A stretch of 64,000 bases of DNA from the IMG/VR virus record IMGVR_UViG_3300030108_006260, positions 1 to 64,000 of that record. One strand, 5' to 3'. Shown here piece after piece: positions 1 through 64,000 of the stretch. The position numbers were made by a program, and so were the translations under genes. Under the pieces are notes generated by a model. It saw nothing but the letters and a program-made list of their open reading frames with translations. It did not search any database and was not told the origin of the DNA. How positions within the stretch are numbered: position 1 is the stretch's first letter; the number at the start of each line of letters is the position of its first letter.

Positions 1-162
1 CCCGCCACGGGGGATAAGAGTAGCAGTACCCGACTTGAAGAAGCCCCACACCACAAAAATAATAGACTTTTCCGTGGTACAGTAGGTAATGTCTACTTGA
101 ATGCCTTGTCGAAGAAGAGCCTCGATGAAAGGGTGAACAAGAGTGTCCTTTGACTCACTCAC
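1..162 (-). CDS. partial hypothetical protein running off the window edge
   Basis: Open frame read by hand from a GTG at 162 (VSESKDTLVHPFIEALLRQG...) to position 1; overlaps the stop of the upstream gene. Confidence 0.5.
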   Translation of the reverse strand, partial: MSESKDTLVHPFIEALLRQGIQVDITYCTTEKSIIFVVWGFFKSGTATLIPRGG

Positions 163-745
163 CTGGGACCTCCTTGATCCCAAACAAATGGCAGAATCGA
201 TCGAACATATCCTTGTTAGAGAAGAATACAAAGTTATTGGATTCTTCTACCCAGCCCACTGTGTCATTGTCGAAGTCACGGATCGGGTCTAGAGCTGCAT
301 CACATCCGTAAAAGTTCTTGATGTAGGATTCGTAGGCTCCTGACGCGATGTCCTTGGCTCGTTCTACGTAAAGACTGTGCCTCACCTTAGGAGCGATTCC
401 CCAGATAGTCACGTCCTCAGGAGAAGGGGCCTTCTCTCCCTTTTTCAGGTACTTTCTAAGGGAGTTCAGCTTACGCTGACTTGGCGACAGACTAAAGGTG
501 AAGGTCTGGAGTTGCCCGTCCTTTGCTCTAGAAGAAAGAGCGGAGAAGGTAGAGGAGAGCTGACCGAACTCATATTCCGCAGCTCCCATGTACTTCAAAG
601 TACACACACTGTGGAGTAGATCCCATAGTTCGTCGCTACACGTGTGGAATCCGCCGAATGCACGGGCCACATCTTTGAGCTTGGATTTTTGGAGTGGAAG
701 AGGGTTCTCCAGCTCCTGTACCAGGAAGGTGCTTGCTAGGTTCAT
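155..745 (-). CDS. hypothetical phage protein (196 aa)
   Basis: Long ORF on the coding strand; promoter-like motif 5 nt upstream of ATG. Confidence 0.75.
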   Translation of the reverse strand: MNLASTFLVQELENPLPLQKSKLKDVARAFGGFHTCSDELWDLLHSVCTLKYMGAAEYEFGQLSSTFSALSSRAKDGQLQTFTFSLSPSQRKLNSLRKYLKKGEKAPSPEDVTIWGIAPKVRHSLYVERAKDIASGAYESYIKNFYGCDAALDPIRDFDNDTVGWVEESNNFVFFSNKDMFDRFCHLFGIKEVPGE

Positions 746-750
746 GTCAT

Positions 751-767
751 CTACTATCAGAAGGGTT
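751..767 (-). promoter_or_regulatory. phage promoter-like motif copy (consensus TAACCCTTCTCATAGTAG)
   Basis: Plus strand ctactatcagaagggtt, directly upstream of the ATG at 745. Confidence 0.7.
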
Positions 768-769
768 GT

Positions 770-1378
770 TCATCCTGGAAGAGACTTGGGTAGGAGAGGA
801 AGGAACCCGCCGCCACTACCAAGACGCGGAGCCAAGAACGGAGCCATCTCTTCTACCTTATCCTTGAGGTGATCAGTTTCCGCCATAAAGGACTCGAAGG
901 TGTCTTTCTCTCCGTACACTTGAGTGGACAGGTCTAGGTCATACGTCTCAATGACATACCTGGAAATAAGTAGACCCATCAGAGGGGCGCCACCGCTCAT
1001 GCAGTCGTAGAAGTTATAGCCAATCCAGTGGGAAAGAGCTGTAACAGGATCTAGTTTAAGAAGGTCTACTGACACTTGAATGGACTTGGTGAACTTAACA
1101 AACCCGTCAATATCATGAGTAAGTTTGCTTACATTCTCGTCATAAACAGAACCCGCGTACATAGTTCGGATACCTTCTCTTTCGTCCACTTCTCTCGATA
1201 GGACAAGGTGAGGATCCATAAACGGTCCAGTGTTTAGACGAACACCTGCCTCTTTGGCTGCATTAATGATGCTCTCTTCACGGGAGATCTCTCTGTCAGA
1301 ATAGAAAACCCACTCATCGTTGTTCGACATGTTAGAGAACTCGACGATGTTACGCCACTTTTTAGGTTTGGATAGCAT
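770..1378 (-). CDS. hypothetical protein (202 aa)
   Basis: Long ORF tiling the coding strand. Confidence 0.7.
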   Translation of the reverse strand: MLSKPKKWRNIVEFSNMSNNDEWVFYSDREISREESIINAAKEAGVRLNTGPFMDPHLVLSREVDEREGIRTMYAGSVYDENVSKLTHDIDGFVKFTKSIQVSVDLLKLDPVTALSHWIGYNFYDCMSGGAPLMGLLISRYVIETYDLDLSTQVYGEKDTFESFMAETDHLKDKVEEMAPFLAPRLGSGGGFLPLLPKSLPG

Positions 1379-1389
1379 ACTTCTTTTTC

Positions 1390-2058
1390 CTACTTAGGAA
1401 TTACAACGTGTATTTTTTCGAGACCAGCAGACTGTGCTCCCTTGAGACGGTGATGCCCGTCGATAAGAGTCATGTCTGAATCCACCAGAACTCCTGCTGT
1501 CCATGCCTTTTCTTTAACGAGGTAAGAATAGTGGTAGTCGCGAGCGGCACGCAGCTTTTCTTTGTTTGCGCGTACATCTTCGATGGGAACGAGTTTCGTA
1601 TGCCACTTCTCTACAGAAGCAAGGCGCTCAAGAACATACCCGTACTCCATAAATAGAAGTCGGCGCACCCTATCCGCACTGCTTCCTGCCTGAAAGTACT
1701 GAGCGTCATCAGTAGCCTTAGAGACAAAATCGTGGGTGAAAGAAGTAGAAGAGACCTCTTCACCGTAGTACCCAGGAAGAATAGATACGTTAATATCACT
1801 CTTGTTGATCGACTTACGCATGTACAAGGAAAAGAACCGGAACAATAGGATCCTATCCAGCATAGACATTCCCTTAGTTCCGTAGAACGATCGAGTGGCC
1901 TCGTATGTGTTATAGGGGGACATTTCTTCCAAGTCCCACCCTACAACTCTAGTACACCTACACATGTAGTCACACTCTCCCGTGCAAGGAGAATATCGCA
2001 CATCTAGGTTGATTGATCGTCTCCCACGAAGAGAGGAGTCGTTGAACTGCATGGTCAT
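1390..2058 (-). CDS. protein with C-terminal ParB/sulfiredoxin-like domain
   Basis: C-terminal LIDGHHRL motif typical of ParB-N/Srx domains. Confidence 0.65.
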   Translation of the reverse strand: MTMQFNDSSLRGRRSINLDVRYSPCTGECDYMCRCTRVVGWDLEEMSPYNTYEATRSFYGTKGMSMLDRILLFRFFSLYMRKSINKSDINVSILPGYYGEEVSSTSFTHDFVSKATDDAQYFQAGSSADRVRRLLFMEYGYVLERLASVEKWHTKLVPIEDVRANKEKLRAARDYHYSYLVKEKAWTAGVLVDSDMTLIDGHHRLKGAQSAGLEKIHVVIPK

Positions 2059-2063
2059 GTCAG

Positions 2064-2080
2064 CTACTATCGGAAGGGTT
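2064..2080 (-). promoter_or_regulatory. phage promoter-like motif copy
   Basis: ctactatcggaagggtt, 5 nt upstream of the ATG at 2058. Confidence 0.7.
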
Positions 2081-2085
2081 GTGGG

Positions 2086-2313
2086 CTACTGCTTCTTCTG
2101 TTTTTCCCACTTAGAGAAGACCAAGTCTGAAGATGTCCGAGCATCCAGATTCACGTGAGCATAGCAGCGGTAGGGAAAGGATTTAACCACAAAGGGAACG
2201 TCTTCATGTGGAATGCGAACTTCTCGTGTGGGGCACCACCCCGGTACTATGGCAGTATAATTATTTCTGCCCTTTGAATAGATACGAACTAGCTGACGGT
2301 ACGTCTTAGGCAC
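2086..2313 (-). CDS. small hypothetical protein
   Basis: ORF on the coding strand. Confidence 0.6.
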   Translation of the reverse strand: MPKTYRQLVRIYSKGRNNYTAIVPGWCPTREVRIPHEDVPFVVKSFPYRCYAHVNLDARTSSDLVFSKWEKQKKQ

Positions 2314-2457
2314 CAGGTACTTTTCCTTCTACCCAGTCCATGAGGTCCTTAGGCAGGCTCCGATACACAATCTCTTGTCCTTGGTCTCGTGCGTGGTCGA
2401 TTCCGTACTTCATTCCACGGGATATCCCAAGGTCCTGATACACTACCGTCCGCAAAA

Positions 2458-3093
2458 CTAGTTACCTCTGATTCTATCCCAGCTACGAAGAACAGTGCTT
2501 CTGACTTCATCCAATACACCAATGCCGCGAGTATTTTCATTATGAATAAGCATGAAGGAAAGACCTTGCTCCAGGGCATCATCAATAGCACGGTGGCTAT
2601 GAGGCAACATGGATGCCCATCTACGGGGCCAGCTCCCTTTACCTGAGTGTAGGACGGTCTTTTTCCTCATGCCGGACACGTAGCTCCTCATGTCCAGACA
2701 ACTAAATCCAAAAGGACTTCCCCCAGTAAACTTCTTCATGTACCAGTACATGAACGTAAAATCAAATCCGGAGGGGTAGCAAACCATTACCTTTTTACCA
2801 ACAAAGGAGTTTACCCAGGTTACGTACTCAGTCATGGCAACAGAGGGGTCTACTCTATTTTGAAGTACGTACGCAAGGGCCTCTGGTTCCTTGTCCCAAA
2901 AGTTGACTGTAGTATCCACATCAGGGTAAGCGCCTGGAAGAGGTAGTGTGTTTCTCTCGAAAGATCCTACTACCTCACCTGACTCCCTGAAAACTACAGA
3001 AGCGAAAGAAAGCATAGAGTTCTGGCCAGGGAGAGGGCCGTCTGTTTCTATGTCAGTAGAGAAATATAGGACCTCATTCTTCGAATTACTCAC
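2458..3093 (-). CDS. DEDD/DnaQ-like 3'-5' exonuclease
   Basis: STDIETDGP (ExoI), FDFTF (ExoII), HRAIDDA (ExoIII) motifs. Confidence 0.85.
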   Translation of the reverse strand: MSNSKNEVLYFSTDIETDGPLPGQNSMLSFASVVFRESGEVVGSFERNTLPLPGAYPDVDTTVNFWDKEPEALAYVLQNRVDPSVAMTEYVTWVNSFVGKKVMVCYPSGFDFTFMYWYMKKFTGGSPFGFSCLDMRSYVSGMRKKTVLHSGKGSWPRRWASMLPHSHRAIDDALEQGLSFMLIHNENTRGIGVLDEVRSTVLRSWDRIRGN

Positions 3094-3097
3094 AGAT

Positions 3098-3316
3098 CTA
3101 TACCTCTTCTACAATCCTATAATGGCATCCTCCCTTGAGGACTTTGACGTCTTGTCTTCCGCCTAAGATCACTCTGACTACTTTGCCATCGAGTGAGCCT
3201 GTGCACTGAGCTACTTCGCATAGTGCCTTAGAGAAGCATGCTGCATTGAATGTCCCATCATTACCGCCATAAATCTTGGTGGCACGCTCCATACAGAGCC
3301 TTATTATGTCATTCAT
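3098..3316 (-). CDS. small hypothetical protein
   Basis: ORF on the coding strand. Confidence 0.6.
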   Translation of the reverse strand: MNDIIRLCMERATKIYGGNDGTFNAACFSKALCEVAQCTGSLDGKVVRVILGGRQDVKVLKGGCHYRIVEEV

Positions 3317-3374
3317 TTATCATGCTTTCTTGAATCCTACCTAGTGTAAGAAAGTATGTCGGATGTAGAAGTCA

Positions 3375-3644
3375 CTACTTCCATTCAGGGTAAGAGGACT
3401 TGATTGCGTTGTGTACTAACTTCCAAACACTGTATGCGTTTCTGGCATAGTCTTCGACTCTACCTACCCGTGTGGTTTTGATGTCGTTCCAAGATCGGGC
3501 AGGGTTAGAACCCTTTCTGGCAACCTTGACGTCGTAGTTGCCTCTTCTTCCGTGGGTGGTACCGTCATTGGCTATGTACATCCTGCCAATTTCGGAAACC
3601 TTTCCTGTTATGGCAGACCACAACTCTATCTTAACAACAATCAT
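3375..3644 (-). CDS. hypothetical protein (start moved to MIVVKIELW, downstream of the tRNA)
   Basis: The ORF-track N-terminus overlaps tRNA-Leu; ATG at 3644 fits. Confidence 0.65.
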   Translation of the reverse strand: MIVVKIELWSAITGKVSEIGRMYIANDGTTHGRRGNYDVKVARKGSNPARSWNDIKTTRVGRVEDYARNAYSVWKLVHNAIKSSYPEWK

Positions 3645-3664
3645 TCTCGTCTCAGAATATAAAA

Positions 3665-3752
3665 TGGTGGGGCCGGTGGGATTCGAACCCACATGACTTA
3701 TTAGGTCGGAAGATTTTAAGTCTCCTGCGTCAGCCAGTTGCGCCACGACCCC
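3665..3752 (-). tRNA. tRNA-Leu(TAA)
   Basis: Cloverleaf GGGGTCG...; anticodon arm GGAGA-CTTAAAA-TCTTC; long variable arm; GGTTCGAATCC T-loop; encoded ACCA. Confidence 0.95.
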
Positions 3753-3781
3753 TAAACTTGTACTAAATGATACTAGCGCAT

Positions 3782-4069
3782 CTACTCCGTTGTGTCCAGG
3801 CTTTTTACGTTAAAAGCAATGTCGGTCCACCTGCCCACTCTAGATCTACCTTTTGATTGGTCCTCCTCAAGCGCGATCCAACCAATAGAGGCAAGGGCAT
3901 CCATAGCCCACACGTTAGGTGCCACACAGTGGGAGTACAGATAATAGTCAGGCTCGTCAGATTCAGGGTATTGGCTCGACACCGTACAATGGTGGGAAAC
4001 CATACCAGCAAGGGCCAGAGCCATGTCCTCCCTGAACTTTTTATCTTGGCGTTCTTTTTGGTCTGTCAT
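3782..4069 (-). CDS. hypothetical protein
   Basis: ORF on the coding strand. Confidence 0.65.
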   Translation of the reverse strand: MTDQKERQDKKFREDMALALAGMVSHHCTVSSQYPESDEPDYYLYSHCVAPNVWAMDALASIGWIALEEDQSKGRSRVGRWTDIAFNVKSLDTTE

Positions 4070-4096
4070 TCACTACAGCGATTCGTGTAAAGAAGC

Positions 4097-4465
4097 TCAC
4101 TTTGACTCTAGTAGTCTGAGGGTCTTTTCCAGAAGCTCCAGGTTTTCCTTCTGGTCCTTACTGGTCTTCTGGATCATGACACGGATTCCCTCTGCTAGGG
4201 CATAGTTTGAAGGAGTATCAAAGAAGTACCCAGCACAATCTCTGTCGAACTCATCACCGTAAATGCGTAGCGCATCTCCGGGTGTGTAGCATGCTTCGTA
4301 GTCCGCTCGGGCGAAGAAAAACGGCATCCTTTTACCTCCAGGACCCGAGAGGGTCTCTACAGAGTAGTGGCCGCTCTCGTTGTTCCTCATAAGGCGGAAG
4401 GTTGCGATTTCCTGGTCTTCTTCCTCAAGGTTGTTTTCTACTTGGGTACTATTTTCTACGGTCAT
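4097..4465 (-). CDS. hypothetical protein
   Basis: ORF abutting the upstream gene. Confidence 0.7.
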   Translation of the reverse strand: MTVENSTQVENNLEEEDQEIATFRLMRNNESGHYSVETLSGPGGKRMPFFFARADYEACYTPGDALRIYGDEFDRDCAGYFFDTPSNYALAEGIRVMIQKTSKDQKENLELLEKTLRLLESK

Positions 4466-5269
4466 TTAATATTCTCCATCTTTATCTACAGATCGTGATT
4501 CACTCCTCTTCTTCCACAGAAGAGTGTTGACCTCATGCTTAGCATTTACATGATCAATCAGATGCCCCAAGATCGTGTCTAGGAAATCAAATTCCTCATT
4601 CTGGGCAGCTTCGTTTAGGAGCTGACTTACATCGTTAATGTCCATGTACGTGAGTTCTTTAATCTTATTAGGACGCACAAACAGGAGTGGGTGACTGTTT
4701 TTTGAATTCTTGTGGTCCTCTACTGCCTTAGACATACCATTGGAATACTCGCAGAGATCTTTGAGGAACAATGATGGGTCTCGGAGAATTTTACCTACGA
4801 AGAGAACAGGAGCATTTCTCCTGAAGATTGCCACAGGTACGTAACATTCTGCCGCATACATTTCCTGGTGGGAACCTTCTTCACAGAAAGGTCCGAACGT
4901 AACAACTGACTCTCCGTTTGCGTCCCATCCACCTTTGTCCCAGCAGGACCTGTATTCGAATATCTCTTGATGAGGTGTGTAGGCTCTCGTTAGGATACTA
5001 GGATCCGCCTTACCCTCACCGTAGTTTTCCTTATCGTACTCTTTGAGCATCTCTTCGTAAGGAAGGGCAGCGTCGTCCTTTGGAGTGAATAGCCAGACAC
5101 TGTGGACTGCATCAGCTGCTTCGTCATCCCAGTACTGGGCAACGAAAAGAACACCCGTTTGTGCCTCCTCGTTGCCCTCGAATACCAAATCCGCGTATGC
5201 CTTTGCAGGACCCGTTAGCCACTTATTTCGAAGAATCTCTGCTTCTTCGACACTCATACTTCTATTCAT
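4466..5269 (-). CDS. hypothetical protein, paralog of 49131-49970
   Basis: Shared block (W/Y)LTGP.K.Y...V.QY(W/Y).DEA.DAVH; start placed at the ATGA overlap with the upstream stop. Confidence 0.75.
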   Translation of the reverse strand: MNRSMSVEEAEILRNKWLTGPAKAYADLVFEGNEEAQTGVLFVAQYWDDEAADAVHSVWLFTPKDDAALPYEEMLKEYDKENYGEGKADPSILTRAYTPHQEIFEYRSCWDKGGWDANGESVVTFGPFCEEGSHQEMYAAECYVPVAIFRRNAPVLFVGKILRDPSLFLKDLCEYSNGMSKAVEDHKNSKNSHPLLFVRPNKIKELTYMDINDVSQLLNEAAQNEEFDFLDTILGHLIDHVNAKHEVNTLLWKKRSESRSVDKDGEY

Positions 5270-5928
5270 GATCTGAACCAATCTACTTGTTGACTGCGTT
5301 GTTCTTGACTTAGCTTGTGCATGTAGCACTCTACTACAAGAGGAGTACCCTCTCTCATTTTTTCTTTAGCCCACATAAATCCGAAAGAACCATCCTCGGT
5401 CATCGGTTGGTGGGTGTCATGTCTCCCCTGGTTGGTGGACACGTGTACCTCGACAATGTTGTCGTAATCTTGAAGGGACTCCCACGTTTTCATCTCCATG
5501 GCCCCTTGCTCTAGTTGTATAAAAATGTGAGACACATCAACAACAAGAGGAAGATTTGCTCTCATTGCCTCTGTGACAGAGCCCTCTCCTTCTCCTGTAC
5601 CCATCCCGTAAGATCCGTACATTGTTTCAAAAGATCGGTCCTGCTCCATCCACTCCGACGTAAGAGGACGTGTCGGGGGATGTACGGTGGCACCTTCCAT
5701 AGCGACACACGTATTTCCTTCCCACACTTTTCTCTTTATTCTATCCCATTCAAATCCGTGGTGTACCAGGTAAGGAATGTTTTTATCGAGGAACTTTTCC
5801 TTAAAGTCTGATAGTGGAACGTTTCCTGGAGTGAGCTGGATCCCATCAGGAGACAAGGACATAAGGTCGTCCACGGCCTCCTCAGATCTTCTACCTTGTA
5901 GGCATGACAGCGCTAAGTACAGCATCAC
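5266..5928 (-). CDS. possible TIM-barrel (AP endonuclease/xylose isomerase-like) protein
   Basis: Pattern VVDVSHIFI...VEVHVSTNQGRHDTH resembles metal-binding D-H / E-H / D-H of AP2-like barrels; fold inferred. Confidence 0.45.
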   Translation of the reverse strand: MMLYLALSCLQGRRSEEAVDDLMSLSPDGIQLTPGNVPLSDFKEKFLDKNIPYLVHHGFEWDRIKRKVWEGNTCVAMEGATVHPPTRPLTSEWMEQDRSFETMYGSYGMGTGEGEGSVTEAMRANLPLVVDVSHIFIQLEQGAMEMKTWESLQDYDNIVEVHVSTNQGRHDTHQPMTEDGSFGFMWAKEKMREGTPLVVECYMHKLSQEQRSQQVDWFRS

Positions 5929-6314
5929 ACAATCACAAATCTACTAGCGTCATAGACCCGGTCCCCTGCGGTGTCCCAGGGGTATACTGTGACCTCTTCA
6001 CCTCGGAGGTTCCTGTATTTGGACCCAGCACTAACTAGCATCTTTCCTATTCCTCGTCTGCGCATTTTTCTCTCTACGTAGACACTCCCTATCCTGTTTT
6101 GAGGGGAGTTTTTAATAATGCAGAACCAGCCCACAATGGTTCGGCTGTTATCCTCAGCCACCCAAACGTGCTCTATCTTACCTGAGTAAAGAGATTCATA
6201 CATCAACGAATGATCTCGCCCCCATCCTCCGTTCGTTAGGAACCGGAGGCGGTTGTGCACAACAGGGTCGTTATACACCCGTTTGAGTGAAATCTTTCGT
6301 ACTTTGATAGACAC
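5925..6314 (-). CDS. GNAT-family acetyltransferase
   Basis: Motif A VYVERKMRRRGIGKML. Confidence 0.8.
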   Translation of the reverse strand: MSIKVRKISLKRVYNDPVVHNRLRFLTNGGWGRDHSLMYESLYSGKIEHVWVAEDNSRTIVGWFCIIKNSPQNRIGSVYVERKMRRRGIGKMLVSAGSKYRNLRGEEVTVYPWDTAGDRVYDASRFVIV

Positions 6315-6317
6315 AGG

Positions 6318-6590
6318 CTACTCCTGAAGTGCTTCTAGCGTCTTTAGAATGTACTCTGCCTTAGCAGAGCCACTTTTTCCAAGGGGCTGTCCTGTATGGA
6401 TGTCACACCAGTCCGAATAGCTGACTGCATTGTCTAGACGGACAGCAGTGATACGCTCACTGAAAAACAGAAACTTCCTCTGTGTCCAGGATACAACCGC
6501 ATTCTTTCCAGATCGAATGAGAGAAATCTTAGAGGATTTTTCTTCCTCGTGTGTGACAATCTCTGCTTTGGTTCGATATGCCATTACCAC
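6318..6590 (-). CDS. hypothetical protein
   Basis: ORF on the coding strand. Confidence 0.6.
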   Translation of the reverse strand: MVMAYRTKAEIVTHEEEKSSKISLIRSGKNAVVSWTQRKFLFFSERITAVRLDNAVSYSDWCDIHTGQPLGKSGSAKAEYILKTLEALQE

Positions 6591-7099
6591 TCGGAACAGG
6601 CAATGTACCCAGCGTCAGACACAGATGTCAAGGGAATTTCGTAATCTTCCTCGCCCTCGTCATACCTAATTTTAACGTTACTCGCCTCAGGAAAGCTTAG
6701 TTCTTCGATGACCACATCATAGAAGCTGGTTAGACCCAGGTCTTCCGCAACGTAGCCAGAGTCCTCCCAGGATTTCTTCATGAGGGCAGTTGCTTCTTCG
6801 AGGGAAGGAGCAATGATCCAATGGAGGGCCCCGTCATCAGCACGCCAGTACTTCCGGCTCTTATTTTCTTTGGACAAAGCTGGAAGTCCGTAGTTATCGG
6901 GAAGGGGTTCTGACCAGAAGTAACCCCGCCACTTGCTAGGAGTGTAGAGTCCTCCCGAGGGAAGCCCAACAACGGTAATAACGTCACCAGGATCTCCTAG
7001 TACACCCATCGTAGGGTACCTGCCTGGAGCCTCTGGCATGGCCAGTGTCCACTTACCCGAGTGAAATCTGGTCCACTCTTCTTTTTGTTTTCGGTTCAT
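6584..7099 (-). CDS. hypothetical protein
   Basis: Start MNRKQKEEW follows an AGGA SD and a promoter motif. Confidence 0.7.
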   Translation of the reverse strand: MNRKQKEEWTRFHSGKWTLAMPEAPGRYPTMGVLGDPGDVITVVGLPSGGLYTPSKWRGYFWSEPLPDNYGLPALSKENKSRKYWRADDGALHWIIAPSLEEATALMKKSWEDSGYVAEDLGLTSFYDVVIEELSFPEASNVKIRYDEGEEDYEIPLTSVSDAGYIACSEW

Positions 7100-7119
7100 T
7101 GGGGTCCTTTCTTCCTTTT

Positions 7120-7137
7120 CTACTATGAGAAGGGTTA
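7120..7137 (-). promoter_or_regulatory. phage promoter-like motif copy
   Basis: ctactatgagaagggtta. Confidence 0.75.
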
Positions 7138-7764
7138 CCACATAGTGGAGCTGTCTTTGACCTCAAACCCATGAGGAGGCTCGCCATATACTTCCATGGC
7201 AACCGTCATAAACTTCTTGAGTTCGTGGCATCTGTTCTTACGTCTTGCGTAGTCATGCTCGGCGTATTCAATTTTTCGGTGAAGGTACTTATTTTCTCCT
7301 TCTCGCCACTCCTCAAAAGTGATGTTTTTTGGTTCGTCGTTAGTAGTCATCCTCAAATTCCAGGCTATGCCCTCTTTGAGTTGCTTCACTACTGTTTCAT
7401 GGAACTCACGAAGAACTTCAGGTACGGCCGATGCCTGCTCCTCTATCTTGTTCTTCAAAGACTCAACCCTATTGATTTCTTCTTGGATACGAGATCCTAG
7501 ACTATCGTGTTCCCCGTTTCTTTCAACAAGGTTTTCCTTCCACTCTTCTCGGAGCTGACTTTCTGTCTTGGCAAGAAAAGCATCAAGGTCTGCGATTGCT
7601 TCCTTGATTTTCTCTTTCTCGAAGTCCTCATTCCAGTTATAAAAAACAATGGGGTCTTCTCTTCCAGCATCCCTCCGGTTCAAACCGATGTGGTGCCAAA
7701 AGTACTCTCTGACAGTGGTGATGCTGCCGTCAGCAACTGCGTGTGAGAATCCGGTCCAGGACAT
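7135..7764 (-). CDS. hypothetical coiled-coil protein
   Basis: Long charged helical ORF. Confidence 0.7.
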   Translation of the reverse strand: MSWTGFSHAVADGSITTVREYFWHHIGLNRRDAGREDPIVFYNWNEDFEKEKIKEAIADLDAFLAKTESQLREEWKENLVERNGEHDSLGSRIQEEINRVESLKNKIEEQASAVPEVLREFHETVVKQLKEGIAWNLRMTTNDEPKNITFEEWREGENKYLHRKIEYAEHDYARRKNRCHELKKFMTVAMEVYGEPPHGFEVKDSSTMW

Positions 7765-8378
7765 TACTTTACTCCGTTAAATCTTACTTTTTCGTGCATC
7801 CAATGGGTGGAAGTCTGCACATGGTTTTTTCTTACGTATTTTGCTACAAGAGAAGAGAACTGATCAAAACTAAATGAAGAGGTAGGTCGAACTACGTACC
7901 CCTCCTTACCACTGATATCAATTTGGTCCAGCATGTCCTTACTAAAAGGACCTTGGTAGAGAACAGGGACAGGAGAAATATCCATCATGGACAGGTAGTC
8001 CAATGTGTCTGACCAAGACAGACACGTATTCGTTTCATCCCATACGGAGAACGCCAGGAATATATGGGGTAGCTCCGTGTACTCGATCGAGTGGACAGCC
8101 GTAAGATTCTCCCCGCAGACTCTCCACCCTGAGGGTATGTTTCCTTGAATACTTGAGTGGAATGCTTTGATCTTTGTCCTGGATTCGTGGGGCCTATAGT
8201 TCAATGAGCGGGCATGTATCCCATCGGAGTAAAGAGAAGTATTCTCCCCATCCATCTTTTCAGTAACAACTACTTCCCCCGAGTCTTCGAGAGGAGTCAG
8301 GTCCGAGAGGATCTTATCGTCGTTAGTAGCCCCAGGACTCCAAGGAAGATGATAGGTTCTAGGGTACTTGATCCACAT
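7764..8378 (-). CDS. RNA ligase family protein (ATP-dependent nucleotidyltransferase)
   Basis: KYPRTYHLPWSPG N-terminus, motif I TEKMDGEN, CGENL, EGYVVR. Confidence 0.85.
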   Translation of the reverse strand: MWIKYPRTYHLPWSPGATNDDKILSDLTPLEDSGEVVVTEKMDGENTSLYSDGIHARSLNYRPHESRTKIKAFHSSIQGNIPSGWRVCGENLTAVHSIEYTELPHIFLAFSVWDETNTCLSWSDTLDYLSMMDISPVPVLYQGPFSKDMLDQIDISGKEGYVVRPTSSFSFDQFSSLVAKYVRKNHVQTSTHWMHEKVRFNGVK

Positions 8379-8637
8379 CTTTACGTGTATTCTTATCGCC
8401 AAAGACAGGCTCTGACACGTGAGCTACGTACCACTCAGTCTCCGTCACAGCCGCAGCCATGAAGAATCCCATGGCTACAGTTGAAACAAACCCGAAGAAC
8501 CAGTACTCGGTGCCCCACAGGTAGAGAAGAGCAGGAATGATCAAGAGGAAGCCGCAAAAGAAGATGACTATCGACCACATGAAAAGAGATACTGTCAGTC
8601 GAACCGCCTTGGCAGCCAATGCGTGTAGGTTGATCAT
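8359..8637 (-). CDS. small membrane protein (2 TM)
   Basis: Two hydrophobic stretches; start moved to MINLHAL. Confidence 0.6.
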   Translation of the reverse strand: MINLHALAAKAVRLTVSLFMWSIVIFFCGFLLIIPALLYLWGTEYWFFGFVSTVAMGFFMAAAVTETEWYVAHVSEPVFGDKNTRKDVDQVP

Positions 8638-8755
8638 AAGACTTTCTATTAGATGTATTGTTGGTAGATCTGGCAGGACTTGCACCTGCACTCCCGTGAG
8701 GGAACTGGGGTTTGAATCCAGCGAGTCTTCTAATTTCTCCACAGATCCTTGTCGG

Positions 8756-8843
8756 TAGGAACGGAGGGGCTCGAACCCTCAAGAGCCGTTAGGCTCACTA
8801 GATCCTTAGTCTAGCGTGTCTTCCAAAATTCCACCACGTTCCC
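8756..8843 (-). tRNA. tRNA-Leu(AAG)
   Basis: GGGAACG/CGTTCCT acceptor, A73; anticodon arm CTAGA-CTAAGGA-TCTAG; long variable arm; GGTTCGAGCCC T-loop. Confidence 0.9.
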
Positions 8844-8844
8844 G

Positions 8845-8917
8845 TAGACCCACCAGGACTCGAACCTGGAACGAACCGGTTATGAGCCGGCGACTCTAAC
8901 CATTGAGCTATGGGTCC
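8845..8917 (-). tRNA. tRNA-Ile2/Met(CAT)
   Basis: GGACCCATAGCTCAATGGTTAGAG...CCGG-CTCATAA-CCGG...GGTTCGAGTCC; paired 1:72 so elongator type, Ile2-like. Confidence 0.9.
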
Positions 8918-8945
8918 TTAAGCAAAGGTACTGTTACACAGATTA

Positions 8946-10061
8946 CTAGTCAGTGCAAGTTTCTGGCTGACTATTTTTCAAGGCAGCGAAAAGAACATCG
9001 TTTCGTGGACTGCCAGGGTGGTCAAAAAGACGACGGCGCCGGGCAAGAATTTCCCATTGTTCACGCCATTCTGGATCCGATGGAAGGTCCTTGAGAGCCA
9101 TTGCCTCCACAACAAATGCCTTACCCACGTCGCGAGCTTCGTTGGTGCTATGGAAGAGACCAGCCGCAGAAGCCTGGCGACAGACGTCATCTCGTCCCAT
9201 CTTGGAATACCGCTCTCTCCGGCTATCCACCTCGCCAGGACGGTACTGGACCTTGAGTTCGTTTTCCTCGAATTCATCATCTTCAAGCTCCTCGTCTGTG
9301 TAGGAGGAGTGCTTTAGCTCAGTCTTAGCCTCGTACACACGAAGAACTTCGAGGCGACACACACGAAGCTTTTCCGTTTCGTTCTTAGGAACAGAAACAG
9401 CATCCCTTGGGTTCACTTTGACGAGGATCATTGTGGGAGCCCACGACCGAGCGTATGCCGCAGTACCCACGTGGATGCCTGGCGCACACGACATATCTGG
9501 ATCATCGCACACCTTGTCCCGTTCCATCTCGATAACAGTGCCCGGATGGTACTGGAAGGTGTTTCCCGTGTGCTTGTCCCAGAGGTCGTCGTTCACGCCC
9601 TTGTAGGAAAGGAAATGACCATCAAGTGTGAGAGGGAATCCAGCCCTCTCCAGGAATCCGTAGAGCTGCTCCCGTGACCGATCTGAGGGGTTCTCTGAAA
9701 GGTTCGCAAGGAACTTTACGAAGGGTGCCACACTACGGCCCTGGGAACGAAGCTCTAGAATCTTGTCCACTAGGGCACCGTGAATAGGTTCTCCCCTCAC
9801 GGATACAATTCCGTGGGACACAGTTACATCACTCTCCATGAAGGGAGTAAACATATCTTCGATGCATTCCTCGATGTCTTCCCGGAGAATAGACAGAAGA
9901 CATTCTTCTTTCTCCTGGTCGGATCGTGGGACCCCATCAAGACCTTCAATGATGTTCCACACTTCCTCTGTCCGAATATCGTTCGGATGAAGAGTGTAGG
10001 GTTCTCCCCTCACAACAACTGTGAGAACATCTCCTGCGTACACATATCCAATTTCGCTCAT
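8946..10061 (-). CDS. rIIB: rIIB-like lysis-inhibition protein
   Basis: FLANLSENPS.RSREQLYGFLE, GHFLSYKGV, CAPGIHVG..YA, VKVNPRDAVSVP motifs; directly downstream of rIIA. Confidence 0.85.
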   Translation of the reverse strand: MSEIGYVYAGDVLTVVVRGEPYTLHPNDIRTEEVWNIIEGLDGVPRSDQEKEECLLSILREDIEECIEDMFTPFMESDVTVSHGIVSVRGEPIHGALVDKILELRSQGRSVAPFVKFLANLSENPSDRSREQLYGFLERAGFPLTLDGHFLSYKGVNDDLWDKHTGNTFQYHPGTVIEMERDKVCDDPDMSCAPGIHVGTAAYARSWAPTMILVKVNPRDAVSVPKNETEKLRVCRLEVLRVYEAKTELKHSSYTDEELEDDEFEENELKVQYRPGEVDSRRERYSKMGRDDVCRQASAAGLFHSTNEARDVGKAFVVEAMALKDLPSDPEWREQWEILARRRRLFDHPGSPRNDVLFAALKNSQPETCTD

Positions 10062-10100
10062 ATTATTTATTTCCTGGTAAGGAGTACCTTTTCTCTTCTC

Positions 10101-10118
10101 TTACTATCAGAAGGGTTA
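10101..10118 (-). promoter_or_regulatory. phage promoter-like motif copy
   Basis: ttactatcagaagggtta upstream of rIIB. Confidence 0.7.
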
Positions 10119-12227
10119 CATCCCTGCTTCTCGTTCAATCACGTAGTGCATGTAGTCAGAAACCTCGCTGTCACGCCATGAAACACGGAAGTACTTCAGT
10201 AGTGGGAACATACCAACAATACTTCCTTCAAGGAAGGGAGTAACTTCTCCCACCAATTCCCGGTTTCCGAACATTTTTTGTAGGAATTCCATGCGGAGTG
10301 CTGTGTTGTGGTTATTATTAATTTCTTCTAGGTCAGAAGCAATAGAATAAAAACGAGGGGCAGCCTCGACCATGTCCGAGGATTCAATGTAATCTCGAAT
10401 CTTAAGCAGGTGGTCCGTTTCTGGGAAGCATCCGGTGTCAAATCCTTCGCTACGGATCATACTCCGACGTTTGTTGCAGTATACCAAGCTCTTCCGGGCC
10501 CACTCCATATCAGGGGAAGTCCACCGATCCCACACAGCCTTTTTAAGGACAGGGCCAAGGAGCTTCCAGTTCTTTGACTTTTCGAACTTACCGAGACGGG
10601 AGGAACGAACTACAACAAAAGAGAAGTCTTTGGGGACAACACCGTTGTTCTTTAGATCATCAAGATAATCCCGTACGTTCTCTAGGGTCATGTAACAGAT
10701 AATAGTTCCGTCACTGTCCTCTACTTCAATCTGATTACGGTAGAGCTTGACGTAGCAACCACTATCGTTACTCACGTCAACGTCTGACTCTTCCACTTTA
10801 TCGGAGGTGACACGATACACCTGTACTGCTTTGGTGGACTTACGAGTAGACTTACTCTTTTTCTTCGGCGGCCTAGGCAAAGAAGCTACGGACTTCACTT
10901 GCTTTGCGGAGATACCAAGGACAGAGAGGATTTCGCGGTACTCCCGTGCCGTCTCAGGAACCAGAAGGACACTACTCACCCTGGACTTGTTTGCTCCGTG
11001 AAATCGGAGATACCTTCGAAGATGGTAGGGTGCCGATTTACAGTCCGAAAGGTAGAACTCCGTATCGGCGGAAAGATCCCTGGCAGTCAGGCACGAAGTG
11101 GTACTTACACTGTAGGAGTCCTTCGAAAAGGAATAAGATACCGAAAGTTCCTTGGCTACTTTTTGTAGGTGCTTAGGGAAAAAGTCAAAGTTCCTGGGAA
11201 TCTTCCTTCCATGCCAGGTCAGACAGTCGTCAATAAGACCCCCTAGGGACACATAGGACTCAATCCCATAGTGGGATGCTTCCCAGAACGTCTTACAACC
11301 AGAAAGCTTTTCCTGGAAGACACTGAGGATTTCTTCATAGAGATCCTCAAAAATCTGATTGACGTTGTTGATCGACGCGTCAGTCCAAGAGATGTTTTCA
11401 CGGGAAGGAGTCACCGCAAACGTTCCAATGGGAAAGAAGTAAACCAAGTCAACACACTTGAGTAGCTTCTTGACTACTGGGCTGAATTTGCTCTGTACCT
11501 CAATAGGATATTCAACATTACCCATTACCGCAGTGGAGTTTGCGTTCCGGGTCTTACGGTAAAGGAACCATCCCTCTCCATCTAGGTGGGGCTCTTTGTA
11601 CGTGTCAGGCTCGAAGTTCGACTTTCCGTACAAGGTAGGTTGAACAGGGAAAGGACGCAGGACCTCTCGGGCTTCTTGCTCGAATGTATAGAAATCTTCA
11701 GAATCTACTGGGAAGGAGATCTCAAGACCATTGGGTTCATCCGAGTTTACCTTAGAGACCGAGATTACTTCAGGAATTCCTTCGGTGCCAAGAATCATGG
11801 AGTAGGTTCGCTTCTCTCCATTGTAGTAAGAGATCACCGTAAAGTTATCGGTGTAAGCGAAGGGACTCTTAGACCCAAGACCAAAACAACCAATCTGGTC
11901 GTTGCTTTCCTGTTTGGTGGACCGCATGACAGTACGGTACAGATTCATCACGTCATCGTGAGAGAGCCCCGTTCCGTAGTCCCGGATCTTGAACCAAGGT
12001 TTGACTCGGTTCGGAAGAAAAAGGTCGAAGGGTGCATCTTGCTTGTCTGCCATCTGGTGGGCATCGATAGCGTTACACGCTAGCTCACGGATGATTGCTC
12101 GGATCTTATTAGAGTACAGACCGTGAGTTAGAACAGCAAAGGTGTGCCGGGTCTGGTCAACCGTGAACTGTGCACGCTCGAACTGCTTTGAGACCTGGGT
12201 GGTACTTGTAGTGTTAGGTACTTGCAT
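10116..12227 (-). CDS. rIIA: rIIA-like protein with N-terminal GHKL ATPase
   Basis: LYSNKIRAIIRELACNAIDAH, IRDYGTGL, IGCFGLGSKSPFAYTD. Confidence 0.9.
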   Translation of the reverse strand: MQVPNTTSTTQVSKQFERAQFTVDQTRHTFAVLTHGLYSNKIRAIIRELACNAIDAHQMADKQDAPFDLFLPNRVKPWFKIRDYGTGLSHDDVMNLYRTVMRSTKQESNDQIGCFGLGSKSPFAYTDNFTVISYYNGEKRTYSMILGTEGIPEVISVSKVNSDEPNGLEISFPVDSEDFYTFEQEAREVLRPFPVQPTLYGKSNFEPDTYKEPHLDGEGWFLYRKTRNANSTAVMGNVEYPIEVQSKFSPVVKKLLKCVDLVYFFPIGTFAVTPSRENISWTDASINNVNQIFEDLYEEILSVFQEKLSGCKTFWEASHYGIESYVSLGGLIDDCLTWHGRKIPRNFDFFPKHLQKVAKELSVSYSFSKDSYSVSTTSCLTARDLSADTEFYLSDCKSAPYHLRRYLRFHGANKSRVSSVLLVPETAREYREILSVLGISAKQVKSVASLPRPPKKKSKSTRKSTKAVQVYRVTSDKVEESDVDVSNDSGCYVKLYRNQIEVEDSDGTIICYMTLENVRDYLDDLKNNGVVPKDFSFVVVRSSRLGKFEKSKNWKLLGPVLKKAVWDRWTSPDMEWARKSLVYCNKRRSMIRSEGFDTGCFPETDHLLKIRDYIESSDMVEAAPRFYSIASDLEEINNNHNTALRMEFLQKMFGNRELVGEVTPFLEGSIVGMFPLLKYFRVSWRDSEVSDYMHYVIEREAGM

Positions 12228-12258
12228 TTTTACTCCTGAGCCTTCTGTGGCTCGTCAT

Positions 12259-12276
12259 CTACTATGAGAAGGGTTA
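12259..12276 (-). promoter_or_regulatory. phage promoter-like motif copy
   Basis: ctactatgagaagggtta upstream of rIIA. Confidence 0.75.
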
Positions 12277-12699
12277 CGTCTTGGTCTTCTTCTTTATAAA
12301 GACCTGCCCGTCTATAATCTTCAGCGGGTTTTTATGAGTATGCCTCTCTCCTTTGAATAATAGAACGAGAGACTTGCCTTTCTCTCTATCTATACTCTTT
12401 AGGCACTTCCTTCGGATCCTTTTCCGAACAGCTTCAGTGTCTATTCCCCTATCCCGGAGAACTTTATACCACTGCCTAGTGGTCTTATCCTGCTTTGAAC
12501 TATTGCAGGATAGACAGCAAGTCACAAGGTTAGAAGGGTCATCGTTCCTTCCGTGTGACTTGCAGTCCTTTACGTGGTCCAGAGTTAGTTTCTCTGAACT
12601 TCCACAATACACGCACTCAAAGTCATCTCTATGATAAATTGCTAGTCTCTTGGAGACGGGCAACCAGCTTGACCCTGACTTTGCTGGCGTAATAAACAC
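12274..12699 (-). CDS. HNH endonuclease
   Basis: CVYCG...LTLDHV...NLVTCCLSCNSSK. Confidence 0.85.
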   Translation of the reverse strand: MFITPAKSGSSWLPVSKRLAIYHRDDFECVYCGSSEKLTLDHVKDCKSHGRNDDPSNLVTCCLSCNSSKQDKTTRQWYKVLRDRGIDTEAVRKRIRRKCLKSIDREKGKSLVLLFKGERHTHKNPLKIIDGQVFIKKKTKT

Positions 12700-12700
12700 G

Positions 12701-12922
12701 TTATGCCCAGAAGAAGGGACGGTGCAGGTGCTGTAGGTCCCCTCGGATCTTTTCCTCTAGGACAGCACGAGCATCCTTTGTGGTCCGGGTCGTGAAGGTA
12801 ACGCACATTCCGCGAGTAGGACGGTACTGGTTGCGTACACGCGCCTTCCCTACCACCCTGTCATTACGCACAGCTTCATAAACTCGAACGTTGTCTTGGA
12901 CCTTTTCAATTACTTCAATCAT
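12701..12922 (-). CDS. small hypothetical protein
   Basis: ORF on the coding strand. Confidence 0.55.
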   Translation of the reverse strand: MIEVIEKVQDNVRVYEAVRNDRVVGKARVRNQYRPTRGMCVTFTTRTTKDARAVLEEKIRGDLQHLHRPFFWA

Positions 12923-12979
12923 GGTTTCTCCATATTTGGTGATATTCCCGAGTAGTCCCGAGGACCCCTCTTTACAGAG

Positions 12980-13264
12980 CTAGATGAACTCAGTACCTGG
13001 GAATGCTTTTTCGCAGTCCCAATCGTCAGGAAGCCAACTAGGCTTATCCTTTTTATTTTCATCGAATCGGGGATTAGAAGGATTGAGGCCATGCGTGTAG
13101 ACCCAGTCACACTCATCACTGCCACAGAAATAGGTCATCGCAGAAAAGCATCCCCAGCAACTCATCCAGGTACCGTCTCCGCGTTGCCACGTGTGGCAAG
13201 AATCCGAGCAGTCTACGTTCTCATGTCCACACCGGGGGCAGCAAACTTCTTCAGTTTTTTCCAT
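12980..13264 (-). CDS. Cys-rich putative zinc-binding protein
   Basis: CPRC, CWGC, C...C pairs. Confidence 0.6.
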   Translation of the reverse strand: MEKTEEVCCPRCGHENVDCSDSCHTWQRGDGTWMSCWGCFSAMTYFCGSDECDWVYTHGLNPSNPRFDENKKDKPSWLPDDWDCEKAFPGTEFI

Positions 13265-13970
13265 TGTTCATAACTTTCGAAATTTCATTAAAGGCGTGAT
13301 TTATTTCCTTAAATCTTTTTTCCGAGTCAGGATTGTTCTTGTTCCTATCAGGGTGATGTTCGAATGCAAGTTTTTTGAACTTCTTCTTTATGGTAGAGAA
13401 CTTGTTTCCTGCCTTAGCACCTAGAACCGCATAATACGAAAGTATCCCTGTGGTTTTCCTTCTCCTGGTACTTTTACTGCCTGTATTCTTACTTCTGTTC
13501 CCGGTATTCTTCTTTTTCTTTTTCTTTTTGGTACGGGGTCTCGGAGGAACGTATTCGCCCTTCAAGACTTTTTCATACAAAGATCTTTCTTCCTCGGTGA
13601 CTCCGTTTATCTTTTCCCAGTTTATTCGCCTGTCGGAAATAAACCCAGTACGTACTTTACTGACCTTGGCAGGAAGGGGGTCTGTTGTTATAGGAGGAAG
13701 ATGCCCAGTAGGTTCCTCGTACCGCTTTGCACGATAAAAGTTACGAGCATGAAGCCATAGCAGCATCTTAGTGGAAGAAAAAGGTACCCCTCCCTTTATC
13801 CTTACCCATGTAAGTGTAGGGTCAATACTCACATCTTCTATATGAACCCATAGATGTGAGTAAAAGTCTCCTTCGTTCCCCTGAAATATTATGGGGGAAT
13901 TTTTACTTATGAGGAATAGGCTGTCACCAGGGACTAGGAGAAAGGGTAGTGTGTTTACTACCTTTGTCAC
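13251..13970 (-). CDS. protein with C-terminal DnaJ (J) domain
   Basis: YYAVLG...IKKKFKKLAFEHHPDRN...FKEINHAF; HPD motif after a poly-Lys linker. Confidence 0.85.
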   Translation of the reverse strand: MTKVVNTLPFLLVPGDSLFLISKNSPIIFQGNEGDFYSHLWVHIEDVSIDPTLTWVRIKGGVPFSSTKMLLWLHARNFYRAKRYEEPTGHLPPITTDPLPAKVSKVRTGFISDRRINWEKINGVTEEERSLYEKVLKGEYVPPRPRTKKKKKKKNTGNRSKNTGSKSTRRRKTTGILSYYAVLGAKAGNKFSTIKKKFKKLAFEHHPDRNKNNPDSEKRFKEINHAFNEISKVMNNGKN

Positions 13971-13977
13971 TTAGTTC

Positions 13978-14298
13978 CTAACCGTACGGCCACTGGCTTC
14001 TTTTCGGGGGCTTTGTGTCCGAAGGAGGAGGCGGTTCGCTCTTTATCTTTAGCATCTTCTTGAGCTGAACAATAACCCTGGCGCACTCCTCCGCGCGCAC
14101 GAGAAAAAGCTCAGAAGCTTCATTATCAAACTTCTGTACTTCTCGTGCCTGTTTCATATGTCGTTCTCGATCGTCAGTGAGCCTCCCCAGGATAAACCTG
14201 AGGGTAAACTCGTCGAGAGGAGGTCTCCAAGAATCCATGTCTTTAAATATCATTTCTGCTAACAGCTTCCCAGTCCAACAGCCACAAATATGACACAA
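13978..14298 (-). CDS. hypothetical protein
   Basis: ORF on the coding strand. Confidence 0.6.
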   Translation of the reverse strand: MCHICGCWTGKLLAEMIFKDMDSWRPPLDEFTLRFILGRLTDDRERHMKQAREVQKFDNEASELFLVRAEECARVIVQLKKMLKIKSEPPPPSDTKPPKRSQWPYG

Positions 14299-14360
14299 AC
14301 GACCATAGTAAAGGTGAAAAAGTCCTGAGACGCGTCGTTCTCTACGTACATAAACAACCC

Positions 14361-15074
14361 TTATCCTAGTTTCATGTGCTCAGGAGTACGTTGCCGCAGG
14401 TCTACGTTTTCCCCGGCACGCTTACCTCGCTCGTAGGCATCGGGGTGGACAGTGGTTCTTGTCTTCTTCTGCTTGAGTCCTCCAAGGACTTCATTAATGT
14501 GTGCCAGGGCTGCCTCGTGCTTCTGGTTGATTCGCTCGATGGCATGGGATACCAGGACGATTTCATCTTTACTAGAACTATTAATGATGTCGTCTTGTGC
14601 CTCCTTCTTGGCCTCGTGGAGCCTACGTGAGACAACAGAAACAACCCCAGCCCGAAATGACGTAAGCCACCTCTTTCCGGGATTGTTACGACGAGAAGAC
14701 TCCAGAAGAGTAAGGCGGTCTACTTCTTTTGCTACATGTGCGTACATGGTACGAACAAGAATAATATCCGAAGGAATTCCGTACACCTCCACAACAACTC
14801 CGGTGCGGGTCCGGGACCGGACAGCTACGCATCCGTTGACTTCGGCTACCACATTAGCGAGAACGCTTTTCCATCGAGAAAGTCTCTTTCCTCCATGAAA
14901 CAGGACATCATCCTCGATATCGTCCTCGTTATCTTCAAGCATCTCTTGGCTAATCTGATACTGCTGCATCAGTTTTTGTGCTTGTTTGAATGCGTTTGCC
15001 GCCTCATTAACGTTGGAGTTACCGTTGGACAGGGACAACAGACGTTGGATTTTGTTTAGGATCTCTTCATTCAT
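14361..15074 (-). CDS. DUF2786-family protein
   Basis: ILNKIQRLLSLS..NSNVNEAANAFKQAQKLM N-terminus; C-terminal AYERGKRAG. Confidence 0.8.
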   Translation of the reverse strand: MNEEILNKIQRLLSLSNGNSNVNEAANAFKQAQKLMQQYQISQEMLEDNEDDIEDDVLFHGGKRLSRWKSVLANVVAEVNGCVAVRSRTRTGVVVEVYGIPSDIILVRTMYAHVAKEVDRLTLLESSRRNNPGKRWLTSFRAGVVSVVSRRLHEAKKEAQDDIINSSSKDEIVLVSHAIERINQKHEAALAHINEVLGGLKQKKTRTTVHPDAYERGKRAGENVDLRQRTPEHMKLG

Positions 15075-15102
15075 CTTACTATCTCCTCTGGGAGTCAGGT
15101 TA

Positions 15103-15120
15103 CTACTATGTGAAGGGTTA
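15103..15120 (-). promoter_or_regulatory. phage promoter-like motif copy
   Basis: ctactatgtgaagggtta. Confidence 0.75.
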
Positions 15121-15720
15121 AGATGGTCCTGTTGTCTTCTCCCATGACTTCAAAAATGATGAGATCTGTTCCCTTCCAACCGGGTTTGATGTGTGTATTG
15201 TATACGAGGGTACGATATCTGTCTGCTCAGATAGCCACCTGAGAAACTCCATAGTAGTTAGGGTCTCTCCCGACACAGAGACGCCAAGGTCGTGGTCTAA
15301 CGCCATGAGACTAGGGCTTCCCCACAACTGAACGTAGTACTTGGCTTGTTGAGGAGTAGTGGCCCACACGTATTCTTTTCTCTCCCAGTACGGATCGAAG
15401 TCTACGGGACTACGTACATCGTCCAGCCAGAGGTTCCACGATCGTGTATGCGGCTCCTCTTCATCACCAATCAGTGTGAGTATCCCGTATTCCACGATTT
15501 GAAGGCTGTCTTCCAGATCGTACGAATACAGTATGGCGTCTCGGAGGAACCTAAATTCCTTAGCTCCTTCACCCAGATAGAGTAGAACTTCTCTATTATC
15601 CGTACGCCCCTGGTCATCCAGGAGACATGAATATCCCGTCTCGAACACCCTGTACCTATCATCAGATACCTTGTGAATCACAATGACGTTGTCAGCGGAC
15701 ACTATTCGTCTCCAGGGCAC
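15118..15720 (-). CDS. protein with C-terminal cyclic-phosphate-processing receiver (cREC) domain
   Basis: LWLDDVRSP...LDHDLG...IHTSNPVG. Confidence 0.75.
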   Translation of the reverse strand: MPWRRIVSADNVIVIHKVSDDRYRVFETGYSCLLDDQGRTDNREVLLYLGEGAKEFRFLRDAILYSYDLEDSLQIVEYGILTLIGDEEEPHTRSWNLWLDDVRSPVDFDPYWERKEYVWATTPQQAKYYVQLWGSPSLMALDHDLGVSVSGETLTTMEFLRWLSEQTDIVPSYTIHTSNPVGREQISSFLKSWEKTTGPS

Positions 15721-15890
15721 ATGTCAGGAATACACTCGCATACCCTGTAGTGTTCTCCCTCTTCGTAGGAGGCTACAAGATGTTCACCACACATTTCCGT
15801 ACAGTCCAGGAAATCCATAGGAACTGCTTCCTGATACTTAGGCTGTGTGCATCCTATGAGGAATAACGGGAGAATTTTAATATACTTCAT
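15702..15890 (-). CDS. small Cys-containing lipoprotein
   Basis: Signal peptide with lipobox-like FLIGC. Confidence 0.55.
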   Translation of the reverse strand: MKYIKILPLFLIGCTQPKYQEAVPMDFLDCTEMCGEHLVASYEEGEHYRVCECIPDMCPGDE

Positions 15891-15894
15891 AACT

Positions 15895-16443
15895 TTACTC
15901 TACCAAATAGGAGGTATTTCCTTCCAAGAAGCTAAGTAGCTGGGCGTCACCAGAGAACTTAGCATCAATGGTTCTTTTCTTCATGACTTTGTGAGCAAAG
16001 AGGCGATGCCACCCATCGAGTACTTCTGGTACCATGAAAGTCATGTCTTCAGTAGCAAAGCATCCTACCTCCACTGGCCAGTATAGCACAGAGGGGTTCT
16101 TGATCATGTAACGAATACGTGCTGCATGCCACTCCGCAGAAGGACGTTTTCCTTCGAGCATAAGAGTATCGTAGGGTACGTCCGTATCTTCCTGTGGCTC
16201 TACTTTCTGTAGTACCATGTCTAAAGAAAATCCGCATCCCCACGGATCTTTTACTGGACTTGCGTCGTACAGTCGGTCTACTAGAAGGGATGATACTTCA
16301 TCAACTTCTGCCTCCAGAACGTTAATTTCAACTAGTCCTACTGCAATGGTTATCGCTTCTTCAGGTGTGGGTGCTTGAACTACCTTATCTATTACATCGT
16401 CTTCTGCTACTAATGTCACTAAGAAACTAGTCATCTTCGTCAT
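15895..16443 (-). CDS. protein with ParB-like domain
   Basis: EVLDGWHRL motif. Confidence 0.6.
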   Translation of the reverse strand: MTKMTSFLVTLVAEDDVIDKVVQAPTPEEAITIAVGLVEINVLEAEVDEVSSLLVDRLYDASPVKDPWGCGFSLDMVLQKVEPQEDTDVPYDTLMLEGKRPSAEWHAARIRYMIKNPSVLYWPVEVGCFATEDMTFMVPEVLDGWHRLFAHKVMKKRTIDAKFSGDAQLLSFLEGNTSYLVE

Positions 16444-16834
16444 CGTGTTCCCTACTATCAGTAGGGTCGCTCTTGGAGGTGTCCTTAAAGTACTGGAGGT
16501 CTAGGTGGAAGAAAATAACCTCCTCTACCCCTACTGAGGCATGCTCCTCGATAAGGGGAACGAGCTTTTCTACGATCTCATACCGTATCCTAGCACGCTG
16601 CTTTAGCTTCCTCACCTTCAGAAGACCCTCTACTCTCCAGTTTGTGGTACCCCCAACTACACGAAGGGTCTCAAACTCTGAAGGAACACCCTTGAGTTTG
16701 GTGTGTAGTCGTCCGGGAAAGGAATCGAGCTTTATGTTGGCGCCAAAGGACGCCCACATTCTTTCCTTAGTTGGATCGGGCATTTGTATACTTGGAGAAG
16801 AAGGCTTCCTCCTCTCCTCGATCTTTAAGCCCAA
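16427..16834 (-). CDS. hypothetical protein
   Basis: ORF on the coding strand; true start may be downstream of the listed one. Confidence 0.55.
   Translation of the reverse strand: MGLKIEERRKPSSPSIQMPDPTKERMWASFGANIKLDSFPGRLHTKLKGVPSEFETLRVVGGTTNWRVEGLLKVRKLKQRARIRYEIVEKLVPLIEEHASVGVEEVIFFHLDLQYFKDTSKSDPTDSREHDDEDD
16452..16468 (-). promoter_or_regulatory. phage promoter-like motif variant
   Basis: ctactatcagtagggtc, 8 nt upstream of the ATG at 16443. Confidence 0.55.
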
Positions 16835-17240
16835 GAAACACGCGGGTCAGACCACCCTCATATTCGTCCTTATGCTCTTCTATGTAGGACTTAACTTCGG
16901 TTGCGGTACCTCTGAATAGGGGCTGTTTCGTTTCCGTATCCCACACATCTTCAACAATGGTAACGCCACGGGATGACCTTGTTCTCGTATCAAAGTTAAA
17001 GACTCCGTACTCTGGCTTAGGGTAGTCTGGGACTTCCATGGTAGGAAGGTCCAGGCCACATAGACGAAAAGCCTCTACAACTTCTTCCCGCTCCAGTATA
17101 GGAATAACTTTTTCACTATTCTCTAGGGGAGCGTAGCCGTGGACGGCTGCCATCACAGAAGCGCCTCCTACAGAGGGGTGGTTAATCTCCCAGAAGAGCC
17201 TAAGCAACGCCAGTCGGATGGTATCTCTATCAATCTTCAT
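16767..17240 (-). CDS. hypothetical protein
   Basis: ORF with ATGA coupling to the upstream gene. Confidence 0.65.
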   Translation of the reverse strand: MKIDRDTIRLALLRLFWEINHPSVGGASVMAAVHGYAPLENSEKVIPILEREEVVEAFRLCGLDLPTMEVPDYPKPEYGVFNFDTRTRSSRGVTIVEDVWDTETKQPLFRGTATEVKSYIEEHKDEYEGGLTRVFLGLKDRGEEEAFFSKYTNARSN

Positions 17241-18394
17241 TCTGATTCCCCTTTGAGATCGGACAGAGGGAAACCCCTGTCCAGCTCTGCGTACGCCCTT
17301 GCAGCGCAGATGATTACGTCAAATAACTCTGATTTGAGGTTACTGCGACTCTTGTCTTTCTTTCTCACTTCCGCAGTAAACTCCGCTACTTCTTCTCTCA
17401 GAACACTCTCGATTTCGTGAGTAGAAGCGAAGGGACCCCACTTAGATGCTAGCTGCCTGACTTTGGAGTCTACTTCGTTAAGGAGCTTGTTTAGGGATCC
17501 TCCTAAGAAATCGAACTCATCTCTATACCCTCCATACTCTTCTGTGATACGAACAAGTTCCCTAAGGGCTTCTCTTCGTTCGGATTTTGAGCACAAGTCA
17601 TCTCTCATATTACCGTAAAGAACGTGGGCGTTTACTTCACTTAGGCCAGACATCTGCCCATCGTTAAGCTCGATTACAATCCACTCACCGCTTTTTGTTC
17701 GAGCTACATCGACCACAAAAAATCGTATCTTAGGAGCTACTCTTTTTATGACTTCATCAATAAAGTCTTGAGGGACACTGTTGACATCAGGATCAATGCT
17801 TTTTTCAGACCTGAGCCACTCCACATGTTCAGACCAGTAGAACCCCTTACCTATCACTTTTCCATCAAGAACAAAGAAGCGGTACTCCTCTGTAATAGGA
17901 ATACCCTGTATTCCCGTATCGTAGGTGTTCAGCTCTACGAACTTTCTTACGTAAATATCTTGGTACCCAATGTACCCATCCTGAGATAGCCTGCTGTACA
18001 CCCTACCTGCGTCCTCCTTGGACTCCGCAAACATATGAGTGTTCCAGCTATGCTTTTTGCTGTTTGTTGCTCCCTTCAGAACGAATGGAGCTTCGGCGGG
18101 ATCGACTTCATGAAGACGGAACCACGTTTTAGGAGTAAGGTCCTCAAGGTCATAGTACCAGTTCTTAAGGTCTGCTACGTATGCGTGTTCGCTATGTGAG
18201 TTAATGAGGCGAGATCCCAGGATCTTTATATCCTTTTCCAACTCTTTGTAGTTTGGAAGTGCTGAATATCTGGGTATAACTAGGGAATTCTGTGGGATCT
18301 CTGCTCGCTGCGTAACTACTTTAAAGTAGACACTAGCAGCATTGATTTCCTCTTGCTCTGCGAGAGCCTCCCTCATGAATACGATTGGTTTCAT
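17237..18394 (-). CDS. R2K-type ATP-grasp protein fused to a C-terminal MazG-like domain
   Basis: EYRFFVLDGKVI, FFVVDVA...WIVIELNDGQMSG (ATP-grasp); STHEIESVLREEVAEF...ELFDV (MazG-like). Confidence 0.75.
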   Translation of the reverse strand: MKPIVFMREALAEQEEINAASVYFKVVTQRAEIPQNSLVIPRYSALPNYKELEKDIKILGSRLINSHSEHAYVADLKNWYYDLEDLTPKTWFRLHEVDPAEAPFVLKGATNSKKHSWNTHMFAESKEDAGRVYSRLSQDGYIGYQDIYVRKFVELNTYDTGIQGIPITEEYRFFVLDGKVIGKGFYWSEHVEWLRSEKSIDPDVNSVPQDFIDEVIKRVAPKIRFFVVDVARTKSGEWIVIELNDGQMSGLSEVNAHVLYGNMRDDLCSKSERREALRELVRITEEYGGYRDEFDFLGGSLNKLLNEVDSKVRQLASKWGPFASTHEIESVLREEVAEFTAEVRKKDKSRSNLKSELFDVIICAARAYAELDRGFPLSDLKGESE

Positions 18395-18404
18395 GAGGGG
18401 TGTT

Positions 18405-19145
18405 TTACAGATTCTTGTCCCGGATCTCTTTCTTGGACATCTCTCTAATTTCGTAAGCAACCCTCCACCAGAGAACACGATGCCCGGTCTTGGGATCATC
18501 CTTATAGTGGGAACGACGAGGAGGAGCCCACCACTTATTATAAGTGACGCGGCGCTTCATAAGGACATCGTACTCAGACCCTCCGGGTCCCATGAGAACA
18601 AAGTCGACGCAGTACCAGCGTCCATTAATTTTGTGGTATTCAATAAAGGGCGTCTCTTCCACAATCTTCGGAGACGCCTTCTTTCTCTCCTTCTTTCTTC
18701 GCGCTCTAGCCTTAGGCGTATCGTTGTCACGAAGAATTCCGTAGGGGTCTACGTAATAACCCGTCCACTCGATTCCGTTGCGGAAAGGAAGATTACGTTT
18801 CCCCTTCCACTCGGGCTTGAGCAGAACGAAGTCATTGAGAAGGTGGTCGAAGACGTGCTTTCCCGTGGCAGTACGGGGACTGAGGCCCTCACAGATCTGA
18901 GAAAAGACCTTATCCCAAGGACGACCCACGTTCTTACGAAGAATACCCTTGAGGGGAGTGAAGTATTCGTTCAGGTACTTTCCTCCCCAGTTCTTGACAT
19001 GATGCTTCTTCATCCCTTCCCGCTTGGGAAGACGCTCCATCATGTGTTCATCATTACTTTTCCTTCGAGCAGAGCGGAAGGCATACTTTCCGCCCCCACC
19101 GTAGCGGGGGCGCTCGCACAACTCTTTGTGCAGATACTTTTTCAT
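18405..19145 (-). CDS. basic hypothetical protein, paralog of 44916-45353
   Basis: Shared LCERPR, LP.R..M, PL..(I/F)L.KNVGRPW..V.S.IC. Confidence 0.75.
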   Translation of the reverse strand: MKKYLHKELCERPRYGGGGKYAFRSARRKSNDEHMMERLPKREGMKKHHVKNWGGKYLNEYFTPLKGILRKNVGRPWDKVFSQICEGLSPRTATGKHVFDHLLNDFVLLKPEWKGKRNLPFRNGIEWTGYYVDPYGILRDNDTPKARARRKKERKKASPKIVEETPFIEYHKINGRWYCVDFVLMGPGGSEYDVLMKRRVTYNKWWAPPRRSHYKDDPKTGHRVLWWRVAYEIREMSKKEIRDKNL

Positions 19146-19163
19146 TCTGCGTTCCTCTTTCTT

Positions 19164-19325
19164 TTAGTAAAGGTCGATAACAACAACTCCCCTGTTGTCT
19201 TCTGCTTCCTCTTTATTTGGAGGGCGGGGAGCGGAGGGAATCTCTAGTTCTAGATACTTAGGGGAAACCTTTTCCTCTTTTTTCTCTCGCTTACGAATAT
19301 CTTCAATAATATGAATAGGTAGCAT
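19164..19325 (-). CDS. small acidic/Pro-rich protein (53 aa) missed by the ORF track
   Basis: MLPIHIIEDIRKREKKEEKVSPKYLELEIPSAPRPPNKEEAEDNRGVVVIDLY read by hand; preceded by GGAGG SD. Confidence 0.7.
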   Translation of the reverse strand: MLPIHIIEDIRKREKKEEKVSPKYLELEIPSAPRPPNKEEAEDNRGVVVIDLY

Positions 19326-19350
19326 GAGGCACCTCCTTGGTTAAATATAA

Positions 19351-19719
19351 TCAGTCTTCAAAGGAAGACAAGGAAGAAGGTACCTCAACAACAGAGGCCA
19401 TGTAGTCATTGACGTAGGAAGACATAGCATCCCCTTCCACCTTACGCCAAATCCACCTTCCTGCCTTGGATTCAACTCCTTCAGGGAGGTAAGTTTCAGC
19501 ATACCCCTTGTCCTCCAACCAAGCAAGGCAGTGACGAAGCTTCATGCTGCTCAAAGATCGGGCCTTAGCCCACTCTTTGAGGGAGGACCAGTGCCTCTCC
19601 CCCAAGGCGATGAACAGAGCCAAAGGAATACACACAGGACCCCAGTACGGAGAGCCGATCGCAGGGATACTAGAGTCTTCTTCGAACATGTAAAAGGTCC
19701 CTCGTGCACTACATACCAC
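19351..19719 (-). CDS. hypothetical protein
   Basis: ORF on the coding strand. Confidence 0.55.
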   Translation of the reverse strand: MVCSARGTFYMFEEDSSIPAIGSPYWGPVCIPLALFIALGERHWSSLKEWAKARSLSSMKLRHCLAWLEDKGYAETYLPEGVESKAGRWIWRKVEGDAMSSYVNDYMASVVEVPSSLSSFED

Positions 19720-20102
19720 AAACGGTACGCGTAATTCTTACAAATAATGACCTGATGCCCTATAGCACCCAGGTCAAACTAACAAAAAGCGGATGTGTAC
19801 TTCGTATGTCTTGCATGTTTCCTTACCTACGTTTTAAGTGGGAACCCCTTGATGAAGAGGAAAGCGTAGACATGGTGCGAGACGTAAGAAAAGAACTAAA
19901 GAAAAAGGGATATAGATCAAAGGTCAGAAGGAAAGTAGAGTTTGACGGTACTAAAAATCTAAACGTATTTGAGTTCCGTATCCTTCTAAAGGAAGGCGAC
20001 CTTCCTCATAACTTCATTTCTAGCCTTGAAATCCTCAAGAAAGAGGAGAGGATAAGATCGAAATCACCGAAGAAACGTTATCGTCTGTCAGACCAACTTT
20101 AG
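19704..20102 (+). CDS. basic hypothetical protein on the opposite strand (likely start near MPYSTQ)
   Basis: Fills a gap in minus-strand tiling; Lys-rich; AT-rich upstream region. Confidence 0.55.
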   Translation: MHYIPQTVRVILTNNDLMPYSTQVKLTKSGCVLRMSCMFPYLRFKWEPLDEEESVDMVRDVRKELKKKGYRSKVRRKVEFDGTKNLNVFEFRILLKEGDLPHNFISSLEILKKEERIRSKSPKKRYRLSDQL

Positions 20103-20532
20103 GGTCTGTGAGGACAAGACGGTCTGACAGGTGTCCCATGTTGGGGATGTCATCCAAAATACAGAAAGAACTAACTTCTCCGTACCTTTGAGTAGAAAGC
20201 CACGCCTGTATCTCGTCTCCCCTGCACTTTCTGTTTAGGACTTTATCCCCACTTGGAGTCTGTGACAGCAAAGATCCTTCGAAACCTCTGGCACGTAGGA
20301 ACAACTCCACCATGCTCCTAGAGTTTCCTAGCCGCCAAGAAGACGAAAGAACCACTAGGCACTCTGTTTTTTCTACGATGACGTTTAGACGTTTCACCAT
20401 ATCGGTATCAAGCATCGACGTCCAGTCTTTCAGAGCAGACTTCTCTGATGAGGACCTACGCTCCTCGAAAGACTTTCGTAGCGTGTCGTAGTTGTTCAGT
20501 ACGCCGTCGATGTCAAGAAATAGGACCTTCAC
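20035..20532 (-). CDS. HAD-superfamily phosphatase (Swiss-Army-Knife RNA-repair-type HAD)
   Basis: LFLDIDGVLN, VVLSSSWR, RGDEIQAWL, FCILDD. Confidence 0.85.
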   Translation of the reverse strand: MKVLFLDIDGVLNNYDTLRKSFEERRSSSEKSALKDWTSMLDTDMVKRLNVIVEKTECLVVLSSSWRLGNSRSMVELFLRARGFEGSLLSQTPSGDKVLNRKCRGDEIQAWLSTQRYGEVSSFCILDDIPNMGHLSDRLVLTDPKVGLTDDNVSSVISILSSPLS

Positions 20533-20735
20533 TGTTCTTCCTCCAGGATAACTAGAGCCTGCTTAGCCCAGGCAATGACACGAGAGAGGCTCTCTTTGGG
20601 AGAAGGTGAGGGTCCTCCTTTATCGTACACTTCGACGATAACCTTATTGTTTCGTCCTACGGAAAGCTTTCCGTTTGAGATCTTTTTGTCGTGTACTGCC
20701 TTGCGGATTACCTTAAATCCATTTACATGACTCAT
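20529..20735 (-). CDS. small hypothetical protein
   Basis: ORF coupled to the HAD gene. Confidence 0.55.
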   Translation of the reverse strand: MSHVNGFKVIRKAVHDKKISNGKLSVGRNNKVIVEVYDKGGPSPSPKESLSRVIAWAKQALVILEEEQ

Positions 20736-20798
20736 TTCTTAGTCTTTCCTTATGGGCTCTGTGCCCGTAGACAAATAGGAGAGAATCTCTCTCGTTTT

Positions 20799-20816
20799 CT
20801 ACTATGGGAAGGGTTA
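20799..20816 (-). promoter_or_regulatory. phage promoter-like motif copy
   Basis: ctactatgggaagggtta. Confidence 0.7.
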
Positions 20817-21362
20817 CCCCTTGTAGGCCCCGCGTAGCCTAAGAAGTGTTGCCTTGCATGTTCGGGGCATTACGACAAGGACTGTGTCCTCTTTAACAGG
20901 TATGTGAACAACCATACAGCTGTCTGAGGACACTCTGACCATGGCGTCCCCCTTTGTGGCCTGGAGCGCAATGTACATCATTGTGATGTCGTCAGACCAA
21001 CCCGTTGCCAGAGAAATCTCACCCCGTGGGGAATTCAATGCAAAGTTGATGGAATCGCTCCTTAGACCAGACCTAACTTCTCTCTTCCAAGCACGAAGGG
21101 AACCACTCCTACACACTATCCTGTAAGTGTTGTGTACACTGAGGTAATGGTGAAGGTCACTGGGCCTTCCGGGAATGTCCTTATACCAAGGATTGTCCTT
21201 TAGATCGTCGATATCTGTGTTACGTGTGGCCTCTACCTTACGCCTGTGTATCTCTTCTTGCTTCCGGGTAAAAAATATACATGAAGTATTCCAACACTGA
21301 ACCGTAAGGCCCGAGTTGTATACGTCCAGACTTCCACACCCAGGGCAGCTGTTGTCAATCAT
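20814..21362 (-). CDS. hypothetical protein with N-terminal zinc ribbon
   Basis: CPGC...C...C at the N-terminus. Confidence 0.6.
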   Translation of the reverse strand: MIDNSCPGCGSLDVYNSGLTVQCWNTSCIFFTRKQEEIHRRKVEATRNTDIDDLKDNPWYKDIPGRPSDLHHYLSVHNTYRIVCRSGSLRAWKREVRSGLRSDSINFALNSPRGEISLATGWSDDITMMYIALQATKGDAMVRVSSDSCMVVHIPVKEDTVLVVMPRTCKATLLRLRGAYKG

Positions 21363-21386
21363 AGAACGTCCATAAGTAAACTAGAG

Positions 21387-21611
21387 TCATTCTTTTTCAG
21401 AAAAATCTTCAATAGGCTGATAGGGACGAACGGTATCTTTTCTAAAGATGTCCTCTTCCTTACCGTTTTTGTACCCTATAGAGTACACAACAAGAAGCTG
21501 ATCGTAAACCAAGTCAAACTTCTGTGAGTACTCTCCAGGGGGAATCTCTTCGCCTGCTATGAGGTGAAGTAGGTACTGTGCCTTAGCTTTTAGATCTTTG
21601 TCAGGAGTCAT
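21387..21611 (-). CDS. small hypothetical protein
   Basis: ORF with GGAGG SD. Confidence 0.6.
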   Translation of the reverse strand: MTPDKDLKAKAQYLLHLIAGEEIPPGEYSQKFDLVYDQLLVVYSIGYKNGKEEDIFRKDTVRPYQPIEDFSEKE

Positions 21612-21629
21612 TGCCTCCTTACAATAATA

Positions 21630-21857
21630 CTACTTTTCTTGCTTCTTGGCTTCTTTATAAATTCTATTTACGAGGTGACGAGAATAATTCTGGACCATTT
21701 CTGGCCATACATCCTCGGCCAATCGTACGAAGTCCTCGAAATCTAGGCCCTCTTCTAAAGCATAACCAATAGCGTGCACAAGTCCACAGGCTATTTGTTC
21801 CTTATGATCAACAGTTTTTGCTTTTTGTTCCATTTTTCTCGCAAAAGAATCGTTCAC
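21630..21857 (-). CDS. small hypothetical protein
   Basis: ORF on the coding strand. Confidence 0.6.
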   Translation of the reverse strand: MNDSFARKMEQKAKTVDHKEQIACGLVHAIGYALEEGLDFEDFVRLAEDVWPEMVQNYSRHLVNRIYKEAKKQEK

Positions 21858-22132
21858 TAGGTAGATACCCCTAAAACCGAATAGTTATTCCAATAATCCC
21901 CAACGTACTCATCGTCAGGTATGACTCCTGCTATATACCCTTTGTGAATAGAAATGCCAGTTGACAACTCGATCACGTTGTTTTCTTCGAACACGACACG
22001 AGACAAGAAAACACCCTTGACTTCTTGAGAATCCGTTTCTCTAATCTTAAGTACAATGACCTTGTTTAGCAGAGGCCCATCGTAGGTCAAGGGAGGAAGT
22101 GTGTCAGCTGATTTATCTTGTAATTTTTCCAA
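21857..22132 (-). CDS. small hypothetical protein
   Basis: ORF coupled to neighbours. Confidence 0.55.
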   Translation of the reverse strand: MEKLQDKSADTLPPLTYDGPLLNKVIVLKIRETDSQEVKGVFLSRVVFEENNVIELSTGISIHKGYIAGVIPDDEYVGDYWNNYSVLGVST

Positions 22133-22907
22133 GTTGGTTCCACCTTTTTTGAAGAAGAGTGCAGTACATAGAAGGAGAAAGGTTGAGGGACTCTGTCCCG
22201 TACACCTCTTGTGCTTTGATGAAGAGAGTAGGGGTTCTTATGCTCTCAGGTCGGTTGGGGAACATAGCGACTCCCATGTGAAGTACGTAAGAATCCTGTA
22301 CCATCTGTTTTGCTCTTGTCAGCGCCAGATTGAGGTCTTTGAGGTCTAGTGTGATGAGAGGATCCCCCTTTACATGAGCCACGCCTACCAGGCAACTACT
22401 TTCCATAAAGAGCTTGTACTCGGAAATGTAGGAAACTATAGGAGAAATCCAAACCTGACTCGAACCGCTCACGTAGTCTAATCCTACGAGGTCAGAAAAC
22501 GATTCTACCTTTTGACTAGGGAAGTCCTTCGGTTCAAAGGATCGAAGCCACCAAGTACCCGGATCTTGCCCCTTGAACCTTGTCCTCAGCTGCTCCATTG
22601 TCATTAGAGTAGGAGGAATATCCCTGCTACGAAGGAGACAAGGCGGGAAAGTTAGTGGGTCAGGGGGTCTGTACCCCATAGCCTTTATACCCTTCCTCGC
22701 TAAGTGTACTTCTCCGTACACCATGGATTCTTTGTCTATGGGTAGAGAAGACGATGAATCAAAATCATTTGAGTGGAAGGGTATAACATCCAGGCCCTGC
22801 CTAGTAAATTCTCTGGCTACAGTGTAGCAGTCACGCGTAAGCCACTCGCCTTGTGAGTTCTGTTGAACAAAGACTTTCTTCAGCATGCTACTGTGTTTAC
22901 AGGTCAA
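22113..22907 (-). CDS. R2K-type ATP-grasp family protein (divergent)
   Basis: KVFVQQ...DCYTVAREF..QG.DVIPF; SEYKLFM...LVGVAHVKGD. Confidence 0.6.
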   Translation of the reverse strand: MTCKHSSMLKKVFVQQNSQGEWLTRDCYTVAREFTRQGLDVIPFHSNDFDSSSSLPIDKESMVYGEVHLARKGIKAMGYRPPDPLTFPPCLLRSRDIPPTLMTMEQLRTRFKGQDPGTWWLRSFEPKDFPSQKVESFSDLVGLDYVSGSSQVWISPIVSYISEYKLFMESSCLVGVAHVKGDPLITLDLKDLNLALTRAKQMVQDSYVLHMGVAMFPNRPESIRTPTLFIKAQEVYGTESLNLSPSMYCTLLQKRWNQLGKITR

Positions 22908-23385
22908 ACACTTCAGTGGCTGTCATATGGTGGGGACCTATGACCCCTCGGCGTCCTCTTTCTGCAAAAGAGTCCACTCTATCGTTGATATAATGGTCGA
23001 TTCCGATTGCAGGATCTTGATGGCTCTTAACGTGGGCTGTCTGAAGGTGACACCCCACTAACATGTCCTGAATTTTGGTCCTAATCCTGAGCATGACAGG
23101 GTCTCTAGACCTCATGCGAAGGATGCCCTTAGACACATGGCGTAGCGCAGTAACAGAATCGCTGCACACACGAATAGTACGTATGTCAGACCACTTCGAA
23201 TGAGCTAACTTAAGACCGGCGTACACAGCGAACAGCTCAGCATGGTTAGCCTGCTTGACATAGGCAGGGCACCTTCCGTACCGAACATCCCAGGAGGATT
23301 CTCTCTCCCGTTGAATCCAGGCTGCCCACCCTCCTTTCTCAGAAGGAACATCCATAGACCCATCCGTGTACAGTAGAACTTTCAT
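22897..23385 (-). CDS. ribonuclease HI-like protein
   Basis: YTDGS, NHAEL, CSDS, HVKSH, NDRVD catalytic residues. Confidence 0.9.
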   Translation of the reverse strand: MKVLLYTDGSMDVPSEKGGWAAWIQRERESSWDVRYGRCPAYVKQANHAELFAVYAGLKLAHSKWSDIRTIRVCSDSVTALRHVSKGILRMRSRDPVMLRIRTKIQDMLVGCHLQTAHVKSHQDPAIGIDHYINDRVDSFAERGRRGVIGPHHMTATEVFDL

Positions 23386-23389
23386 AGAC

Positions 23390-23779
23390 TCATTGGTGTT
23401 TAGGGGAAGGTAGGGGCCAGTTGAAGAATAGCCTGATAGGCCGGTTCATGGACATAGACACGACGGGAACGTCAGGAACAGGGTCCAGTCTCTTGGGGAC
23501 TTCTTCGAGGCAACGATGGTTACTATAAGTAGGCTTGAAAGACACAGGATCTTCGGCACTAGCGGTATCGTTATGAGAAAAGTGAGAGCATATGATGTAG
23601 AGGGAGGCAACAACAGCAAGGGGCCAGCGCCACTCTGCAACATTCAGGCTCCAACGAAACGACGGTTCGTTTCTAAGCTTCGTAAAGTCGTCAGAGAGCT
23701 TCCTTGTCTGCTCTTCCAATGAGTGTACCTTGTGTGAAATTGGTTGCTCTCTGTACATGTTTGTCTTTCCTTTTTCCAT
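23390..23779 (-). CDS. membrane-anchored hypothetical protein
   Basis: One hydrophobic segment WPLAVVASLYIIC. Confidence 0.55.
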   Translation of the reverse strand: MEKGKTNMYREQPISHKVHSLEEQTRKLSDDFTKLRNEPSFRWSLNVAEWRWPLAVVASLYIICSHFSHNDTASAEDPVSFKPTYSNHRCLEEVPKRLDPVPDVPVVSMSMNRPIRLFFNWPLPSPKHQ

Positions 23780-25132
23780 TTATAGTTCCAAGAATTGGTC
23801 TCCGGTGCACGGATCTACAAGCACTGTAGATAAGAACCTTGACATATCCTCAGGCTCGTTTGATAGCTCTGCGGTAAGGGTTCTTCCATCGCAGTCAAAC
23901 CCTGGAAGGTGTCTTTCCTCACCCATTACAACAAGGACTTCTCCGTGTGTAAGTGAAGCACATGCCTCTTCTTCTGTGACCAATCCCATACCTCTTTCAG
24001 GTAGATAGGATTGTGCTTCCTCATCCGTAAACATAATGATGATGCGAATAGACCCTTCTCTCCAAGAAAGACCTCTTCCTGCTGTAGGAGCACACTGACG
24101 GATAGGATCTGTTGTTGTTTCGACTTCCATACATCTTGTGTGCCTGATCTGGTTGGTTCCTATCTCCCATATAGCGTCTAAGCTGGGTTCCTCGCTGCCA
24201 CCGTCCGGAAGCATAGGACCAAGAAGATAGTCCCTGAAAACAGGGAAAGGTGATAGGTCGAGGTTCACTGCGGGAGCTACGTCCGCCAGGTTGGAGGCAG
24301 CAAAACTAACGATCCCAAATCGCATTGAGGGCAGGTTCAGTTCGGAAGCGAAAGAAAGAGTAGCCTCCGTAACTGCTTCCGCCTCGTCTGTCATGCTTCC
24401 TGACGTATCAATGACATAAAGAATGTCGAACCCTACAAACGGCAAGTTGGAGCATGTACCATCTTCGAGGACGTTACCATCTACACACCCGTCGCAGTCG
24501 TTGTCTACTCCATCGCATGCAAATAGACCTCCTTCTGAACGTGGAGGTATTTCCCCAAGACATTCTGTCCACATACCATCCAAGCACACCTGAACTCCAG
24601 CCCTACAGGGGTTGATTATGTCCAGAGGGGTGTAAGTTACGTTTCCATCATAGCAAAACGCAGAAAGGGGCATCTCTGGAGACGCCCCTTCATCAATCAA
24701 CCCGTCGCAGTCATTATCAGACCCGTCGCACACTTCTGGCAGACACTCGACTACCGTACACCTTGCTGAGATACACCCTTCTCCGTATCCGTGGCACTGA
24801 TCGTCAAACTCACAGTTTATTCCTTCTGGGTCCGCTGGGATGCAACGGCCTCCTCTACATCCTTCTCCTTGAGAACAAGGTTCTCCTTGACCGCACCTGC
24901 ATTCCCCGTCTACGCACTGGTCAGACAGGGAAGGCGGGCAGTGATTTCCGCAAGATCCGCAGTTCCTCATGTCAATGGCAATAGTCTCAGGGTTGCAGAC
25001 GTTCAGGTTTGACATATGAAGACCGCCGTCAGGGATAGAGTGACTTCTCCTCTCAGGGGAGGAGCATGATATCATCAGAAGGACGCCTAAGTGAATGGTA
25101 AAAATCTCTAACTTAGATAGTGCCCTGCCCAT
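23780..25132 (-). CDS. Cys-rich vWA-domain lipoprotein (myxobacterial type)
   Basis: Lipobox LMISC; DMRNCGSCGNHC and two CDG.DNDCDG repeats; MIDAS YVIDTSGSM; FTDEEAQ. Confidence 0.8.
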   Translation of the reverse strand: MGRALSKLEIFTIHLGVLLMISCSSPERRSHSIPDGGLHMSNLNVCNPETIAIDMRNCGSCGNHCPPSLSDQCVDGECRCGQGEPCSQGEGCRGGRCIPADPEGINCEFDDQCHGYGEGCISARCTVVECLPEVCDGSDNDCDGLIDEGASPEMPLSAFCYDGNVTYTPLDIINPCRAGVQVCLDGMWTECLGEIPPRSEGGLFACDGVDNDCDGCVDGNVLEDGTCSNLPFVGFDILYVIDTSGSMTDEAEAVTEATLSFASELNLPSMRFGIVSFAASNLADVAPAVNLDLSPFPVFRDYLLGPMLPDGGSEEPSLDAIWEIGTNQIRHTRCMEVETTTDPIRQCAPTAGRGLSWREGSIRIIIMFTDEEAQSYLPERGMGLVTEEEACASLTHGEVLVVMGEERHLPGFDCDGRTLTAELSNEPEDMSRFLSTVLVDPCTGDQFLEL

Positions 25133-25198
25133 ATGCGTATCCTCACATCCCTGCTTTTATAATAGCAGGTTGTTTGGAAAGGGCAAAAAATATTTACT

Positions 25199-25855
25199 CT
25201 ACGTGTGCCATCCAGGAGGAAAACCTTCGGGACGAGTTCTAAGAACCACACCTTTATTGTCTAGGGCAGCTCGGACAGTAGGGTGGATGTCTAAAGTAAA
25301 CTTGGTTGAACGGTGATTGTTCCAGTGAGACACAGGAGTGATGTCAAGAGAATTAATGAATTCTAGCCTCTCAGAGAAAACATCCGGTATACCTAGTTGG
25401 CTCCGGACACTACTGACAAGAGGACCCTTGGTCTCGTAAATGCGTAAGATTTCATCCCGGAACGCTACGGAAAAAATGGCGCCATCAAGCAACACAAGTC
25501 CCTTCATGTAGAAGTCAGGTTTGATGTATTTGTATGTTGTGGGTTTAGACATCCATTCCCACAAAGAAAGAATCCTACTTCTAGCTTCGTTGTGGGAGAT
25601 AGTTTTAGCAGACATCATACAGTTCCATGACACTACTTCTTCTGCTTTATTAAGAGCAGAGATATAGCTTCGGGCCTCCGCTTGGGTTCTTACCTCCTGT
25701 GATCTTCCAATAATGGAATGAGATCCAAGGGTTACAACTATTTTCCTCTCGTCGCCCGGAGGGTTGCCAGAAACTTCTTCCTCGAATGGGTATGCCTCAT
25801 AAGACAGGACCATAGATCCGTCTGGCCTAACATATTTTTTGTACGTTTCGTTCAT
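25199..25855 (-). CDS. hypothetical protein
   Basis: ORF on the coding strand. Confidence 0.65.
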   Translation of the reverse strand: MNETYKKYVRPDGSMVLSYEAYPFEEEVSGNPPGDERKIVVTLGSHSIIGRSQEVRTQAEARSYISALNKAEEVVSWNCMMSAKTISHNEARSRILSLWEWMSKPTTYKYIKPDFYMKGLVLLDGAIFSVAFRDEILRIYETKGPLVSSVRSQLGIPDVFSERLEFINSLDITPVSHWNNHRSTKFTLDIHPTVRAALDNKGVVLRTRPEGFPPGWHT

Positions 25856-25867
25856 AGTGCCTCTATT

Positions 25868-26293
25868 TCAGGAGGTGTAAGACCGCTGTACCCACCACAC
25901 CATTTCAATAGCATGCTTTACACTAGTATAGTCGTTGACCCTAGATACTGCATGGTGAGCAGCTTCCTCCGCAACCTCGTGAATAGCATTCATCAAGGCA
26001 ATGGCCCATTCCTGAGAGCAGTAGATAGGTATAGACCCGCTAGGTATCGCTATAAATCGAGAAGACAGGTCCTCTTCGTATCCAGGCATCCTTGCTAGGA
26101 TAGAAGGAAGGTACTTACGCTCCATCTCTCCTAAAACGATAAATCCCCACCCGTTTCGATATTCCAAAGGGGTATCGATGGGCGTAGCATTCCCCTCCCT
26201 TTGTACCCTGACGGGTATGGGATGGGTCACTGCTTCATTCATTGAGGGCGTACGATCTGGAGGAACGTGACCATGGTATCCGTAGACTACCAA
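25868..26293 (-). CDS. hypothetical protein
   Basis: ORF on the coding strand. Confidence 0.6.
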   Translation of the reverse strand: MVVYGYHGHVPPDRTPSMNEAVTHPIPVRVQREGNATPIDTPLEYRNGWGFIVLGEMERKYLPSILARMPGYEEDLSSRFIAIPSGSIPIYCSQEWAIALMNAIHEVAEEAAHHAVSRVNDYTSVKHAIEMVWWVQRSYTS

Positions 26294-26712
26294 TGAATCT
26301 CTTTCTGAACACCGAAGCCCAATCCTCCAGGAATAAGCTGAGGATTCTTGTAAGGACTATCTTCTGTGAAACAGAACACGTCCACTCCCGTAAGTCTGGC
26401 TAGATTGTAGAGAGTGATCAGGTTATTACTGAAAGCTAGTTCTATGACTTTTATAACGAAAGGGAACCTAGCAACCTCTCCGTATGTTGTGTCCGAAACA
26501 ATAGAGCTTGGAGAGCTTTCTTCTATCATGACCTCTACGAGGTCTTTTACCTTATCTGCCGAGAAGACGTGTTTCCTGTCCGACGTGAGATAAAGGTGGA
26601 TGCATTTCCATCGTCCGGGCTCACAACAAATCCAGTGACGATCACACTCGCATAGCTCTGTTTCCCCCTTCTTACCCTCAGAAAAAGAGTGAAGGCACAT
26701 GTTACATTTCAT
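26287..26712 (-). CDS. hypothetical protein with Cys-rich N-terminus
   Basis: CNMC...CECD...C. Confidence 0.6.
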   Translation of the reverse strand: MKCNMCLHSFSEGKKGETELCECDRHWICCEPGRWKCIHLYLTSDRKHVFSADKVKDLVEVMIEESSPSSIVSDTTYGEVARFPFVIKVIELAFSNNLITLYNLARLTGVDVFCFTEDSPYKNPQLIPGGLGFGVQKEIHW

Positions 26713-26734
26713 GGTATTCTCCTAAGTTGGACAT

Positions 26735-26935
26735 CTAGTAAAAGGTGTCTCTGGTTTCACGGTACATCTTCAAGTCCGTTACGTTACCCGAATAACATGC
26801 CTCTAGTGCGTCAGTGCTGAGCTTATACCCAGGGCAGTAAGAAAGCATCTCACCTTCTCCCGCATTGCATACCTCGCAGTATACACAGCCTTCCATGTCA
26901 GGAACTGGCTTTATCTTGTGGCGAACAGGTTTCAA
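26735..26935 (-). CDS. small zinc-finger-like protein
   Basis: CVYCEVC...CPG. Confidence 0.6.
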   Translation of the reverse strand: MKPVRHKIKPVPDMEGCVYCEVCNAGEGEMLSYCPGYKLSTDALEACYSGNVTDLKMYRETRDTFY

Positions 26936-27087
26936 CTATTTATTCCTTTTCTTTACTAGGGTGTGATATGTCAGTGTATGAAGTATAGTTATGCACACCT
27001 CTATACTTTTACCTACTGAAATGGTATGGAAAATACGAAAATGAGGCTATAACTACGAAGTAGTCCCGTATAACCTACTATATTGAG

Positions 27088-27627
27088 GTGATATTAATTA
27101 GTATGGATAGAAAAACTCGTGAGCTTTGTTGCGGAACGGACGGGGCTGTCATATGTGGTAATCAACCTACATGGCAGGTGAAGAATGAGACAGGGGGAGA
27201 AACTCGTGTTTGTGATTTACATCTTGCATGGGCAATGAGGAAGTCGGGTCTGCCTGCAATCATAGGGGAACACACGGAGGGAAGCGAAAAACCTCCCGCG
27301 AGAGGAATAACCCGAGACTTATCCACTAGAGAGAGGTCTCTCATGCTACGAATAGCCCCCTCCCTCACCACAAGGCCCAGCGAGGGCTTAGAAGTATACC
27401 AAGCAATATCGTCGCTACCAGAGACAGCCCAGGACGAAATCATAGAGGCGTTTGCAAACGCAGTGACAACATCAGATATTGAACTGGCTATCTCCACACT
27501 AAATCAATCTAGGAATCGGTTGGTACGTGACGTAGGAGGCATCCTGAGGTGGACCTACACGATGCACAGAAGGCAAAGTAGAAGTGCGTATCTACAGAGT
27601 ACAAACACCGAGAGCGCAGACACCTAG
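27088..27627 (+). CDS. hypothetical protein on the opposite strand
   Basis: GAGGTG SD and AT-rich divergent intergenic region at 26936-27087. Confidence 0.7.
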   Translation: MILISMDRKTRELCCGTDGAVICGNQPTWQVKNETGGETRVCDLHLAWAMRKSGLPAIIGEHTEGSEKPPARGITRDLSTRERSLMLRIAPSLTTRPSEGLEVYQAISSLPETAQDEIIEAFANAVTTSDIELAISTLNQSRNRLVRDVGGILRWTYTMHRRQSRSAYLQSTNTESADT

Positions 27628-28059
27628 AGTACAGGGGTGATCGTCACCACAAGCACATCCGAACGAACTGCATCGGTCTGAAGTAGAGGGGTCGCACACC
27701 ATACCGCAGCTGCCACAGTTCTCCATGTCACTGCGAAGGTCCGTACATTCACCACCGCACAAAGAGCCTCCCGCACAAACGGAGGAGTCGGGGTCTGGCC
27801 CTGAGTCAACCGGGACGTCTTCCATTCCGGCATCACCTGCGTCCGCACCCGCGTCCAACTCTGCGTCCATACCAGAGTCGGTACCAGAATCTGGTACGAT
27901 GTCCGTGTCTACACCGGCGTCACCTACATGACTATCAGGCGGAGTCATGTCCATCATACCCGAGTCCATGAACACAACATCATTTTGAACGTCGCGGGGA
28001 CCCAGATCGGACAAATCAAAGGAACAGCCAACAATAAACACTAGAACTAGATTCTTCAT
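27592..28059 (-). CDS. Asp/Gly-rich, Cys-rich lipoprotein (myxobacterial type)
   Basis: Lipobox IVGC; DSG/DAG low-complexity repeats; CTDLRSDMENCGSCGMVC. Confidence 0.75.
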   Translation of the reverse strand: MKNLVLVFIVGCSFDLSDLGPRDVQNDVVFMDSGMMDMTPPDSHVGDAGVDTDIVPDSGTDSGMDAELDAGADAGDAGMEDVPVDSGPDPDSSVCAGGSLCGGECTDLRSDMENCGSCGMVCDPSTSDRCSSFGCACGDDHPCTLGVCALGVCTL

Positions 28060-28091
28060 TTTTCTTTCTCCGAGGATCCTTTCCTCTTCTT

Positions 28092-28109
28092 CTACTATGG
28101 GAAGGGTTA
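28092..28109 (-). promoter_or_regulatory. phage promoter-like motif copy
   Basis: ctactatgggaagggtta. Confidence 0.75.
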
Positions 28110-28871
28110 GAACTCCACAGTGTAAGCGGCACGAGCCCCTCGCACATCAAAGGCAACAGCTACACCCGTTCCTGCGAGGGACACACCGGATAGAATCCAG
28201 AGGGACGTAGCTGTCCTAGCAAGCCGCTGGACATGGCGCGTATCCTCGTCACTACATCCCTGCTCCGTTCCACCACAAGAGGAGGCCAGTTCTTCATATC
28301 GGTTAGATGCACGTACGCTGACGCCCACAGCCGACGCTCCTAGCGCTAAAGTTGCTGCACCTGTAGCAACAGTCCTCACCCACTGGAATCGCTTGTTGAC
28401 CACACGCCGAGGTCCTTCTACGTAAGGATTGAGGAGAGGCGCGGAGTCATTTTCCTCTTGAGGAGTCTCTACTACAGGAGCGGGAGATGCGTCCTCTTCT
28501 TGGTAAGATACTGACTCTTCCGGCAAGAGAGAAAGCTCGGCCCTAAGACGTGCTACACGGTCATGAACCGCAGAAAGGTCAGTGTCCTCTCCAACTTCAT
28601 GAATATACCTAGTGAAAGCAGTGATAGCACGACGGTAGTGGCGGTGAGATCGAGTAACCTGAGCCGCCTTCTCGTACGCAAGCCCGATGTTGAACAGACT
28701 CTCCACACGATGGGCAAGAGAGAAGCTGGCTTCAAATTCTTCTGCCGCTTCAAGCCACCGGTAGTTGTCGAAAGCTTCTACTGCTCTTTCATGGTGGTCC
28801 CTAGCTGTATCCTGTGCGTGGACAGGGCACGCAGCAGCTACTAGGAAAAAACTAACAATGATGTAACGCAT
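28107..28871 (-). CDS. secreted TPR protein with C-terminal membrane helices (myxobacterial type)
   Basis: Signal peptide; ARDHHERA...EAAEEFEASF...LFNIGLAYEK TPR; two C-terminal hydrophobic helices. Confidence 0.75.
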   Translation of the reverse strand: MRYIIVSFFLVAAACPVHAQDTARDHHERAVEAFDNYRWLEAAEEFEASFSLAHRVESLFNIGLAYEKAAQVTRSHRHYRRAITAFTRYIHEVGEDTDLSAVHDRVARLRAELSLLPEESVSYQEEDASPAPVVETPQEENDSAPLLNPYVEGPRRVVNKRFQWVRTVATGAATLALGASAVGVSVRASNRYEELASSCGGTEQGCSDEDTRHVQRLARTATSLWILSGVSLAGTGVAVAFDVRGARAAYTVEF

Positions 28872-28887
28872 AACATCCTCCTGTCTC

Positions 28888-28905
28888 CTACCATGAGAAG
28901 GGTTT
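28888..28905 (-). promoter_or_regulatory. phage promoter-like motif copy
   Basis: ctaccatgagaagggttt. Confidence 0.65.
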
Positions 28906-29143
28906 AGGTGAACGTCTTCTCGATATCTTTTATAGCAGCATCTCGTTGCTCTATCTTCTTAAGAAGAGCAGAAATTTCCTTTCGCATCTTATACTCCTGG
29001 TAAGAGAAGTAGGTCATGGCTATAAAAAGAGTCAAGACAAAAATAGAAGGAAAAATAAGTGCTGCTGACTTGGAGGTAAAGAGTAGATAGAACTCCAGAA
29101 TGCATGCACACAAAAGAAGCAGAGGTTTTACTAGTAAGTTCAT
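28904..29143 (-). CDS. small 2-TM membrane protein
   Basis: Two hydrophobic helices and a charged tail. Confidence 0.6.
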   Translation of the reverse strand: MNLLVKPLLLLCACILEFYLLFTSKSAALIFPSIFVLTLFIAMTYFSYQEYKMRKEISALLKKIEQRDAAIKDIEKTFT

Positions 29144-29718
29144 CGTATCCTACGAAGGTACCCACCGTCTTCAAGCTCTGTTCTTATAACAGAAGGAATC
29201 TCAAAGGCCAATGATAGGGCTGTCTTGCTTATAAGCTGGTCCTGTACGAACCTCTTGTTCTCGATCTCCGAGGCTTTAGACCTCTCTGCCTCTGAAGCCT
29301 TAGAGAGGCTCAGGTGCCAAGTCTCATAGTCAGAGGCATGACCAAAGACAATGAATGCCTGGTTGGGTCCCTTCCTCTCTCGTGTAGTTTCCAAGGCGGC
29401 AGAGATGGTAACAGGGAGGGCCTCTCCTCCAGATGCGCACAGAGCTTCATGCAAAGTAATAGCGACCTCGGGAGAGACAGCAGGGTAATGCTTTAGAACG
29501 TTAAGGGCCCCTTCTACCAAGGGGTGATGCACCTTGAGGTATCTTTCTTTACTTTCATTTGAGTAGGGTACAACAAACGAATCAACGAAAGAGGAGGCCC
29601 CAGGAATTTCTAGGGACCGTAGAATATAGTTACCAGCGCCAGCAAAGACAGCTTTAATCTTGGCACCAGAGTAATGAGTCATGAGTTCATGTAGCATGTT
29701 CAGTCCAGGTCTCCCCAA
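29140..29718 (-). CDS. CinA/PncC-like (NMN deamidase fold) protein
   Basis: AGAG...LEIPGASSFV..FVVPYSNES; RKGPNQAFI. Confidence 0.6.
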   Translation of the reverse strand: MGRPGLNMLHELMTHYSGAKIKAVFAGAGNYILRSLEIPGASSFVDSFVVPYSNESKERYLKVHHPLVEGALNVLKHYPAVSPEVAITLHEALCASGGEALPVTISAALETTRERKGPNQAFIVFGHASDYETWHLSLSKASEAERSKASEIENKRFVQDQLISKTALSLAFEIPSVIRTELEDGGYLRRIR

Positions 29719-30056
29719 GAAGGAGTAAGAACACCAGGGTACGCTTCGTCCATGATCTTCTTGAACTCCCTAAGTTCGCTCATCCTATTGTTGTGTTTAG
29801 AGGAAAAGCTCTCTCGCCACATTCTTCCATACCTCACAAGTAGGATACCCATGGAAGATATGATCCACCGGAGCTGCTCCTCTTCCAGGTCCGAGTCTTT
29901 GTCCAGTACAGGAGCAAGGGCATCGAGGACCGCCTTGGAAATGTCAAGGCGGTCCTCATACATGATGGCCTTTTCTATATCTTGTAGCGCTTTATCCATG
30001 ACGGAAGTGTCATAGGTCTTAGTTACGCCATCTACCGTTATAGTAACGCTACTCAT
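29700..30056 (-). CDS. hypothetical protein
   Basis: ORF on the coding strand. Confidence 0.6.
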   Translation of the reverse strand: MSSVTITVDGVTKTYDTSVMDKALQDIEKAIMYEDRLDISKAVLDALAPVLDKDSDLEEEQLRWIISSMGILLVRYGRMWRESFSSKHNNRMSELREFKKIMDEAYPGVLTPSWGDLD

Positions 30057-30061
30057 TTACT

Positions 30062-30502
30062 TCAGTCCTCGTCTAGGAACGTATCGATATTTACACAGGC
30101 TACATCAGCTACACGCTTCAGCTTAGCAATAGCACGATCCCGTGCTTCACGAATAAGCTTCTTGGCGATCTTGCCTCCTCGTGGTCCCGTAAAGGTGGGA
30201 ACAAGGACAGTGGTCATCTCGCTATCGTCTCCCTGAACAAGAAGCTCGGTAAGCTCAAGAACCAGAGCGTCATCCGTAAGGTCTCGCATCACTGGAGATG
30301 AGGACGCCTCTCGTGGAGCACCCACAGCCTGAGTAAAGGTCTCAGCGAGGTCTACACCGTCGTCATCATCAAAGTCATCCGAGGGAGGGGCAGCCTTCTT
30401 GGCCTTTGTCTTCTTCTTAGGACGGGGAGCTTCTTCTTCCTCGTCTTCCTCAAGATCAAAGTCATCAAGGTCGTCGTCAACTTCATCAAAATCAGGATTC
30501 AT
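30062..30502 (-). CDS. highly acidic low-complexity protein
   Basis: Asp/Glu runs at the N-terminus with a Lys patch. Confidence 0.7.
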   Translation of the reverse strand: MNPDFDEVDDDLDDFDLEEDEEEEAPRPKKKTKAKKAAPPSDDFDDDDGVDLAETFTQAVGAPREASSSPVMRDLTDDALVLELTELLVQGDDSEMTTVLVPTFTGPRGGKIAKKLIREARDRAIAKLKRVADVACVNIDTFLDED

Positions 30503-30521
30503 TTATAATTCTTTCCGGCTC

Positions 30522-30824
30522 TTAAGCCTTCTTACCGCTGCTAAGGAACAGCGAATAACTATCAAAGTACTTTCCCCAGGGACGAAACTCCTGGGTCTCA
30601 TAAATACCCGTGTCATTGCACACAAGAAGGACTTTACAGGGGTCCGCTATGTCAGTGAGGGTATTTCCGAGCAATGAAATCAATTTATTCTCATCAACAA
30701 CATATTCGCTGTCCTCTGTCTCTTGTTTCTTAATAAGAGAACAGGTGTGTCGAACAGTAGTGCTGAGCACAATAGAGTGCTCTCCGTGGCGGCGGAGCCT
30801 GATATCTACCTGGTGCTCAATCAT
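30522..30824 (-). CDS. hypothetical protein
   Basis: ORF on the coding strand. Confidence 0.55.
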   Translation of the reverse strand: MIEHQVDIRLRRHGEHSIVLSTTVRHTCSLIKKQETEDSEYVVDENKLISLLGNTLTDIADPCKVLLVCNDTGIYETQEFRPWGKYFDSYSLFLSSGKKA

Positions 30825-30826
30825 GA

Positions 30827-31975
30827 CTAAAAAATCTCATCGATAAGCTTAGAAAGGTAGGAACTGTCAATAGTTTTCCCTTCCTGCTGAGAGTCTCTCT
30901 TAAGGATTGAAATAATTTCCTTAAAGTATGCCTGGTCCACACCAACTAGCTGGTCTGACAGCAACTCTACGTTTGACAAGAGCCAGTTGTTTGCACCGGG
31001 AACCGACCAAGGAGCAGGTTCCTGGCCCCTACTAACCTCTGGATCTTCTTCTGAGTCATTGTAATCTTTGTTGTTGTGATTAGTACCCCATGCGCTGCCC
31101 GTAAGGTCAGAAGGGGGAGTCGATGACGTGTCTGGTGTAAACCCTAAAGAAGTCCCCATATTATGATACTCCTGTAGGGTCTGAGGAGTACACATCGCTG
31201 CTACCTGACTCACCATCTTAAGAATCTGACCTGCGTTGATTGTCCAATCCCGTTTAATGAACTTACGAATACGGATAATGGAACAAATAGGGTACTGACT
31301 ACCCATGTAGTGAAGCTCTTTTGTCAGTACAGATTCCAGAGCACGCTTATTGGTTACTAGTTCACGGTCCCACGACGTCCAATAGTTAGTACAGTGAACG
31401 AAGTCATAGAAAGAATGAATTTTCTTAGGATCACCATAGAACCGCAGGACAAGCTGAATGTCACCCGAAAGAGTAATAGCGTTGTCCGTAAGGAGTAGCG
31501 GCTTATACTTTTTGCACTCGCTAAGCTTCTTGAACTCTTTTCCCTCGCAGGCTGAAGAGAAGGTGCTCCTGACGAAAGCCTCGGTAGAATCTCCTACCAT
31601 GTCGTTTTCAAAGTACTCGTAGGTTCCTTCGTCTACGGATGCCACACCCGAAGACTGTACCATCACTTTGACTCGACCGTCTTCGGCAACAACTCTGAGG
31701 TAAGATTCTTCCTCAGGGTTGAATACTTCGCCTTCCTTCTTCTCTCCCTCCAGGTACTTATTTACGTAGTACTCAGCTACGGCTTTTGTAGTCTCAAAGT
31801 CCCTGAAGTACAAGTCAAAGTCGTTGACGGGCTCCTGCAATAGCATAGAAGCAATGCACCCGCCTGTAACTAATGTGTTGTTTTCTACGAGTTCCCTGAC
31901 CTTCTCATCGTCAATGGACTTGACCCAGCTGTCGAACTTATCGTTGATGGTGGACTGTATTGTCTTTATCTTCAC
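30827..31975 (-). CDS. Pol-beta-like nucleotidyltransferase-fold phage protein
   Basis: VTGGCIASML...NDFDLYF (GG/DxD); FDFVHC-like FYDFVHCTNYW; YPICSIIRIRKF. Confidence 0.7.
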   Translation of the reverse strand: MKIKTIQSTINDKFDSWVKSIDDEKVRELVENNTLVTGGCIASMLLQEPVNDFDLYFRDFETTKAVAEYYVNKYLEGEKKEGEVFNPEEESYLRVVAEDGRVKVMVQSSGVASVDEGTYEYFENDMVGDSTEAFVRSTFSSACEGKEFKKLSECKKYKPLLLTDNAITLSGDIQLVLRFYGDPKKIHSFYDFVHCTNYWTSWDRELVTNKRALESVLTKELHYMGSQYPICSIIRIRKFIKRDWTINAGQILKMVSQVAAMCTPQTLQEYHNMGTSLGFTPDTSSTPPSDLTGSAWGTNHNNKDYNDSEEDPEVSRGQEPAPWSVPGANNWLLSNVELLSDQLVGVDQAYFKEIISILKRDSQQEGKTIDSSYLSKLIDEIF

Positions 31976-32160
31976 TAATCTGTCTCCTCTTCTACTACAG
32001 CCCAGCTATCCAGGGCGTCACCCAACATGTCTGATAGCTGCTCGTCTGCGTAGGTCTGTGCCTCTTCCTGAGAGGCAAATTCAAGAACTTCTACTATTTC
32101 ATCTCCCTCACATGTAGGGAAGGGGTAATCGTAACCACATTTAATTTTGAACTTAGGCAT
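31975..32160 (-). CDS. small acidic protein (start MPKFKIKC)
   Basis: ATG 8 nt downstream of a promoter-motif variant. Confidence 0.6.
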   Translation of the reverse strand: MPKFKIKCGYDYPFPTCEGDEIVEVLEFASQEEAQTYADEQLSDMLGDALDSWAVVEEETD

Positions 32161-32168
32161 CGAATCTT

Positions 32169-32186
32169 TTACTATAAGAGGGGTTG
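32169..32186 (-). promoter_or_regulatory. phage promoter-like motif variant
   Basis: ttactataagaggggttg. Confidence 0.5.
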
Positions 32187-32350
32187 CACACCGCAAATCA
32201 CTTTCGATCTTACCTAGGGTACAACCCTGTATGATGGCGATTTATCTGCAAATTTCTCGATGAGGTGTATCGCATGAATGTGACCCGTGGATGTATAACC
32301 CCTATATGGCGTATTCTCAATCCAACCATTTGCTACTAACAACTCAAGAA

Positions 32351-32388
32351 GTGTAAGTACCCTACGCAGTGCGTCAGGGTACTTACAC
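32351..32388. other. strong hairpin in a ~360-bp region without a listed ORF
   Basis: gtgtaagtaccct / agggtacttacac 13-bp perfect inverted repeat plus inner acgc/gcgt. Confidence 0.8.
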
Positions 32389-32522
32389 GAGTCTACAAGT
32401 GTGGATACTGGTGGAGCGTACTAACGATAACAAGAGGCTAGCCAGTTGGCACCGGTTACGACATCAATACCACAGTAGTCAAATATAAATCTATCAATGT
32501 ACCTCTCCACACCTTAGGCCCT

Positions 32523-33071
32523 CTATTCAAGTCCACGCTGCGCTAGTGCTTCAACATACTTGTCGGTTGCCCGTATAGCAGAATCCTGGATTTCTTCAAG
32601 GCTCATCAATTCTAGATCATATTTATGGATTAGATAGTTCATAATTTGAAGATAGTGGTTGTCCCATTGTGTCATAAGGGTTGAAGATAGTTTATTTTTC
32701 ATGGTCTTTCCTTTATTTTCTAATGTATCATTGTCAGGGTACATTAGTGATTGTACCACAGACAAGAACAAGTAGTCTTTCGTCTGTTGCTCAGAAGGAA
32801 GTTCCTCAAACGGAACCATACAGGGGTGGGTCTTATTATCCGGATCTTTTGTTTCCCCGTAAGTCCACCCTTCTTTCTCCTTTAGTTCCAACCAACTCCT
32901 GTGACTGTCACCTGGGGTAGTCTTCTTGGTTGTTTTACGCACTCCATCAATGGCACTTTCTCTCTGCCACTCGGGAGCCTCTTCCCACGGTACCTGGGAT
33001 GTGTCTCCAATAGATGTACAGTATGCCCTGTTAACCTCATGGGCTACGCGTGCGATTTCTTCGATTTTCAT
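32523..33071 (-). CDS. RyR (ryanodine receptor repeat) domain protein
   Basis: IARVAHEVNRAYC...SHRSWL..KEKEGWTYGETKD..NKTHPCMVPFEELP..QQ.KD. Confidence 0.9.
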   Translation of the reverse strand: MKIEEIARVAHEVNRAYCTSIGDTSQVPWEEAPEWQRESAIDGVRKTTKKTTPGDSHRSWLELKEKEGWTYGETKDPDNKTHPCMVPFEELPSEQQTKDYLFLSVVQSLMYPDNDTLENKGKTMKNKLSSTLMTQWDNHYLQIMNYLIHKYDLELMSLEEIQDSAIRATDKYVEALAQRGLE

Positions 33072-33970
33072 ACGGATACCTCTGCCTTTATTGCTGGGTG
33101 GTGGTTGTAGTTGGTGATTTCAAAATCCTGTGCTCCCTTGCACTTTTCCAGGAAATCATCGATAGACCAAGAAGTAGGGTCCTCACCATCAAAAGTCTTG
33201 ATGTGAAGAGAAGGCAAGTCGTAAGTGTGCCTGTTGAGCTGAGTGTCTACTTGGTCTCTGTGATTGTTATAGATGTGAACGCTACCAAAAGTGTGGACGA
33301 AAGAACCCGCAGAGAGTCCAGCCATGCCTGCCAGGATGTGAGTCAGGAGGGCGTAGGAGGCAATATTGAAAGGGACTCCAAGAAATGAGTCAGCACTGCG
33401 TTGGTACATTTGGCAGTCCAAATACTTTGGGGTTCCTTGATTGTCAGGACGCACGGAGAACTGTGTCATCATATGGCAAGGAGGAAGTGCCATGGCTTCC
33501 AAGTCTCCTGGATTCCAAAGCTGCATGATGATTCTCCTGGAGAAAGGATTGCTCCGTATCATGTCCAAGCAACCCTGGAGCTGGTCAATCCCTACTCCTT
33601 CGTTCATGCCCCACTTCCGTCCGAAATGACGCATCTGGTATCCGTAGACGGGTCCAAGACTACCGTCCTCTTTTGCCCACTCATCCCAGATATGAACATT
33701 CTTGTCCTGAAGAACACGGGCATTGGTGCTCCCGCTCATGAACCACAAAAGTTCCTCGAAGATACCACGCGTGAACATCCTCTTAGTAGTCAGGAGGGGG
33801 AACCCTTTGCTAAGGTCAATTTGAATCTGATACCCAAATAGGTCTTGTGTTCCTGTACCTGTGCGGTCTCCCTTGAACACTCCACGGTACTTTATAGCCC
33901 GAAGCATATTTAGGTACTGGTCTTCGGCGCTTTCTTTAAAATCAATGTAATAGGTCATTTTCTTAGCCAA
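33068..33970 (-). CDS. thyA: thymidylate synthase
   Basis: DRTGTGT, FPLLTTK, LGPVYG.Q.R, SRR, MALPPCH, YQRSADSFLGVPFNIASY. Confidence 0.97.
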   Translation of the reverse strand: MAKKMTYYIDFKESAEDQYLNMLRAIKYRGVFKGDRTGTGTQDLFGYQIQIDLSKGFPLLTTKRMFTRGIFEELLWFMSGSTNARVLQDKNVHIWDEWAKEDGSLGPVYGYQMRHFGRKWGMNEGVGIDQLQGCLDMIRSNPFSRRIIMQLWNPGDLEAMALPPCHMMTQFSVRPDNQGTPKYLDCQMYQRSADSFLGVPFNIASYALLTHILAGMAGLSAGSFVHTFGSVHIYNNHRDQVDTQLNRHTYDLPSLHIKTFDGEDPTSWSIDDFLEKCKGAQDFEITNYNHHPAIKAEVSV

Positions 33971-34932
33971 TCGTAATCGTGAGACACCTTAGAGTCGTAC
34001 AAAGAGAACTCGATAATTTCTTTAGACACTTCGAATTCATGGTACTTGATAAGCTCCACTAGGTTCGATACAGAGTGCTGAAACTCTTCGTATGTACACT
34101 CGTAGTCACGAAGGGTTACCATCACAGTGTACAGACCATCTTCGTACTTCTTGAAAATATTTTTGCTTTTATGAGCTTTAGTATCTTCTAACAAACACTC
34201 AAGCTCTTCCTCTAGCTCCTTGACACACAATACTGGAATGTGGCACTCGAAGTAACACCCGTCTGGCATTACAGTTCCTTCTTCCTCTGGGTATGCCCTG
34301 TGAGACGAAGAGGGGGCCGCAGGGTGCCAAGGGGTAGTTTCTATCTTCTTCCGGATAACGTTAAATCCACCATCTAAAAGAGTCCTTACGATTTCATCCA
34401 TGCGTTCGGCGACTCCCTGGTTATCTCCGAAGTACACTGAACTTGTCATAAGATCTTTGATAGGCTCTTTGCCTTCGACATGAAGGTCAAGAAGAATAGG
34501 CTTTACTCCTGCAAAATCGCACACCCTCTTGAATGCTTCGATGTCAGACGTAGAAGCTTCCACTGTGACGTGAATTTCATAAGGAAGACTCCACTTTCCC
34601 TTCTCCCGAGTTACTTTTCTCTCCCGAGCTTGTAGGTCTGCCCAGTATTTTGACTTACGGGCTAGCTCCTCTTCTAGTTCCTCTTTCGTGAACCCCATGC
34701 TATAAAGAACAGACTGGGTGCAGAGTGTCACGTCTGCGATTTCTTCAAGAATACGCTCCCTTACCACAAATCTGTGGTTGGTTGCGTAAGCTCCCTCATA
34801 AGGTAGGATTACTTTTGAAAGTTCTCCTACTTCCTCGACTAGCTTGAGTGTTTTCTGTCCTAGTGTTTTCTTGTCCTCTCTAGTAAGCTCCTGGATAAAC
34901 GCATCAAGGTCTAAGACTTCTTTCTTTTTCAT
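33955..34932 (-). CDS. MazG-like NTP pyrophosphohydrolase with large C-terminal domain
   Basis: KLVEEVGEL...LEEIADV. Confidence 0.75.
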   Translation of the reverse strand: MKKKEVLDLDAFIQELTREDKKTLGQKTLKLVEEVGELSKVILPYEGAYATNHRFVVRERILEEIADVTLCTQSVLYSMGFTKEELEEELARKSKYWADLQARERKVTREKGKWSLPYEIHVTVEASTSDIEAFKRVCDFAGVKPILLDLHVEGKEPIKDLMTSSVYFGDNQGVAERMDEIVRTLLDGGFNVIRKKIETTPWHPAAPSSSHRAYPEEEGTVMPDGCYFECHIPVLCVKELEEELECLLEDTKAHKSKNIFKKYEDGLYTVMVTLRDYECTYEEFQHSVSNLVELIKYHEFEVSKEIIEFSLYDSKVSHDYDWLRK

Positions 34933-35482
34933 TAAAATCTTTCAAATAGGAAATTAGAGAAGGAACAATCAAGGCACGCAAGACCTTGTAAGAGGAGGAG
35001 GGCTCAGTACGGATGTGGTCTGGAAGGAATGCGATAACGCCTTCTAGATCTTTGGCGAGAGAAGAGTAGTAGAACTCATCGGAAGAGGACCAGTAGCTCC
35101 TTGTGAGCCTGTCGTAGAGACTTGTTGCTTCCTCTACTCCGATTTTGCCCCTTTTGCGCTGGGCGATGACTTCTTCTTTTAGGGACTCTACGGTCATCTC
35201 CGAAGAGAATACGTCCTTACTCAAGGCACCTAACTTATCTGAGACATAGATAGGTCCCCAAGAAACGATGCGAGCACCTAGCGTGAGAGAGTCATCAGGA
35301 CCCCAACGGTAGGACCAGGATCCCCAATCACTAACAACAGAAAGGATGCACGTACTGTAGTTAAGTGTGCATTGGGCCCACCCTACGGGCTCAAACCTAA
35401 AGTGTATAGATACAGTTTCAGAAAGGGAGGCTTCCTTTACACTGTACTGCTCCTCTATCAGAGAGAGGTAGTTAGATCCCAT
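34904..35482 (-). CDS. hypothetical protein
   Basis: ORF on the coding strand. Confidence 0.65.
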   Translation of the reverse strand: MGSNYLSLIEEQYSVKEASLSETVSIHFRFEPVGWAQCTLNYSTCILSVVSDWGSWSYRWGPDDSLTLGARIVSWGPIYVSDKLGALSKDVFSSEMTVESLKEEVIAQRKRGKIGVEEATSLYDRLTRSYWSSSDEFYYSSLAKDLEGVIAFLPDHIRTEPSSSYKVLRALIVPSLISYLKDFNEKERSLRP

Positions 35483-35506
35483 GACATTCCTTTTGTAGTG
35501 TGTGTT

Positions 35507-35758
35507 CTACGAACAGCGTTTACAGTCATTGCGGAGACAAAGGACATGTTCCTCTTTATTCTGTCTTCGTTCCAAGACAATAGACCGTTTACCATAGGGG
35601 AAGTGCGTTAGAGGCCAGTTAGGCCAGTACCTACTTTCCTTAGGATGATTTCTGGTCCTATAAAGATACATCCGGAGTCGAAGTAGTCGCCAGCGGGATT
35701 TGATAGGGCGTGATTTCTTTTCATAGAAAGATTTTATTTTAGCGTTTGTTCGGTACAT
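35507..35758 (-). CDS. small basic protein
   Basis: ORF on the coding strand. Confidence 0.55.
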   Translation of the reverse strand: MYRTNAKIKSFYEKKSRPIKSRWRLLRLRMYLYRTRNHPKESRYWPNWPLTHFPYGKRSIVLERRQNKEEHVLCLRNDCKRCS

Positions 35759-35770
35759 TCGTTAGCCTAG

Positions 35771-35995
35771 TCACCATCGTTTGCTGTACTCAAATCCCCC
35801 TGGGACACTACGCCATCCTAGAAGCTCCAAAGTCGCAACAACAGGCTCCGGGACTTCCTCGTCAACCGCCGCCCACACTGCGTCAGGACGGTATGTAATT
35901 GAAGCGTCTTCCGAGAAAGTGTGTACCAGGTCAAGACCCAGCGAGAGCGCCCTCAAGGAACTTACTTCATCCATGTAACGACCAGTGTGCCTCAT
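35771..35995 (-). CDS. small hypothetical protein
   Basis: ORF on the coding strand. Confidence 0.5.
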   Translation of the reverse strand: MRHTGRYMDEVSSLRALSLGLDLVHTFSEDASITYRPDAVWAAVDEEVPEPVVATLELLGWRSVPGGFEYSKRW

Positions 35996-36914
35996 GAAGT
36001 GCCACGCACAGATTCTTGATTTCTTCTGTGTTCGTTTCGTCAGGTAGGCTACTCTTCTTATAGAGGTCCTCTACTAAATCCTCAAGGCGGGAAGCTTCCT
36101 CCATAATCTCCTCGTATGTCTTAGACCCAAGACGAATTTCAATCAATTCTTCGGCATCTGGGCGTTTAGTAATAACTCCTTTGCCTTCCATGATTTCTGC
36201 ACACATTCTCATCAAGCGAATAAGGTGCATTCCGTTCTTAGTGTCGTATCCAAACTTGGATTCAAGCTTGGCCCTTGCTTCGTTTCGGTTTTTCTTCCAT
36301 CCCTGATACTGTTTCCACCTAGTAAGGGCTGAAGCGTACTCCTTTTCCCTCCGGACAGCCGTGGCTACCTCTGGTCCGAAGGTGTACCCCTGGGACTCTA
36401 GATCCTCAATGGCACCCATTGTAGTCTTGTCGATGACCTTACTTCCTGACTCTGGAAGTCCAAAATCAGAACGAAGAGGCTTACTCTTAGGAGGATTGCG
36501 TAGCCACTCGTAGTGTCCTCTCATCTTCTTCAACTGGGAGTGAGCGTATCCCATAAAACGAAATTTAGCCCTCTTTGATAGGAAGATGTCCCGTTTTTCG
36601 ATAAGGACTCTCCCTACAGGGGCGCACACAGTCCAGTCACTCTCTTCTGTATAGAGAAGCTCTACAATGTTGGGGTTACATTCAGACGCTAACTTAAGAA
36701 ACTTCTGTAGCGCAAAAATAGTCCTGTCATGATCATGTCCCCGGTTTACCTGTTCTTCGTGCTGGTCGAAGGAAAAAAACGGGTCTAGGATTACATCCTT
36801 AGGGGGAACGCAGACTCCCTTGAAGTCCACGTCAGAGCCTTCGATGTTGGTACCATAAGCCCTGCTTCCCGTGAGGCATTCGAACACTGTGTTCTTGGGT
36901 ACATCAAATCTCAT
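35967..36914 (-). CDS. Pol-beta superfamily nucleotidyltransferase (RlaP / T4 NrdC.11-like)
   Basis: LTGSRAYGTN...SDVDFKG, CNPNIVELL, GYDTKNGMHLIRL. Confidence 0.9.
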   Translation of the reverse strand: MRFDVPKNTVFECLTGSRAYGTNIEGSDVDFKGVCVPPKDVILDPFFSFDQHEEQVNRGHDHDRTIFALQKFLKLASECNPNIVELLYTEESDWTVCAPVGRVLIEKRDIFLSKRAKFRFMGYAHSQLKKMRGHYEWLRNPPKSKPLRSDFGLPESGSKVIDKTTMGAIEDLESQGYTFGPEVATAVRREKEYASALTRWKQYQGWKKNRNEARAKLESKFGYDTKNGMHLIRLMRMCAEIMEGKGVITKRPDAEELIEIRLGSKTYEEIMEEASRLEDLVEDLYKKSSLPDETNTEEIKNLCVALHEAHWSLHG

Positions 36915-37353
36915 CTGGTTCTTCCTCTGGACCTAGTTCAGACCGTTCAAGGCGATACCGGAAAACGGCAAGAAGTCCCTCTAATGTAGAAAGACCAACC
37001 ATAACTTCCCACATGTTGTAGGGGCCCTCACCCTTAATAATAGAAGAGAATTCTTCCATTGCCTCTACCAGAGGAGGTGCTGCTCGGGACACAAGATCTT
37101 GTGACTCGGGTTTCATCATAGAAGACATAGCGGCAGACATGGGTTTAGACGTTGCCTTGAACGAAGACAGGTCTCCTCCCTCTTCAAGGTAGGAAGAAAC
37201 TAGGTCAGCAAGTATCTTCTCCTTCCCGTCTCCGATGTCTGTGTCACCTAACAGGCTGTCAAGGAGGTTAATAGCGGAGGGGACTGTGTCTAACAAACGA
37301 TTATGTGTCATGGCTATTTTTAGTATCTGTAGGGTTAAAGAGTAAAGGCTCAC
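36904..37353 (-). CDS. hypothetical helical protein
   Basis: ORF on the coding strand. Confidence 0.6.
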   Translation of the reverse strand: MSLYSLTLQILKIAMTHNRLLDTVPSAINLLDSLLGDTDIGDGKEKILADLVSSYLEEGGDLSSFKATSKPMSAAMSSMMKPESQDLVSRAAPPLVEAMEEFSSIIKGEGPYNMWEVMVGLSTLEGLLAVFRYRLERSELGPEEEPDEI

Positions 37354-37388
37354 CCGGAGGCAAGCCTTTTACAGTAGTCTGAGGTTCC

Positions 37389-37757
37389 TTACTCCTCCGA
37401 CCCCTTGAGCCACGGCACATCTGTCAGACGTGACAGGAAGTTAAAAAGAGATTTGAAGCTACTCTCTGTCTGGTTTACGGGATCTTCATCCTCGTACCTA
37501 TCCAAGTAAAGAGAGTCGGCTATTTCGTCTACAGTATCGTACAGGCTTAGCTGTTCGGTACCCATGAGACGTAGGTCTGGAGATGTCCTCCGGACCTTAT
37601 TAGAAAACTTTCTAGCTTTTCGAGCCAGGCGCTTTCGGTCGCGCCCGTGTCGTTCGAATTCTGCATATAACTGCCTCGCTTCCTTTTCTATTTTCAGTGA
37701 CTCTTTCATCCGCTTTAGGCGAGATGGCTTTAGCCGTGACGGCTCTAGAGTTCGCAT
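37389..37757 (-). CDS. hypothetical protein
   Basis: ORF on the coding strand. Confidence 0.6.
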   Translation of the reverse strand: MRTLEPSRLKPSRLKRMKESLKIEKEARQLYAEFERHGRDRKRLARKARKFSNKVRRTSPDLRLMGTEQLSLYDTVDEIADSLYLDRYEDEDPVNQTESSFKSLFNFLSRLTDVPWLKGSEE

Positions 37758-37787
37758 AAAATTAGATAAGAAGGGGCGAGAGAATTC

Positions 37788-38420
37788 TCAAGGGGAAGGG
37801 AGAAAATACCACTTTTCAGCGGAAGGAATGTCTAGTTTTTGGGTAGAAAGGACAACATAGTCATGCATTAAAGGAGGAAGCTGACTCAGGTGCTCAGAGG
37901 TAAACCGGTAAACACGTGCTCTTTTTTCGTACTGAGGAGTTATCCACAGATATTCCACGTCAATTCCTGAATCAAGCAAGTGACGGTCTATCTTCCAGTA
38001 AGCAGAAGCATGCGTCTCTTCGACGTACACGTAACGTACTTTTGATGTGTCAGAGCCCCGTGGAACAGAAGGAAGCCCCATGTCCCTAGCTTCTCTCTCA
38101 ACAATAGAAAGAGCGGCCTCCAAGGGGAGATCAAAAGAGTTGTGACAAGTTCGTGCCAGGGTAAGAGCACACTGTAGAGAGCAGGCGGTCTTGCCATCCG
38201 TGTATATCGATGATTGCATACACACGGGACAGAGAACCTTTTCTGCTCCTTTGCTGGTCATCCTGATGACCTGAGCTTTCTTCTTATAAAACACCCCGTA
38301 GTGTCGATGATTCGCACCAACATACGTAAGGGTAAAGTAATAGGTCTGGGAAGAATTCTCATCTGTATTTCTTGCTAATATATAAACAGGAAAACAAGTC
38401 GATCTATTAAATCGATTCAC
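37788..38420 (-). CDS. hypothetical protein with internal zinc finger
   Basis: CPVC...CS..C. Confidence 0.6.
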   Translation of the reverse strand: MNRFNRSTCFPVYILARNTDENSSQTYYFTLTYVGANHRHYGVFYKKKAQVIRMTSKGAEKVLCPVCMQSSIYTDGKTACSLQCALTLARTCHNSFDLPLEAALSIVEREARDMGLPSVPRGSDTSKVRYVYVEETHASAYWKIDRHLLDSGIDVEYLWITPQYEKRARVYRFTSEHLSQLPPLMHDYVVLSTQKLDIPSAEKWYFLPSP

Positions 38421-38425
38421 TTACT

Positions 38426-38911
38426 CTAAAGCAAGTGAATCGCGTTCAATACGCAACTGTGCAGGGTACGAAAAGGAACCTCAGGTCTCCGTGTCTTCTT
38501 GAATAACCAGTCTAGATATCCTACGTTGGGAGTGTTAAAAGGACGACCGTAAACTACCTTTTCTTTGTCCCTGAGAAAATACCCGAACTCCACATTAGTA
38601 GTGAATCCAGGAAGATCCTTGAGATCTCTAGGAACCCAGAATAGAAGAACATCGCAAGCATTAATAGCTAAGTGTTCCCATTGGGCGTCAGAGTCTCCAT
38701 GGAATACTCCGTCGCGCGGCTCTGGAATAATGAGAGACACATCATAGGTTTCGTCAAGCAGACTCGATTCTTCCCTGAAGGAATCTTCAGCCGATACTCT
38801 CCACGAGGTACTACCATCACGAGGCGTAGGTCCTGCGAGAAACACTAACTTCCTCTGGTACGGTATAGGCTCTAAGTTGTATACACTGCCCGCTAGAGAG
38901 AACTTCTCCAT
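38426..38911 (-). CDS. nucleoside 2-deoxyribosyltransferase-like protein
   Basis: VFLAGPTPR...WE...CDVLLFWVPRD...LPGFTTNVEFG. Confidence 0.85.
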   Translation of the reverse strand: MEKFSLAGSVYNLEPIPYQRKLVFLAGPTPRDGSTSWRVSAEDSFREESSLLDETYDVSLIIPEPRDGVFHGDSDAQWEHLAINACDVLLFWVPRDLKDLPGFTTNVEFGYFLRDKEKVVYGRPFNTPNVGYLDWLFKKTRRPEVPFRTLHSCVLNAIHLL

Positions 38912-39369
38912 CAGAAGAAGCCTCCTCCTGGCTTAGCGATCTTAGGTCCGCCGAGATCGATAAGAGCTACGATGTGGTGTGCACGAGAGTCTCCAATAAC
39001 ACCTTCGTGTACCCGCTCTTCGTTGTTAAGGTCCCGCAAGAAAAACGTACGACGTGCACGGCTGATGTCCGCCTCGTTAGGCTTCTTGATCTTACCGTCC
39101 TTTTCTCTGCACACCGTTACGTGGTAGCTGACCTTCTTCTTCTCGCTGTTGCCTTTGACCCTCACAGGGTTAATAGCAACCAGAACGATTAGGCTACTGC
39201 CCTTCTCTCTGTACTTATTGACGCTTGCTCCCTCGTGGTCCTTGACACCTTCAAAGATCCAGTCGTTAGAGATACTCTCAAGAGGAGCCACGCCGGTAAG
39301 TGCCTGGGCTACCCAGTCTCCGTCGTCTTCCGTGGGAGCAATCGTTTCAGTTGAAAATAAGTCAGTCAT
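38911..39369 (-). CDS. hypothetical protein
   Basis: ORF on the coding strand. Confidence 0.65.
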   Translation of the reverse strand: MTDLFSTETIAPTEDDGDWVAQALTGVAPLESISNDWIFEGVKDHEGASVNKYREKGSSLIVLVAINPVRVKGNSEKKKVSYHVTVCREKDGKIKKPNEADISRARRTFFLRDLNNEERVHEGVIGDSRAHHIVALIDLGGPKIAKPGGGFF

Positions 39370-39993
39370 TTAATCTCTCTTCATTGTAAGGGCCCAGCCA
39401 GAAAGTATTAGGTCAGACCGTAGTTTGGATACATCTTCATCTCGTATCTCTGGATTGGACAAAAGGTCAACACCCCTACTAAAGACGGAGAAGCCTTCGG
39501 TACTAAGGGTATTCGCATCAGTGTACAGTGCTGCATCCACAAGGTACCCTGCTGCGTACGCCTCCAACTTTCTCCCGTCTTTACGTGCATTATCCCGTAC
39601 GATACGAAGACCCGCAGCAGTCACTTCTAGGGTCTTCTTGATTGTGTCACTGAAAAATCCTTCAGTACTTTCGGCGGGCGAAATAGAGGGTGGATCAGAT
39701 TCTACAGAAACTTGAGATACATTGTCAAATGACATAACAACATAGCCATCAGGTAATCCCACATCATAACCTTTAGCAATGTAAGTGATCTCGGCCGTAA
39801 GGGACCGGCCAGTAAGGGGATCAACTCTAAGGGGGTTGTATTCATGTATCTCAAGAATGTCACGCATCTTAAAGTCCTTGTTGTGTTCACGGGCTTCAAC
39901 ATGCCTTTTTCCTGAAACAATAGAGTTAAACTCCCTAGGGACAACCTCTATCACATGGGTGTCTGGTTCATCGTTCATCTTGATACTCATCAA
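39370..39993 (-). CDS. ASCH/PUA-like (DUF3850-type) domain protein with C-terminal extension
   Basis: F.SIVSGKRHVEAR..N.DF...DIL.I.EY...TGR...AEITYI...GL..GYVVMS. Confidence 0.75.
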   Translation of the reverse strand: MMSIKMNDEPDTHVIEVVPREFNSIVSGKRHVEAREHNKDFKMRDILEIHEYNPLRVDPLTGRSLTAEITYIAKGYDVGLPDGYVVMSFDNVSQVSVESDPPSISPAESTEGFFSDTIKKTLEVTAAGLRIVRDNARKDGRKLEAYAAGYLVDAALYTDANTLSTEGFSVFSRGVDLLSNPEIRDEDVSKLRSDLILSGWALTMKRD

Positions 39994-40189
39994 AAAGTTG
40001 CTTGAACTTAGTGGGAACTAGAGGAGGCGTAACACCATGAGACACAAAGATAGAAGCAATAAACTGGTCCATAGCTTCTGCTTTTGCTTCAGGGTCCTGA
40101 GCGTCATCTAAAGAGAGGGCAAGGTCAACTCCTGCTCGAATCACAGATTTGACTTCCTCGGATTTGATTTTTCTCTGCTTATTCGTCAT
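39968..40189 (-). CDS. small hypothetical protein
   Basis: ORF on the coding strand. Confidence 0.6.
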   Translation of the reverse strand: MTNKQRKIKSEEVKSVIRAGVDLALSLDDAQDPEAKAEAMDQFIASIFVSHGVTPPLVPTKFKQLFDEYQDER

Positions 40190-40523
40190 TGGACACCAAT
40201 GTAGTGGATCCTATTATATCCATAAGATCTTCATAGGCAAGAGCTTTAAGTAGTACCGCTCTGAGCTGCATACTAGTCATGACCCTCCCGTAGGAGTCAG
40301 GTCCATCAAAGTCCACACGTAGTGTCCAGGTGGATTCATCACAATCCACTTGGACCTGTTGTGAAACATAGAACTCGGAGGGATGTCGAATATCAACCTC
40401 CTTAATCATATCCAGTATCTGTAGCTTTGTTACTTCGACTGTCATGTTACGGCTTTCTACCGTTGCCCTACAAAAGTCCGTGCGGGATAGACTCTCGGTA
40501 TCCTGCGGCTGTAATCTGTACAA
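40179..40523 (-). CDS. hypothetical protein
   Basis: ORF on the coding strand. Confidence 0.55.
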   Translation of the reverse strand: MYRLQPQDTESLSRTDFCRATVESRNMTVEVTKLQILDMIKEVDIRHPSEFYVSQQVQVDCDESTWTLRVDFDGPDSYGRVMTSMQLRAVLLKALAYEDLMDIIGSTTLVSNDE

Positions 40524-41496
40524 ACTCTGCTTTGACTTGGAACTCTTCTAGGTTGGAGGCACCCGCATATGTCATACCAGATCGAATACCCTCGTGAAGA
40601 CCCTGTACTATTTTTTGTACGGGTCCTTTATAAGGAACAAGACGTTCTGCTCCCTCGATGTACTCTGCCTTTCCGAAGAACTTCTTCTTAGCGCCATGAC
40701 TGGCCGAGCCTGCGTACATCTTATAGAGTGCGTCCCCGTTCTTTACAACATCTCCTGGGGCCTCGTCTGTTCCTGACAGAAGGGATCCGAGCATCACAGC
40801 GTCGGCGCCGGCAGCGAGACTCTTGCAGATGTCTCCGCTATTCTTTAATCCACCGTCTGCAATTAGAGACATGGGGGACCCGTATTTTTCTAGTGCAGCG
40901 GAGATGCGCCACACAGACTCTAATGTAGGAAGTCCAAATCCTGTCTTTACTCTCGTGCTACACAAAGACCCGCCACCGACTCCTGCCTTAAGTGCAACAC
41001 GACTCTGATCTTCCATGCACAATCCCATGATAAATGATCTTGCTGCATCCTCCGTTGCGATGTTTCCTATGATCAAAGGAACATCAAACTCTTCCAGAAA
41101 CTGCCTGGAAACTTCAACCACCCTATCTTGATCGCCGTGAGCTACGTCAACACAGATAATGTGTGCACCCCCGTCTATACATGCAGCAGCTCTTTCTTTC
41201 CAGTCGTCGCCAATTCCAATTGCTGCTCCAACGTACCCTTCTGACTTTTGTACCATGGATGCTTGCTTCTCGATAGAGCACATACGGTGAATGATTCCTA
41301 GGGCTCCTTCACTTGACAGTGCCGTGGCCATTTCATGACCGCATACGGAAGGCATGTTTGCTCCTAAAATTGGACTCTCTAGACTAAGTCCTCCTACTTG
41401 GGTAGCCAGTGACACCTCAGACCTGCTACGAACTGGGTTATACTTGGGCACAAGAAGAACATCATCAAACGAAAGAACTTTATCTAGTTTCATCAA
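40468..41496 (-). CDS. IMP dehydrogenase / GMP reductase family enzyme lacking CBS domains
   Basis: LSFDDVLLVP, DVAHG, GVGGGSLCSTR (catalytic Cys), IADGG, GADAVMLGSLL, YAGSAS, EG. Confidence 0.92.
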   Translation of the reverse strand: MMKLDKVLSFDDVLLVPKYNPVRSRSEVSLATQVGGLSLESPILGANMPSVCGHEMATALSSEGALGIIHRMCSIEKQASMVQKSEGYVGAAIGIGDDWKERAAACIDGGAHIICVDVAHGDQDRVVEVSRQFLEEFDVPLIIGNIATEDAARSFIMGLCMEDQSRVALKAGVGGGSLCSTRVKTGFGLPTLESVWRISAALEKYGSPMSLIADGGLKNSGDICKSLAAGADAVMLGSLLSGTDEAPGDVVKNGDALYKMYAGSASHGAKKKFFGKAEYIEGAERLVPYKGPVQKIVQGLHEGIRSGMTYAGASNLEEFQVKAEFVQITAAGYRESIPHGLL

Positions 41497-41503
41497 TATT
41501 TCC

Positions 41504-41947
41504 TTAGACTTTCTGAGCCATCTCTCGACTCAATCGGTCTACTTTGTTATTCAAGAATGCGGACACGCCCTGTTTGCTCGAACGATGGCCTTTTACATGA
41601 GTGAAGTAGGCACGGCATTTATACTTGTAGAGCATGCGCCTGAATTTGTTTTGTATAACCAGCCAATCTTTTCGACGATAAATAGTATCCGGCTGCCATT
41701 CTAGATAGTGAATAGCAGTGTGGCAGTCCGTGAATACCCCTACTCCTTCTACGTTATCGAATAGACGAACAGCACGGTACACGCCTGCTATGATTGCAGA
41801 CATCTCCGCTGTTGCTGAACAGTTGACCCAAGAGGGACATTCTCCCGCCTTGTGGAAAGATCCTTGGTCACATTTTAGATGGTACGCCCACCCTCCCGCA
41901 AACTTTTCGTCATACCAGGAAGCATCAGTGTAGCAAGTTACCCACAC
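41504..41947 (-). CDS. second ribonuclease HI-like protein
   Basis: YTDAS, AEMSA, FTDC, HVKGH, NNKVD. Confidence 0.85.
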   Translation of the reverse strand: MWVTCYTDASWYDEKFAGGWAYHLKCDQGSFHKAGECPSWVNCSATAEMSAIIAGVYRAVRLFDNVEGVGVFTDCHTAIHYLEWQPDTIYRRKDWLVIQNKFRRMLYKYKCRAYFTHVKGHRSSKQGVSAFLNNKVDRLSREMAQKV

Positions 41948-41949
41948 GG

Positions 41950-42315
41950 TCAGGTCTCTTCTTTAAGAAACTCACGACTCAGGTCAATAATTTCAAAGTC
42001 TATTTTCTCTTCTCCAGATCCGGTTGCTTTGCCAACAAAACGAGAGGGTACAACAAGATTCCTACCTGGCGTAATTGCGGATTGGTAGTGGATCCAGGAG
42101 ATGTAGTCATCCTCTTCTTCTAATAGCTCTGTTCGGGCGCAGTATAGTAGCTTGGCTATTTCCTCTCTGCTATCGGAGGGGACAGACGTGATGGAAAGGA
42201 CAGTGTCTACGTACCTCACAGCCCGGTCACTGCTGATGTTAGAAGCAGTGATTGCTCCCATGATCCTAAAGGATATGTTGATTTCCTCGTTTACGTCAAG
42301 CATGCTATTTTCCAC
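41950..42315 (-). CDS. hypothetical protein
   Basis: ORF on the coding strand. Confidence 0.6.
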   Translation of the reverse strand: MENSMLDVNEEINISFRIMGAITASNISSDRAVRYVDTVLSITSVPSDSREEIAKLLYCARTELLEEEDDYISWIHYQSAITPGRNLVVPSRFVGKATGSGEEKIDFEIIDLSREFLKEET

Positions 42316-42877
42316 TTAGTTCCTGTTCAATCTTAGCCTGAGAGAATCTGGGCTCCGCGACTCCGGTTCCGTATGTCCAGCGTATGCCGTTCACTTCTCG
42401 GGTACCATAGGATCCCACCTCAATACCTGCCACTACTAGATCCTGTCCCTCGTGAGTATGATAGACTTTAGGGTCAACTCCTTCACTGATGAAGAACTCC
42501 ATTGCGTCGTACATCAAGTCTTCTAGGGTTCCTTCTCCAGGTATGTACAGCTCTACTTTCATGAACGTGGGGCTGTGTAGAGCGTCGTCTGGCATGTTGT
42601 CTCGGAAGCAAGGAGAGCAGGCCACATATTTAGTTCCAGGAGTCAGAACACCAGAAGAAGAAGACATAGACAAAAGAGACTGCTCTGCTGATCCTACTAG
42701 GTCTCCGAGACCTGTTTTAAACCGGTGAGTTCCTGTGTAGGTGAACTGTACAAATCGAGGATCTACGTACCAGGGAACCTCTACATATATGTACCCCAGT
42801 GACTTGTAAAAGTCCACAGCTCTTCCCAAACGTGACCAGTCAATGACACTCCGTTTGTATGTTCGAGTGTCGTTCAT
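42305..42877 (-). CDS. stand-alone class-II aminoacyl-tRNA-synthetase-like catalytic core
   Basis: Motif 1 YIYVEVPW, LVGSAEQ, motif 2 PCFRD...HSPTFMKVELY, IEVGSYG, motif 3 GTGVAEPRF. Confidence 0.75.
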   Translation of the reverse strand: MNDTRTYKRSVIDWSRLGRAVDFYKSLGYIYVEVPWYVDPRFVQFTYTGTHRFKTGLGDLVGSAEQSLLSMSSSSGVLTPGTKYVACSPCFRDNMPDDALHSPTFMKVELYIPGEGTLEDLMYDAMEFFISEGVDPKVYHTHEGQDLVVAGIEVGSYGTREVNGIRWTYGTGVAEPRFSQAKIEQELSGK

Positions 42878-42878
42878 C

Positions 42879-43157
42879 TTATTTCCTAGGTACTCTGTGA
42901 CCTAGTTCGAAAGAAGCGGAAGTTCTATCGTGCATGAGCTTCAAGTCTTCCATAGATATATCCGGGTGGTGCTTCGCCAAGTACCCCTCTATTGCTCCAT
43001 AAAGGTCGGACAGTTCCGTAAGGAGCATGATGCTAACTCCTTGCTCGTATGCATCTTTAGCCTCTAAGAATTCCTCTTCAATCTTAGAGAACTCTTGCCA
43101 TGTTCCCCTAGGTATTTCCCTAGAGTGGTACCCATGTGAAGGAGTATCTTCTGGCAT
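42879..43157 (-). CDS. small MazG-like (all-alpha NTP pyrophosphatase) protein
   Basis: SKIEEEFLEA...ELSDLYGAI. Confidence 0.6.
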   Translation of the reverse strand: MPEDTPSHGYHSREIPRGTWQEFSKIEEEFLEAKDAYEQGVSIMLLTELSDLYGAIEGYLAKHHPDISMEDLKLMHDRTSASFELGHRVPRK

Positions 43158-43384
43158 TAGTATACTCTGCCAAGGTCTCGTAGGTCATCATCTGGTTGGT
43201 CACCTGGGTCCCAGCCTTTCTTTCTTGCTATCCACATGCTGCACAACAGTGTAGTGCCCTCTAGCTTGGCGTGGGACTTTGGGAACCAGGCTTCTCCTAG
43301 TACTTCATGCTTCAAGTAAAGAGCCGCTTCCGTTTCGTTTAAAAGAGTTACGTCAGGAACCCTGTACCCCAATACGACAGTCAT
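43157..43384 (-). CDS. small hypothetical protein
   Basis: ORF coupled to neighbours. Confidence 0.55.
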   Translation of the reverse strand: MTVVLGYRVPDVTLLNETEAALYLKHEVLGEAWFPKSHAKLEGTTLLCSMWIARKKGWDPGDQPDDDLRDLGRVY

Positions 43385-43806
43385 AGAACCAAGTCCCTTT
43401 CCTTCTCTTTTTCCGCAGCTATTCGATCCTTTAGAAAAAGTACAAGCTGAGATTTCTTCTGTCTCAGGTCAACATGGGATGTTTCTGTGATTGGGTACTC
43501 AGACAAAAAGTCCCGCGTAACTTCCTCGACCATCCTTACTAGGGACCGATCTTTCATGAACTTATCACACACAAGGCCAAGGTCTGAGGCATAGGTAGCG
43601 TGAAGCTCCATACTCTTCTTCATGGACGAGTATGCCTCCTCTTGTCTCTTCTGTAGAACACGGATCTCTAATACGCTATGCGTTACCATGTCCAGAGCTA
43701 TTTTCAGGATGGAAGAAGAATACTTCTCTTTCTCCTCTTCCGAAACGCTCTCGTAGGAAAGAAGCAAGGAGGCCAGAAGTGGATTTGCGATATCGTTACT
43801 GCTCAT
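43381..43806 (-). CDS. hypothetical helical protein
   Basis: ATGA coupling. Confidence 0.6.
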   Translation of the reverse strand: MSSNDIANPLLASLLLSYESVSEEEKEKYSSSILKIALDMVTHSVLEIRVLQKRQEEAYSSMKKSMELHATYASDLGLVCDKFMKDRSLVRMVEEVTRDFLSEYPITETSHVDLRQKKSQLVLFLKDRIAAEKEKERDLVL

Positions 43807-44162
43807 TTTATTCTCAGGTCCTCTGGGGTCGTGCTGATGGGAAAGTTATACACGCTTTTTCCCTTATACACAAATCTGTCCCTGAGTCGTGATAGGGTTA
43901 CTTCTTCTACTGCCCTGTACGCAGTAGATACAATTTCTTCCTCGGTGGTATGCCTACTGAGTACCCAGGAACGACCTAGCCGAGGAGATGGAAGTGTATA
44001 AGGGTCATCTATGTCTATGTCATCGTACCCGAATCGGAGAAACATGAACTCTTCCTTTTCACGGAGAAGAAACAATGGATTCCTGTACATTTCTCTAATA
44101 CGAATGTGATCAAGTACATCCCTCACTGCGTTTAGTGAGTATGCCTTTTTAGGTTGTGGCAT
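43803..44162 (-). CDS. hypothetical protein
   Basis: ATGA coupling. Confidence 0.6.
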   Translation of the reverse strand: MPQPKKAYSLNAVRDVLDHIRIREMYRNPLFLLREKEEFMFLRFGYDDIDIDDPYTLPSPRLGRSWVLSRHTTEEEIVSTAYRAVEEVTLSRLRDRFVYKGKSVYNFPISTTPEDLRIK

Positions 44163-44164
44163 GA

Positions 44165-44485
44165 CTAATCCCTCTCTACTACTACATGGTAAGGATAGAT
44201 CTCGTGGCCCTCGTCATCCCTGAACTCTGTATCATCCGGGGTTCCCATTATATCGCAGATCTTCTCCCCTCCCATGGTATAGGCCCGGAGGCACCTTACT
44301 CCGAGAGGTTCCAGGTCACGAACAGCCTTCCTAACTGCTTCTAGCTCGGAGTGAGCACTTCTGTCGAAGTCAATCCACCAACGGTCTCCTACGTTACCTG
44401 CGAGAGCATGAGGATCTATCAGCCACAACTCTTGTACAGATTTATGACTGAACTCAATAAGCTCTATTCGAAACTGGTAGTTCAT
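44165..44485 (-). CDS. hypothetical protein
   Basis: ORF on the coding strand. Confidence 0.6.
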   Translation of the reverse strand: MNYQFRIELIEFSHKSVQELWLIDPHALAGNVGDRWWIDFDRSAHSELEAVRKAVRDLEPLGVRCLRAYTMGGEKICDIMGTPDDTEFRDDEGHEIYPYHVVVERD

Positions 44486-44916
44486 TCGCCTTCTTCGATT
44501 TCGTTAGTAAGTGCATACCTCACTAGGTCGTCTGTATTGAAAAAGGACGACTTATTTAGAGACACCGCTTCTGACTGAGTAAATCCTAGACGACTCTCCC
44601 GCATAATGGTGTGGATTACTAAAACGTCTTGGCCCCTTCCTCTGAACTTGCGAAGAAAATCAAGCAAGAATAGATTCATAGCTCCCGTTTTGTTTCCATA
44701 ACAGTAGAAGTAAACAGTTGTTCCTGCATACTGGTCTACGGAGCACTCCCAATTCCAGGGTCCCCACCCTGCAAACATACCCCTGATTCTGTCGATTTCC
44801 AAAGGATTAGCACCGTCACTAAACAGGCTGTATTTCAAGGCTGCATGTCGTTCCAAGAGCCAGGACACTTCTTCGGTGGTCTCACAATTGACGGTAGTAT
44901 GCGTGTAGTTCTGCAC
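44482..44916 (-). CDS. hypothetical protein
   Basis: ORF on the coding strand. Confidence 0.6.
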   Translation of the reverse strand: MQNYTHTTVNCETTEEVSWLLERHAALKYSLFSDGANPLEIDRIRGMFAGWGPWNWECSVDQYAGTTVYFYCYGNKTGAMNLFLLDFLRKFRGRGQDVLVIHTIMRESRLGFTQSEAVSLNKSSFFNTDDLVRYALTNEIEEGE

Positions 44917-45353
44917 TAGTCTTTACATCCTTCCCTAAGGAAGCCCTCGGTGTCCACGAAAAACATTCTGCACTTGGACATGTATACTGAGTTGTAAGGC
45001 TCCCCTTCTAAGTAGACAGGGTGCTCTACCACAAACTGTTTCGTATGTATCCTAACGTGGTCATCGGTTGCTGACCGACTACCCACCACTTTACAGATCT
45101 CACTGTACACATCATTCCAAGGCCGCCCTACGTTTTTCTCCAGAAATCGGTACAAAGGAGAAAATAAATCGTCAGGGTACTTGTAATCCCCCCGTGTAAC
45201 ATGGGGCCTGCGCATACTCTGGCGCAAAGGGAGATCCTCCCAGGATACAGGATTTTTAGACTCTCTTCTGGACTTTCGGTTTCCAGCATTTGACCATCGT
45301 GCACCGTGCACACGTGGACGTTCACACAACTTCTTTGCGATATCTTTACGCAT
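44916..45353 (-). CDS. basic hypothetical protein, paralog of 18405-19145
   Basis: Shared LCERPR and KNVGRPW blocks. Confidence 0.75.
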   Translation of the reverse strand: MRKDIAKKLCERPRVHGARWSNAGNRKSRRESKNPVSWEDLPLRQSMRRPHVTRGDYKYPDDLFSPLYRFLEKNVGRPWNDVYSEICKVVGSRSATDDHVRIHTKQFVVEHPVYLEGEPYNSVYMSKCRMFFVDTEGFLREGCKD

Positions 45354-45354
45354 A

Positions 45355-45411
45355 GCATCTCCAGGGGTTCTGGGGCCGTCTATTCGGCCCTAGATAGTCA
45401 TGTGGAGATGC
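45355..45411 (-). promoter_or_regulatory. structured 5' leader sequestering the SD of the 44916-45353 gene
   Basis: GCATCTCCA/TGGAGATGC 9-bp stem containing GGAG, enclosing a GGGCCG-AATAGA-CGGCCC hairpin. Confidence 0.65.
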
Positions 45412-45451
45412 ATTGTTGTGGATATCCTTTCTGATAATAGATAATAGAATT

Positions 45452-45485
45452 AGAAACGGGGAAGCAGTCTCGCTTCCCCGTTTCT
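45452..45485 (-). terminator. intrinsic terminator closing the tRNA/ncRNA array
   Basis: 14-bp perfect stem agaaacggggaagc / gcttccccgtttct immediately after the last CCA. Confidence 0.75.
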
Positions 45486-45598
45486 GGACCCCTGCGCACG
45501 ATTCGAACGTGCAGCTCCCAGTAGATCAGTCTGGGCTCAGAACACTCAAAATACGCGCGTATCTATTGTGTTCCCTGTTTCCGTTACACCAGCAGGAG
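45485..45598 (-). ncRNA. tRNA-like RNA with expanded anticodon arm
   Basis: CTCCTGC/GCAGGGG acceptor + T + CCA; GCACG-TTCGAAT-CGTGC T arm; GAACAC/GTGTTC stem enclosing 22 nt including palindrome ATACGCGCGTAT; CCCAG/CTGGG variable arm. Confidence 0.75.
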
Positions 45599-45613
45599 AT
45601 TCTTTGTATTTGG

Positions 45614-45790
45614 TCAGAACATAGTCGGCTTTTTATTTCTAGCCTCATCTAGTTCTGTGGACCCCGAGCTGTCTGTGTACTCGATGATACTTCTATGTAC
45701 CTTTTCGTACCTAACGATCTTGATAAGTATATTGATACATACGGTACCAACAATACTTGCTAGTGTGACTTCAATGAGCCATTCGAGCAT
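45614..45790 (-). CDS. small membrane protein (58 aa) inside the RNA array
   Basis: MLEWLIEVTLASIVGTVCINILIKIVRYEK... read by hand. Confidence 0.55.
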   Translation of the reverse strand: MLEWLIEVTLASIVGTVCINILIKIVRYEKVHRSIIEYTDSSGSTELDEARNKKPTMF

Positions 45791-45820
45791 TATTTTTATA
45801 CCTTCAAAACCGAATCAAAT

Positions 45821-45894
45821 TGGTAGCGGAACCGGGATTCGAACCCGGAACCCAAGGTTATGAGCCTTGTGAGATGCCCTTTCTCTATTCCGCA
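45821..45894 (-). tRNA. tRNA-Met(CAT), initiator-like
   Basis: T1:T72 mismatch, CAAGG-CTCATAA-CCTTG anticodon arm, encoded ACCA. Confidence 0.88.
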
Positions 45895-45980
45895 TAAGTT
45901 ACTAGTCCCGAGGGTTTTGTTCCACACGCGCCTAGCAAGCGTGTACTATAGGCTTTAGGAACTCTTTGATAGTGCCCAGG

Positions 45981-46052
45981 AGCGAGAGACCGGGGTCGAA
46001 CCGGCAACGTCTAGCTTGGAAGGCTAGCATTCTGCCATTGAATTACTCTCGC
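45981..46052 (-). tRNA. tRNA-Gly(TCC)
   Basis: GCGAGAG/CTCTCGC acceptor, U73, CTAGC-CTTCCAA-GCTAG anticodon arm. Confidence 0.92.
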
Positions 46053-46057
46053 AAAAA

Positions 46058-46196
46058 AAGAAACCGAGGTAACAATCTGTGTAACATTTATGTTCATTTT
46101 CAAGATGAATGACTTTACCATTTGTCTACATCAGCTGGTAGCTGAAGACAGGATTCGAACCTGCAATTGCGTGTAAGATTGTTTGTAAGGTTTCTT
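46058..46196 (-). ncRNA. Y-RNA-like RNA with circularly permuted tRNA (T arm, closed acceptor, D arm, TGA anticodon arm)
   Basis: Outer stems AAGAAACC/GGTTTCTT and AACAATCT/AGATTGTT; inside GCAGG-TTCGAAT-CCTGT, CTTCAGC-TACCA-GCTGATG, GAC-AAATGGTAAA-GTC, TTCAT-CTTGAAA-ATGAA. Confidence 0.8.
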
Positions 46197-46198
46197 CT

Positions 46199-46334
46199 TG
46201 GCGGAGTTGACTGGAATCGAACCAGATTTGCTTGTAAGAACTGCGAAGTAGTCACTAGGTGACTGAGTAGAAGTTCTGGGAAAAATATGCTTTCTCTAAA
46301 ATGAAAGTGGGGAACCAATCCCCTGTTCAACTCC
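46199..46334 (-). ncRNA. tRNA-like RNA carrying the conserved module in its variable arm
   Basis: GGAGTTGA/TCAACTCC-G-CCA acceptor; GGGGA/TCCCC D-like stem; AGAACT/AGTTCT + AGTCAC/GTGACT module; CTTACAAGCA; CTGG-TTCGATT-CCAG. Confidence 0.75.
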
Positions 46335-46380
46335 TAATTTTGGAAATTTTTACATCTTATCCATGATGGTAATTAATTGC

Positions 46381-46506
46381 CACTAACTGAGTTATAAATC
46401 TGATTTTGATTTGCAGCGCAGGATTTGAACCTGCTACCTTCTGAGTTTCGGTCAGATGCTCTACCAAATGAGCTAGATGCGTGTAAGATTTATTTGTTAG
46501 TTAGTG
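46381..46506 (-). ncRNA. Y-RNA-like RNA enclosing a degenerate tRNA-Phe-like body (loop CCGAAAC)
   Basis: Outer stems CACTAACT/AGTTAGTG and ATAAATCT/AGATTTAT; CTTACACGCA; D, anticodon and T arms present; weak acceptor and no CCA. Confidence 0.75.
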
Positions 46507-46509
46507 ACT

Positions 46510-46639
46510 CGGCGGGGTGTCCTGGAATCGAACCAGATTGCTTGTAAGGATTTGTGGTTGGCCTCGGATGAGGCGAGGGAAAATCCTGTGAAATATCATT
46601 TCCAAATAATGATCGGAGGGCCACCCTCCTATACACCCC
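46510..46639 (-). ncRNA. tRNA-like RNA carrying the conserved module in its variable arm (sister of 46199-46334)
   Basis: GGGGTGT/ACACCCC-G-CCG; GGAGGG/CCCTCC; AGGATTT/AAATCCT + GCCTC/GAGGC; CTTACAAGCA; identical T arm CTGG-TTCGATT-CCAG. Confidence 0.75.
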
Positions 46640-46681
46640 AGGAAGACCTACAAAGTAGGTCATAAACCTAGTATACGAGAT

Positions 46682-46785
46682 TAAAAGCTGAGTTTTTGAT
46701 GTACAATGTAGGAATCGAACCTACTACATTAAGGTTAATAGCCTTACGCTCTATCCAATGAGCTAATTGTGCGTGTAAGCTTTTA
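46682..46785 (-). ncRNA. Y-RNA-like RNA enclosing a tRNA body with ATT anticodon
   Basis: TAAAAGCT/AGCTTTTA outer stem; CTTACACGCA; GCTC/GAGC D arm; TAAGG-CTATTAA-CCTTA; GTAGG-TTCGATT-CCTAC; no CCA. Confidence 0.75.
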
Positions 46786-46807
46786 TGTTTGTTTACTAGG
46801 TGGAGAG

Positions 46808-46835
46808 AGTTTAACACGCTCTCCGAAGTTGTCAA
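46808..46835 (-). promoter_or_regulatory. sigma70-type promoter driving the RNA array
   Basis: TTGACA, 16-nt spacer, extended -10 TGnTAAACT; T-tract upstream; array begins ~20 nt downstream. Confidence 0.75.
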
Positions 46836-46844
46836 GAAAAAAAG

Positions 46845-46997
46845 TTACTGTCCTTGTCTTTTTGTTCCGCAGTACCTTGACGTATGTGACTCCTCTTTGA
46901 GTCTTGTCCAGGTTGTGTTGCGATCTTTCTTTACAAGAGCAATCGCACTCTCAACTGCATTATGTGTGGATGTTTTATTTTCTTTTTCCGAAGTCAT
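46845..46997 (-). CDS. small basic protein (50 aa)
   Basis: MTSEKENKTSTHNAVESAIALVKK... read by hand; follows the ThiF stop. Confidence 0.45.
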   Translation of the reverse strand: MTSEKENKTSTHNAVESAIALVKKDRNTTWTRLKEESHTSRYCGTKRQGQ

Positions 46998-47002
46998 TTC
47001 TT

Positions 47003-47596
47003 TTAGTGAGACATAGCCCCGGCTGGATGAACAGTGTAACCTACCTTGACCCCGTCGTCAACAAATTTTTGAACAGAACGTGCAAGATAAGAAGAAGTGA
47101 TAGCGATAAAGGGGAGAAACTGCCCATCCTCGCAAGTAGCAGCGCCTTCCTGTGGTTCTGGATCGATAACAAAGTTCTCGCTCCAGACGATACGACCGAA
47201 ACTTCCTGCCCCGTCAAGGGCACCGTGAAGACAAGGAATCTCATCCTCACCTTCCTGGGGTCGACAGAAGTTCTGTACGACACTTCGTCCCTCCAGGTTA
47301 TCCAAGCAGTCTACAACAAGGTCAGCGTCGGACAAAAGCTCATAAACATTTTGGTCTGTCAACTTGTGGGGAACCACAGACAGCTTCGTACCAAAGACAA
47401 AGTTCATTGTCTGCTTTAGTCCCTGTACCTTACCTTTTCGTACGGAACCCTTAGAGTGAAACTGGGAGGCCACGTTCTTGGTCTCTACCTTGTCAAAATC
47501 AATAACGGTAAGATCGATGTCTAGGTTACGAATAAACTGAACAAGGTGAGATCCAAGGGCACCCACACCTACAACTACTACTTTCTTCTGAGACAT
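47003..47596 (-). CDS. E1-like ThiF/MoeB adenylating enzyme
   Basis: VVVVGVGALGS, VIDFDKVETKN, DLVVDCLDN; candidate catalytic Cys in GAATCEDG. Confidence 0.88.
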   Translation of the reverse strand: MSQKKVVVVGVGALGSHLVQFIRNLDIDLTVIDFDKVETKNVASQFHSKGSVRKGKVQGLKQTMNFVFGTKLSVVPHKLTDQNVYELLSDADLVVDCLDNLEGRSVVQNFCRPQEGEDEIPCLHGALDGAGSFGRIVWSENFVIDPEPQEGAATCEDGQFLPFIAITSSYLARSVQKFVDDGVKVGYTVHPAGAMSH

Positions 47597-47605
47597 TGTT
47601 CTCCT

Positions 47606-47845
47606 TTACTTAGACATATATGATAGAGCACGACGAGGAAACCTGTCAAAATAGCTAGACCACAACCAAATAGAAGTGATCATTCCAACCGGAACTCCTG
47701 TGTCAGTGTGAGCCCAGGTGTGACCACCGGAGCATACAGCTTCGTTCTGGGTAGTTCCGGCCGGCGTAATCTCCGTCCACCTCGCAAAGGTGCAGTCACC
47801 CGCATCCATAAAAATGAGGTCGCATCCTTTTGTATCTGTCTCCAT
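47606..47845 (-). CDS. small hypothetical protein
   Basis: ATG 5 nt downstream of a promoter motif. Confidence 0.6.
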   Translation of the reverse strand: METDTKGCDLIFMDAGDCTFARWTEITPAGTTQNEAVCSGGHTWAHTDTGVPVGMITSIWLWSSYFDRFPRRALSYMSK

Positions 47846-47850
47846 GTACC

Positions 47851-47868
47851 CTACTATGAGAAGGGTTA
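47851..47868 (-). promoter_or_regulatory. phage promoter-like motif copy
   Basis: ctactatgagaagggtta. Confidence 0.75.
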
Positions 47869-48633
47869 ACCTTTGGTCGACTCCAGGAGTTCTGTTACCT
47901 TTTCTAAGTCCGTTCCCTTGCGGTTAGCGTCCCCTGTTCCCCAGCATACCCTACATACATCGTAAGTCATGGCAGCACCACCAAGTCCTCCCCGCCATGT
48001 AGAAGTGGACCCATAAAGCATGGTACCCATACCAGCACAAGAAGGACAAGGAGTAACAACACCCCTCCATGCTAAAAACTCTCGAACAGTGAGGGTCTTA
48101 TCAAGTTCTACACTATTCCTTAGTTCCCACGCAGAAGTGAGTGGAACAGTAGGATCCTTCAAATTCGAAGGATAAGGGTCTTCATGGTTCCAACGAACAG
48201 ACTCACGGGTCCCTGTCTCATACCACTCAAAGTGGAGCATATGTGTAGAGTGACCCATAATGTCAGGTCTGGCCTTCTCAGGAGGAAGAACGGGCGATAC
48301 ATTTGCCAAATGCATACCTCTACGGAGGTAGGATCCTACTTCTAGTCCTCGAACCGGCTTGACCTCTCCATAGTTCAGAACACCACTAGCACCTTCAACA
48401 AGTACAGCCTGGGTGTAAAGCCAGTGTTCTTCTCCTGGTCCTCCAGTGAAGTCCTCTATGGCTACAACAATTCCATCCTCTGCTGCAAATACCCTGGACT
48501 TTCCCGTGACATAAATGTCTATTCCTTGATGGTAGTAATACGATCTCTTATGACCAAACACACCATATTCTGATGTAAGTCTTTCCTGATTTGTGAGATC
48601 TTCGGATTTAATGGGGAATGTCCACTGAGGCAT
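47866..48633 (-). CDS. M23-family peptidase with C-terminal CxxCxGxG zinc finger
   Basis: HQGIDI (HxxxD), NYGEV, HMLHFE (HxH); CPSCAGMG / CRVCWGTG. Confidence 0.8.
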   Translation of the reverse strand: MPQWTFPIKSEDLTNQERLTSEYGVFGHKRSYYYHQGIDIYVTGKSRVFAAEDGIVVAIEDFTGGPGEEHWLYTQAVLVEGASGVLNYGEVKPVRGLEVGSYLRRGMHLANVSPVLPPEKARPDIMGHSTHMLHFEWYETGTRESVRWNHEDPYPSNLKDPTVPLTSAWELRNSVELDKTLTVREFLAWRGVVTPCPSCAGMGTMLYGSTSTWRGGLGGAAMTYDVCRVCWGTGDANRKGTDLEKVTELLESTKG

Positions 48634-48639
48634 TAGGTG

Positions 48640-49134
48640 CTACTTGTCCGTTCGTTCGAAGTCAACGAACGAAACATCTGGTGTGTTTGCCTCTTTACGG
48701 GATACTTCTTGGAACTCAGGTGGAAGAGAAGGAAAGAAGGCATCTCCCTCTGCTTCACGGTCCACAGTAGTAAGGAAAACTTTTGTAACAAGGGGCAGTG
48801 CAGCGGAATATACTGTAGTTCCACCTATAATAAACGGCACATTTTCAGAATGCCTTTTAGCAAAAGAAAGCGCATAAGACAAGGTCTTAGCTGGAACACA
48901 CCCAGAGAACTCCCTAGTGCTAGAGAGAACAATGTTTATTCTTCCCGGAAGAGGACGTCCTATCAACTCATGTGTTTTTCTTCCCATGATGACAGGAGAT
49001 CCGGTAGTAAGCGCCTTGAACCTCTTCAGATCCTCAGGAATGTGCCAAGGTAGGCCAAACTTGCCCTGGCTGTTACCTATTACACCGTTACGTCCTACCG
49101 CTACAATTAGGTTTAGAGGCTGTAGCACTATCAA
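48640..49134 (-). CDS. folA: dihydrofolate reductase
   Basis: LIVAV..NGVIG, LPWHIPEDLKRFK, VIMGRKT, RPLPGRINIVLS, IIGG, GDAFFP. Confidence 0.95.
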   Translation of the reverse strand: MIVLQPLNLIVAVGRNGVIGNSQGKFGLPWHIPEDLKRFKALTTGSPVIMGRKTHELIGRPLPGRINIVLSSTREFSGCVPAKTLSYALSFAKRHSENVPFIIGGTTVYSAALPLVTKVFLTTVDREAEGDAFFPSLPPEFQEVSRKEANTPDVSFVDFERTDK

Positions 49135-49970
49135 TCGGACTCCTTGAGGGGTTTACCGTGACTGTCTACCTTTTCTCTCGACAAGTCTGATGACACTCTG
49201 TGCTCAAAAGAAAGGTCCCACTTCCTTCTCCGTTCCTTTTCTTCCCACATATCCGCAAGAAGGCTTTCGTTAGCTAGAAGGGAGTTATAGTAGTCCGCTC
49301 GGATCTGGGGTCCGGTTTCGTCCCACCTAAGAAGCTCAGATTCACGTTCCCAGTAGTCAAAATACCTCCGTTCCATAAAACGAAGTGACTGGGGTGATTC
49401 CTGATCTTCGCGATACTTTTTAATAGCGCAGAAGATACCTCCATGATGGTCCTCGTACTCGTCCCCACTATACCAGCTAGGATTAACACCTTCTAGGTAG
49501 GGTCGCAGCTTCTCTCCGAAGAAGGTGTACTGCCCATTGCGAGAGAACGAGGCGATTGGAGTGGCGTCGTACCCGTTATCTTCCGCACAAAAGCAAGAGA
49601 AAAGAGAGATAGCCTGATCGTTACAGGACCACCCAGCTCTATAATAGGGGCTGTTCCACCCATAAATAGAGTCTACCCTCTTAGTGTGGTCATACCCAAA
49701 GTAAAATCCTTTGATGGTCCTCGTATGACGGGTCCAGTCCGTACTAGGCCAATATCCCTCTTTATCGCATGTGACTGCAAAGAGAACGTTGTGAACAGCA
49801 TCCTCCGCTTCATCATTGTAATACTGGGATACACCAAGTGTAATAGAGTTTACTTCAGGGTACATCTCAAAGAAGTGGGACAAGTACACCTTGAAGGGCC
49901 CAGTAAGATAATCCGTTCGCATACGTGATGCTTCCTCTACGGAATACCTGTGGGTGTTACTATTAGTCAT
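49131..49970 (-). CDS. hypothetical protein, paralog of 4466-5269
   Basis: YLTGPFKVY...VSQYYNDEAEDAVH. Confidence 0.75.
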   Translation of the reverse strand: MTNSNTHRYSVEEASRMRTDYLTGPFKVYLSHFFEMYPEVNSITLGVSQYYNDEAEDAVHNVLFAVTCDKEGYWPSTDWTRHTRTIKGFYFGYDHTKRVDSIYGWNSPYYRAGWSCNDQAISLFSCFCAEDNGYDATPIASFSRNGQYTFFGEKLRPYLEGVNPSWYSGDEYEDHHGGIFCAIKKYREDQESPQSLRFMERRYFDYWERESELLRWDETGPQIRADYYNSLLANESLLADMWEEKERRRKWDLSFEHRVSSDLSREKVDSHGKPLKESD

Positions 49971-50000
49971 ATTAATACTAGTTAGGATTTAAGGGATAAG

Positions 50001-50025
50001 AAAAAAGGCTACCTAAACAGTAGCC
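50001..50025 (-). terminator. intrinsic terminator after the Ubl gene
   Basis: GGCTAC-TGTTTAG-GTAGCC followed by TTTTTT on the minus strand. Confidence 0.7.
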
Positions 50026-50030
50026 AGTTT

Positions 50031-50312
50031 TCAACCGAAAGGGGTCTTTGGACGAATGCTGAAGAGAGCGAAAGGTCGTCCTTCGCTCGGGGCAAAACGG
50101 TCCACAACGAAGTCGCTGAAGTCAGCGTTTTCGTCTGCTGCGATTCCCTGCACACTACCTGCGCTCACGGCTTCCGTTACCCACATGCGAATGTCAGCAT
50201 CCGATGCGTCCACAGAAACAGGCTGTGCCATGTCTCCGTTCTGTCCTGCCCAGGTCACGTTGACCCGTGCTTCATCGCTTAGAACTTCATAATTTGTTGC
50301 CTCTTCAGTCAT
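50031..50312 (-). CDS. putative ubiquitin-like (beta-grasp) protein
   Basis: 93 aa; beta-rich RVNVTW...; ends ...IRPKTPFG with free C-terminal Gly; GGAG SD; co-occurs with E1, JAB and E2-like genes. Confidence 0.65.
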   Translation of the reverse strand: MTEEATNYEVLSDEARVNVTWAGQNGDMAQPVSVDASDADIRMWVTEAVSAGSVQGIAADENADFSDFVVDRFAPSEGRPFALFSIRPKTPFG

Positions 50313-50339
50313 ATTTAACTCCTCTATTTTAAAACCAGA

Positions 50340-50864
50340 CTAGTGGTAAACTTTAGTCTTCTTATCATTGGGGTAAAAAGAATCAAGGTGACCAGAGTCA
50401 GTCCCTTCATTCGGTTCTTGTGGATCGAATGCCATTCGAAGAAGGGCAAACTCTTTCTTGGCTACCTTATAGCTTTCTTCTTTGATACTTCTCATGTAGG
50501 CTACAAGAACATCTCTATGGCGGGGGTAGAGGCAGAGACACCATATCCCACCTATGGCCTTTACAAACTGAGTCCTGCCAGATATTCGTACAGGGAGCTT
50601 TTCTAGGTAGGTAAGTAACTCGTTTGACTCCCTTAGGTTCCAACTGATCACCAGACCGTCTATCTCTACTTCTGTTCTCTTGTTGTTCGATAAAGTTGGT
50701 CCTACGTATCGCTCGAAAAATATAGTTTCGCATGGTTCTGAATGTGTCTCATCTCTATATTCTGGATACCGAGTGTCAAGGTCATCTACTAGGTCATCTT
50801 CCATCTCTTCTGGAGCTACATGGCCCCTCAGCATTGACCCTACTAAAAGTTTCTTCCATCCCAT
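50340..50864 (-). CDS. hypothetical protein
   Basis: ORF; start set at MGWKK. Confidence 0.6.
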   Translation of the reverse strand: MGWKKLLVGSMLRGHVAPEEMEDDLVDDLDTRYPEYRDETHSEPCETIFFERYVGPTLSNNKRTEVEIDGLVISWNLRESNELLTYLEKLPVRISGRTQFVKAIGGIWCLCLYPRHRDVLVAYMRSIKEESYKVAKKEFALLRMAFDPQEPNEGTDSGHLDSFYPNDKKTKVYH

Positions 50865-50938
50865 AACACTACCCCCAGTGTACAAACACTATCATAAAAA
50901 GGGTTCAGAAGCTAGTTAAAGATAGGAAAGAGGTCACA

Positions 50939-51211
50939 CTACTCATTTTCTAAACTTCTTACCGCGTACTCGCAGCGGTTCCACGCCTTATCACCCGTAT
51001 AAAGCGGAGACGTTAGGACAATGGGCGATAGAACACCATCCTGATAAGTCCAAAGAACATCTGTAACAATCACCAACTTATCCTCTAACCACACCTTTTC
51101 ATCTTGACGTGGGATGTCTCCTGAAAAATGTATAGTATTTCCGTTGGGTGTTTTTAGTATGTAAGTCATGCTTTTCCTAAGGAATAGTGGCTGAACAAAC
51201 GAGGGGCCCAT
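50939..51211 (-). CDS. small hypothetical protein
   Basis: ORF on the coding strand. Confidence 0.5.
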   Translation of the reverse strand: MGPSFVQPLFLRKSMTYILKTPNGNTIHFSGDIPRQDEKVWLEDKLVIVTDVLWTYQDGVLSPIVLTSPLYTGDKAWNRCEYAVRSLENE

Positions 51212-52080
51212 TCCTCTAATCTAGGCTCCACACTAGCAAGAAGGCTAATTTGCGTGGACATGTTTGACCCATCAATCTCTTCAGGGTCCATGTTATTGTC
51301 GATATACTTTAGCAGAGTAATACGACGCAAACTAGAGGTGTTACTAATGTATTCTGCTACTTCTGTCTCGGTAGCACACCAAGAATCAGAGTCACGGGAC
51401 TCTCGTAGCCTACGAACTACAGACCTGCAAGCCTGATCAATGAGAAGTGTGTCACTAACTACCCCCAGCTCCAGAATGGACATTCTCACGGAGGCAACAG
51501 AAGGGTACAGGACGTTACCGAAGTAGTCAAGGGCTTCCTTGATCATTTCCTCGTTCGAGGTAGACTCCAGTGAAATATTCGCTATTTTAAACCTCACTCC
51601 GGGAGTTACGGCTCTGTAGAAAGAAGCCTCCTCTTTGTAGCGATGTATGTCTATGGCGTACTTGTCATTATCCAGAATTATCCAATTAGGACTGTATTCT
51701 GTGTGCCACCCCCTAACAGTGTATGATAGAGTCCGCAGCTTATCCAGCCAAGAAAAGTCAGCACTAAAGGGAGTTGATTTCCAGGAGCCTGCGATCTTCC
51801 TGCATACAATGATGTCCGTCTCGGAACAGATCCACCACAACAAGGACCTTCCTAGCGCCTTCTCAATGGAATCAAATGTTTCAATGTCGATCGATGAAGG
51901 TGAGGGTATGCCTGAACCAGGATGACTATGAGCGAAACCAAGAACTTGGTCTCTGTTATCCCATATCTCACTCCACAGGTCTTGAGAATCAGGAAGGTAT
52001 ACGGCAGACCTTCCTTCTGGCAGGTGCCAGTAAATAGGCTTGTTGTCTAGTCCCACAAGGACCCCTGTTTCAATACTCAT
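51166..52080 (-). CDS. JAB/JAMM (MPN+) metalloisopeptidase with C-terminal extension
   Basis: N-terminal IETG (catalytic Glu); FAHSHPGSGIPSPSSID (HxH...SxxD). Confidence 0.85.
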   Translation of the reverse strand: MSIETGVLVGLDNKPIYWHLPEGRSAVYLPDSQDLWSEIWDNRDQVLGFAHSHPGSGIPSPSSIDIETFDSIEKALGRSLLWWICSETDIIVCRKIAGSWKSTPFSADFSWLDKLRTLSYTVRGWHTEYSPNWIILDNDKYAIDIHRYKEEASFYRAVTPGVRFKIANISLESTSNEEMIKEALDYFGNVLYPSVASVRMSILELGVVSDTLLIDQACRSVVRRLRESRDSDSWCATETEVAEYISNTSSLRRITLLKYIDNNMDPEEIDGSNMSTQISLLASVEPRLEEWAPRLFSHYSLGKA

Positions 52081-52384
52081 CTCCGCGCCGACTTTCTTCG
52101 TAAAATTTGTTATTCCTAACAAGTAACAAACGGTCTGCCTCCAGTTCGGCAACAACACCCCACCACCCAATAGACTGAGATCCACTGAGCCCTTTGAGGT
52201 AGTGGACACATCCATAACGGCCATAAGAATGGGTCGATAATGTCCTAATAACTGATAGTATTAGACCGGGGGTAGCTCCCGCCATCTTAAGAGCAGTCGT
52301 TACTGATATGCGCCATGTGTCTCTCTTGGACCCATAAAATATTTCAGATACCCATTCTGCTTGCTTGTCGGACAGACTATTCAT
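52070..52384 (-). CDS. hypothetical protein
   Basis: ORF; start set at MNSLSDKQ. Confidence 0.55.
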   Translation of the reverse strand: MNSLSDKQAEWVSEIFYGSKRDTWRISVTTALKMAGATPGLILSVIRTLSTHSYGRYGCVHYLKGLSGSQSIGWWGVVAELEADRLLLVRNNKFYEESRRGDEY

Positions 52385-52592
52385 CCGAGTACCACTTGAA
52401 GGGAATATCATCCGTAACATTAAGCACATAGTGCTCTAGAGAGGAATAGTCCGCAGTTTTTAATGGAGTACCTCTCGACGTGTCTGACATAAGATCTCTA
52501 ACACGCTTACCAAGAGAAGTACGTATAGGAATGTTATGAAGAGGAATCTTGGAAAAGGAAATACGCCCTGTTATAGTTCTAGACTTTTTCAT
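52377..52592 (-). CDS. miniature protein resembling a family-A DNA polymerase fragment
   Basis: TITGRISFSKIPLHNIPIRTSLGKRVR and KTADYSSLEH parallel PolA TxTGRLSS..PNLQNIPIR and motif A ADYSQIELR. Confidence 0.65.
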   Translation of the reverse strand: MKKSRTITGRISFSKIPLHNIPIRTSLGKRVRDLMSDTSRGTPLKTADYSSLEHYVLNVTDDIPFKWYSDE

Positions 52593-52806
52593 CTATGATT
52601 TCCTGTAGAGACTCATCAGACAGAACCACTGTCAGATTAAAGTAACTCAAAGGGCACTCCCTGATGTCTTCTAGGAGGATCTCCTGTATCATGCTCATGA
52701 CTTCAGCCTTTCCTCCCTCCCTGTAAGCCTCACGAATGTCGTCACTGCTGACATTGATAAGGTCTTCGGTCTGCTTTATCTTAAAATCGATTATTACGTC
52801 ACTCAT
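52579..52806 (-). CDS. small acidic protein
   Basis: ORF on the coding strand. Confidence 0.6.
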   Translation of the reverse strand: MSDVIIDFKIKQTEDLINVSSDDIREAYREGGKAEVMSMIQEILLEDIRECPLSYFNLTVVLSDESLQEIIDEKV

Positions 52807-53221
52807 TTCTTAGTCTACCCCTTGGGAATCCAGTCATTTTCTCTACAACTCCAGTGTAATGTGCACCATAGCTTATTTTGAGGATGGAGCCGTCACAGAA
52901 GCAAATAGAAATGTTACGATTGTTCTCTACTATGGTGTCAACTGCGGATAAGTTGATACAGACTCTCTTTCCTGACTCATGTAGATAAACACTGTGGAAT
53001 CCCGGAAGGGTCTTGAGAAGTAGCACCCCGTTTTTTGAAAGACGAACGCTTCCCTTCTTATGACGTAGCATATAGAATAAAGAATCCTTTAGTGGTTCTG
53101 GTTCCTCCGCATAAAGGATAGAGTCTGTTCGCAGGGCCATCCTGGAAACGTTGCCCCCATTTGAATAGGTCTCCACATATACAAAAGAATTTTTATTCAT
53201 AAGTCCTACCAGTGGCGCCAA
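52799..53221 (-). CDS. hypothetical protein
   Basis: ORF on the coding strand. Confidence 0.55.
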   Translation of the reverse strand: MAPLVGLMNKNSFVYVETYSNGGNVSRMALRTDSILYAEEPEPLKDSLFYMLRHKKGSVRLSKNGVLLLKTLPGFHSVYLHESGKRVCINLSAVDTIVENNRNISICFCDGSILKISYGAHYTGVVEKMTGFPRGRLRNE

Positions 53222-54141
53222 ATAACGGCACCCTCAGAAACTGCTTCTCTCACAACGCCTGGAAGGGATTCCAAAGTAAAATAGCTGTCCCCTCGCTCTC
53301 CCGTTGTTTCGCTCGTCAAGCACACACCTGCTTCTACGATGGACAAGTCCTCTCTGCAAACACATTCGTACCTTCCTCCGTTCAGGGTATATCTTACAAC
53401 GTACTCTCCGTTACCAGTTCGTCTGTGCTCCACATAAGAAGCGCCGCCGATAGAAAGGGAAGACCTTGCAGCAGTCTCAAAGTCTACCTGTGCCAGCCTC
53501 CTACGTGTAAGACCGTCCCCAAGGGATGTACGAACTTGTTCTTCCAATGCAGCCCGTTCTTGCGCTCTTCGTTGTCTCTCTTCCTCTTGTGCCCTAGCCC
53601 TTTCCGCTTCCTCTCGAATACGTCGCTGTTCTTCCCGGCGAGCACAGGCAAGGCGAAAGCATAGGTCAAGGGCCGGAGTAACTTCCTTTACTTCCCGTAG
53701 AGAGTCCTTGTCTTCAAGGTAGGCTTCTCGAACTTCGTCCTCGGGACCAAGGGGAAAAGAAAGTCCTCCGTAAAAAAGAGGACCGTTAGTCCAGTAGCGG
53801 TGAGCAGATACCCGCTCAAAGTGGTCTAGGTGGTCCATGAGATGAAGACGTGGAAATCTACCTGCCATTTCCTGCGGCGTGGAGATGTTTCCGCCTTGAC
53901 TGTCTGAGACAAAAAGGTCACCTACTGCGTACCCACAAATCTCTTCTGTAGGGACCCCTTCATCTGACTCTTCCTTAAGACGGGCAGTCCGGCTGTCGAT
54001 TGTCCACTCATACATGCCTGCTTCGGAGGGAAGAGGACCCTTAATTTTCCAGGATCTGGATCCATAAAATAGCCTACGCCCACCCAGCCATGGAGTGACA
54101 ATAGTCTCATCAGGTTTTTGAAGCAGGTCTTTCCAGCTCAT
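53206..54141 (-). CDS. putative E2/UBC-like conjugating protein with N-terminal domain and coiled coil
   Basis: C-terminal ...LSIVEAGVCLTS... resembles the E2 GxICL catalytic motif, followed by TLESLPGVV helix; context with E1, Ubl and JAB. Confidence 0.55.
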   Translation of the reverse strand: MSWKDLLQKPDETIVTPWLGGRRLFYGSRSWKIKGPLPSEAGMYEWTIDSRTARLKEESDEGVPTEEICGYAVGDLFVSDSQGGNISTPQEMAGRFPRLHLMDHLDHFERVSAHRYWTNGPLFYGGLSFPLGPEDEVREAYLEDKDSLREVKEVTPALDLCFRLACARREEQRRIREEAERARAQEEERQRRAQERAALEEQVRTSLGDGLTRRRLAQVDFETAARSSLSIGGASYVEHRRTGNGEYVVRYTLNGGRYECVCREDLSIVEAGVCLTSETTGERGDSYFTLESLPGVVREAVSEGAVIWRHW

Positions 54142-54146
54142 GGTGA

Positions 54147-54164
54147 TTAGTATGTGAAGGGTTT
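54147..54164 (-). promoter_or_regulatory. phage promoter-like motif variant
   Basis: ttagtatgtgaagggttt, 5 nt upstream of the ATG at 54141. Confidence 0.6.
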
Positions 54165-54202
54165 CCACGTGATAAAAGTCAATTTTTCTTTAAAAAGAAA
54201 TG

Positions 54203-54232
54203 TTGACTTGGAAAATATGATGTTCATATTCT
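54203..54232 (+). promoter_or_regulatory. sigma70-type promoter with overlapping inverted repeat for hsp20
   Basis: TTGACT at 54203; AATATGA-tgt-TCATATT inverted repeat at 54214-54230 over the spacer and -10. Confidence 0.6.
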
Positions 54233-54271
54233 AGTAAAGTCACCAAGACTTAAAAATATAGGAGATAACAT

Positions 54272-54667
54272 ATGCTAACTTTGCGTGACCCGTTTGCAGA
54301 TTTTCCCTCTTTATTCTCTTCTCGCGTACATGGAACAAATGGCACAGCTGATAGATGGTCTCCTCCTCTAGACATAGTTGAGGATGATACCACGATCCAT
54401 ATCAGTATGGAAGTTCCGGGAATGTCGCTTTCTGACCTTCAGGTGGAGGTAGGATCCGGAGTCATCACTATTTCAGGAGAGAAAAAGAAATCTACTATTA
54501 AGGCTCATAGGGTAGAAAGCCGTAGCGGAAAGTTCGTTAGGGCATTACGTCTACCCAAGGACGCAAACGTAGATGAAATAGAGGCAGACCTATCCCAAGG
54601 AATTTTGACTATATCAATACCAAGGAGTATACCTAAAAAAACCCTAATAAAAATAGGTGAAAAGTAA
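54272..54667 (+). CDS. small heat-shock protein Hsp20 / alpha-crystallin
   Basis: WSPPLDIVE...MEVPG...VITISGEK...HRVE.R.GKF.R...LP...A.L..GILTI.IP. Confidence 0.95.
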   Translation: MLTLRDPFADFPSLFSSRVHGTNGTADRWSPPLDIVEDDTTIHISMEVPGMSLSDLQVEVGSGVITISGEKKKSTIKAHRVESRSGKFVRALRLPKDANVDEIEADLSQGILTISIPRSIPKKTLIKIGEK

Positions 54668-54668
54668 T

Positions 54669-54699
54669 AAAAATGGAGGGGCAAGTCCCCTCCATTTTT
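54669..54699. terminator. bidirectional intrinsic terminator
   Basis: aaaaatggagggg-caagt-cccctccattttt between convergent genes. Confidence 0.85.
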
Positions 54700-54701
54700 A
54701 T

Positions 54702-55208
54702 TTAACGAAGGTCAAAAAGGTAGAGAGTAGTTGCCCAGGAAGAAGAAAGGACATTTGGTGGCTCCTCCTCAGCTTCAAGCTCGTCACTAGACTCAATTGC
54801 TGAGTCTAGAAATCTCTTAGCGTGGAAGTACGCTTCTAGGAGTGGCCGGGTGTGGAAAGACCAGTTATTGTTGTGCTCCATCTTAAAAGAGACACCCGTA
54901 CCCTCAGACACTATTGACATAAATAGAGAGTTCATTTCCCTGTCAGGCAGAAGTGACTGGAGAGCAGAAACTATATCCTTCGTCCATTCCTGGATTCTGT
55001 ATACCTTGAAGGAGTTATGGTAGAACCTATAAAATAGGTCTGCTTCTCCCCATTCGCTCTCTACAGAGGACTTGATCTTCCTAAGATCGTCGACCTTGCT
55101 TGTAACTGCTTTGAACAGAGAAGTCTCTAAATACTTTCTAGATTCCCCGTCAAGGTGCTCTTCGGTGTAATCAAAGACAAGGGTCTCGTCTTCTTCACGT
55201 TCCGCCAT
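54702..55208 (-). CDS. hypothetical protein
   Basis: ORF; start set at MAEREED. Confidence 0.65.
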   Translation of the reverse strand: MAEREEDETLVFDYTEEHLDGESRKYLETSLFKAVTSKVDDLRKIKSSVESEWGEADLFYRFYHNSFKVYRIQEWTKDIVSALQSLLPDREMNSLFMSIVSEGTGVSFKMEHNNNWSFHTRPLLEAYFHAKRFLDSAIESSDELEAEEEPPNVLSSSWATTLYLFDLR

Positions 55209-55283
55209 TATTGTTTTTATTCTTCCAAATTTTAGGTAAAATGAAGATAGGGGAGGGTGCAAAATGTCACCATCCCCTATCTA

Positions 55284-57140
55284 TCAACTAGCAGTAATAG
55301 CCCAGGCAGGCTTCTTCAGTAGGTCGGTCTGTAGGATCTGGTCAACGAGCATAACCCGAGGGGTACGCGCTCCCTGAGAAGACACGCCAACAGGAGTGGA
55401 GGCAATAAGGTTGTGTAGGGTTCGCGGAACCTGGTACGGATCACTAAACACTGACTGCTCAACCTCAAAGCAAGGAATCTCCAGACTAGCTGCTGTCTCC
55501 GTCACGCAGTGACGCCAAGAACTTCCTACCTTAAGAAGACCAAAAGCCACAGGGTTCAATCCTGACTGTTGAACTGCACGAGGGAAGTTAGCAGCACCCT
55601 CATCACCTACGAAGATGAACAGTGCATCCTCATCTGCGCTAGGAGGGTACTTGGAAAGAAGACGAACGCCAGTAGCGTAATCGGTTCCTCCTCCGGCGCC
55701 ATACCCACGGAAGGCGGCACGTACACCTGCGTGGGAAGCATGCTGGATCTTGATCTCACGTGCTACCGTGTTGAAAACACACACGTGAACTCTGTCCAAT
55801 GGGAATGCCTGAACAAAGTTTTCCAGACATGCCTTTGCTTCATCCAGGGACTGCTGCATAGACCCCGAGATGTCTACGAAGAAGTAGATGCGCATGTTGC
55901 GGGAAACTTCTTCCACCTTCTTCTGTAGGGCAGCGTCTGCGCCTTCCTTCAGAACCTCGACAACTTCTCGTCCCTTTACGTTACGAGCAATGTTACGGGA
56001 ACGTTGGTCTTCTGCTGCACGGACTGCTGAACTCCACCGTTCCTTGATATCCTGTACCTCCAAGAGTCCAAGAGTCTCAAGGGTAGGAGTAGCAATAACA
56101 AGGTCCTTGTCAGACAAACACCCTGACTCAATGGCAGCAGCCATGACTGCGCGGGTAACACCAACCGATACAGGAACACGTGAAGTGATGACCTTGTAGG
56201 AAGGCTTCTCGGAAACAATCTTCTGACAGATCTGTTCCTCCGTTAGATCGTCCCAGGAGTCCTGCTTCTGAATCTGGACACCAAGAGCAACCTCTCGGCG
56301 ACCGTCAGGAGCTTGCTTCTGCTTCCAACGAAGAATCTGAAAGAAGTTTTCCCCTTCGGGCTTGTACCCGATGATCTGAGAGAGTCGAATAACACTCTTA
56401 CGGAAACCAGCCTTGACAAGACCCTGTAGAACAGGAGGATTCTGCTCGCGGAACCGCAACCACTTCTCTACAGCCTTGGGCCAGCGACCCAAGAAAGGGT
56501 TACGATTAGATCGACCAAATCCGAGCTGACGGTTGACCTCTGCAACACCGTCCTGAATGAGGACCTCACGGACACGAAGTAGCATCTTCGGGTTGAAGTC
56601 ACGTCGTTCCGAGCGTAGAAGTAGCATAGCCTCTCCCACGTCACGGTAGTCCTCGTCGTAGAAGAGAACTTCACCGTTCTCTACCTCAGGGTCTCCCTTT
56701 CGGGACTGGCACAGCAAGAAGGCAGCAAGAATAACCTTAAGGTCGCGATGCTCCTGGCCAAACGCATAGGAGGCCCATCGTGCAGCAAACTCATTGTCCA
56801 TTCGCCACAACTCTGCCACCTGGTTATACATCCAGTGAGCAACCTCAGGAAAGATTCCTGCTGGACGGTACTGTGCGACTACACTACGACCTTCCGTGAT
56901 AGATCCATCCTCCCCAAGAACACCTACACGAGTGCGGGTGACACGGCGGCCACTCTTAGAGAGAGCGTAGACAATCTTCTGCCCGTTCTCTTCTTTGTGG
57001 GTTACAGGGGACCAGGAAACGCCGATACGTGTGCGTCCGTCTTGCTTTACCATTCCTGGACGGTTGTGGTAAAGGTGGTCGGTATGACTTAGAAGCGACT
57101 GTAGAATTACCTCAGCCGGTCCCTTACTTTCTTGTTCCAT
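55284..57140 (-). CDS. TROVE/Ro60-like helical domain plus C-terminal vWA domain
   Basis: Clear MIDAS FFVDISGSM, GGGTDY, FVGDE; helical N-region with DNEFAARWASYA, GRWPKAVEKW, IRLSQ..YKP recalling Ro60 blocks (fold inferred). Confidence 0.65.
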   Translation of the reverse strand: MEQESKGPAEVILQSLLSHTDHLYHNRPGMVKQDGRTRIGVSWSPVTHKEENGQKIVYALSKSGRRVTRTRVGVLGEDGSITEGRSVVAQYRPAGIFPEVAHWMYNQVAELWRMDNEFAARWASYAFGQEHRDLKVILAAFLLCQSRKGDPEVENGEVLFYDEDYRDVGEAMLLLRSERRDFNPKMLLRVREVLIQDGVAEVNRQLGFGRSNRNPFLGRWPKAVEKWLRFREQNPPVLQGLVKAGFRKSVIRLSQIIGYKPEGENFFQILRWKQKQAPDGRREVALGVQIQKQDSWDDLTEEQICQKIVSEKPSYKVITSRVPVSVGVTRAVMAAAIESGCLSDKDLVIATPTLETLGLLEVQDIKERWSSAVRAAEDQRSRNIARNVKGREVVEVLKEGADAALQKKVEEVSRNMRIYFFVDISGSMQQSLDEAKACLENFVQAFPLDRVHVCVFNTVAREIKIQHASHAGVRAAFRGYGAGGGTDYATGVRLLSKYPPSADEDALFIFVGDEGAANFPRAVQQSGLNPVAFGLLKVGSSWRHCVTETAASLEIPCFEVEQSVFSDPYQVPRTLHNLIASTPVGVSSQGARTPRVMLVDQILQTDLLKKPAWAITAS

Positions 57141-57210
57141 TACACTAATACTTTCCGAGACGAGTAGAGGGTTACTCTTGTTGTCTCTGTGAGCCTATAA
57201 ATAAAGAGGG

Positions 57211-57282
57211 CGGACCCGGTAGGATTCGAACCTACGACCGTTGGTTTAGAAGACCACTGCTCTTCCTCTGAGCTACGGATCC
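57211..57282 (-). tRNA. tRNA-Arg(TCT)
   Basis: GGATCCGTAGCTCAGAGGAAGAGC...TGGT-CTTCTAA-ACCA...GGTTCGAATCC. Confidence 0.92.
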
Positions 57283-57320
57283 AAAATGGAGCACAAGACT
57301 AGCAGGGGCTCCGTGGGAAG

Positions 57321-58259
57321 TCAATCACTTTCTGAAAAAAACTCTATCTCTTTCTCGTGTAAGGGAGAAATGATGTTAGCACATCCCTTCAAGAATGCAA
57401 GGTGATTACTGTAATCTACCTGTTGACTTCCCTGACCTGTTGTTGGTACCCATGTACGTCTAAGCATCTTCATCCAGTGCTGAATGAAAATAAGTTGACT
57501 AAGTCTATTGAAAGCTAGGGGGCTATCCGACTCCATAGAAGGAGTAGGAGCGTCAGGGTCAAACCCCGATCTTTTTAGAAGATCTAGGATAGGGCCCACT
57601 TCGCTGTTTTCACTACCCTCCAATAGAGTTGCCAAATCCTTTTGGGTACGTAACGTGGAAGCTACCCAAGAGCTTCTTCCTGTGCTAGGAAAAGAGTAGC
57701 TGAAGATTCCTGATATACTAGAGATAGGAATGGAATCATGCTCACGGGCCAACTCAGGAGAGTAGCTGATCGAGCTATATCCAGCGTCATAAACTAGGGG
57801 CATGCCTAGGGCCATGTCCCACACGTCACGACGAGCCATGATCATCTCAACTGGAAGAGTCCTAGAGGGGTCTTCCTTGGTACGACTCTTATCATCAATA
57901 AAAAGAGCAAACTCATGCAAAAGAGTAAAAAGAACAGTAAGGTCGTTGACTGGATCCTTCCAATCAAAAGAGGACCACTCTGCCATTCTGTTCTCAACAG
58001 GATGGCGTTGACTATTAATGGTGTCTAGCCACTGCTTGATTATCACCTCTTCCCCCTGGATGGTCCCTTCCTTAGCTTCCGGCCTTCCGTAAGAGTCGTA
58101 CTCTCCGTAGAGGGGTAGCACAAAGGGTACCCACAAGTCAGTAGGGTGCACACGTCCGCTGTTATCAAACGGAGACTTGTGAATAAGAAGGGCAACAATA
58201 GGATCCCCTGCCTCGATTGGCAGGTTCGACATAAAGCACGTCTCTGTCCAACAACCCAT
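57321..58259 (-). CDS. hypothetical phage protein (312 aa)
   Basis: MGCWTETCFMSNLPI...LYGEYDSYG; long ORF. Confidence 0.75.
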   Translation of the reverse strand: MGCWTETCFMSNLPIEAGDPIVALLIHKSPFDNSGRVHPTDLWVPFVLPLYGEYDSYGRPEAKEGTIQGEEVIIKQWLDTINSQRHPVENRMAEWSSFDWKDPVNDLTVLFTLLHEFALFIDDKSRTKEDPSRTLPVEMIMARRDVWDMALGMPLVYDAGYSSISYSPELAREHDSIPISSISGIFSYSFPSTGRSSWVASTLRTQKDLATLLEGSENSEVGPILDLLKRSGFDPDAPTPSMESDSPLAFNRLSQLIFIQHWMKMLRRTWVPTTGQGSQQVDYSNHLAFLKGCANIISPLHEKEIEFFSESD

Positions 58260-58293
58260 TAATAAGTCTTTCTAATTTAGATGATAATTTAGA

Positions 58294-58368
58294 TGGCAGT
58301 CCCGGTAGGATTCGAACCTACGACCTTCGGCTTAGGAAGCCGCTGCTCTTCCTCTGAGCTACGAGACC
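58294..58368 (-). tRNA. tRNA-Arg(CCT)
   Basis: GGTCTCGTAGCTCAGAGGAAGAGC...CGGC-TTCCTAA-GCCG...GGTTCGAATCC...GCCA. Confidence 0.92.
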
Positions 58369-58380
58369 TCGTTACCTTCT

Positions 58381-58398
58381 CTACCATGAGAAGGGTTT
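58381..58398 (-). promoter_or_regulatory. phage promoter-like motif copy upstream of tRNA-Arg(CCT)
   Basis: ctaccatgagaagggttt. Confidence 0.7.
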
Positions 58399-58519
58399 CA
58401 CACCGGTCTAGACAGGATACTCTCTCACCCGGATATTCTCTGGAAACTCGCTTATGTCCCCTCCCTTTTTGTCCCTCAACTTTGCTTTTAGTCTAAGAGG
58501 TACAAGAGGACTGAGTCGT

Positions 58520-59242
58520 TCAGACTCTGTCTCTTCTGGCCACAGAGTATCCTTGTTCATGAGAGGAAAAGACCCCCATCTGTTTCACAAATAGCTTGAA
58601 CCCTAGTGACCTTGACTCCTCAACCAAGGTAGAAGCCCAAGCGGGATCGAAGGACCGGGCACCAGAGCCGCTTTCTCCGCCTGCGATTATCCAATCCGGT
58701 ACACCAGACCATTCTTTTGAAGACAAGTGAGCAGCAACAGATAGAGGACCCAGAGCGGGCTCATAAGAGACAAACTTAACCTTAGCGTAAGTATTGTCTA
58801 GAAGAGGCCATCTTTCGTCAAAGTGATTCTGGTCCTCAGCAGATATACCTAACCAAACGTTTTCATACCCTTCTCCCCAATCGGAAGGAAGTCTGTTCGA
58901 TATGAGGTGAGGTCTCTTGGTAAGGATCTGATAGATTATGTTGGGAGTCTTACGGACAATAGCCCATGCGTCGTCTCGCCACTCATCTGCCTCAGGATGA
59001 AACCAGTCAGACCAAGAGCAAGTAAACACCCTAAGGGATTCCCCGGCCTGAAGGTTCTTCGACCAAGAAAGAGGCTTATTGAACGTACCTGACTTAGTTC
59101 TGGTAACCAAGGTAGGATCCATTCCGTACCTTTTCTGGTCAGAAAACATGTAACAATTTTTACACCCAGGAGAGACTTTACTACATCCTCTCCACGGGTT
59201 CCAGGTGTTATCTGTCCACTGTATCTTTGTGTCTTCTGCCAT
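58520..59242 (-). CDS. DUF5131 / phage Gp37-Gp68 family protein
   Basis: TKIQWTDNTWNPWRGCSKVSPGCKNCY, FTCSWSDWFH, QILTKRP, FVSYEPALG, WIIAGGESG. Confidence 0.92.
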   Translation of the reverse strand: MAEDTKIQWTDNTWNPWRGCSKVSPGCKNCYMFSDQKRYGMDPTLVTRTKSGTFNKPLSWSKNLQAGESLRVFTCSWSDWFHPEADEWRDDAWAIVRKTPNIIYQILTKRPHLISNRLPSDWGEGYENVWLGISAEDQNHFDERWPLLDNTYAKVKFVSYEPALGPLSVAAHLSSKEWSGVPDWIIAGGESGSGARSFDPAWASTLVEESRSLGFKLFVKQMGVFSSHEQGYSVARRDRV

Positions 59243-59253
59243 TTATCTGGTAT

Positions 59254-59580
59254 CTAATAGTTGTGTAGGATAGTAGCTATAGAGTCATTGTCACTCGATA
59301 GATCACATTCTACTAAATTAGTAATGGAGTACTGAGAACTCATTCCGATTATGATAGAAGGAACCTCAGATGGAAGTGATCCTTGTATCTTACGTGTAAT
59401 GTAATCAAGAGACGTAGAAAGTAGTCTACCGGAGAAATCTTCTGTTTGTTTATGCAACAGAGGAAACCCTTTATTAGTGTACAAGGTGTACTCACCGCCA
59501 ACAAAAGAAATGACACCTACGTTTGTGTGTTCTATATCTTCAGGGCTAGGAGAAAACCCAACTACAAAGAACCCTTCCAC
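59254..59580 (-). CDS. hypothetical protein
   Basis: ORF on the coding strand. Confidence 0.55.
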   Translation of the reverse strand: MEGFFVVGFSPSPEDIEHTNVGVISFVGGEYTLYTNKGFPLLHKQTEDFSGRLLSTSLDYITRKIQGSLPSEVPSIIIGMSSQYSITNLVECDLSSDNDSIATILHNY

Positions 59581-59585
59581 GGAAC

Positions 59586-59840
59586 CTAAGAACGACTAGA
59601 CTTTACAAGGTGAAGCCACTCACTCATCGAATAAAATGAAGGAACACCCTCGTCTGAAAGATGATACCAGCCGTCTTCTTTTCTGGAAAGGAGCAGAAGC
59701 TCGGATCTCTCTTCCAGGGAAAGGCAGCTGTTCTTACCTAAAGCAGCTCCCCATAAGAAAAAAGAAGTATCTTGCTCCCATCCATCTGGGCTTACTTTAG
59801 GTACCATCTTTCGCATTAAGTGCAATAAACTATTACTCAT
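59586..59840 (-). CDS. small hypothetical protein
   Basis: ORF on the coding strand. Confidence 0.55.
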   Translation of the reverse strand: MSNSLLHLMRKMVPKVSPDGWEQDTSFFLWGAALGKNSCLSLEERSELLLLSRKEDGWYHLSDEGVPSFYSMSEWLHLVKSSRS

Positions 59841-60022
59841 TCTAGATGAGCGTCTTCATTTAAGACGCAGTAACATGCGTTCTCGTCCCAGTGAGCATCA
59901 GGAAGACATCGCTCAGGGGCACATTCAGCGGGAACTTCTCTACATGTTCCTCCGAAACAAGAAGTGCGAGTAGAAGCAGAACCACAGCCAATAAGAATTA
60001 AGCTTAGAAGAATCTTATACAT
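59837..60022 (-). CDS. small Cys-rich lipoprotein
   Basis: Lipobox LIGC; six further Cys. Confidence 0.6.
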   Translation of the reverse strand: MYKILLSLILIGCGSASTRTSCFGGTCREVPAECAPERCLPDAHWDENACYCVLNEDAHLE

Positions 60023-60956
60023 ATGAACTAATATAGTGTCTCATCCTATCCCCTTTTTTAGATAGGAAGTCACGAGGATAGCACTCTGGATGGACGTTGT
60101 CCAGGGCAGTCAGAACTATTTCCTTGTTTTTAGGATTTGTCATATTCATGAAGAAGGTCCTTATCGTGAAAAGGAATGACATACCAAGAGGAACGACAGT
60201 CTGACGCTCAAATCTACAGAATATATTCTGATCCGGGGGCTCCCAGGTCCAAGAGTCTTCAATGCCCAAAGACGGATGTATGTTTAGTGTCTGGTGGGAC
60301 CGGAAAGACAGTGCACCTACGCGCTCCACCGGTTCAGGCATAGACGAAATGCTTCTTACCATCTTGGAGGGGTCTTTGATCACAAGAGATCCGTCTCGAT
60401 TAACGACTTCCTCATGAATCGAATGAAAAGATTTATCCCTGGCCCAATCAACAGACCAATGACTGGCTGATGCCAAGGCGATCTCAACAATTCCGTCATC
60501 CTTGAAGAGAACCAGGTCACACTCAACCTGCATAGAAACCCATCTAAATAAGGTTGGGAGACCTCCTAGAGTGGAGTTGCAGCGTAACGTCTCAAAGGTA
60601 GCGGGATCAAAGTCTATTGTTTCTCTTGAAAGAGTACACGTAAGACGGTGCGCACCATCTACTTCTTTAATATTAAAGAGACGGGGATGCTTAGTTGTCA
60701 AGTCCTCTACTAGGTACTTATAACAGGAATACCTATCAAAATAAGGGTCTACTAAAGAATAGTCATCAAAAGAGGCTTCTGCTTGGGAAATATTGTTCTT
60801 CCTAAACTGGTTCCAGTAGGTGTCAAACATGAACACGGTGTTTCTCCTATCTGGAAGGTTAGAGAACTTGGTCATCTTAACGGAGGACCGTGGGACACTT
60901 CCACTATGGAGCGGACATATTTTTAGGTAATCATCCATTATACGTCTGTACCTCAA
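60015..60956 (-). CDS. DUF3445 / heme-dependent oxidative N-demethylase alpha-subunit-like protein
   Basis: QVECDLVL, ASASHWS..W..KSFHSIH..V, RFERQT, FLFTIRTF match the family pattern. Confidence 0.65.
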   Translation of the reverse strand: MRYRRIMDDYLKICPLHSGSVPRSSVKMTKFSNLPDRRNTVFMFDTYWNQFRKNNISQAEASFDDYSLVDPYFDRYSCYKYLVEDLTTKHPRLFNIKEVDGAHRLTCTLSRETIDFDPATFETLRCNSTLGGLPTLFRWVSMQVECDLVLFKDDGIVEIALASASHWSVDWARDKSFHSIHEEVVNRDGSLVIKDPSKMVRSISSMPEPVERVGALSFRSHQTLNIHPSLGIEDSWTWEPPDQNIFCRFERQTVVPLGMSFLFTIRTFFMNMTNPKNKEIVLTALDNVHPECYPRDFLSKKGDRMRHYISSYV

Positions 60957-61179
60957 CTGGTTTAAGTCTGTTAGAACTGAGCCATGAGCTTACGGTATTT
61001 GTAATATCGTGTTCTTCACTTTCCACTTCCAAGTAGACAAACCATTCCCCACAGGAAGAAGAGACGAAAATATCAACAACAGGTCCCGATGGACGCAGTT
61101 CCTCAGCCATCTCCTCGCTTATTGGGTATATTTGAACCTCTAAAGTTCTAGTACGCATAGTGCGACCTCTTATCAACAT
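60931..61179 (-). CDS. small hypothetical protein
   Basis: ORF on the coding strand. Confidence 0.5.
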   Translation of the reverse strand: MLIRGRTMRTRTLEVQIYPISEEMAEELRPSGPVVDIFVSSSCGEWFVYLEVESEEHDITNTVSSWLSSNRLKPVEVQTYNG

Positions 61180-61765
61180 TCTTAGGAAGGTTAAAGTAAG
61201 AGTATACCTGCGAGTTCGGTTCTGAAAAAACTAGAGAATGAAACAACTCCCAAGTAGCATCCCATACGTGAGGTATATTATTATCCCACAGCTCAGAAGA
61301 TACAGCGTCTTGGTCCAACCAGAACACAAAAACAGGGTCCATAGACGGATACGGAGGCTGCTGAAAAACAGCTAGGCTTAGCTTGAAGCCGTAGTTCGAA
61401 TTTCCCATACCAAAGAAAAACTCAGGAGAAGATACCAATCGAATGATCTCTTCTCTGGTCGCAAGTGTGGAAAACGTGTGAGCCTCTGACAAGGACGGTC
61501 CAATGTCTAGATCGTAAGCAAGGGAAACTTCTCTTACGATGCTAAGAAGCTGAGTAGGTCCTTCTGATGCAGAAATTCCATGGTCCTGGATGCTACGTGA
61601 TGCGTTCCTACATTCTCGCCTAGACATCGTGCACATCTTGTGGACTCTGTCCGCGCTACCTACGCCCTCTTTTCTGGCAAAGAAGAGAAACTCTATCTCA
61701 TTCTTTACTGAGGAAAGAAGAGGGCTATCCAGGAAATGTGTAAGGGCTCTGACGTGGGGGTCCAT
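61148..61765 (-). CDS. hypothetical protein
   Basis: ATG 6 nt downstream of a promoter motif. Confidence 0.65.
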   Translation of the reverse strand: MDPHVRALTHFLDSPLLSSVKNEIEFLFFARKEGVGSADRVHKMCTMSRRECRNASRSIQDHGISASEGPTQLLSIVREVSLAYDLDIGPSLSEAHTFSTLATREEIIRLVSSPEFFFGMGNSNYGFKLSLAVFQQPPYPSMDPVFVFWLDQDAVSSELWDNNIPHVWDATWELFHSLVFSEPNSQVYSYFNLPKNVDKRSHYAY

Positions 61766-61771
61766 GTGCTT

Positions 61772-61788
61772 CTACTATCAGAAGGGTA
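61772..61788 (-). promoter_or_regulatory. phage promoter-like motif copy
   Basis: ctactatcagaagggta. Confidence 0.65.
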
Positions 61789-61792
61789 GATA

Positions 61793-61966
61793 CTAGTCAA
61801 GGTATCGCTCAGCAAGACAGGACAACGCTGAATAAACTGCGATACACAAGCAAAATACACCTATAAATATGTCAATACCTGCCACGGCATTCTGGGTAAG
61901 GTGATATGCACCCAGACCAAAACCTACAGAAGAAAAGAAGGACATAGCAACCATCCAGTACATCAT
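61793..61966 (-). CDS. small 2-TM membrane protein (57 aa) missed by the ORF track
   Basis: MMYWMVAMSFFSSVGFGLGAYHLTQNAVAGIDIFIGVFCLCIAVYSALSCLAERYLD read by hand. Confidence 0.6.
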   Translation of the reverse strand: MMYWMVAMSFFSSVGFGLGAYHLTQNAVAGIDIFIGVFCLCIAVYSALSCLAERYLD

Positions 61967-62577
61967 CACTCCTCTACTTCGTCAGGAATCATTACAGGAG
62001 GAACGGAAACCAGAGAAAAAGGAGCAGATACCCAAGGAGACCACACAGAAGCTATTTGGAGAGACTTTAAAACAAATTCCGCAGCTATGGAGGGTTCAGG
62101 CCGAGACGAAAGGTCTGGGTAGTGTGATAGAACTAACGCGGATAGAGCACCATAAGCGTAGTGTCTACCTGCTCCAATAGCACAGAAAGAGCGCTTGCTC
62201 TCCCACATTCCAAAGTCGTCATCTAGAAAGAAGTTTTTTCCGTTGAATGATAGAATGAAGCCCGAGTCTTTGATCTCTTGGTATCCGTTGGTCTCACCAA
62301 CACAGCCTGCCTCTTTCATGTATTCGCGGATCTCCTCTGACAAATCACCACGTATCCACTCCTCCGTCACTTCCTTCTTTTCTAGGACATAGTGACAAAG
62401 GGCCTTTTTGAGGACCTGTTCGTTTCTAACTGAACCGCAGATACCAACTCCCACGGGACCCACAGTGTAAACCTTGTCCTCGAAGCACAAGTCGCTTACC
62501 TCACTGTCTCCGCAGAAGGAGTCACCGCCAAGAATAACAGATCCGTCAGAACAGGATATAGAAACAACTACAGTCAT
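61966..62577 (-). CDS. Ntn-hydrolase, proteasome-beta/HslV-like peptidase
   Basis: M-T-VVV N-terminal Thr, ILGGDS, DKVY, GICGS, AIGAG..YA.GAL. Confidence 0.8.
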   Translation of the reverse strand: MTVVVSISCSDGSVILGGDSFCGDSEVSDLCFEDKVYTVGPVGVGICGSVRNEQVLKKALCHYVLEKKEVTEEWIRGDLSEEIREYMKEAGCVGETNGYQEIKDSGFILSFNGKNFFLDDDFGMWESKRSFCAIGAGRHYAYGALSALVLSHYPDLSSRPEPSIAAEFVLKSLQIASVWSPWVSAPFSLVSVPPVMIPDEVEE

Positions 62578-62656
62578 TGCATTTCTTTTTACAAAGAAAA
62601 AGACCGCAGATAATAACTTAGGTATTACAGTACAAAATAAAGTCTAGTAGTGTAAC

Positions 62657-62965
62657 TTACCGTCGTGTCTCTACAACGTAGTCGCTGGTATCCACCCCGA
62701 AAACTCCGAACCCTGCTGGGTAGTTGGCGCCTGCGGGGTCCGGTGAGGTAGTGACCCACCTAACAAATTGATCGGTGGGAACGGTAGTACGGACCCGGTT
62801 CACGTACTGAGAAACGCCGACCGTCCTAGTTGCACCCTGTAGGGGTAGCCACTCTACATCCTCAAGAGGAATAAGGTCCATTAAGTCCAAGTGGTCAACA
62901 TCCGCCATATCAAATCTGCACTGGGTAAGAGAAAGCATCCCATGGGATGTATAGATCATCACCAA
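62657..62965 (-). CDS. hypothetical protein
   Basis: ORF on the coding strand. Confidence 0.55.
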   Translation of the reverse strand: MVMIYTSHGMLSLTQCRFDMADVDHLDLMDLIPLEDVEWLPLQGATRTVGVSQYVNRVRTTVPTDQFVRWVTTSPDPAGANYPAGFGVFGVDTSDYVVETRR

Positions 62966-63913
62966 CCCTCAGGAAATCCTGGTTGGTGTACGTGGGCTGG
63001 TTTTGCCCTCGTGTAAATGAGGGAAGTTGTATTGAGCTGGGAAAAGTAGCAGTCGCTCCTTGACCTCCGTGCTGAGCCCAGAAGAGATCTTGAAGCACGC
63101 CCTTCGGGAACTTTGTAGCCGCGCCCCCCTTTGCCGCGACGATGGGGTAGCGACTCACGAGACCAAAGTCAGTCACGACGGAGAAGGGACCCACAGCGGA
63201 AGTGCCAGGCTGTGTGCCGCCCCCCGGCTCTCGGAAATAGTAGGGCTTGATGTTGTTGGTTCCTAGGAACGCTTCGGCGCCGCCGCCTTTGTCGTAGTAG
63301 CCGAGCCAATCGACCCCGCTCGACTTATCGCCGGTCCACGCTTCCATGTAGATGACAGGGTCCAAGTCTGTACCGCGCCACACGTTGAGTGGGAACATTC
63401 CGAAAATGCGGTGATTCATCGTGCTGGCTGCTGCGTAGGGCCGCGCACAGAACCCAAGAAGATGTGCTGCTGACTCGTAGCGAACCGCGCTGTCTGTCCC
63501 TTCGATATAGTCGCCTCCTGGCGCGTCGTCGCCGAAGAGAAAAAGCTGGTGTACGCCCGCCTGATCGAAGAAGTTTCCTTTCGTAGACCCGCCCGTCCCA
63601 ACGAGTTGCTGCTCTTCGGCGAGCGGAGGGCGTGTGTCTTCGGTCCCCGAAGGCACGGGAGGACTCGCAGCAAGGCGGCTGACGTATACCGCCATCGCCG
63701 CAACCGTGCTCCCTCGCTGGAACGTCAGAACGCGAATGCCGGGCGCAGGCTCCCTGATGCACTGGTAGGCGTTGTTATACNNNNNNNNNNAGATCCCGTA
63801 CCTCCTCCCGCGTAGTAGGCGGTCCACCCCAGGTTATCGATCGCGTGGCGAAAAAGGTGGTACGCGGCTTCTGCCGGGTTGCGCGCTAGTGCTGTGTTGA
63901 ACCGATAAGTCAT
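62910..63913 (-). CDS. Gly/aromatic-rich hypothetical protein spanning the assembly gap (possibly virion-associated)
   Basis: MTYRFNTALARNPAE... (63913) runs into the N gap; frame YNNAYQCIREPAPG... resumes after it; gap length is a placeholder. Confidence 0.55.
63781..63790. other. assembly gap (10 N)
   Basis: nnnnnnnnnn. Confidence 1.
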
Positions 63914-64000
63914 GAGGGCGTGACTCCTGTGGGCCAGGGGTAGAGCATGCCGGAGTTGTTGACGAAGACGCGCGCGTCGTCCTCTGCGGGCCGCGAGCGG

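What the first reader, a model, noticed from the sequence alone, without database searches (positions are those of the whole stretch)
751..61788. About 15 copies of an 18-bp promoter-like motif, many positioned for leaderless translation
Sense consensus TAACCCTTC(T/C)(C/G)ATAGTAG, at 751, 2064, 7120, 10101, 12259, 15103, 16452, 20799, 28092, 28888, 32169, 47851, 54147, 58381 and 61772. It is always oriented with the genes and always at gene boundaries, with no TTGACA partner. In at least seven cases the ATG follows after only 5-8 nt with no room for an SD (745, 2058, 16443, 32160, 47845, 54141, 61765), implying transcription starts at or near the AUG. The other copies have a short SD-containing leader. 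Inference: a compact promoter for a phage-encoded sigma factor or RNA polymerase, or a host alternative sigma, defining a regulon that includes rIIA/B, the E2-like gene and tRNA-Arg(CCT).
Basis: partly seen in the sequence, partly recalled or inferred. Interest (0 to 1): 0.6.

Follow-up and report, generated by a model that had tools for sequence, protein, structure and literature searches.

The report
Compact promoter of a huge marine phage
The repeated 18-bp motif is real and is almost certainly the main promoter of a 340-kb uncultured marine phage that has no RNA polymerase of its own but carries its own sigma factor; some copies sit so close to the ATG that the mRNA should have no leader.

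Summary
All 15 reported copies are present, and there are two weaker ones. All lie on the gene strand at gene boundaries (14 hits against 0.17 expected by chance).

The window belongs to a roughly 340.4-kb circularly closing phage genome, which I rebuilt from Tara Oceans contigs. That genome holds 70 strong copies on the gene strand and none on the other strand.

About 35 copies outside the window form single-gene cassettes: intrinsic terminator, motif, 5'UTR hairpin, Shine-Dalgarno site, ATG. One copy drives an isolated homing-endonuclease gene that points against its neighbours. Both facts argue for a promoter rather than a processing site.

The 3' half reads (C/G)ATAnT, like a -10 element. 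A pyrimidine-purine pair at nucleotides 5 and 6 after the motif, the hairpin starts and the leaderless ATGs all place the transcription start about 6 nt after the motif. This is sigma-70-family geometry, not the T7 type.

No T7-like or beta-prime polymerase domain was found in this genome or in three complete relatives. All of them encode a conserved RpoD-like sigma factor and carry their own variant of the motif.

Best reading: host core polymerase directed by the phage sigma factor. A host sigma factor is not excluded, and there are no transcription-start data. I rate it a new variant of a known kind.

The parts
751..768 (-). Motif copy. Predicted transcription start (TSS) at 745, which is the A of the ATG of ORF 155-745 (leaderless).
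2064..2081 (-). Motif copy. ATG at 2058, 5 nt after the motif (leaderless), ORF 1390-2058.
7120..7137 (-). Motif copy. Its TAA is the stop codon of ORF 7135-7764. A 20-nt leader with SD precedes the ATG at 7099.
10101..10118 (-). Motif copy. Its TAA is the stop codon of rIIA. It drives rIIB (ATG 10061) and the tRNA cluster at 8662-8917.
12259..12276 (-). Motif copy. Its TAA is an upstream stop codon. It drives rIIA (ATG 12227) through a 31-nt leader with SD.
15103..15120 (-). Motif copy. Its TAA is an upstream stop codon. A 28-nt leader precedes the ATG at 15074 (DUF2786/DUF7168 protein).
16452..16469 (-). Degenerate motif copy inside the 3' end of an overlapping upstream ORF. ATG at 16443, 8 nt after the motif.
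20799..20816 (-). Motif copy. Its TAA is an upstream stop codon. A 63-nt leader precedes the ATG at 20735.
28092..28109 (-). Motif copy. Its TAA is an upstream stop codon. A 32-nt leader with SD precedes the ATG at 28059.
28888..28905 (-). Motif copy (ATGGTAG variant). A 16-nt leader with a GGAGG SD precedes the ATG at 28871.
32169..32186 (-). Motif copy with 2 mismatches. ATG at 32160, 8 nt after the motif (61-aa ORF).
37320..37337 (-). ATG at 37311, 8 nt after the motif.
47851..47868 (-). Motif copy. Its TAA is an upstream stop codon. ATG at 47845, 5 nt after the motif (leaderless).
50889..50906 (-). A 24-nt leader precedes the ATG at 50864.
54147..54164 (-). Motif copy (ATACTAA variant). 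ATG at 54141, 5 nt after the motif (leaderless, 311-aa ORF).
58381..58398 (-). Motif copy 12 nt upstream of tRNA-Arg(CCT) at 58294-58368. The same unit continues into ORF 57321-58259 and tRNA-Arg(TCT).
61772..61789 (-). Motif copy. ATG at 61765, 6 nt after the motif (leaderless, 205-aa ORF).

Best explanation
**What it is.** The motif is the main promoter class of a roughly 340-kb uncultured marine phage.

**Anatomy.**
- Positions 11-16, (C/G)ATAnT, act as a -10-type element.
- Positions 2-9, AACCCTT(C/T), act as a proximal upstream element that takes the place of a -35 box.
- Transcription starts at the 6th nucleotide after the motif, a purine preceded by a pyrimidine.

**Consequences for the mRNA.** Where an ATG sits 5-8 nt after the motif, the mRNA has no leader or a leader of 1-3 nt. 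Elsewhere the transcript opens with a short leader carrying an SD site. In the early-gene cassettes outside the window a 5'-terminal hairpin precedes the SD.

**Who reads it.** The enzyme is the host's multisubunit RNA polymerase core. The specificity factor is most likely the phage's own RpoD-like sigma factor (record coordinates 188458-189672, outside the window).

**Shown versus inferred.** Shown here: the motif, its statistics, its anatomy, its conservation in relatives, the absence of recognisable polymerase genes, and the presence and domain make-up of the sigma factor. Inferred: the start-site position and the pairing of this sigma factor with this motif.
For: **The motif is real and strand-specific.**
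- There are 70 sites of at least 16 bits on the gene strand, 0 on the other strand and 0 in Markov controls.
- About 27 bits sit in 17-18 contiguous bp, with nothing conserved further upstream.

**It behaves as a promoter.**
- 26 of 70 sites have a GC hairpin plus T tract within 80 nt upstream, against 24 of 2000 random positions.
- The cassette region has 33 terminator-like sites against 13.2 +/- 3.7 expected.
- The cassette layout is visible.
- One copy lies 6 nt before the ATG of a homing-endonuclease gene flanked by genes on the opposite strand.

**The geometry is of the sigma-70 family.**
- A at position 12 is present in 69 of 70 sites, and T at positions 13 and 16 in 70 of 70.
- Y at nucleotide 5 and R at nucleotide 6 after the motif occur in 51 of 70 sites.
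- Ten ATGs lie 5-8 nt after the motif.
- The 5'UTR hairpin begins at nucleotide 6-7 after the motif, and 5 of its 6 pairs show compensatory changes.

**No phage polymerase was found.**
- PF00940, PF00623 and PF00562 are absent from the record.
- The missing 100 kb carries no polymerase family among its precomputed hits.
- Three complete relatives lack PF00940 and PF00623. The T7 positive control scored 1e-109.

**A phage sigma factor is present and conserved.**
- It has Sigma70_r2 and aligns with primary sigma factors through regions 2-4.
- Its predicted fold matches E. coli sigma-70.
- Orthologues of 37-68% identity occur only on huge metagenomic contigs.

**The motif travels with the sigma factor.** Relatives G001, G002 and G003 (GC 55-61% against 47% here) share the sigma factor. 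Each has its own one-strand variant: AACCCTGCCGATAnTAG, AACCCTGGCCATACTAG and AAGCCCnnCGATACTAA.

**It does not look like a host consensus.**
- T is under-represented at the position equivalent to -12 (9 of 70).
- There is no TG extended -10 motif.
- Among 185,579 bacterial species genomes the exact pattern gives only 67 scattered single hits.
- No canonical TTGACA/TATAAT promoter class exists anywhere in the phage.
Against: - No transcription start has been measured. The only RNA run that holds the phage gave contigs away from any motif.
- The sigma gene lies in a motif-free block next to SSB, RNR and UvsX. It has no motif within 2 kb in any relative. The sigma factor could therefore serve a different (late) promoter class, with a host sigma factor reading this motif.
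- If the phage sigma factor reads about 70 promoters in front of typically 'early' genes (small ORFs, rII, tRNAs), something else must express or deliver the sigma factor first. No such promoter class was found.
- An upstream element only 4 bp from the -10 hexamer is not where region 4 of a canonical sigma factor binds. What reads AACCCT is unknown.
- Cassette paralogy inflates some counts, namely the Y-R pair and the hairpin.
Confidence: 0.55

Rival explanations
1. The motif is an early promoter read directly by a host sigma factor (primary or alternative) of an unknown marine host. The phage sigma factor serves another, probably late, gene class.
For: - The genes behind the motif look like classical early genes: small ORFs, rIIA/B, tRNAs and nucleotide metabolism.
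- No other early promoter class was found.
- The sigma gene sits in a motif-free block.
- The -10-like half is compatible with any group 1-3 sigma factor.
Against: - There is no -35 box and no TG extended -10 motif.
- T is depleted at the -12 equivalent.
- The motif family is kept in phages whose GC content differs by 10-14 points, which suggests different hosts, while they all share the phage sigma factor.
- No bacterial genome among 185,579 species carries the exact motif more than once.
Confidence: 0.25
2. The motif is the promoter of a phage-encoded RNA polymerase that sequence profiles miss. This could be a T7-like single-subunit enzyme or a non-canonical one delivered by the virion. Transcription would start at the final G of the motif.
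For: - The element is contiguous, about 27 bits, and has no -35 partner, as with T7-type promoters.
- It shares 11 of 18 identities with T7 phi1.1B in ungapped alignment.
- The final base is a purine in 68 of 70 sites.
- Several proteins of 800-2200 aa have no annotation.
Against: - PF00940, PF00623 and PF00562 are absent from this genome. PF00940 and PF00623 are absent from three complete relatives. A T7 control worked.
- Six large unannotated proteins have no sequence match to any solved polymerase.
- A start at the final G would give 6-9 nt leaders without an SD site for ten genes.
- A start at the final G would place the conserved Y-R pair and the hairpin starts off the 5' end.
Confidence: 0.1
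3. The motif is not a promoter. It is an RNA-processing site, an operator, or a signal for translational coupling between genes.
For: - It lies at gene boundaries and often overlaps the upstream stop codon.
- It is strictly strand-specific.
Against: - Terminators lie directly upstream in 26 of 70 copies, so a new start is needed there.
- One copy precedes a lone gene in antisense orientation that no read-through transcript can reach.
- The motif has no internal dyad symmetry. Its conservation pattern matches a -10 element.
Confidence: 0.05

Closest known systems
-35-independent (extended -10 type) sigma-70-family promoters, including phage promoters read by host polymerase without a -35 box (my own knowledge)
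   Same: A -10-like hexamer with invariant A and T at the two key positions, a specificity element immediately upstream of it, no -35 box, and a start about 7 nt after the hexamer.
   Different: No TG at -15/-14. Instead an 8-bp AACCCTT(C/T) block lies 4 bp upstream of the hexamer, and the -12 equivalent is G or C rather than T.
Phage sigma factors that redirect host core polymerase: SPO1 gp28, phiEco32 gp36, T4 gp55, and the sigma-bearing jumbo phages without a polymerase described in PMC7824862
   Same: The phage has no polymerase but has its own sigma factor. A conserved phage-specific promoter lies in front of many genes.
   Different: From memory, SPO1 and phiEco32 promoters are bipartite and the T4 late promoter is TATAAATA. 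Here the sigma factor is a full RpoD-like protein, and the promoter fronts early-looking genes. The pairing of this sigma factor with this promoter is not shown.
T7/T3/SP6 single-subunit polymerase promoters
   Same: About 18 contiguous conserved bp, a purine at the last base, purine-rich sequence downstream, and 11 of 18 identities with T7 phi1.1B.
   Different: No T7-like polymerase in four genomes. The anatomy places the start 6 nt further downstream.
phiKZ-type and N4-type early promoters read by injected virion polymerases (my own knowledge)
   Same: Many copies of one strongly conserved promoter in front of small early genes.
   Different: No polymerase subunit genes were detected. The motif has a sigma-type -10 element.
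Leaderless mRNAs of Actinobacteria, Deinococcus and archaea (my own knowledge)
   Same: The -10-like element ends 7-8 nt before the A of the start codon, so the transcript would begin with AUG.
   Different: Only 10 of 70 units are of this kind. The others use a clear SD site, so the host is not a mainly leaderless translator.

Membership tests
Sigma-70-family promoter | A -10 hexamer with conserved A at position 2 and T at position 6 | tested here: met
   Position 12 is A in 69 of 70 sites and position 16 is T in 70 of 70.
Sigma-70-family promoter | Start site 6-9 nt after the hexamer, usually a purine preceded by a pyrimidine | tested here: inconclusive
   Y at nucleotide 5 and R at nucleotide 6 after the motif in 51 of 70 sites. 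This coincides with the leaderless ATGs and the hairpin starts. No experimental start site exists.
Sigma-70-family promoter | A -35 hexamer about 17 bp upstream, or a TG extended -10 motif | tested here: not met
   No conservation upstream of the motif. Positions 8-9 read T(C/T), not TG. A different proximal element, AACCCTT, is present instead.
Sigma-70-family promoter | A sigma factor is available to read it | tested here: met
   An RpoD-like sigma factor is encoded at 188458-189672 of the record and conserved in the clade. That it binds this motif was not tested.
T7-like single-subunit polymerase promoter | The genome encodes a T7-like polymerase (PF00940) | tested here: not met
   Absent from the record, from the walked 100 kb and from three complete relatives. 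The T7 control was positive.
T7-like single-subunit polymerase promoter | Contiguous conserved block of about 18-23 bp ending at a +1 G | tested here: inconclusive
   The block is present and its last base is G in 60 of 70 sites. Downstream anatomy points to a start 6 nt later.
Promoter of a phage multisubunit polymerase (phiKZ or AR9 type) | The genome encodes beta- or beta-prime-like subunits | tested here: not met
   PF00623 and PF00562 gave no hit at E <= 1 in the record. PF00623 gave none in three relatives. Very divergent subunits could escape these profiles.
T4-type late promoter (gp55) | TATAAATA at -10 in front of late structural genes | tested here: not met
   The motif differs and is absent from the structural blocks, apart from one homing-endonuclease gene.
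RNA-processing site | Lies within continuous transcripts, with no requirement for a new start | tested here: not met
   Terminators lie directly upstream in 26 of 70 copies, and one copy precedes an isolated antisense gene.

The most novel reading that the evidence does not exclude
A clade of uncultured aquatic phages of 340-424 kb has no RNA polymerase. It reprograms the host core enzyme with its own RpoD-like sigma factor, which reads a previously undescribed compact promoter.

That promoter has a -10-like hexamer plus an AACCCT block 4 bp upstream and no -35 box. It fronts about 70 transcription units. These include a battery of about 35 terminator-to-terminator single-gene cassettes and a set of truly leaderless mRNAs.

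These genes look early and no host-type promoter class exists. The sigma factor would therefore have to be made from very few unrecognised promoters, or be delivered with the virion. Virion delivery would be new for a sigma factor.
Probability: 0.3. Interest if true: 0.7.

Novelty: new variant of a known kind. Interest (0 to 1): 0.58.

Why it matters
Huge phages without a polymerase are common in metagenomes, but how they are transcribed is nearly unknown because none of this clade is cultured.

This motif gives a sequence-level map of about 70 transcription units, with predicted starts, terminators, 5' hairpins and leaderless genes. It also yields a testable pairing between a phage sigma factor and a promoter that lacks a -35 box.

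Three relatives keep the two outer modules and vary the 4-bp spacer, which gives a natural specificity series. If the pairing holds, it would provide a compact orthogonal sigma-promoter pair and an annotation tool for this phage clade.

Tried and rejected
- **Nucleotide search against phage records.** A megablast of 4 kb of the window against 50,697 phage records found nothing.
- **Exact motif scan of IMG/VR.** It gave 38 single, unrelated hits.
- **Protein pattern searches in IMG/VR.** Searches with rIIA and with a NUDIX protein found no relatives.
- **Reads.** Two RNA and two DNA runs were laid on 7000-12999. All are contigs, with no 5'-end information and no variants.
- **Strain comparison.** Across 44 variant alignments there were 2 differences in 7,832 bases and none in the motif, so microdiversity says nothing.
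- **Second promoter class.** A home-made EM motif search upstream of 49 genes outside the regulon found nothing above about 7 bits. Scans for TTGACA-N16-18-TATAAT were at chance level and strand-symmetric.
- **Cryptic polymerase.** Six large unannotated proteins have no sequence match to any solved polymerase. PHROGs and Pfam also give no polymerase match.
- **Fragmentary relatives.** G004 and G005 (36-42% complete) show no motif. They probably lack the early region, so they are uninformative.
- **Scan of 185,579 bacterial species genomes.** It gave 67 scattered single hits and no clue to the host.
- **T7-type reading.** I considered it because of 11 of 18 identities with a T7 promoter. I rejected it because there is no T7-like polymerase and the start geometry does not fit.
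- **'Moraphage' paper (PMC12619734).** It describes another polymerase-less large aquatic phage lineage with a sigma factor. I could not tie it to this clade.

Full report
**Observation**

None of 100 dinucleotide-preserving shuffles came near that number. Thirteen of these hits are reported copies, all on the - strand. The copies at 32169 and 54147 match the 17-mer core with two mismatches. A weight matrix adds two weaker copies at 37320 and 50889.

Nearly all genes of the window lie on the - strand, so every copy is in gene sense. Sixteen of 17 copies sit between ORFs. In eight of them the leading TAA is, or overlaps, the stop codon of the upstream gene. Over the whole genome that position is not conserved.

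Upstream of the motif nothing is conserved: every position from 18 to 41 nt before its 3' end carries less than 0.25 bit. The seven ATGs reported 5-8 nt after the motif are real and open ORFs of 61-311 aa, and an eighth follows the 37320 copy. rIIA and rIIB are confirmed. tRNA-Arg(CCT) begins 12 nt after the 58381 copy. The 'E2-like' gene could not be verified.

**What the window belongs to**

The window is the first 64 kb of a 240,443-bp IMG/VR record labelled 'provirus' and estimated 62% complete.

Exact-protein look-ups found the same phage on a 340,538-bp Tara Oceans contig. Genes from both ends of the record map to that contig with an offset of 340,416 bp, which means a circular or terminally redundant assembly.

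I walked the missing 100 kb with nine further look-ups. I then joined the pieces into a sequence that closes on itself at 340,416 bp. This is a bacteriophage, so no restriction on assembly applies.

The phage occurs in marine metagenomes of seven studies. Its major capsid protein is only 32-34% identical to those of cultured jumbo phages such as PaBG and Lu11.

**The motif genome-wide**

On the composite genome 70 sites score at least 16 bits on the gene strand, none on the other strand, and none in three Markov-simulated genomes. They span about 190 kb, from before a 619-aa gene at record position 123,330, through the whole window, to about 65 kb beyond the window's start. One outlier is discussed below.

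The conserved letters are A-A-C-C-C-T-T-(C/T) at positions 2-9 and A-T-A-n-T-A-(G/A) at positions 12-18. Positions 10-11 are variable.

**Why it is a promoter**

- About 35 copies lie in a region of small genes outside the window, and each forms the same cassette. The cassette runs: stop codon, GC-rich hairpin with a T tract, motif, 5-6 nt, a 6-bp hairpin, the sequence AAAGGA, 7-9 nt, ATG.
- A tool scan of 11 kb of this region finds 33 terminator-like sites against 13.2 +/- 3.7 expected. The strong ones are all on the gene strand just before a motif.
- By my own test, 26 of 70 motifs have a terminator-like element within 80 nt upstream, against 24 of 2000 random positions. A gene that follows a terminator needs a new start.
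- The outlier copy lies 6 nt before the ATG of a homing-endonuclease gene. That gene stands alone on its strand between capsid-module genes of the opposite strand. No read-through transcript can serve it.
- The 5'UTR hairpin shows compensatory changes in 5 of 6 pairs. It therefore acts as RNA, downstream of a start.

**Where transcription starts, and by what kind of enzyme**

The 3' half of the motif reads CATAGT, GATAAT, GATACT or GATATT. This is a -10-type hexamer in which the A at the second place and the T at the sixth place are present in 69 and 70 of 70 sites.

Nucleotide 5 after the motif is a pyrimidine and nucleotide 6 a purine in 51 of 70 sites. This is the usual -1/+1 pair of bacterial polymerases (established knowledge). 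That purine is the A of the ATG in the 5-nt cases and the first base of the hairpin in the cassettes.

A start there leaves 7 nt between hexamer and start, which is the ordinary bacterial distance. It makes the close-ATG mRNAs truly leaderless or nearly so. The paralogy of the cassettes inflates these counts, but the leaderless sites, which are not paralogous, show the same C-A pair.

**The T7-type alternative**

The consensus shares 11 of 18 letters with T7 promoter phi1.1B, read from the T7 record, and it ends in a purine. However:

- PF00940 finds nothing significant in the record.
- PF00940 finds nothing in three complete relatives, while it finds T7's own polymerase at 1e-109.
- Beta and beta-prime domains are also absent.
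- The precomputed Pfam hits of the walked 100 kb name no polymerase.
- Six large unannotated proteins match no solved polymerase by sequence.
- A start at the last G would also give ten genes a 6-9 nt leader without an SD site.

I therefore reject the T7-type reading. An unrecognisable polymerase fold cannot be excluded.

**The sigma factor**

The record encodes a 404-aa protein at 188458-189672 that has Sigma70_r2. A profile of its family aligns with primary sigma factors from region 2 to the recognition helix of region 4.2. The WWIRQ motif of region 2.3/2.4 is kept. The predicted structure matches E. coli sigma-70 over about 450 alignment columns.

Forty-two related clusters (37-68% identity) exist, all from metagenomes, on contigs of up to 424 kb.

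In this phage the region-4.2 helix is degenerate (EKENQ where relatives have ERLRQ). That fits a promoter without a -35 box, but this is my inference.

**Relatives**

Three complete IMG/VR genomes carry the sigma factor:

| Genome | Size | Motif variant | Copies found |
|---|---|---|---|
| G001 | 424 kb | AAGCCCnnCGATACTAA | a looser version |
| G002 | 392 kb | AACCCTGCCGATAnTAG | at least 45 |
| G003 | 388 kb | AACCCTGGCCATACTAG | at least 25 |

Their capsid proteins are 84-87% identical to this phage's. Their GC content is 55-61%, against 47% here.

In G002 and G003 the copies lie almost entirely on one strand. All three genomes show the same terminator, SD and leaderless arrangements.

The two outer modules are thus kept while the 4-bp spacer differs from phage to phage. 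A motif kept across such a GC range, together with a shared phage sigma factor, points to the phage factor rather than to a host-specific one.

Other observations point the same way:
- T is rare at the -12 equivalent (9 of 70).
- There is no TG motif.
- Among 185,579 bacterial species genomes the exact pattern occurs only as 67 scattered single hits.

**What remains open**

- The sigma gene lies in a motif-free block next to SSB, RNR and UvsX. It has no motif within 2 kb in any relative.
- I found no second promoter class, neither canonical nor new.
- The genes behind the motif look early. If the phage sigma factor reads the motif, the sigma factor must come first, either from promoters I cannot see or with the virion.
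- If a host sigma factor reads the motif instead, the phage sigma factor would serve late genes.
- Neither option can be settled without start-site or biochemical data. The one RNA run that holds the phage gave only contigs away from any motif.
- What reads AACCCT, only 4 bp from the hexamer, is unknown. Candidates are region 3 of the sigma factor, or the conserved 148-aa CxC...CPH protein whose gene directly precedes the sigma gene in this phage, with the same reading frame and GLCPHL signature seen upstream of the sigma gene in the relatives.

**Comparison and verdict**

The element works like a -35-independent sigma-70-family promoter. It fits the known strategy of polymerase-less jumbo phages that carry sigma factors (PMC7824862). 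It fails the membership tests for T7-type, phiKZ-type and T4-late promoters.

The motif itself, its proximal AACCCT module, the battery of single-gene cassettes and the leaderless subset have no described counterpart that I could find.

I rate it a new variant of a known kind. My confidence is about 0.9 that it is a promoter, about 0.8 that a bacterial-type polymerase with a sigma-70-family factor reads it, and about 0.55 that the factor is the phage's own sigma.

Noticed in passing
whole record; window 1-64000 is its first part: The 'provirus, 62% complete' record is really about 71% of a 340,416-bp circularly closing huge-phage genome. The same genome is present on a 340,538-bp Tara Oceans contig. 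No host flank was seen.
   Followed up: yes
outside the window: L080:1-11000 and L076:12000-20228 (about 34-50 kb beyond window position 1): About 35 single-gene cassettes, each with terminator, motif, a covarying 5'UTR hairpin, AAAGGA and ATG. Many are preceded by a repeated TCACTGCGAG block.
   Followed up: yes
record 123861-128009 (L020:862-5010), L079:3038-6097, record 213899-217195 and 218050-221763: DNA polymerase A and a helicase carry inteins with LAGLIDADG domains. The terminase (1098 aa) and portal (1237 aa) are oversized, with endonuclease-like inserts. In relative G003 the capsid gene is split into three pieces.
   Followed up: partly
record 229091-230617 and 232328-233992 (L019): Two HNH homing-endonuclease genes flank the major capsid gene. 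One has its own leaderless copy of the motif.
   Followed up: partly
window 46410-46482: Rfam finds a tenth tRNA that ARAGORN missed. ARAGORN calls the tRNA at 46700-46772 Asn with the unusual anticodon ATT.
   Followed up: no
L010:2304-2750 (record about 189672-190118), just upstream of the sigma gene: A 148-aa ORF with a CxC...CPH (SWIM-like) signature abuts the sigma gene here. It has no Pfam hit. The same frame with its GLCPHL signature lies upstream of the sigma gene in the relatives. It is a possible cofactor.
   Followed up: partly
L019:7150-7200 (about 90 nt upstream of the capsid ATG): A hairpin-containing block (CTTTAGGAG-N6-CTCCTCCCAA) is conserved upstream of the capsid gene in three phages. 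It occurs only once per genome. Its function is unknown.
   Followed up: partly
L064 compared with L065-L069 (window 1-10000 and beyond): Strains from different Tara samples are nearly identical in sequence. They differ by presence or absence of small genes between motif copies.
   Followed up: no
window 63781-63790: A run of 10 N (scaffold gap) inside the window. Three more lie elsewhere in the record.
   Followed up: no
window 17237-18499, 23780-25132, 40468-41496, 51166-52224, 55284-57140: Auxiliary genes in the regulon: an R2K ATP-grasp protein, two VWA-domain proteins, a GMP reductase/IMPDH-like protein and a JAB-domain protein.
   Followed up: no

Follow-up and report, generated by a model that had tools for sequence, protein, structure and literature searches.

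A tRNA-derived gene with an expanded anticodon arm at the end of a huge marine phage tRNA unit: a candidate non-decoding RNA

We describe a 114-nt gene that stands last among the RNA genes of a promoter-to-terminator unit of a huge marine phage and whose tRNA-derived nature is secure. It retains the acceptor stem, D arm, variable arm and T arm of a tRNA, together with an encoded CCA end, and at the position of the anticodon loop it carries 22 nt that are predicted to fold as a closed helix. Our leading interpretation, which we hold tentatively and at somewhat less than an even chance, is that this gene yields a tRNA-derived, tRNA-processed RNA that takes no part in decoding. The gene, hereafter "the element", lies within a window of 64,000 nt (positions 1 to 64,000 of IMG/VR record IMGVR_UViG_3300030108_006260), to which all coordinates below refer.

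An intact tRNA body around a 22-nt insert

The element is encoded on the minus strand and consists of the following parts, given with the evidence on which each was assigned.

45485-45598, minus strand: tRNA-like RNA gene, whole, 114 nt (exact ends in ARAGORN intron mode; RNAfold cloverleaf; covariance model R2; our own scan)
45592-45598, minus strand: 5' strand of the acceptor stem, CTCCTGC, positions 1-7 (pairs with 45489-45495, probabilities 0.87-1.0)
45576-45589, minus strand: D arm, with a G10.G25 mismatch, 3 bp UGU/ACA and loop AACGGAA (direct reading)
45568-45574, minus strand: 5' strand of the outer stem of the anticodon arm, G26, 27-31 GAACA, C32 (pairs with 45539-45545, probabilities 0.85-0.95)
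45546-45567, minus strand: 22-nt insert at the anticodon-loop position, with a 3x3 internal loop, a 6-bp helix AGAUAC/GUAUUU and a GCGC tetraloop (RNAfold)
45551-45562, minus strand: perfect 12-nt palindrome ATACGCGCGTAT, inside the insert (direct reading)
45539-45545, minus strand: 3' strand of the outer stem of the anticodon arm, G38, 39-43 UGUUC, U44 (RNAfold, pair probabilities)
45513-45538, minus strand: long variable region, with a 5-bp stem CCCAG/CUGGG, a 9-nt loop and a 3'-terminal U48 (pair probabilities 0.98-1.0)
45496-45512, minus strand: T arm GCACG-UUCGAAU-CGUGC (direct reading, RNAfold, our own scan)
45485-45495, minus strand: 3' strand of the acceptor stem, GCAGGGG, discriminator U73 and encoded CCA, which together occupy 45488-45485 (direct reading)

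The acceptor stem (CUCCUGC/GCAGGGG) comprises 7 bp, one of them G.U, and is followed by U8 and G9. The D stem, in which U11-G12-U13 pairs with A22-C23-A24, has just three Watson-Crick pairs beside the G10.G25 mismatch and forms only weakly in the thermodynamic ensemble (probability ~0.15 per pair), whereas pair probabilities lie at 0.85-1.0 in every other arm. The D loop AACGGAA supplies A14, A15, G18, G19 and A21, and the variable region, 27 nt in all, ends in U48, which is able to form the Levitt pair with A15. Overall, the tRNA core is canonical, with U8, A14, G18G19, A21, G26.U44, A15-U48, G53-C61 and a TTCGAAT loop all present. None of the 33 modelled pairs and none of the universal tertiary nucleotides is disrupted, which would not be expected of a long-decaying gene.

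Compared feature by feature with a canonical tRNA, the element has the 7-bp acceptor stem and the discriminator, the 5-bp T stem with a 7-nt T-loop (T54, Psi55, C56, R57, A58), the D-arm nucleotides A14, G18G19 and A21, and the U8-A14 contact, but it lacks the usual anticodon arm, a 5-bp stem capped by a 7-nt loop that contains U33 and the anticodon. Its anticodon stem pairs 27-31 (GAACA) with 39-43 (UGUUC), as the register requires, is lengthened by a C32-G38 pair, and encloses 22 nt (24 when C32 and G38 are counted) that fold as a closed helix. An earlier note on this DNA, made by a model that saw only the sequence, had described an acceptor stem with CCA, a D-like arm, a long variable arm and a canonical T arm, and our reading of the minus strand confirmed these to the base. 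The same is true of the GAACAC/GTGTTC stem that it drew around exactly 22 nt (45546-45567), including the perfect 12-nt palindrome (45551-45562).

To what extent the element is recognized by tools depended on the tool and its settings. With introns allowed, ARAGORN placed a call at precisely 45485-45598. When the 240-kb genome was dinucleotide-shuffled 20 times, giving 4.8 Mb of sequence, the same program (introns of 0-60 nt) made not a single call with an intron. Seven unrelated phage tRNAs, all with a long variable arm, served to build a covariance model (R2) that aligned nearly end to end with the element (45485-45596, 21.7 bits, E ~8.5e-4). Our own scan, which demanded a perfect T stem together with a perfect 7-bp acceptor stem, recovered four extra tRNA-like genes genome-wide, the element included. 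In its default mode ARAGORN made no call for the element, and Rfam gave no match, with the tRNA family RF00005 absent even at E up to 10 on a 201-nt stretch. The folding z-score of the whole molecule was only -1.75. The tRNA body of the element is thus significant and does not arise by chance; the fold of the insert alone is not significant.

Two further assignments of the locus were considered and rejected. The R2 score of the element is below that of ordinary tRNAs, which argues against membership in the long-variable-arm tRNA-Ile(UAU) group, and the absence of a public gene call at the locus argues against a coding explanation. Two ORFs overlap the element, one of 40 aa on the minus strand (45526-45648) and one of 79 aa on the plus strand (45413-45652).

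The insert and its palindrome

The palindrome ATACGCGCGTAT, like the insert sequence as a whole, occurs a single time in the genome. Perfect 12-nt palindromes as a class are found at chance frequency (60 observed vs 58.7 expected), and, with the outer stem held fixed, the arm folds at least as well in 16-20% of shuffled or random 22-nt inserts. On both counts, the palindrome is weaker evidence than its appearance suggests. The earlier note had called the anticodon arm "palindrome-expanded"; the palindrome itself is indeed there, while the significance attached to it was overstated. In a cofold calculation, the palindrome strongly favoured a homodimer of the element (-41.5 vs 2 x -11.7 kcal/mol).

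We also considered whether the palindrome acts at the level of DNA, as a protein-binding or restriction-type site to which the tRNA likeness would be incidental. That it is both perfect and unique in the genome would fit such a site. We regard this as very improbable, given the chance-level palindrome count, the highly non-random tRNA body around the palindrome, and the avoidance of CGCGCG, which does not go beyond the general CpG deficit. The latter observation also speaks against restriction-site logic, and the uniqueness of the palindrome against an origin from a repeat or a mobile element.

Genomic context

The source is an IMG/VR virus record with a length of 240,443 bp and an estimated completeness of 62%. 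The same phage, a huge marine phage of roughly 340 kb, also appears in marine metagenomes, Tara among them, and on a contig of 340 kb. The record holds 36 standard tRNAs (ARAGORN; 36 or more in the phage), which cover all 20 amino acids without the element, and 28 of the 36 have an encoded CCA. As for the discriminator, the leucine tRNAs of this phage have A73 and its serine tRNAs G73, with U73 confined to Gly, Cys, Thr and Gln(CUG). The record carries rIIA, and two Rnl2-type RNA ligase genes adjoin its tRNA arrays. Neither a splicing endonuclease (PF01974) nor RtcB (PF01139) was found in the 240 kb of this 62%-complete record, in searches in which the controls matched, and the same 240 kb held neither a Ro60 (TROVE) gene nor a CCA-adding enzyme.

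All genes around the element lie on the minus strand. The unit begins at a promoter-like site (46808-46835) and continues through unusual tRNAs and tRNA-like genes to tRNA-Gly and tRNA-Met. A second, weak promoter-like site follows tRNA-Met, and after it come a 58-aa ORF, the element, and a terminator hairpin:

45789-45818, minus strand: weak sigma-70-like promoter match (9/12) between tRNA-Met and the 58-aa ORF (consensus match only)
45614-45790, minus strand: 58-aa ORF directly upstream of the element (gene call in public assemblies; no family match)
45452-45485, minus strand: intrinsic-terminator-like hairpin of 15 pairs, starting at the A of the CCA (sequence fold)

The stop codon of the 58-aa ORF lies 15 nt ahead of the element, and the N-terminus of the predicted peptide is hydrophobic by eye. 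The earlier note had placed the element last in the array and abutting the terminator, and the 15-pair hairpin, whose first base is the final base of the element, bears this out. The sigma-70-like promoter matches, the intrinsic-terminator-like hairpins and rIIA together suggest that the host of this phage is bacterial, as it appears from the sequence.

Copies and relatives

We next consider the distribution of the element. It is identical in all sampled contigs (at least 24 contigs, and 13 DNA runs), which include five independently assembled places, one further metagenome contig, and contigs with a slightly different neighbouring protein. The element is likewise identical, flanks included, in two cluster members (P0021 and P0022), and in the contigs, as distinct from raw reads, of four runs it was free of substitutions, indels and joints. 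With zero variation among copies, the comparison yields no covariation and no sign of selection. None of the RNA runs contained the element, and one metatranscriptome from a positive sample returned nothing.

No convincing homologue emerged from any search that we ran. A model built from the element itself (R1) detected no second copy in the genome, in an RNA-model search of low sensitivity; this type of genome search missed a 31.8-bit match that cmsearch found, so its negative results for four records (G001-G004) are weak. Using cmsearch over the full length of three related huge-phage records (1 Mb), we found no homologue, and the best match was an ordinary tRNA-Thr. In IMG/VR, an exact 24-mer from the T arm and acceptor stem had no match, and a pattern combining the palindrome with the T-loop matched 14 loci, none of them related. 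Within the phage, the likeness of the element to the Ser, Leu and Tyr tRNAs, or to those with U73, is limited to generic tRNA features, and we therefore rejected an origin as a paralogue of these. The earlier note had suggested a search for homologues that conserve the arms and vary the insert; our pattern searches of IMG/VR and the JGI metagenomes and the cmsearch scan of the three huge-phage records produced no convincing case.

The neighbourhood of the element gave a similar picture. The neighbouring proteins have distant homologues only (29-44% identity across most of their length), and the phage is without close relatives. The downstream 145-aa protein has relatives of 29-42% identity in IMG/VR and, in a wider search, of up to 59% over one third of its length; the element was present in none of the relatives found through this protein, and the loci of distant relatives held no homologue of it. 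A peptide-pattern scan of IMG/VR returned no relatives of rIIA.

Pattern searches of IMG/VR and the JGI metagenomes with the D-loop and T-loop did retrieve tRNA-like genes of comparable architecture. One (L104/L105), 122 nt long, is tRNA-like and encloses 56 nt within a 4-bp stem. The other (L193) is a 98-nt tRNA-like RNA that has a D arm as in the element, U73, and a tetraloop hairpin replacing the anticodon arm, and it has a consensus promoter (TTGACA-17-TATAAT) directly before it and a ribosome-binding site with an ATG on its other side. L193 is the best outside match to the element, with a score of 40.1 bits that is inflated by the pattern bases forced on it. Since the search pattern imposed 20 identical bases, we treat both loci as structural analogues at best, rather than as proven homologues.

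A candidate non-decoding RNA and its alternatives

In the reading that we favour, the gene would derive from a tRNA and would be transcribed as the last RNA of the phage's tRNA/small-ORF unit, which would start at one or both of the promoter-like sites (46808-46835, 45789-45818) and stop at the terminator (45452-45485). Here we infer that the RNA is transcribed, processed and stable. Because the acceptor/T-arm minihelix and the elbow nucleotides are fully canonical, RNase P would be expected to cut at C1, and the 3' trailer to be trimmed back to the encoded CCA, leaving a stable L-shaped RNA of ~114 nt. Its anticodon limb would be a closed helix of ~16 base-pair steps (7 bp, the 3x3 internal loop, 6 bp and the GCGC tetraloop). 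As no codon-reading triplet would be on show, such an RNA would not decode, and would amount to a natural "tRNA scaffold" bearing a hairpin. Our best guess as to its use is that of a tRNA mimic, which might occupy proteins that recognise the tRNA shape or the CCA end; candidate targets are maturation enzymes, charging enzymes, and host toxins that attack the acceptor end, rather than anticodon nucleases. The earlier note had raised a decoy for anticodon nucleases, which we find unlikely because such enzymes recognise anticodon loops and the element displays none. The element might still act as a decoy for other factors, namely those that read the elbow or the acceptor end.

Several observations are consistent with a non-decoding RNA. 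The insert prolongs the stem and does not break it, the phage decodes 20/20 amino acids without the element, and the element lies on the strand of the array with a strong terminator next to it. Its identity set (C1-G72, U73, a D loop of class I size and a long variable arm) fits no tRNA of the phage. In addition, related huge phages carry many non-canonical tRNA-like genes, including one family with compensatory changes in 25/30 pairs, which indicates that this phage group does convert tRNA scaffolds into other RNAs. The G.G mismatch in the D stem argues against this reading, as does the insert fold, which 16-20% of random inserts equal.

These same two weaknesses bear on an unlikely, though by no means negligible, alternative: that the element is a recently disabled tRNA gene, in line with the pseudogene raised in the earlier note. 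Here the anticodon loop of a redundant and already unusual tRNA would have been hit by a local inverted duplication or by the insertion of a short sequence. The RNA may then still be made and processed, without a function. Such a history would agree with an orphan that has no homologue in related phages, with an insert whose structure is statistically unremarkable, and with a tRNA set that covers all amino acids by itself; the first signs of decay could be seen in the G10.G25 mismatch and in the unusual identity set (C1-G72, U73), and the zero diversity of the population would allow for a very recent event. It accords less well with a body in which every helix, the universal core nucleotides and the CCA are intact, with an insert that lengthens the stem instead of disrupting it, and with the absence from the genome of an intact parent copy. 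The locus is also unchanged across samples of several studies, although this is equally true of the flanking DNA.

We think it improbable that the element is a spliced precursor, from which a nuclease excises a short intervening sequence and a phage RNA ligase re-seals the halves into a decoding tRNA. The two products that we could draw would be, in the canonical register, a loop CUUUGAG or UUUUGAG with anticodon UUG after a 17-nt deletion, and, in the ARAGORN register, a loop UUUGAGU with anticodon UGA. What recommends splicing is that the intron mode of ARAGORN models the element in this manner, as tRNA-Ser(UGA), that a 17-nt deletion can give a canonical loop with U33 and A37, and that two Rnl2-type RNA ligase genes lie beside the tRNA arrays; moreover, in a related huge phage, one tRNA-Trp(CCA) copy carries an inserted 16-nt hairpin immediately 5' of an intact anticodon loop. 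The intron-containing tRNA proposed in the earlier note nonetheless found little support. The insert forms no bulge-helix-bulge in any register, presenting a symmetric 3x3 internal loop in place of a pair of 3-nt bulges separated by 4 bp; the 240 kb of the 62%-complete record hold no splicing endonuclease or RtcB; and the host is seemingly bacterial. The long variable arm combined with U73 fits neither the Gln nor the Ser tRNAs of the phage, U73 is likewise at odds with its Leu and Tyr tRNAs, both the UUG and the UGA anticodons are already supplied by phage tRNAs, and the ARAGORN register leaves the molecule without nucleotide 26. At 17-22 nt the insert is too short for self-splicing. The core of a self-splicing group I intron typically exceeds 200 nt, and, there being no Rfam intron match either, we rejected a group I intron host.

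Quite improbable, in our view, is a role in cis, in which the tRNA shape would serve as a processing or stability signal that recruits RNase P and 3' enzymes and defines the 3' end of the 58-aa ORF mRNA. The RNA released in this way would have no role of its own. The placement of the element is suggestive, as it begins 15 nt past the stop codon of the ORF and ends at the terminator, and the possibly related L193 likewise occupies an mRNA-flanking position. The "t-elements" of plant mitochondria show this to be an established concept (PMC1920247). Ordinary tRNAs in the operon would already supply such cuts, however, and the closed anticodon limb and the long variable arm would be left unexplained.

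Beyond the single gene, we also entertain the doubtful proposition that arm-expanded tRNA-scaffold RNAs in phage tRNA arrays form an undescribed class. Its members could be loop-masked "pro-tRNAs", unmasked by a nuclease and a ligase, or dedicated tRNA mimics or dimerising RNAs directed against tRNA-targeting host defences. If so, other non-canonical tRNA-like genes of related and unrelated phages would be instances of the same phenomenon.

The presence of tRNA genes in phages is commonly put down to codon supply or to evasion of tRNA-cleaving host nucleases. A tRNA gene that keeps all but decoding would suggest that the tRNA shape has a third role, in which it acts as a mimic or as a stable scaffold that processes itself. 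Huge marine phages are rich in such RNAs, some with clear covariation, and thus offer a comparative handle beyond T4. The case also matters for annotation, as pipelines either overlook the element or, in intron mode, report it as "tRNA-Ser(UGA) with intron", a name that the evidence does not support. The case would be of wider interest if the element proves to be part of a wider set of arm-expanded tRNA-like genes.

Comparison with known systems

Several known RNAs combine tRNA features with an altered anticodon region. The tRNA-like domain of tmRNA and YrlA are tRNA mimics in which a long helix replaces the anticodon limb. We rejected tmRNA on the basis that ARAGORN made no tmRNA call and RF00023 did not match; given this, and its length of 114 nt, the element looks too short for a tag reading frame. 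In YrlA the RNA ends are located in the long helix. The element ends at the acceptor stem, and the portion of the genome in the record holds no TROVE gene, which led us to reject YrlA or another bacterial Y RNA as well.

In the intron-containing pre-tRNAs of archaea and eukaryotes, as in the element, extra nucleotides lie at the anticodon loop and pairing with the insert extends the stem. The element differs from them in having no bulge-helix-bulge, no endonuclease gene and a bacterial-host context, and its possible splice point would fall at 31/32 or 32/33, compared with 37/38 in those precursors. The literature that we searched contained no paper on short inserts in the anticodon loops of phage tRNAs.

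Closer at hand, the same operon and strand encode two members of a "CTTACA" tRNA-like family (46510-46639 and 46197-46334), which share with the element a 7-bp acceptor stem, a T arm and an expanded middle. This family, conserved with covariation in four huge phages, is distinguished by an invariant YUACAAG before the T arm, a variable domain of 60-75 nt, and an anticodon-like hairpin with a 7-8-nt loop. The earlier note was right that the element lacks the CTTACA module: the motif is absent from 45485-45598. The element shows none of the other hallmarks either and has no relatives, and we rejected its membership in the family.

In design, the element resembles the engineered "tRNA scaffold" RNAs of Ponchon and Dardel, in which a payload hairpin reportedly replaces the anticodon stem-loop. 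There, an intact acceptor, T and D core confers processing and stability, and the anticodon limb can be an arbitrary closed helix. The element follows the same plan but is natural, and its 22-nt payload has no recognisable aptamer or target.

The closest precedent is the species 1 RNA (rnaC) of phage T4, which, together with rnaD, has recently been described as an RNA of unknown function (PMC9697503). Both are stable RNAs that stand last in the T4 tRNA cluster, on the tRNA strand, and the element is likewise distal in its array. Model R1 detected no homology in the tRNA region of T4, with 14.6 bits on the 3' part of rnaC, below T4 tRNA-Arg, and, for rnaD, only a 3.7-bit fragment on the opposite strand (E 9). 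In structure, rnaC sets a canonical T arm (CCGGG-UUCGAAU-CCCGG) by an acceptor-like stem and has long hairpins in place of the anticodon region. Its acceptor stem is imperfect and its CCA is not encoded, whereas the element presents a full cloverleaf with a D arm, a 27-nt variable arm and CCA. The element is best filed with the loosely defined "phage-encoded tRNA-like stable RNA", with T4 rnaC as its nearest counterpart.

A tRNA-like RNA family in huge phages

The "CTTACA module", which the earlier note described as missing from the 114-nt element, proved to be a conserved family of tRNA-like RNAs of 130-144 nt, present in four huge phages. Two members lie in the window, and others were recovered from the retrieved loci L063, L076, and L096.

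CTTACA-family members
46510-46639 (-), window
46197-46334 (-), window
L063:9146-10540, five tandem copies
L076:4316-4868
L096:2449-2939

In every member, the acceptor stem (7 bp) is followed by a D-like hairpin and then by a hairpin of 4-6 bp, whose 7-8-nt loop varies in sequence. Next come a long hairpin, the invariant YUACAAG, which is single-stranded, and the T arm. Compensatory changes were observed at 25 of the 30 pairs (RNAalifold, 10 sequences), and the family had no match in Rfam.

The 240-kb genome has five copies of the motif CTTACA[AC]GCA, all of them inside window positions 46136-46780 (-). Two of these belong to the two family members in the window; the remaining copies are associated with the following features:

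46700-46772, tRNA-Asn(AUU), with the copy immediately 5' of it
46410-46482, tRNA with loop CCGAAAC (C33, anticodon GAA; detected by Rfam only), with the copy immediately 5' of it
46136-46190, T-arm-plus-CCA fragment, with the copy inside it

This motif may serve as a processing signal.

Additional non-canonical tRNA-like genes

A second tRNA-like gene whose anticodon loop is enlarged lies elsewhere in the same phage genome, outside the window and flanked by tRNA-Asp and tRNA-Ile (76171-76248 (-) of G000, the whole record). In this 78-nt gene, a 6-bp stem, CUAGUG/CACUAG, encloses 16 nt; the D region is reduced and includes GGUUCGA, and both A73 and CCA are present.

On contigs from different samples, we observed tRNA-like genes of ~120 nt, in which the acceptor stem, D arm, and T arm are canonical and ~65 nt lie between them. 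In several of these genes the ~65-nt part has common motifs, namely a small hairpin around CCTG-NAAA-GG and then ACAGCA. ARAGORN called none of them, and the two that were scanned against Rfam (those on L131 and L134) gave no match. Further unusual RNAs were encoded by the related huge phages G005, G006, and G007.

tRNA-like genes of ~120 nt
L109:77-195
L122:4843-4965
L131:4977-5099
L134:8841-8961
L144:9625-9744

RNAs of related huge phages
G005 143690-143796 and G007 145951-146056, tRNA with a ~35-nt hairpin within the D loop
G005 88557-88789 and G007 89359-89591, 233-nt RNA with tRNA-like ends and ACCA
G006 369768-369898, 131-nt RNA with tmRNA-like ends (GGGGCUG...UCCACCA)

In a 98-nt tRNA-like RNA at another retrieved locus (L193:7053-7210), a tetraloop hairpin replaces the anticodon arm. 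A consensus promoter, TTGACA-17-TATAAT, lies 7 nt before the start of this RNA, and a ribosome-binding site and ATG come after it; this arrangement makes the tRNA-like element the 5' leader of an mRNA.

Negative results of the whole-record RNA-model search are weak, since cmsearch on a fetched locus found a 31.8-bit match where that search had given zero candidates.

Genomic context of the tRNA arrays

Three protein-coding genes adjoin tRNA arrays, suggesting that tRNA modification and repair functions cluster with them:

47003-47596 (-), window, ThiF-family protein of 197 aa (Pfam), just upstream of the array
7833-8276 (-), window, Rnl2-type RNA ligase
78099-78632 (-), G000, Rnl2-type RNA ligase

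The whole record also strongly avoids restriction sites: CTCGAG, CTGCAG, and GAGCTC are each absent, versus ~50 of each expected from base composition, while CCGCGG occurs once and CCCGGG twice. This avoidance is a possible clue to the host.

Phage tRNAs with a long variable arm

Two groups of tRNAs in other phages possess a long variable arm. The first combines it with an 8-nt anticodon loop, UAAYCAAU, for which ARAGORN reported four-base anticodons:

L120:847-942
L123:10850-10945
L135:586-681

The second comprises tRNA-Ile(UAU) genes, 93-96 nt long, whose D arm is of class I type (L112, L116, L117, L127, L129, L132, and L140; also L106, L121, and L138). Their variable-arm loop approximates (A/U)GAUU(A/G)G, and the variable region of a 104-nt form contains two hairpins. 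The charging identity of this group is noteworthy, because a long variable arm is the usual hallmark of Ser, Leu, and Tyr tRNAs.

Follow-up and report, generated by a model that had tools for sequence, protein, structure and literature searches.

The DNA analyzed here, a window of 64,000 nt, comes from a huge marine phage. Between positions 45452 and 57140 it carries a cassette whose conserved parts are a Ro60-like vWA protein, a 320-aa partner (p320), a JAB protease, a ubiquitin-like protein (Ubl), a ThiF-type E1 and a set of tRNA-shaped RNAs. All cassette genes lie on the minus strand, as do the promoter-like sites, RNAs and terminator described below. A preliminary description of this region had placed the vWA, JAB, Ubl and E1 genes and the RNAs in that order on one strand, as they indeed are; its list of parts also held an E2-like gene, which is not supported, and missed the conserved p320. 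The interval from 45485 to 57140 is no tight operon, since it is interrupted by insertions of non-conserved genes, including DHFR, an M23 peptidase, several ORFans and, on the opposite strand, Hsp20.

The vWA gene (55284..57140) encodes a 618-aa protein with an N-terminal beta domain (residues ~29-92), a helical TROVE-like region (~98-413) and a C-terminal vWA domain. The MIDAS vWA noted earlier is borne out by a VWA_2 match (1.7e-8) and by the residues D423, S425, S427, T486 and D513, which are intact here and invariant across 46 homologues. The Ro60 resemblance proposed for the N-region holds at the level of fold: the seven best Foldseek matches in the PDB are all Ro60/TROVE structures (best E 4.6e-8, alignments of 525-563 columns), these are the sole structures that align to the N-region, and TROVE makes up 58 of the 100 nearest clusters in an atlas structure search. 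It does not hold at the level of sequence, where Pfam and PDB profile searches gave no TROVE link and hhalign against a Ro60 alignment returned a colinear but weak match (probability 31%). Because the Foldseek TM-scores are 0.31-0.48, with an rmsd of 8-13 Å, the ring geometry is a candidate only. The protein is nevertheless probably a very divergent Ro60-type protein whose N-region is predicted to be TROVE-like in fold.

The next conserved gene encodes p320 (53206..54168), which comes after the vWA gene in 67 of the 72 related loci and is also present in distant clades. The protein comprises a beta-rich N domain, a long helix and an alpha-beta4-alpha C domain in which C269 and C283 are invariant. 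Its AF2 model has a pLDDT of 90.6, and a search of the PDB with this fold gave no match with E < 0.08.

The genes for a Ubl pathway come next, and the three assignments made earlier, to JAB, Ubl and E1, are all upheld. The JAB/JAMM metalloprotease (51166..52224) has intact JAMM residues (E52, H99, H101, S110 and D113, invariant in 67 homologues) and a C-terminal extension of ~190 aa, in a family with a median length of 135 aa. The 93-aa Ubl (50031..50312) has a beta-grasp fold, as found by atlas structure search, and ends in ...RPKTPFG; the C-terminal K-T-P-F-G is conserved among homologues, and G93 is kept in 65 of 66, followed by 0-4 variable residues. The E1 (47003..47596) is a minimal, 197-aa adenylyltransferase of the ThiF/MoeB/UbaA type (ThiF 1.6e-21), with an invariant GxGxxG motif and an invariant C155 (62/62); its nearest named relatives are ThiF, MoeB, the SAMP-activating enzyme UbaA and the tRNA-modifying TcdA. 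No E2 was found. The gene previously called E2-like (54702-55262, 186 aa) is present in only two of the 72 related loci, and searches of Pfam, PHROGs, PADLOC, NCBIfam and PDB sequences with its product gave no hit.

tRNA thiolation is served elsewhere by Urm1/Uba4, SAMP2/UbaA and TtuB/TtuC, and the Ubl genes could be read as a comparable sulfur relay. Ubl would then be a sulfur carrier of the ThiS/MoaD/TtuB type, activated by the ThiF-like enzyme and unmasked by JAB as in CysO/Mec+ or QbsE/QbsD, and the sulfur would be used to thiolate the adjacent tRNA-like RNAs or tRNAs, with the vWA protein and p320 as RNA-holding scaffolds. The relatives of the E1, its invariant cysteine, the absence of an E2 and the canonical T loops of the RNAs all fit this reading. 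However, Ubl ends in Phe-Gly and not Gly-Gly, the conserved cassette genes include no rhodanese, cysteine desulfurase or PP-loop thiolase (TtuA/Ncs6 type), and NCBIfam scores were all far below the family cut-offs. We consider a sulfur relay unlikely.

Downstream of the E1 gene lies an array of RNAs that share one handle and fall into three classes. The handle reads CAG, helix, CUCG, then helix, UACA(A/C)GC, with a variable helix and conserved flanking single-stranded elements. Class A has an open acceptor and a giant variable arm, class P is circularly permuted as in YrlA, and in class C a leader-trailer helix encloses a tRNA body. A promoter-like site (46808..46835; TTGACA, 16 nt, TAAACT and an upstream TG, 10/12 matches) lies ~170 nt downstream of the E1 stop codon, in line with the earlier claim that E1 is directly upstream of the RNA promoter. 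At 11 of 53 loci a similar site is found close to the ThiF stop, versus none of 53 control stretches. The first RNA, U1 (46682..46785, class C), consists of a handle strand with UACACGC, a tRNA-like body called as tRNA-Asn with anticodon AUU and enclosed by an 8-bp closing helix, and then CAG, the other handle strand and CUCG. U2 (46510..46639, class A, 86 bits with the class A model) has an open 7-bp acceptor, a D arm, an anticodon-like arm (AUUUGGA), a T arm and a GCC tail, and its handle sits on a long two-part variable arm. In U3 (46394..46493, class C), an 8-bp handle helix closes a tRNA-like body that has C33 and an acceptor with poor pairing, and U4 (46199..46333, class A, 110 bits) has an anticodon-like loop of 8 nt and a GCCA tail. 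In U5 (46071..46183, class P), a 5' part with a handle strand and UACACGC, the T arm and an acceptor hairpin bearing ..CCA in its loop precedes a 3' part with the D arm, the anticodon-like arm, CAG, a handle strand and CUCG, which is the YrlA topology. Two standard-looking tRNAs, tRNA-Gly(UCC) (45979-46052) and tRNA-Met(CAU) (45821-45894), also fall in the stretch from the promoter-like site to the terminator, and a further, weak promoter-like match is seen at 45818-45789. The last RNA, U6 (45489..45601, z-score -2.3), is tRNA-like and has no handle; it shows a 7-bp acceptor, a T arm, a UCCA tail and two internal hairpins, is not matched by the class A model, and is uncertain as a part of the system. 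The region is closed by a strong hairpin of 15 pairs that resembles an intrinsic terminator (45452..45485).

The array of CUUACA-motif RNAs is real and far beyond chance, as had been claimed. Across 1.41 Mb of related loci, CUUACA occurs 233 times on the gene strand versus 59 times on the other, clustered directly after ThiF. RNAalifold recovered every arm, with compensatory changes in 26 of 28 pairs. Over 150 matches, 90% of cells are paired, versus 55% in shuffles and at most 51% with partners slid, and the covariation score is 0.78 versus 0.20. Among the best 150 matches, 103 follow ThiF at a distance of no more than 3 kb and 23 precede the vWA gene by up to 3 kb; of the 173 with E <= 0.01, only three are not on the cassette strand. 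The RNAs, one to many per cassette, are thus always found at its flanks. The closing helices and the CAG...CUCG element are likewise enriched relative to controls. The earlier label "Y-like" is reasonable for the permuted class because of its YrlA topology, and class P units have a 7-bp acceptor hairpin with NCCA in the loop; the label is not backed by the Rfam YrlA model, which gave no above-threshold match to these RNAs (a relative of U5 in locus L016 reached a sub-threshold 28 bits, E 0.068), nor by the Ro-binding motif GNCGAA of YrlA, which is not evident in the class P alignment.

These RNAs might alternatively be working translational adaptors, allo-tRNA-like or derived from tRNA-Ser, that recode or mistranslate through unusual anticodons, with the cassette proteins as maturation, charging or protection factors instead of a Ro60-type RNP. 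In class A RNAs the acceptor/T branch is indeed 12 bp long, the D, anticodon and T arms are all present, the variable arm is long and the tail is NCCA or NCUA, and ordinary class II tRNA-Ser genes occupy class A positions at one locus (L095). Known allo-tRNAs also have long V arms, occur with 35 different anticodons and in some cases function in translation (Mukai et al., 2017, PMC5389517). Against this, U33 is found in just 49 of 90 seven-nt anticodon-like loops (54%) and 25 of the 125 best matches examined (20%) have 8-nt loops; the class A V arm, of ~45-60 nt, bears conserved motifs foreign to tRNAs; class P has a permuted order and class C is often without a paired acceptor; and neither ARAGORN nor the Rfam tRNA model calls class A RNAs. 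We regard translational adaptors as quite improbable. The diverse anticodon-like loops, among whose commonest triplets are GUA, GUU and CAU and which are often without U33, are compatible with tRNA mimicry.

The cassette is a self-contained mobile unit, common in huge phages associated with Myxococcota and also present in at least one myxobacterial chromosome; we found no description of such a cassette in the literature searched. In 62-67 of the 72 related loci the order is TROVE-like/vWA, p320, JAB, Ubl, ThiF; the compact form is ~4 kb, and with differing insertions the span varies between 4.0 and 11.6 kb. On the Paraliomyxa miuraensis chromosome the five genes are isolated among bacterial ones (Ser/Thr kinase, YcaO, P450, halogenase and transposase), with a promoter and one handle-bearing RNA directly after ThiF. 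Reduced cassettes with RNA exist in distant phage clades: all four clades whose sequence continues past the vWA gene have a p320 homologue, JAB and ThiF were found only in L098 and L102, and class A RNA was detected in L099, L102 and L104. JAB and ThiF were not detected within the ~3.6 kb of downstream sequence of L100/L101, and Ubl was not detected in the distant clades, which suggests that the Ubl arm may be accessory. RlaP, an RNA-repair nucleotidyltransferase, is encoded in the window, and in one distant clade its gene lies inside the cassette.

This distribution bears on whether the locus is one system or two unrelated modules that are only syntenic, inherited together in one phage lineage: one made up of the Ro60-like protein and the RNAs, the other a Ubl/E1/JAB set with a different task, such as modification of virion or tail proteins. 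Most loci do belong to one phage lineage (vWA identity 47-68%), so part of the synteny is inherited and not independently maintained; unrelated genes are freely inserted among the five, and the gaps in the distant clades, including L100, point the same way. On the other hand, gene order and presence outlast many different insertions, a bacterial chromosome carries the five genes and an RNA as a block of their own, two distant clades have ThiF and JAB together with the vWA and p320 genes, and the RNA array adjoins ThiF, not the vWA gene, in most loci. Two separate modules seem a poor prospect. The single system proposed earlier withstands the refutation named with it, an N-region unlike TROVE and no co-occurrence of the Ubl genes and RNAs with this protein: the N-region is TROVE-like by fold, and vWA is found with JAB, Ubl, E1 and handle RNAs in essentially every sufficiently sequenced related locus and again in the isolated chromosomal cassette; in distant clades the vWA protein, p320, RNA and in some cases JAB/ThiF are kept and Ubl is not detected. 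The mechanism suggested there, with the RNAs as bait for tRNA nucleases and a coupling to Ubl conjugation, is a speculative candidate. Altogether, the preliminary description is largely real but only partly confirmed as an observation, and partly supported as an interpretation.

From the parts, conservation, RNA structures and co-localization observed directly, we infer protein-RNA binding, a Ubl target and a biological role. Our tentative proposal, to which we give somewhat less than an even chance, is a Ro60/Y-RNA-type RNP in tRNA-centered conflict or quality control, with an E2-less Ubl arm. The handle would be the docking site of the TROVE-like protein, perhaps with p320, much as the Y RNA stem is for Ro60, and the interchangeable tRNA-like bodies would engage tRNA-recognizing factors, which could be anticodon nucleases of the host or enzymes that repair, process or modify tRNAs; the RNP would then act during infection. 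JAB may trim Ubl to its terminal Gly and E1 then activate it, and Ubl could be attached without a canonical E2, by analogy with archaeal SAMP/UbaA or Thermus TtuB/TtuC, to an RNP component or client that it would regulate or mark.

The closest parallel is Ro60 (Rsr)/YrlA (Chen et al., 2014, PMC4201824), which likewise combines a helical solenoid and MIDAS vWA protein with tRNA-like ncRNAs on the same strand, at most a few kb away. Class P shares its order of 5' strand, T arm, acceptor hairpin, D arm and 3' strand, and M. smegmatis YrlA, an RNase P substrate to which CCA is added (PMC4201824), has the same 7-bp acceptor hairpin with NCCA in the loop. Ro60-type proteins are already known from phages (phage Ro60 structure, PMC12135203). 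The cassette protein differs in having no sequence-detectable TROVE and an extra N-terminal beta domain, and the handle motifs are CAG, CUCG and UACAMGC instead of GNCGAA. Unlike YrlA, the RNAs here have three topologies, often in arrays of 2-6, and they are linked to p320, JAB and ThiF (and to Ubl in the main clade), with no RtcB or PNPase linkage seen.

A beta-grasp Ubl, a ThiF-type E1 with Cys and a JAB are also found in SAMP/UbaA/JAMM1, TtuB/TtuC, Bil/Bub and CBASS Cap2/Cap3, where the C-terminal Gly of the Ubl is similarly exposed or masked by a short tail; we found no RNP and ncRNA linkage described for any of them. The archaeal SAMP/UbaA/JAMM1 and Thermus TtuB/TtuC systems are E2-independent, and SAMP and TtuB connect to tRNA through thiolation. 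In contrast, the Ubl here ends in Phe-Gly instead of Gly-Gly and no thiolase or sulfurtransferase accompanies it; the cassette also differs from Bil/Bub and Cap2 in that no E2 was found, and from Cap2/Cap3 in that no CD-NTase partner was found.

Among RNAs, the allo-tRNAs of irregular tRNA polycistrons (PMC5389517) resemble ours in their long variable arm, highly diverse anticodons, polycistronic layout, doubted role in translation and, in some copies, a tRNA-Sec-like D arm. Class A is mostly 7/5, as opposed to 8/4 or 9/3, its variable arm is much longer, two-part and marked by conserved motifs, and it occurs alongside permuted forms, helix-closed forms and a constant set of protein genes. Some phage tRNAs evade host defenses that cut tRNAs, or stand in for the tRNAs lost to them (PMC10264068, PMC11555353); they are likewise phage-encoded tRNA-like molecules with altered anticodon loops. 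Those, however, are functional tRNAs on their own, whereas many loops here have no U33 or are 8 nt long, and the RNAs have a protein-type handle and a dedicated set of proteins.

The protein genes and RNAs of this locus are tightly linked genetically. We compared the window with 72 viral loci, 68 carrying the vWA protein and four added by exact look-up; many of these loci are related by descent. Among all window proteins used as tblastn queries, only five are encoded by genes that travel together, invariably in the order vWA, p320 (a 320-aa protein, 53206-54168), JAB, Ubl and ThiF. The five genes were found in 62-67 of the 72 loci, the loci without them being truncated, and the RNAs cluster after ThiF. 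The preliminary description had proposed that the vWA, JAB, Ubl and E1 genes and the RNAs form one set, and this co-occurrence supports it; it had missed p320, whose conservation equals that of the other four genes. The cassette spans from 4.0 kb, where the genes are contiguous (for example, in the related loci L036, L038, L042 and L049), to 11.6 kb. The window copy is an expanded form of 10.1 kb with insertions, and its interval also contains an Hsp20 gene on the other strand, a DHFR gene, an M23 peptidase gene and several ORFans, none of them conserved beside the vWA gene. The Hsp20 small heat-shock gene (54272-54667, plus strand) separates vWA from p320 in the window, and none of the related loci has it; no other plus-strand gene in that part of the window gives a significant family match. 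This is an abundant cassette: of the candidates scored, over 1,400 are homologues at E ≤ 0.001, and 704 representative clusters came out of an exhaustive profile search that covered 1.84 billion representatives. PADLOC and NCBIfam recognized no system.

The source of the window is a huge phage. An identical copy of the 618-aa protein lies on a 240-kb IMG/VR viral contig, and contigs carrying relatives reach 619 kb. The window DNA is also present in at least 10 marine metagenome runs, and no GenBank phage matched the region in a megablast search. All long ORFs are on the minus strand, GC content is ∼47% and ten tRNA matches are scattered along the sequence. Also on the minus strand, the window encodes a second, unrelated vWA protein of 450 aa (23780-25132), two R2K-clade ATP-grasp proteins (17237-18499 and 22113-22907) and an RlaP-family RNA-repair nucleotidyltransferase (35967-36914); GMP reductase/IMPDH, thymidylate synthase, DHFR and a DnaJ-domain protein are encoded as well. 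A tRNA-Arg(UCU) gene (57208-57283, minus strand) lies directly upstream of the vWA gene and a tRNA-Arg(CCU) gene (58294-58368, minus strand) ∼1 kb further; several relatives likewise have tRNAs or class A RNAs (see below) immediately upstream of that gene. In a related huge phage (L001, 537-604 and 608-681), ARAGORN calls two tRNAs with four-base anticodons, UCAA and UCUA.

The 618-aa ORF (55284-57140, minus strand) had been described as a MIDAS-bearing vWA protein with a Ro60-like N-terminal region. The first part is borne out by a VWA_2 match (1.7e-8) and by the invariance of all five MIDAS residues, D423, S425, S427, T486 and D513, in 46 homologues. The second part stands by fold and fails by sequence. 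By the Pfam definition of TROVE (PF05731 with vWA_Ro60, PF25045), neither the protein nor any of 10 distant relatives has a TROVE match, and phmmer and profile searches of PDB sequences returned generic vWA domains only, with no Ro60. An hhalign comparison with 30 Ro60 sequences gathered from mycobacteriophage Bxz1 gp220 gave a weak match (probability 31%, E 5e-4, 99 columns), colinear from the last part of the helical region into the beginning of the vWA domain. When the AF2 model (pLDDT 79.7) was searched against the PDB with Foldseek, the seven best matches were all Ro60/TROVE (9kop, 1yvp, 9nep, 9l5y, 2i91 and 1yvr, including Xenopus Ro60, a Thermus phage Ro60 and a "Trove domain" entry), at E values of 4.6e-8 to 5e-6 over 525-563 columns, and every non-Ro60 match covered the vWA domain alone. 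Full-length matches in the viral structure library BFVD were a phage TROVE protein and a DUF2828 protein, and TROVE clusters made up 58 of the nearest 100 in the atlas structure search. The modeled protein is thus a helical solenoid with a C-terminal vWA fold, colinear with Ro60, to which it adds a β domain (∼residues 29-92) absent from Ro60 and from the distant clades. Since all TM-scores are below 0.5, we regard it, on its predicted structure, as a very distant TROVE-like protein and not as a member of the family.

The second protein, p320, is modeled with high confidence (pLDDT 90.6) as a β-rich N domain, a 50-residue helix and an α-β4-α C domain, in which C269 and C283 are invariant. We rejected its assignment to a known fold: Foldseek against the PDB gave nothing at E < 0.08, with weak OB/S1 and dsRBD hints only, and neither Pfam on 44 members nor a PDB profile search gave any match.

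The remaining three genes encode a ubiquitin-like arm, placed as the preliminary description had them. The JAB protease (352 aa; 51166-52224, minus strand) keeps E52, H99, H101, S110 and D113 invariant in 67 homologues. Its family has a median length of 135 aa, and the window copy adds a C-terminal extension of ∼190 aa without a family match. The Ubl (93 aa; 50031-50312, minus strand) ends in ...PKTPFG and has β-grasp domains as its neighbors in the atlas structure search (PB1, FERM F1, BilA_UBL and DUF348). Conservation of K-T-P-F-G extends across 66 homologues, in which 0-4 variable residues come after it, as they do in Ubl precursors. The ThiF-type E1 (197 aa; 47003-47596, minus strand; ThiF 1.6e-21) has a GxGxxG motif and an invariant Cys155. 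Of the elements of a Bil/Bub-type Ubl conjugation system, which has an E1, an E2 and a deubiquitinase, the cassette contains a Ubl ending in Gly, a JAB protease and an E1 that carries a catalytic Cys. The 186-aa gene at 54702-55262, previously called E2-like, has no match in any library or among PDB sequences and occurs in only 2 of the 72 loci, for which reasons we rejected it as an E2, and no conserved cassette gene matches the E2 (UBC-fold) families. On its predicted architecture, the C domain of p320 (an α helix, four strands, a loop with an invariant Cys and a second α helix) could be a cryptic E2.

As an arm without an E2, this set resembles the E2-independent SAMP/UbaA and TtuB/TtuC systems, which conjugate proteins or carry sulfur for tRNA thiolation. 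We weighed a sulfur relay, in which the Ubl would act as a carrier, against conjugation. Unlike ThiS/MoaD-type sulfur carriers, which end in Gly-Gly, the Ubl ends in Phe-Gly, and there is no sulfurtransferase or thiolase partner among the conserved cassette genes; on these two grounds we favor conjugation, only mildly. The arm also differs from CBASS Cap2/Cap3, in which a CD-NTase accompanies a fused E1-E2: the 197-aa protein matches PADLOC E1-E2 models in its adenylation domain alone, and the PADLOC search found no CD-NTase.

Downstream of ThiF, as the preliminary description had indicated, lies a promoter-like site (46835-46808, minus strand), with a strong terminator (45485-45452, minus strand) 1.35 kb past it. 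Between the two, the motif C-Y-Y-A-C-A-N-G-C is repeated; in 1.41 Mb of related loci it occurs 233 times on the gene strand versus 59 on the other, clustered directly after ThiF, which upholds the claim of an RNA array. Sorting units by the sequence 3′ of the motif gave three classes that share one element, which we call the handle: a helix of variable sequence, with CAG before and (A)CUCG after its first strand and UACA(A/C)GCA after its second. The handle forms the variable arm in class A and closes the molecule in classes P and C. The element CAG-N5-11-CUCG keeps a constant offset in 21 of the 24 class P units and in 19 of the 28 class C units, and was found in 0 control stretches. The sole metatranscriptome from a phage-bearing sample gave no signal on the array.

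Class A RNAs (46510-46639 and 46199-46333, minus strand) are tRNA-like molecules of 111-146 nt with an open 7-bp acceptor, D, anticodon-like and T arms, a long, two-part variable arm and, as a tail, the discriminator followed by CCA or CUA. From 42 copies aligned plainly with MAFFT, RNAalifold recovered every arm, with compensatory changes in 26 of 28 pairs. A covariance model found 173 matches at E ≤ 0.01 in 58 sources, all but three on the cassette strand, and ∼125 of the copies in those 58 sources are strong. Among the 150 best, 90% of cells are paired, against 55% in shuffles and at most 51% with slid partners, and the covariation score is 0.78, reached by 0 of 500 shuffles, versus 0.20. 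Of these 150, 103 are located no more than 3 kb downstream of ThiF and another 23 no more than 3 kb upstream of the vWA gene. The only strong matches in the 64-kb window are the two in the array. About 60 nt after a class A unit there is typically a class P or class C unit.

We weighed whether these RNAs are true translational adaptors of the allo-tRNA kind (PMC5389517). Allo-tRNAs have acceptor/T-stem lengths of 8/4 or 9/3, whereas 29 of 45 class A RNAs are 7/5 and only 4 are clearly 8/4. Neither ARAGORN nor the Rfam tRNA model calls class A. In the 125 best copies, 90 anticodon-like loops are of 7 nt (49 of the 90 with U33) and 25 of 8 nt, and the "anticodons" are diverse (GUA 10, UUG 8, UCC 8, GUU 7, CAU 6 and others). 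Class A RNAs are not ordinary decoders. On a Polyangiaceae MAG contig (L095, 13858-14434), three ordinary-looking class II tRNA-Ser genes (UGA, CGA and GGA) stand at class A positions, and after each of them comes a unit of class P or class C; this suggests that class A derives from tRNA-Ser by expansion of the variable arm. A tmRNA identity for the long tRNA-like RNAs was rejected, as they are too short, draw no ARAGORN tmRNA call and have no tag ORF.

Class P (46071-46183, minus strand; 24 units found) is a circular permutation of class A, in the order motif, T arm, acceptor 3′ strand, loop, acceptor 5′ strand, D arm and anticodon-like arm; the loop between the acceptor strands is often NCCA plus a few bases. 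Closing helices of at least 7 bp occur in 62% of units versus 15% of shuffles. We did not accept plain permuted tRNA genes as the whole explanation, since the units retain the handle motifs and the closing helix that the other classes have. In class C (46682-46785 and 46394-46493, minus strand), the tRNA body lies directly 3′ of the motif, and in both window copies an 8-bp leader-trailer helix encloses the body and is kept in minimum-free-energy folding. Class C bodies are called as tRNA, yet often have C33 or A34 and an acceptor that is frequently unpaired. ARAGORN calls one as tRNA-Asn(AUU) (46700-46772, minus strand) and one in a related locus as tRNA-Asp(AUC) (L003, 14814-14886). A34 anticodons are unusual for Asn and Asp tRNAs in bacteria, and since the handle motif precedes both, these two units are probably mimics and not decoders.

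Other elements accompany the array. Degenerate extra handle motifs, CCUUACAAAC and GUACACGC, lie between units (46181-46190 and ∼45930-45940, minus strand). Just before the terminator is a tRNA-like RNA (45489-45601, minus strand) with a 7-bp acceptor, a canonical T arm, a UCCA tail and, inside it, two hairpins, of which one is palindromic (AUACGCGCGUAU). Handle motifs are absent from this RNA, the class A model gives no match to it, and a tRNA-Met and a 58-aa ORF (45614-45790) stand between it and the array. A related huge phage encodes a bacterial small SRP RNA within its array, right after one of the class P units (L016, 15913-16005; Rfam 57.7 bits, gathering score 40).

The cassette also occurs outside this lineage. 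A scan of one genome per prokaryotic species gave 24 loci with cassette and RNAs, nearly all of them Myxococcota MAG contigs (GC 0.56-0.74), from which we take myxobacteria to be the probable hosts of the phages. An isolate, Paraliomyxa miuraensis SMH-27-4, supplied one of the loci; there the five genes lie on a 799-kb contig with a TPR Ser/Thr kinase, YcaO, a P450, a tryptophan halogenase and a transposase as neighbors. After the cassette come TTGACA-17-TAAGCT and just one RNA, of class C, which has a closing helix of 8 bp and an unpaired acceptor. This locus bears on another reading that we weighed, that the Ro60-like protein with its RNAs and the Ubl/E1/JAB set are two unrelated modules joined by synteny only: as it keeps all five genes together with a class C RNA, cassette and RNA behave here, outside phages, as one unit.

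The exhaustive profile search also brought up shorter relatives (519-574 aa) that lack the N-terminal β domain, on contigs of different phages. In these distant clades a p320 homologue follows the vWA-like gene (HMM E 3e-15 to 6e-8; hhalign for L098), JAB and ThiF follow in the distant contigs with enough sequence (L098 and L102), and in L099, L102 and L104 the vWA-like gene is immediately preceded by class A RNAs. The Ubl was not detected in the distant clades. In L102 (13324-14004), a gene overlapping the ThiF start encodes a 226-aa protein ending in ...KGGVE (Gly-Gly plus two residues), which, judged by sequence, might replace the missing small Ubl; this contig also has a PTH2 peptidyl-tRNA hydrolase upstream of the cassette. 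In one distant clade, RlaP (L100, 5899-6669) and a DUF5662 gene separate the vWA-like gene from the p320-like gene.

What these parts might do together, as regards both protein-RNA contacts and Ubl targets, we infer. By analogy with Ro60/Y RNA, the handle would be a protein docking site and the exchangeable tRNA-like bodies would engage tRNA-recognizing factors. Phages counter tRNA-cutting defenses with their own tRNAs (PMC10264068, PMC11555353), which makes a role in tRNA-centered conflict plausible, whether as a decoy, a sensor or a repair/processing platform. A bolder reading, which we consider very improbable, is that the E1-activated Gly of the Ubl is passed to the NCCA 3′ end of the handle RNAs instead of to a protein, giving a protein-charged tRNA mimic. 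The E1 would then activate the terminal Gly as an aminoacyl-tRNA synthetase activates an amino acid; the class A end is open and the class P end would open after RNase P cleavage; and the Ro60-like protein and p320 would hold the mimic, which could go to ribosomes or tRNA-directed enzymes. In a weaker form, the cassette would be a programmable decoy or sensor set, each RNA mimicking a different nuclease-targeted tRNA. With the cassette present in a cultured myxobacterium, P. miuraensis, these questions are directly testable.

Ro60/Y RNA particles are conserved from bacteria to humans, and Ubl/E1/JAB sets are known in bacteria. A Ro60-type protein genetically tied to a Ubl set and modular tRNA mimics suggests a link between RNA surveillance and Ubl chemistry, for which we found no description in the literature searched. 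Also known are TROVE proteins with tRNA-like partners in jumbo phages (PMC7824862, PMC4201824) and allo-tRNA polycistrons (PMC5389517), and an Asgard-virus preprint has Ro60 and ThiF genes in one virus, unlinked by its authors. Searches of the literature on TROVE/Ro60 with Ubl, JAB, ThiF or phage turned up no description of the cassette, in keeping with the preliminary description, whose author knew of no described example, and none of p320 or the handle-bearing RNA family. One handle grafted on three topologies, including a natural circular permutation, offers a useful model of RNA modularity, and the cassette may account for some of the many "tRNAs" that huge phages are reported to carry.

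We also compared the RNAs with YrlA, a Y RNA. At E ≤ 1, Rfam matches in the window array were to tRNA only, with no YrlA (RF02553); one class P unit, in L016, reached a sub-threshold 28 bits against the YrlA gathering score of 69 (E 0.068, over a tRNA-like core). The YrlA Ro-binding motif GNCGAAN0-1G near the 5′ end was not found in the class P alignment, where the 5′ region reads ..CU-UACA(A/C)GCA in its place. In Mycobacterium smegmatis YrlA, the 7-bp acceptor hairpin is cut by RNase P and then receives CCA (PMC4201824). Class P shares with YrlA the permuted order of T arm, acceptor hairpin and D arm, a helix closing the 5′ and 3′ ends and a position on the same strand near a Ro60-like gene.
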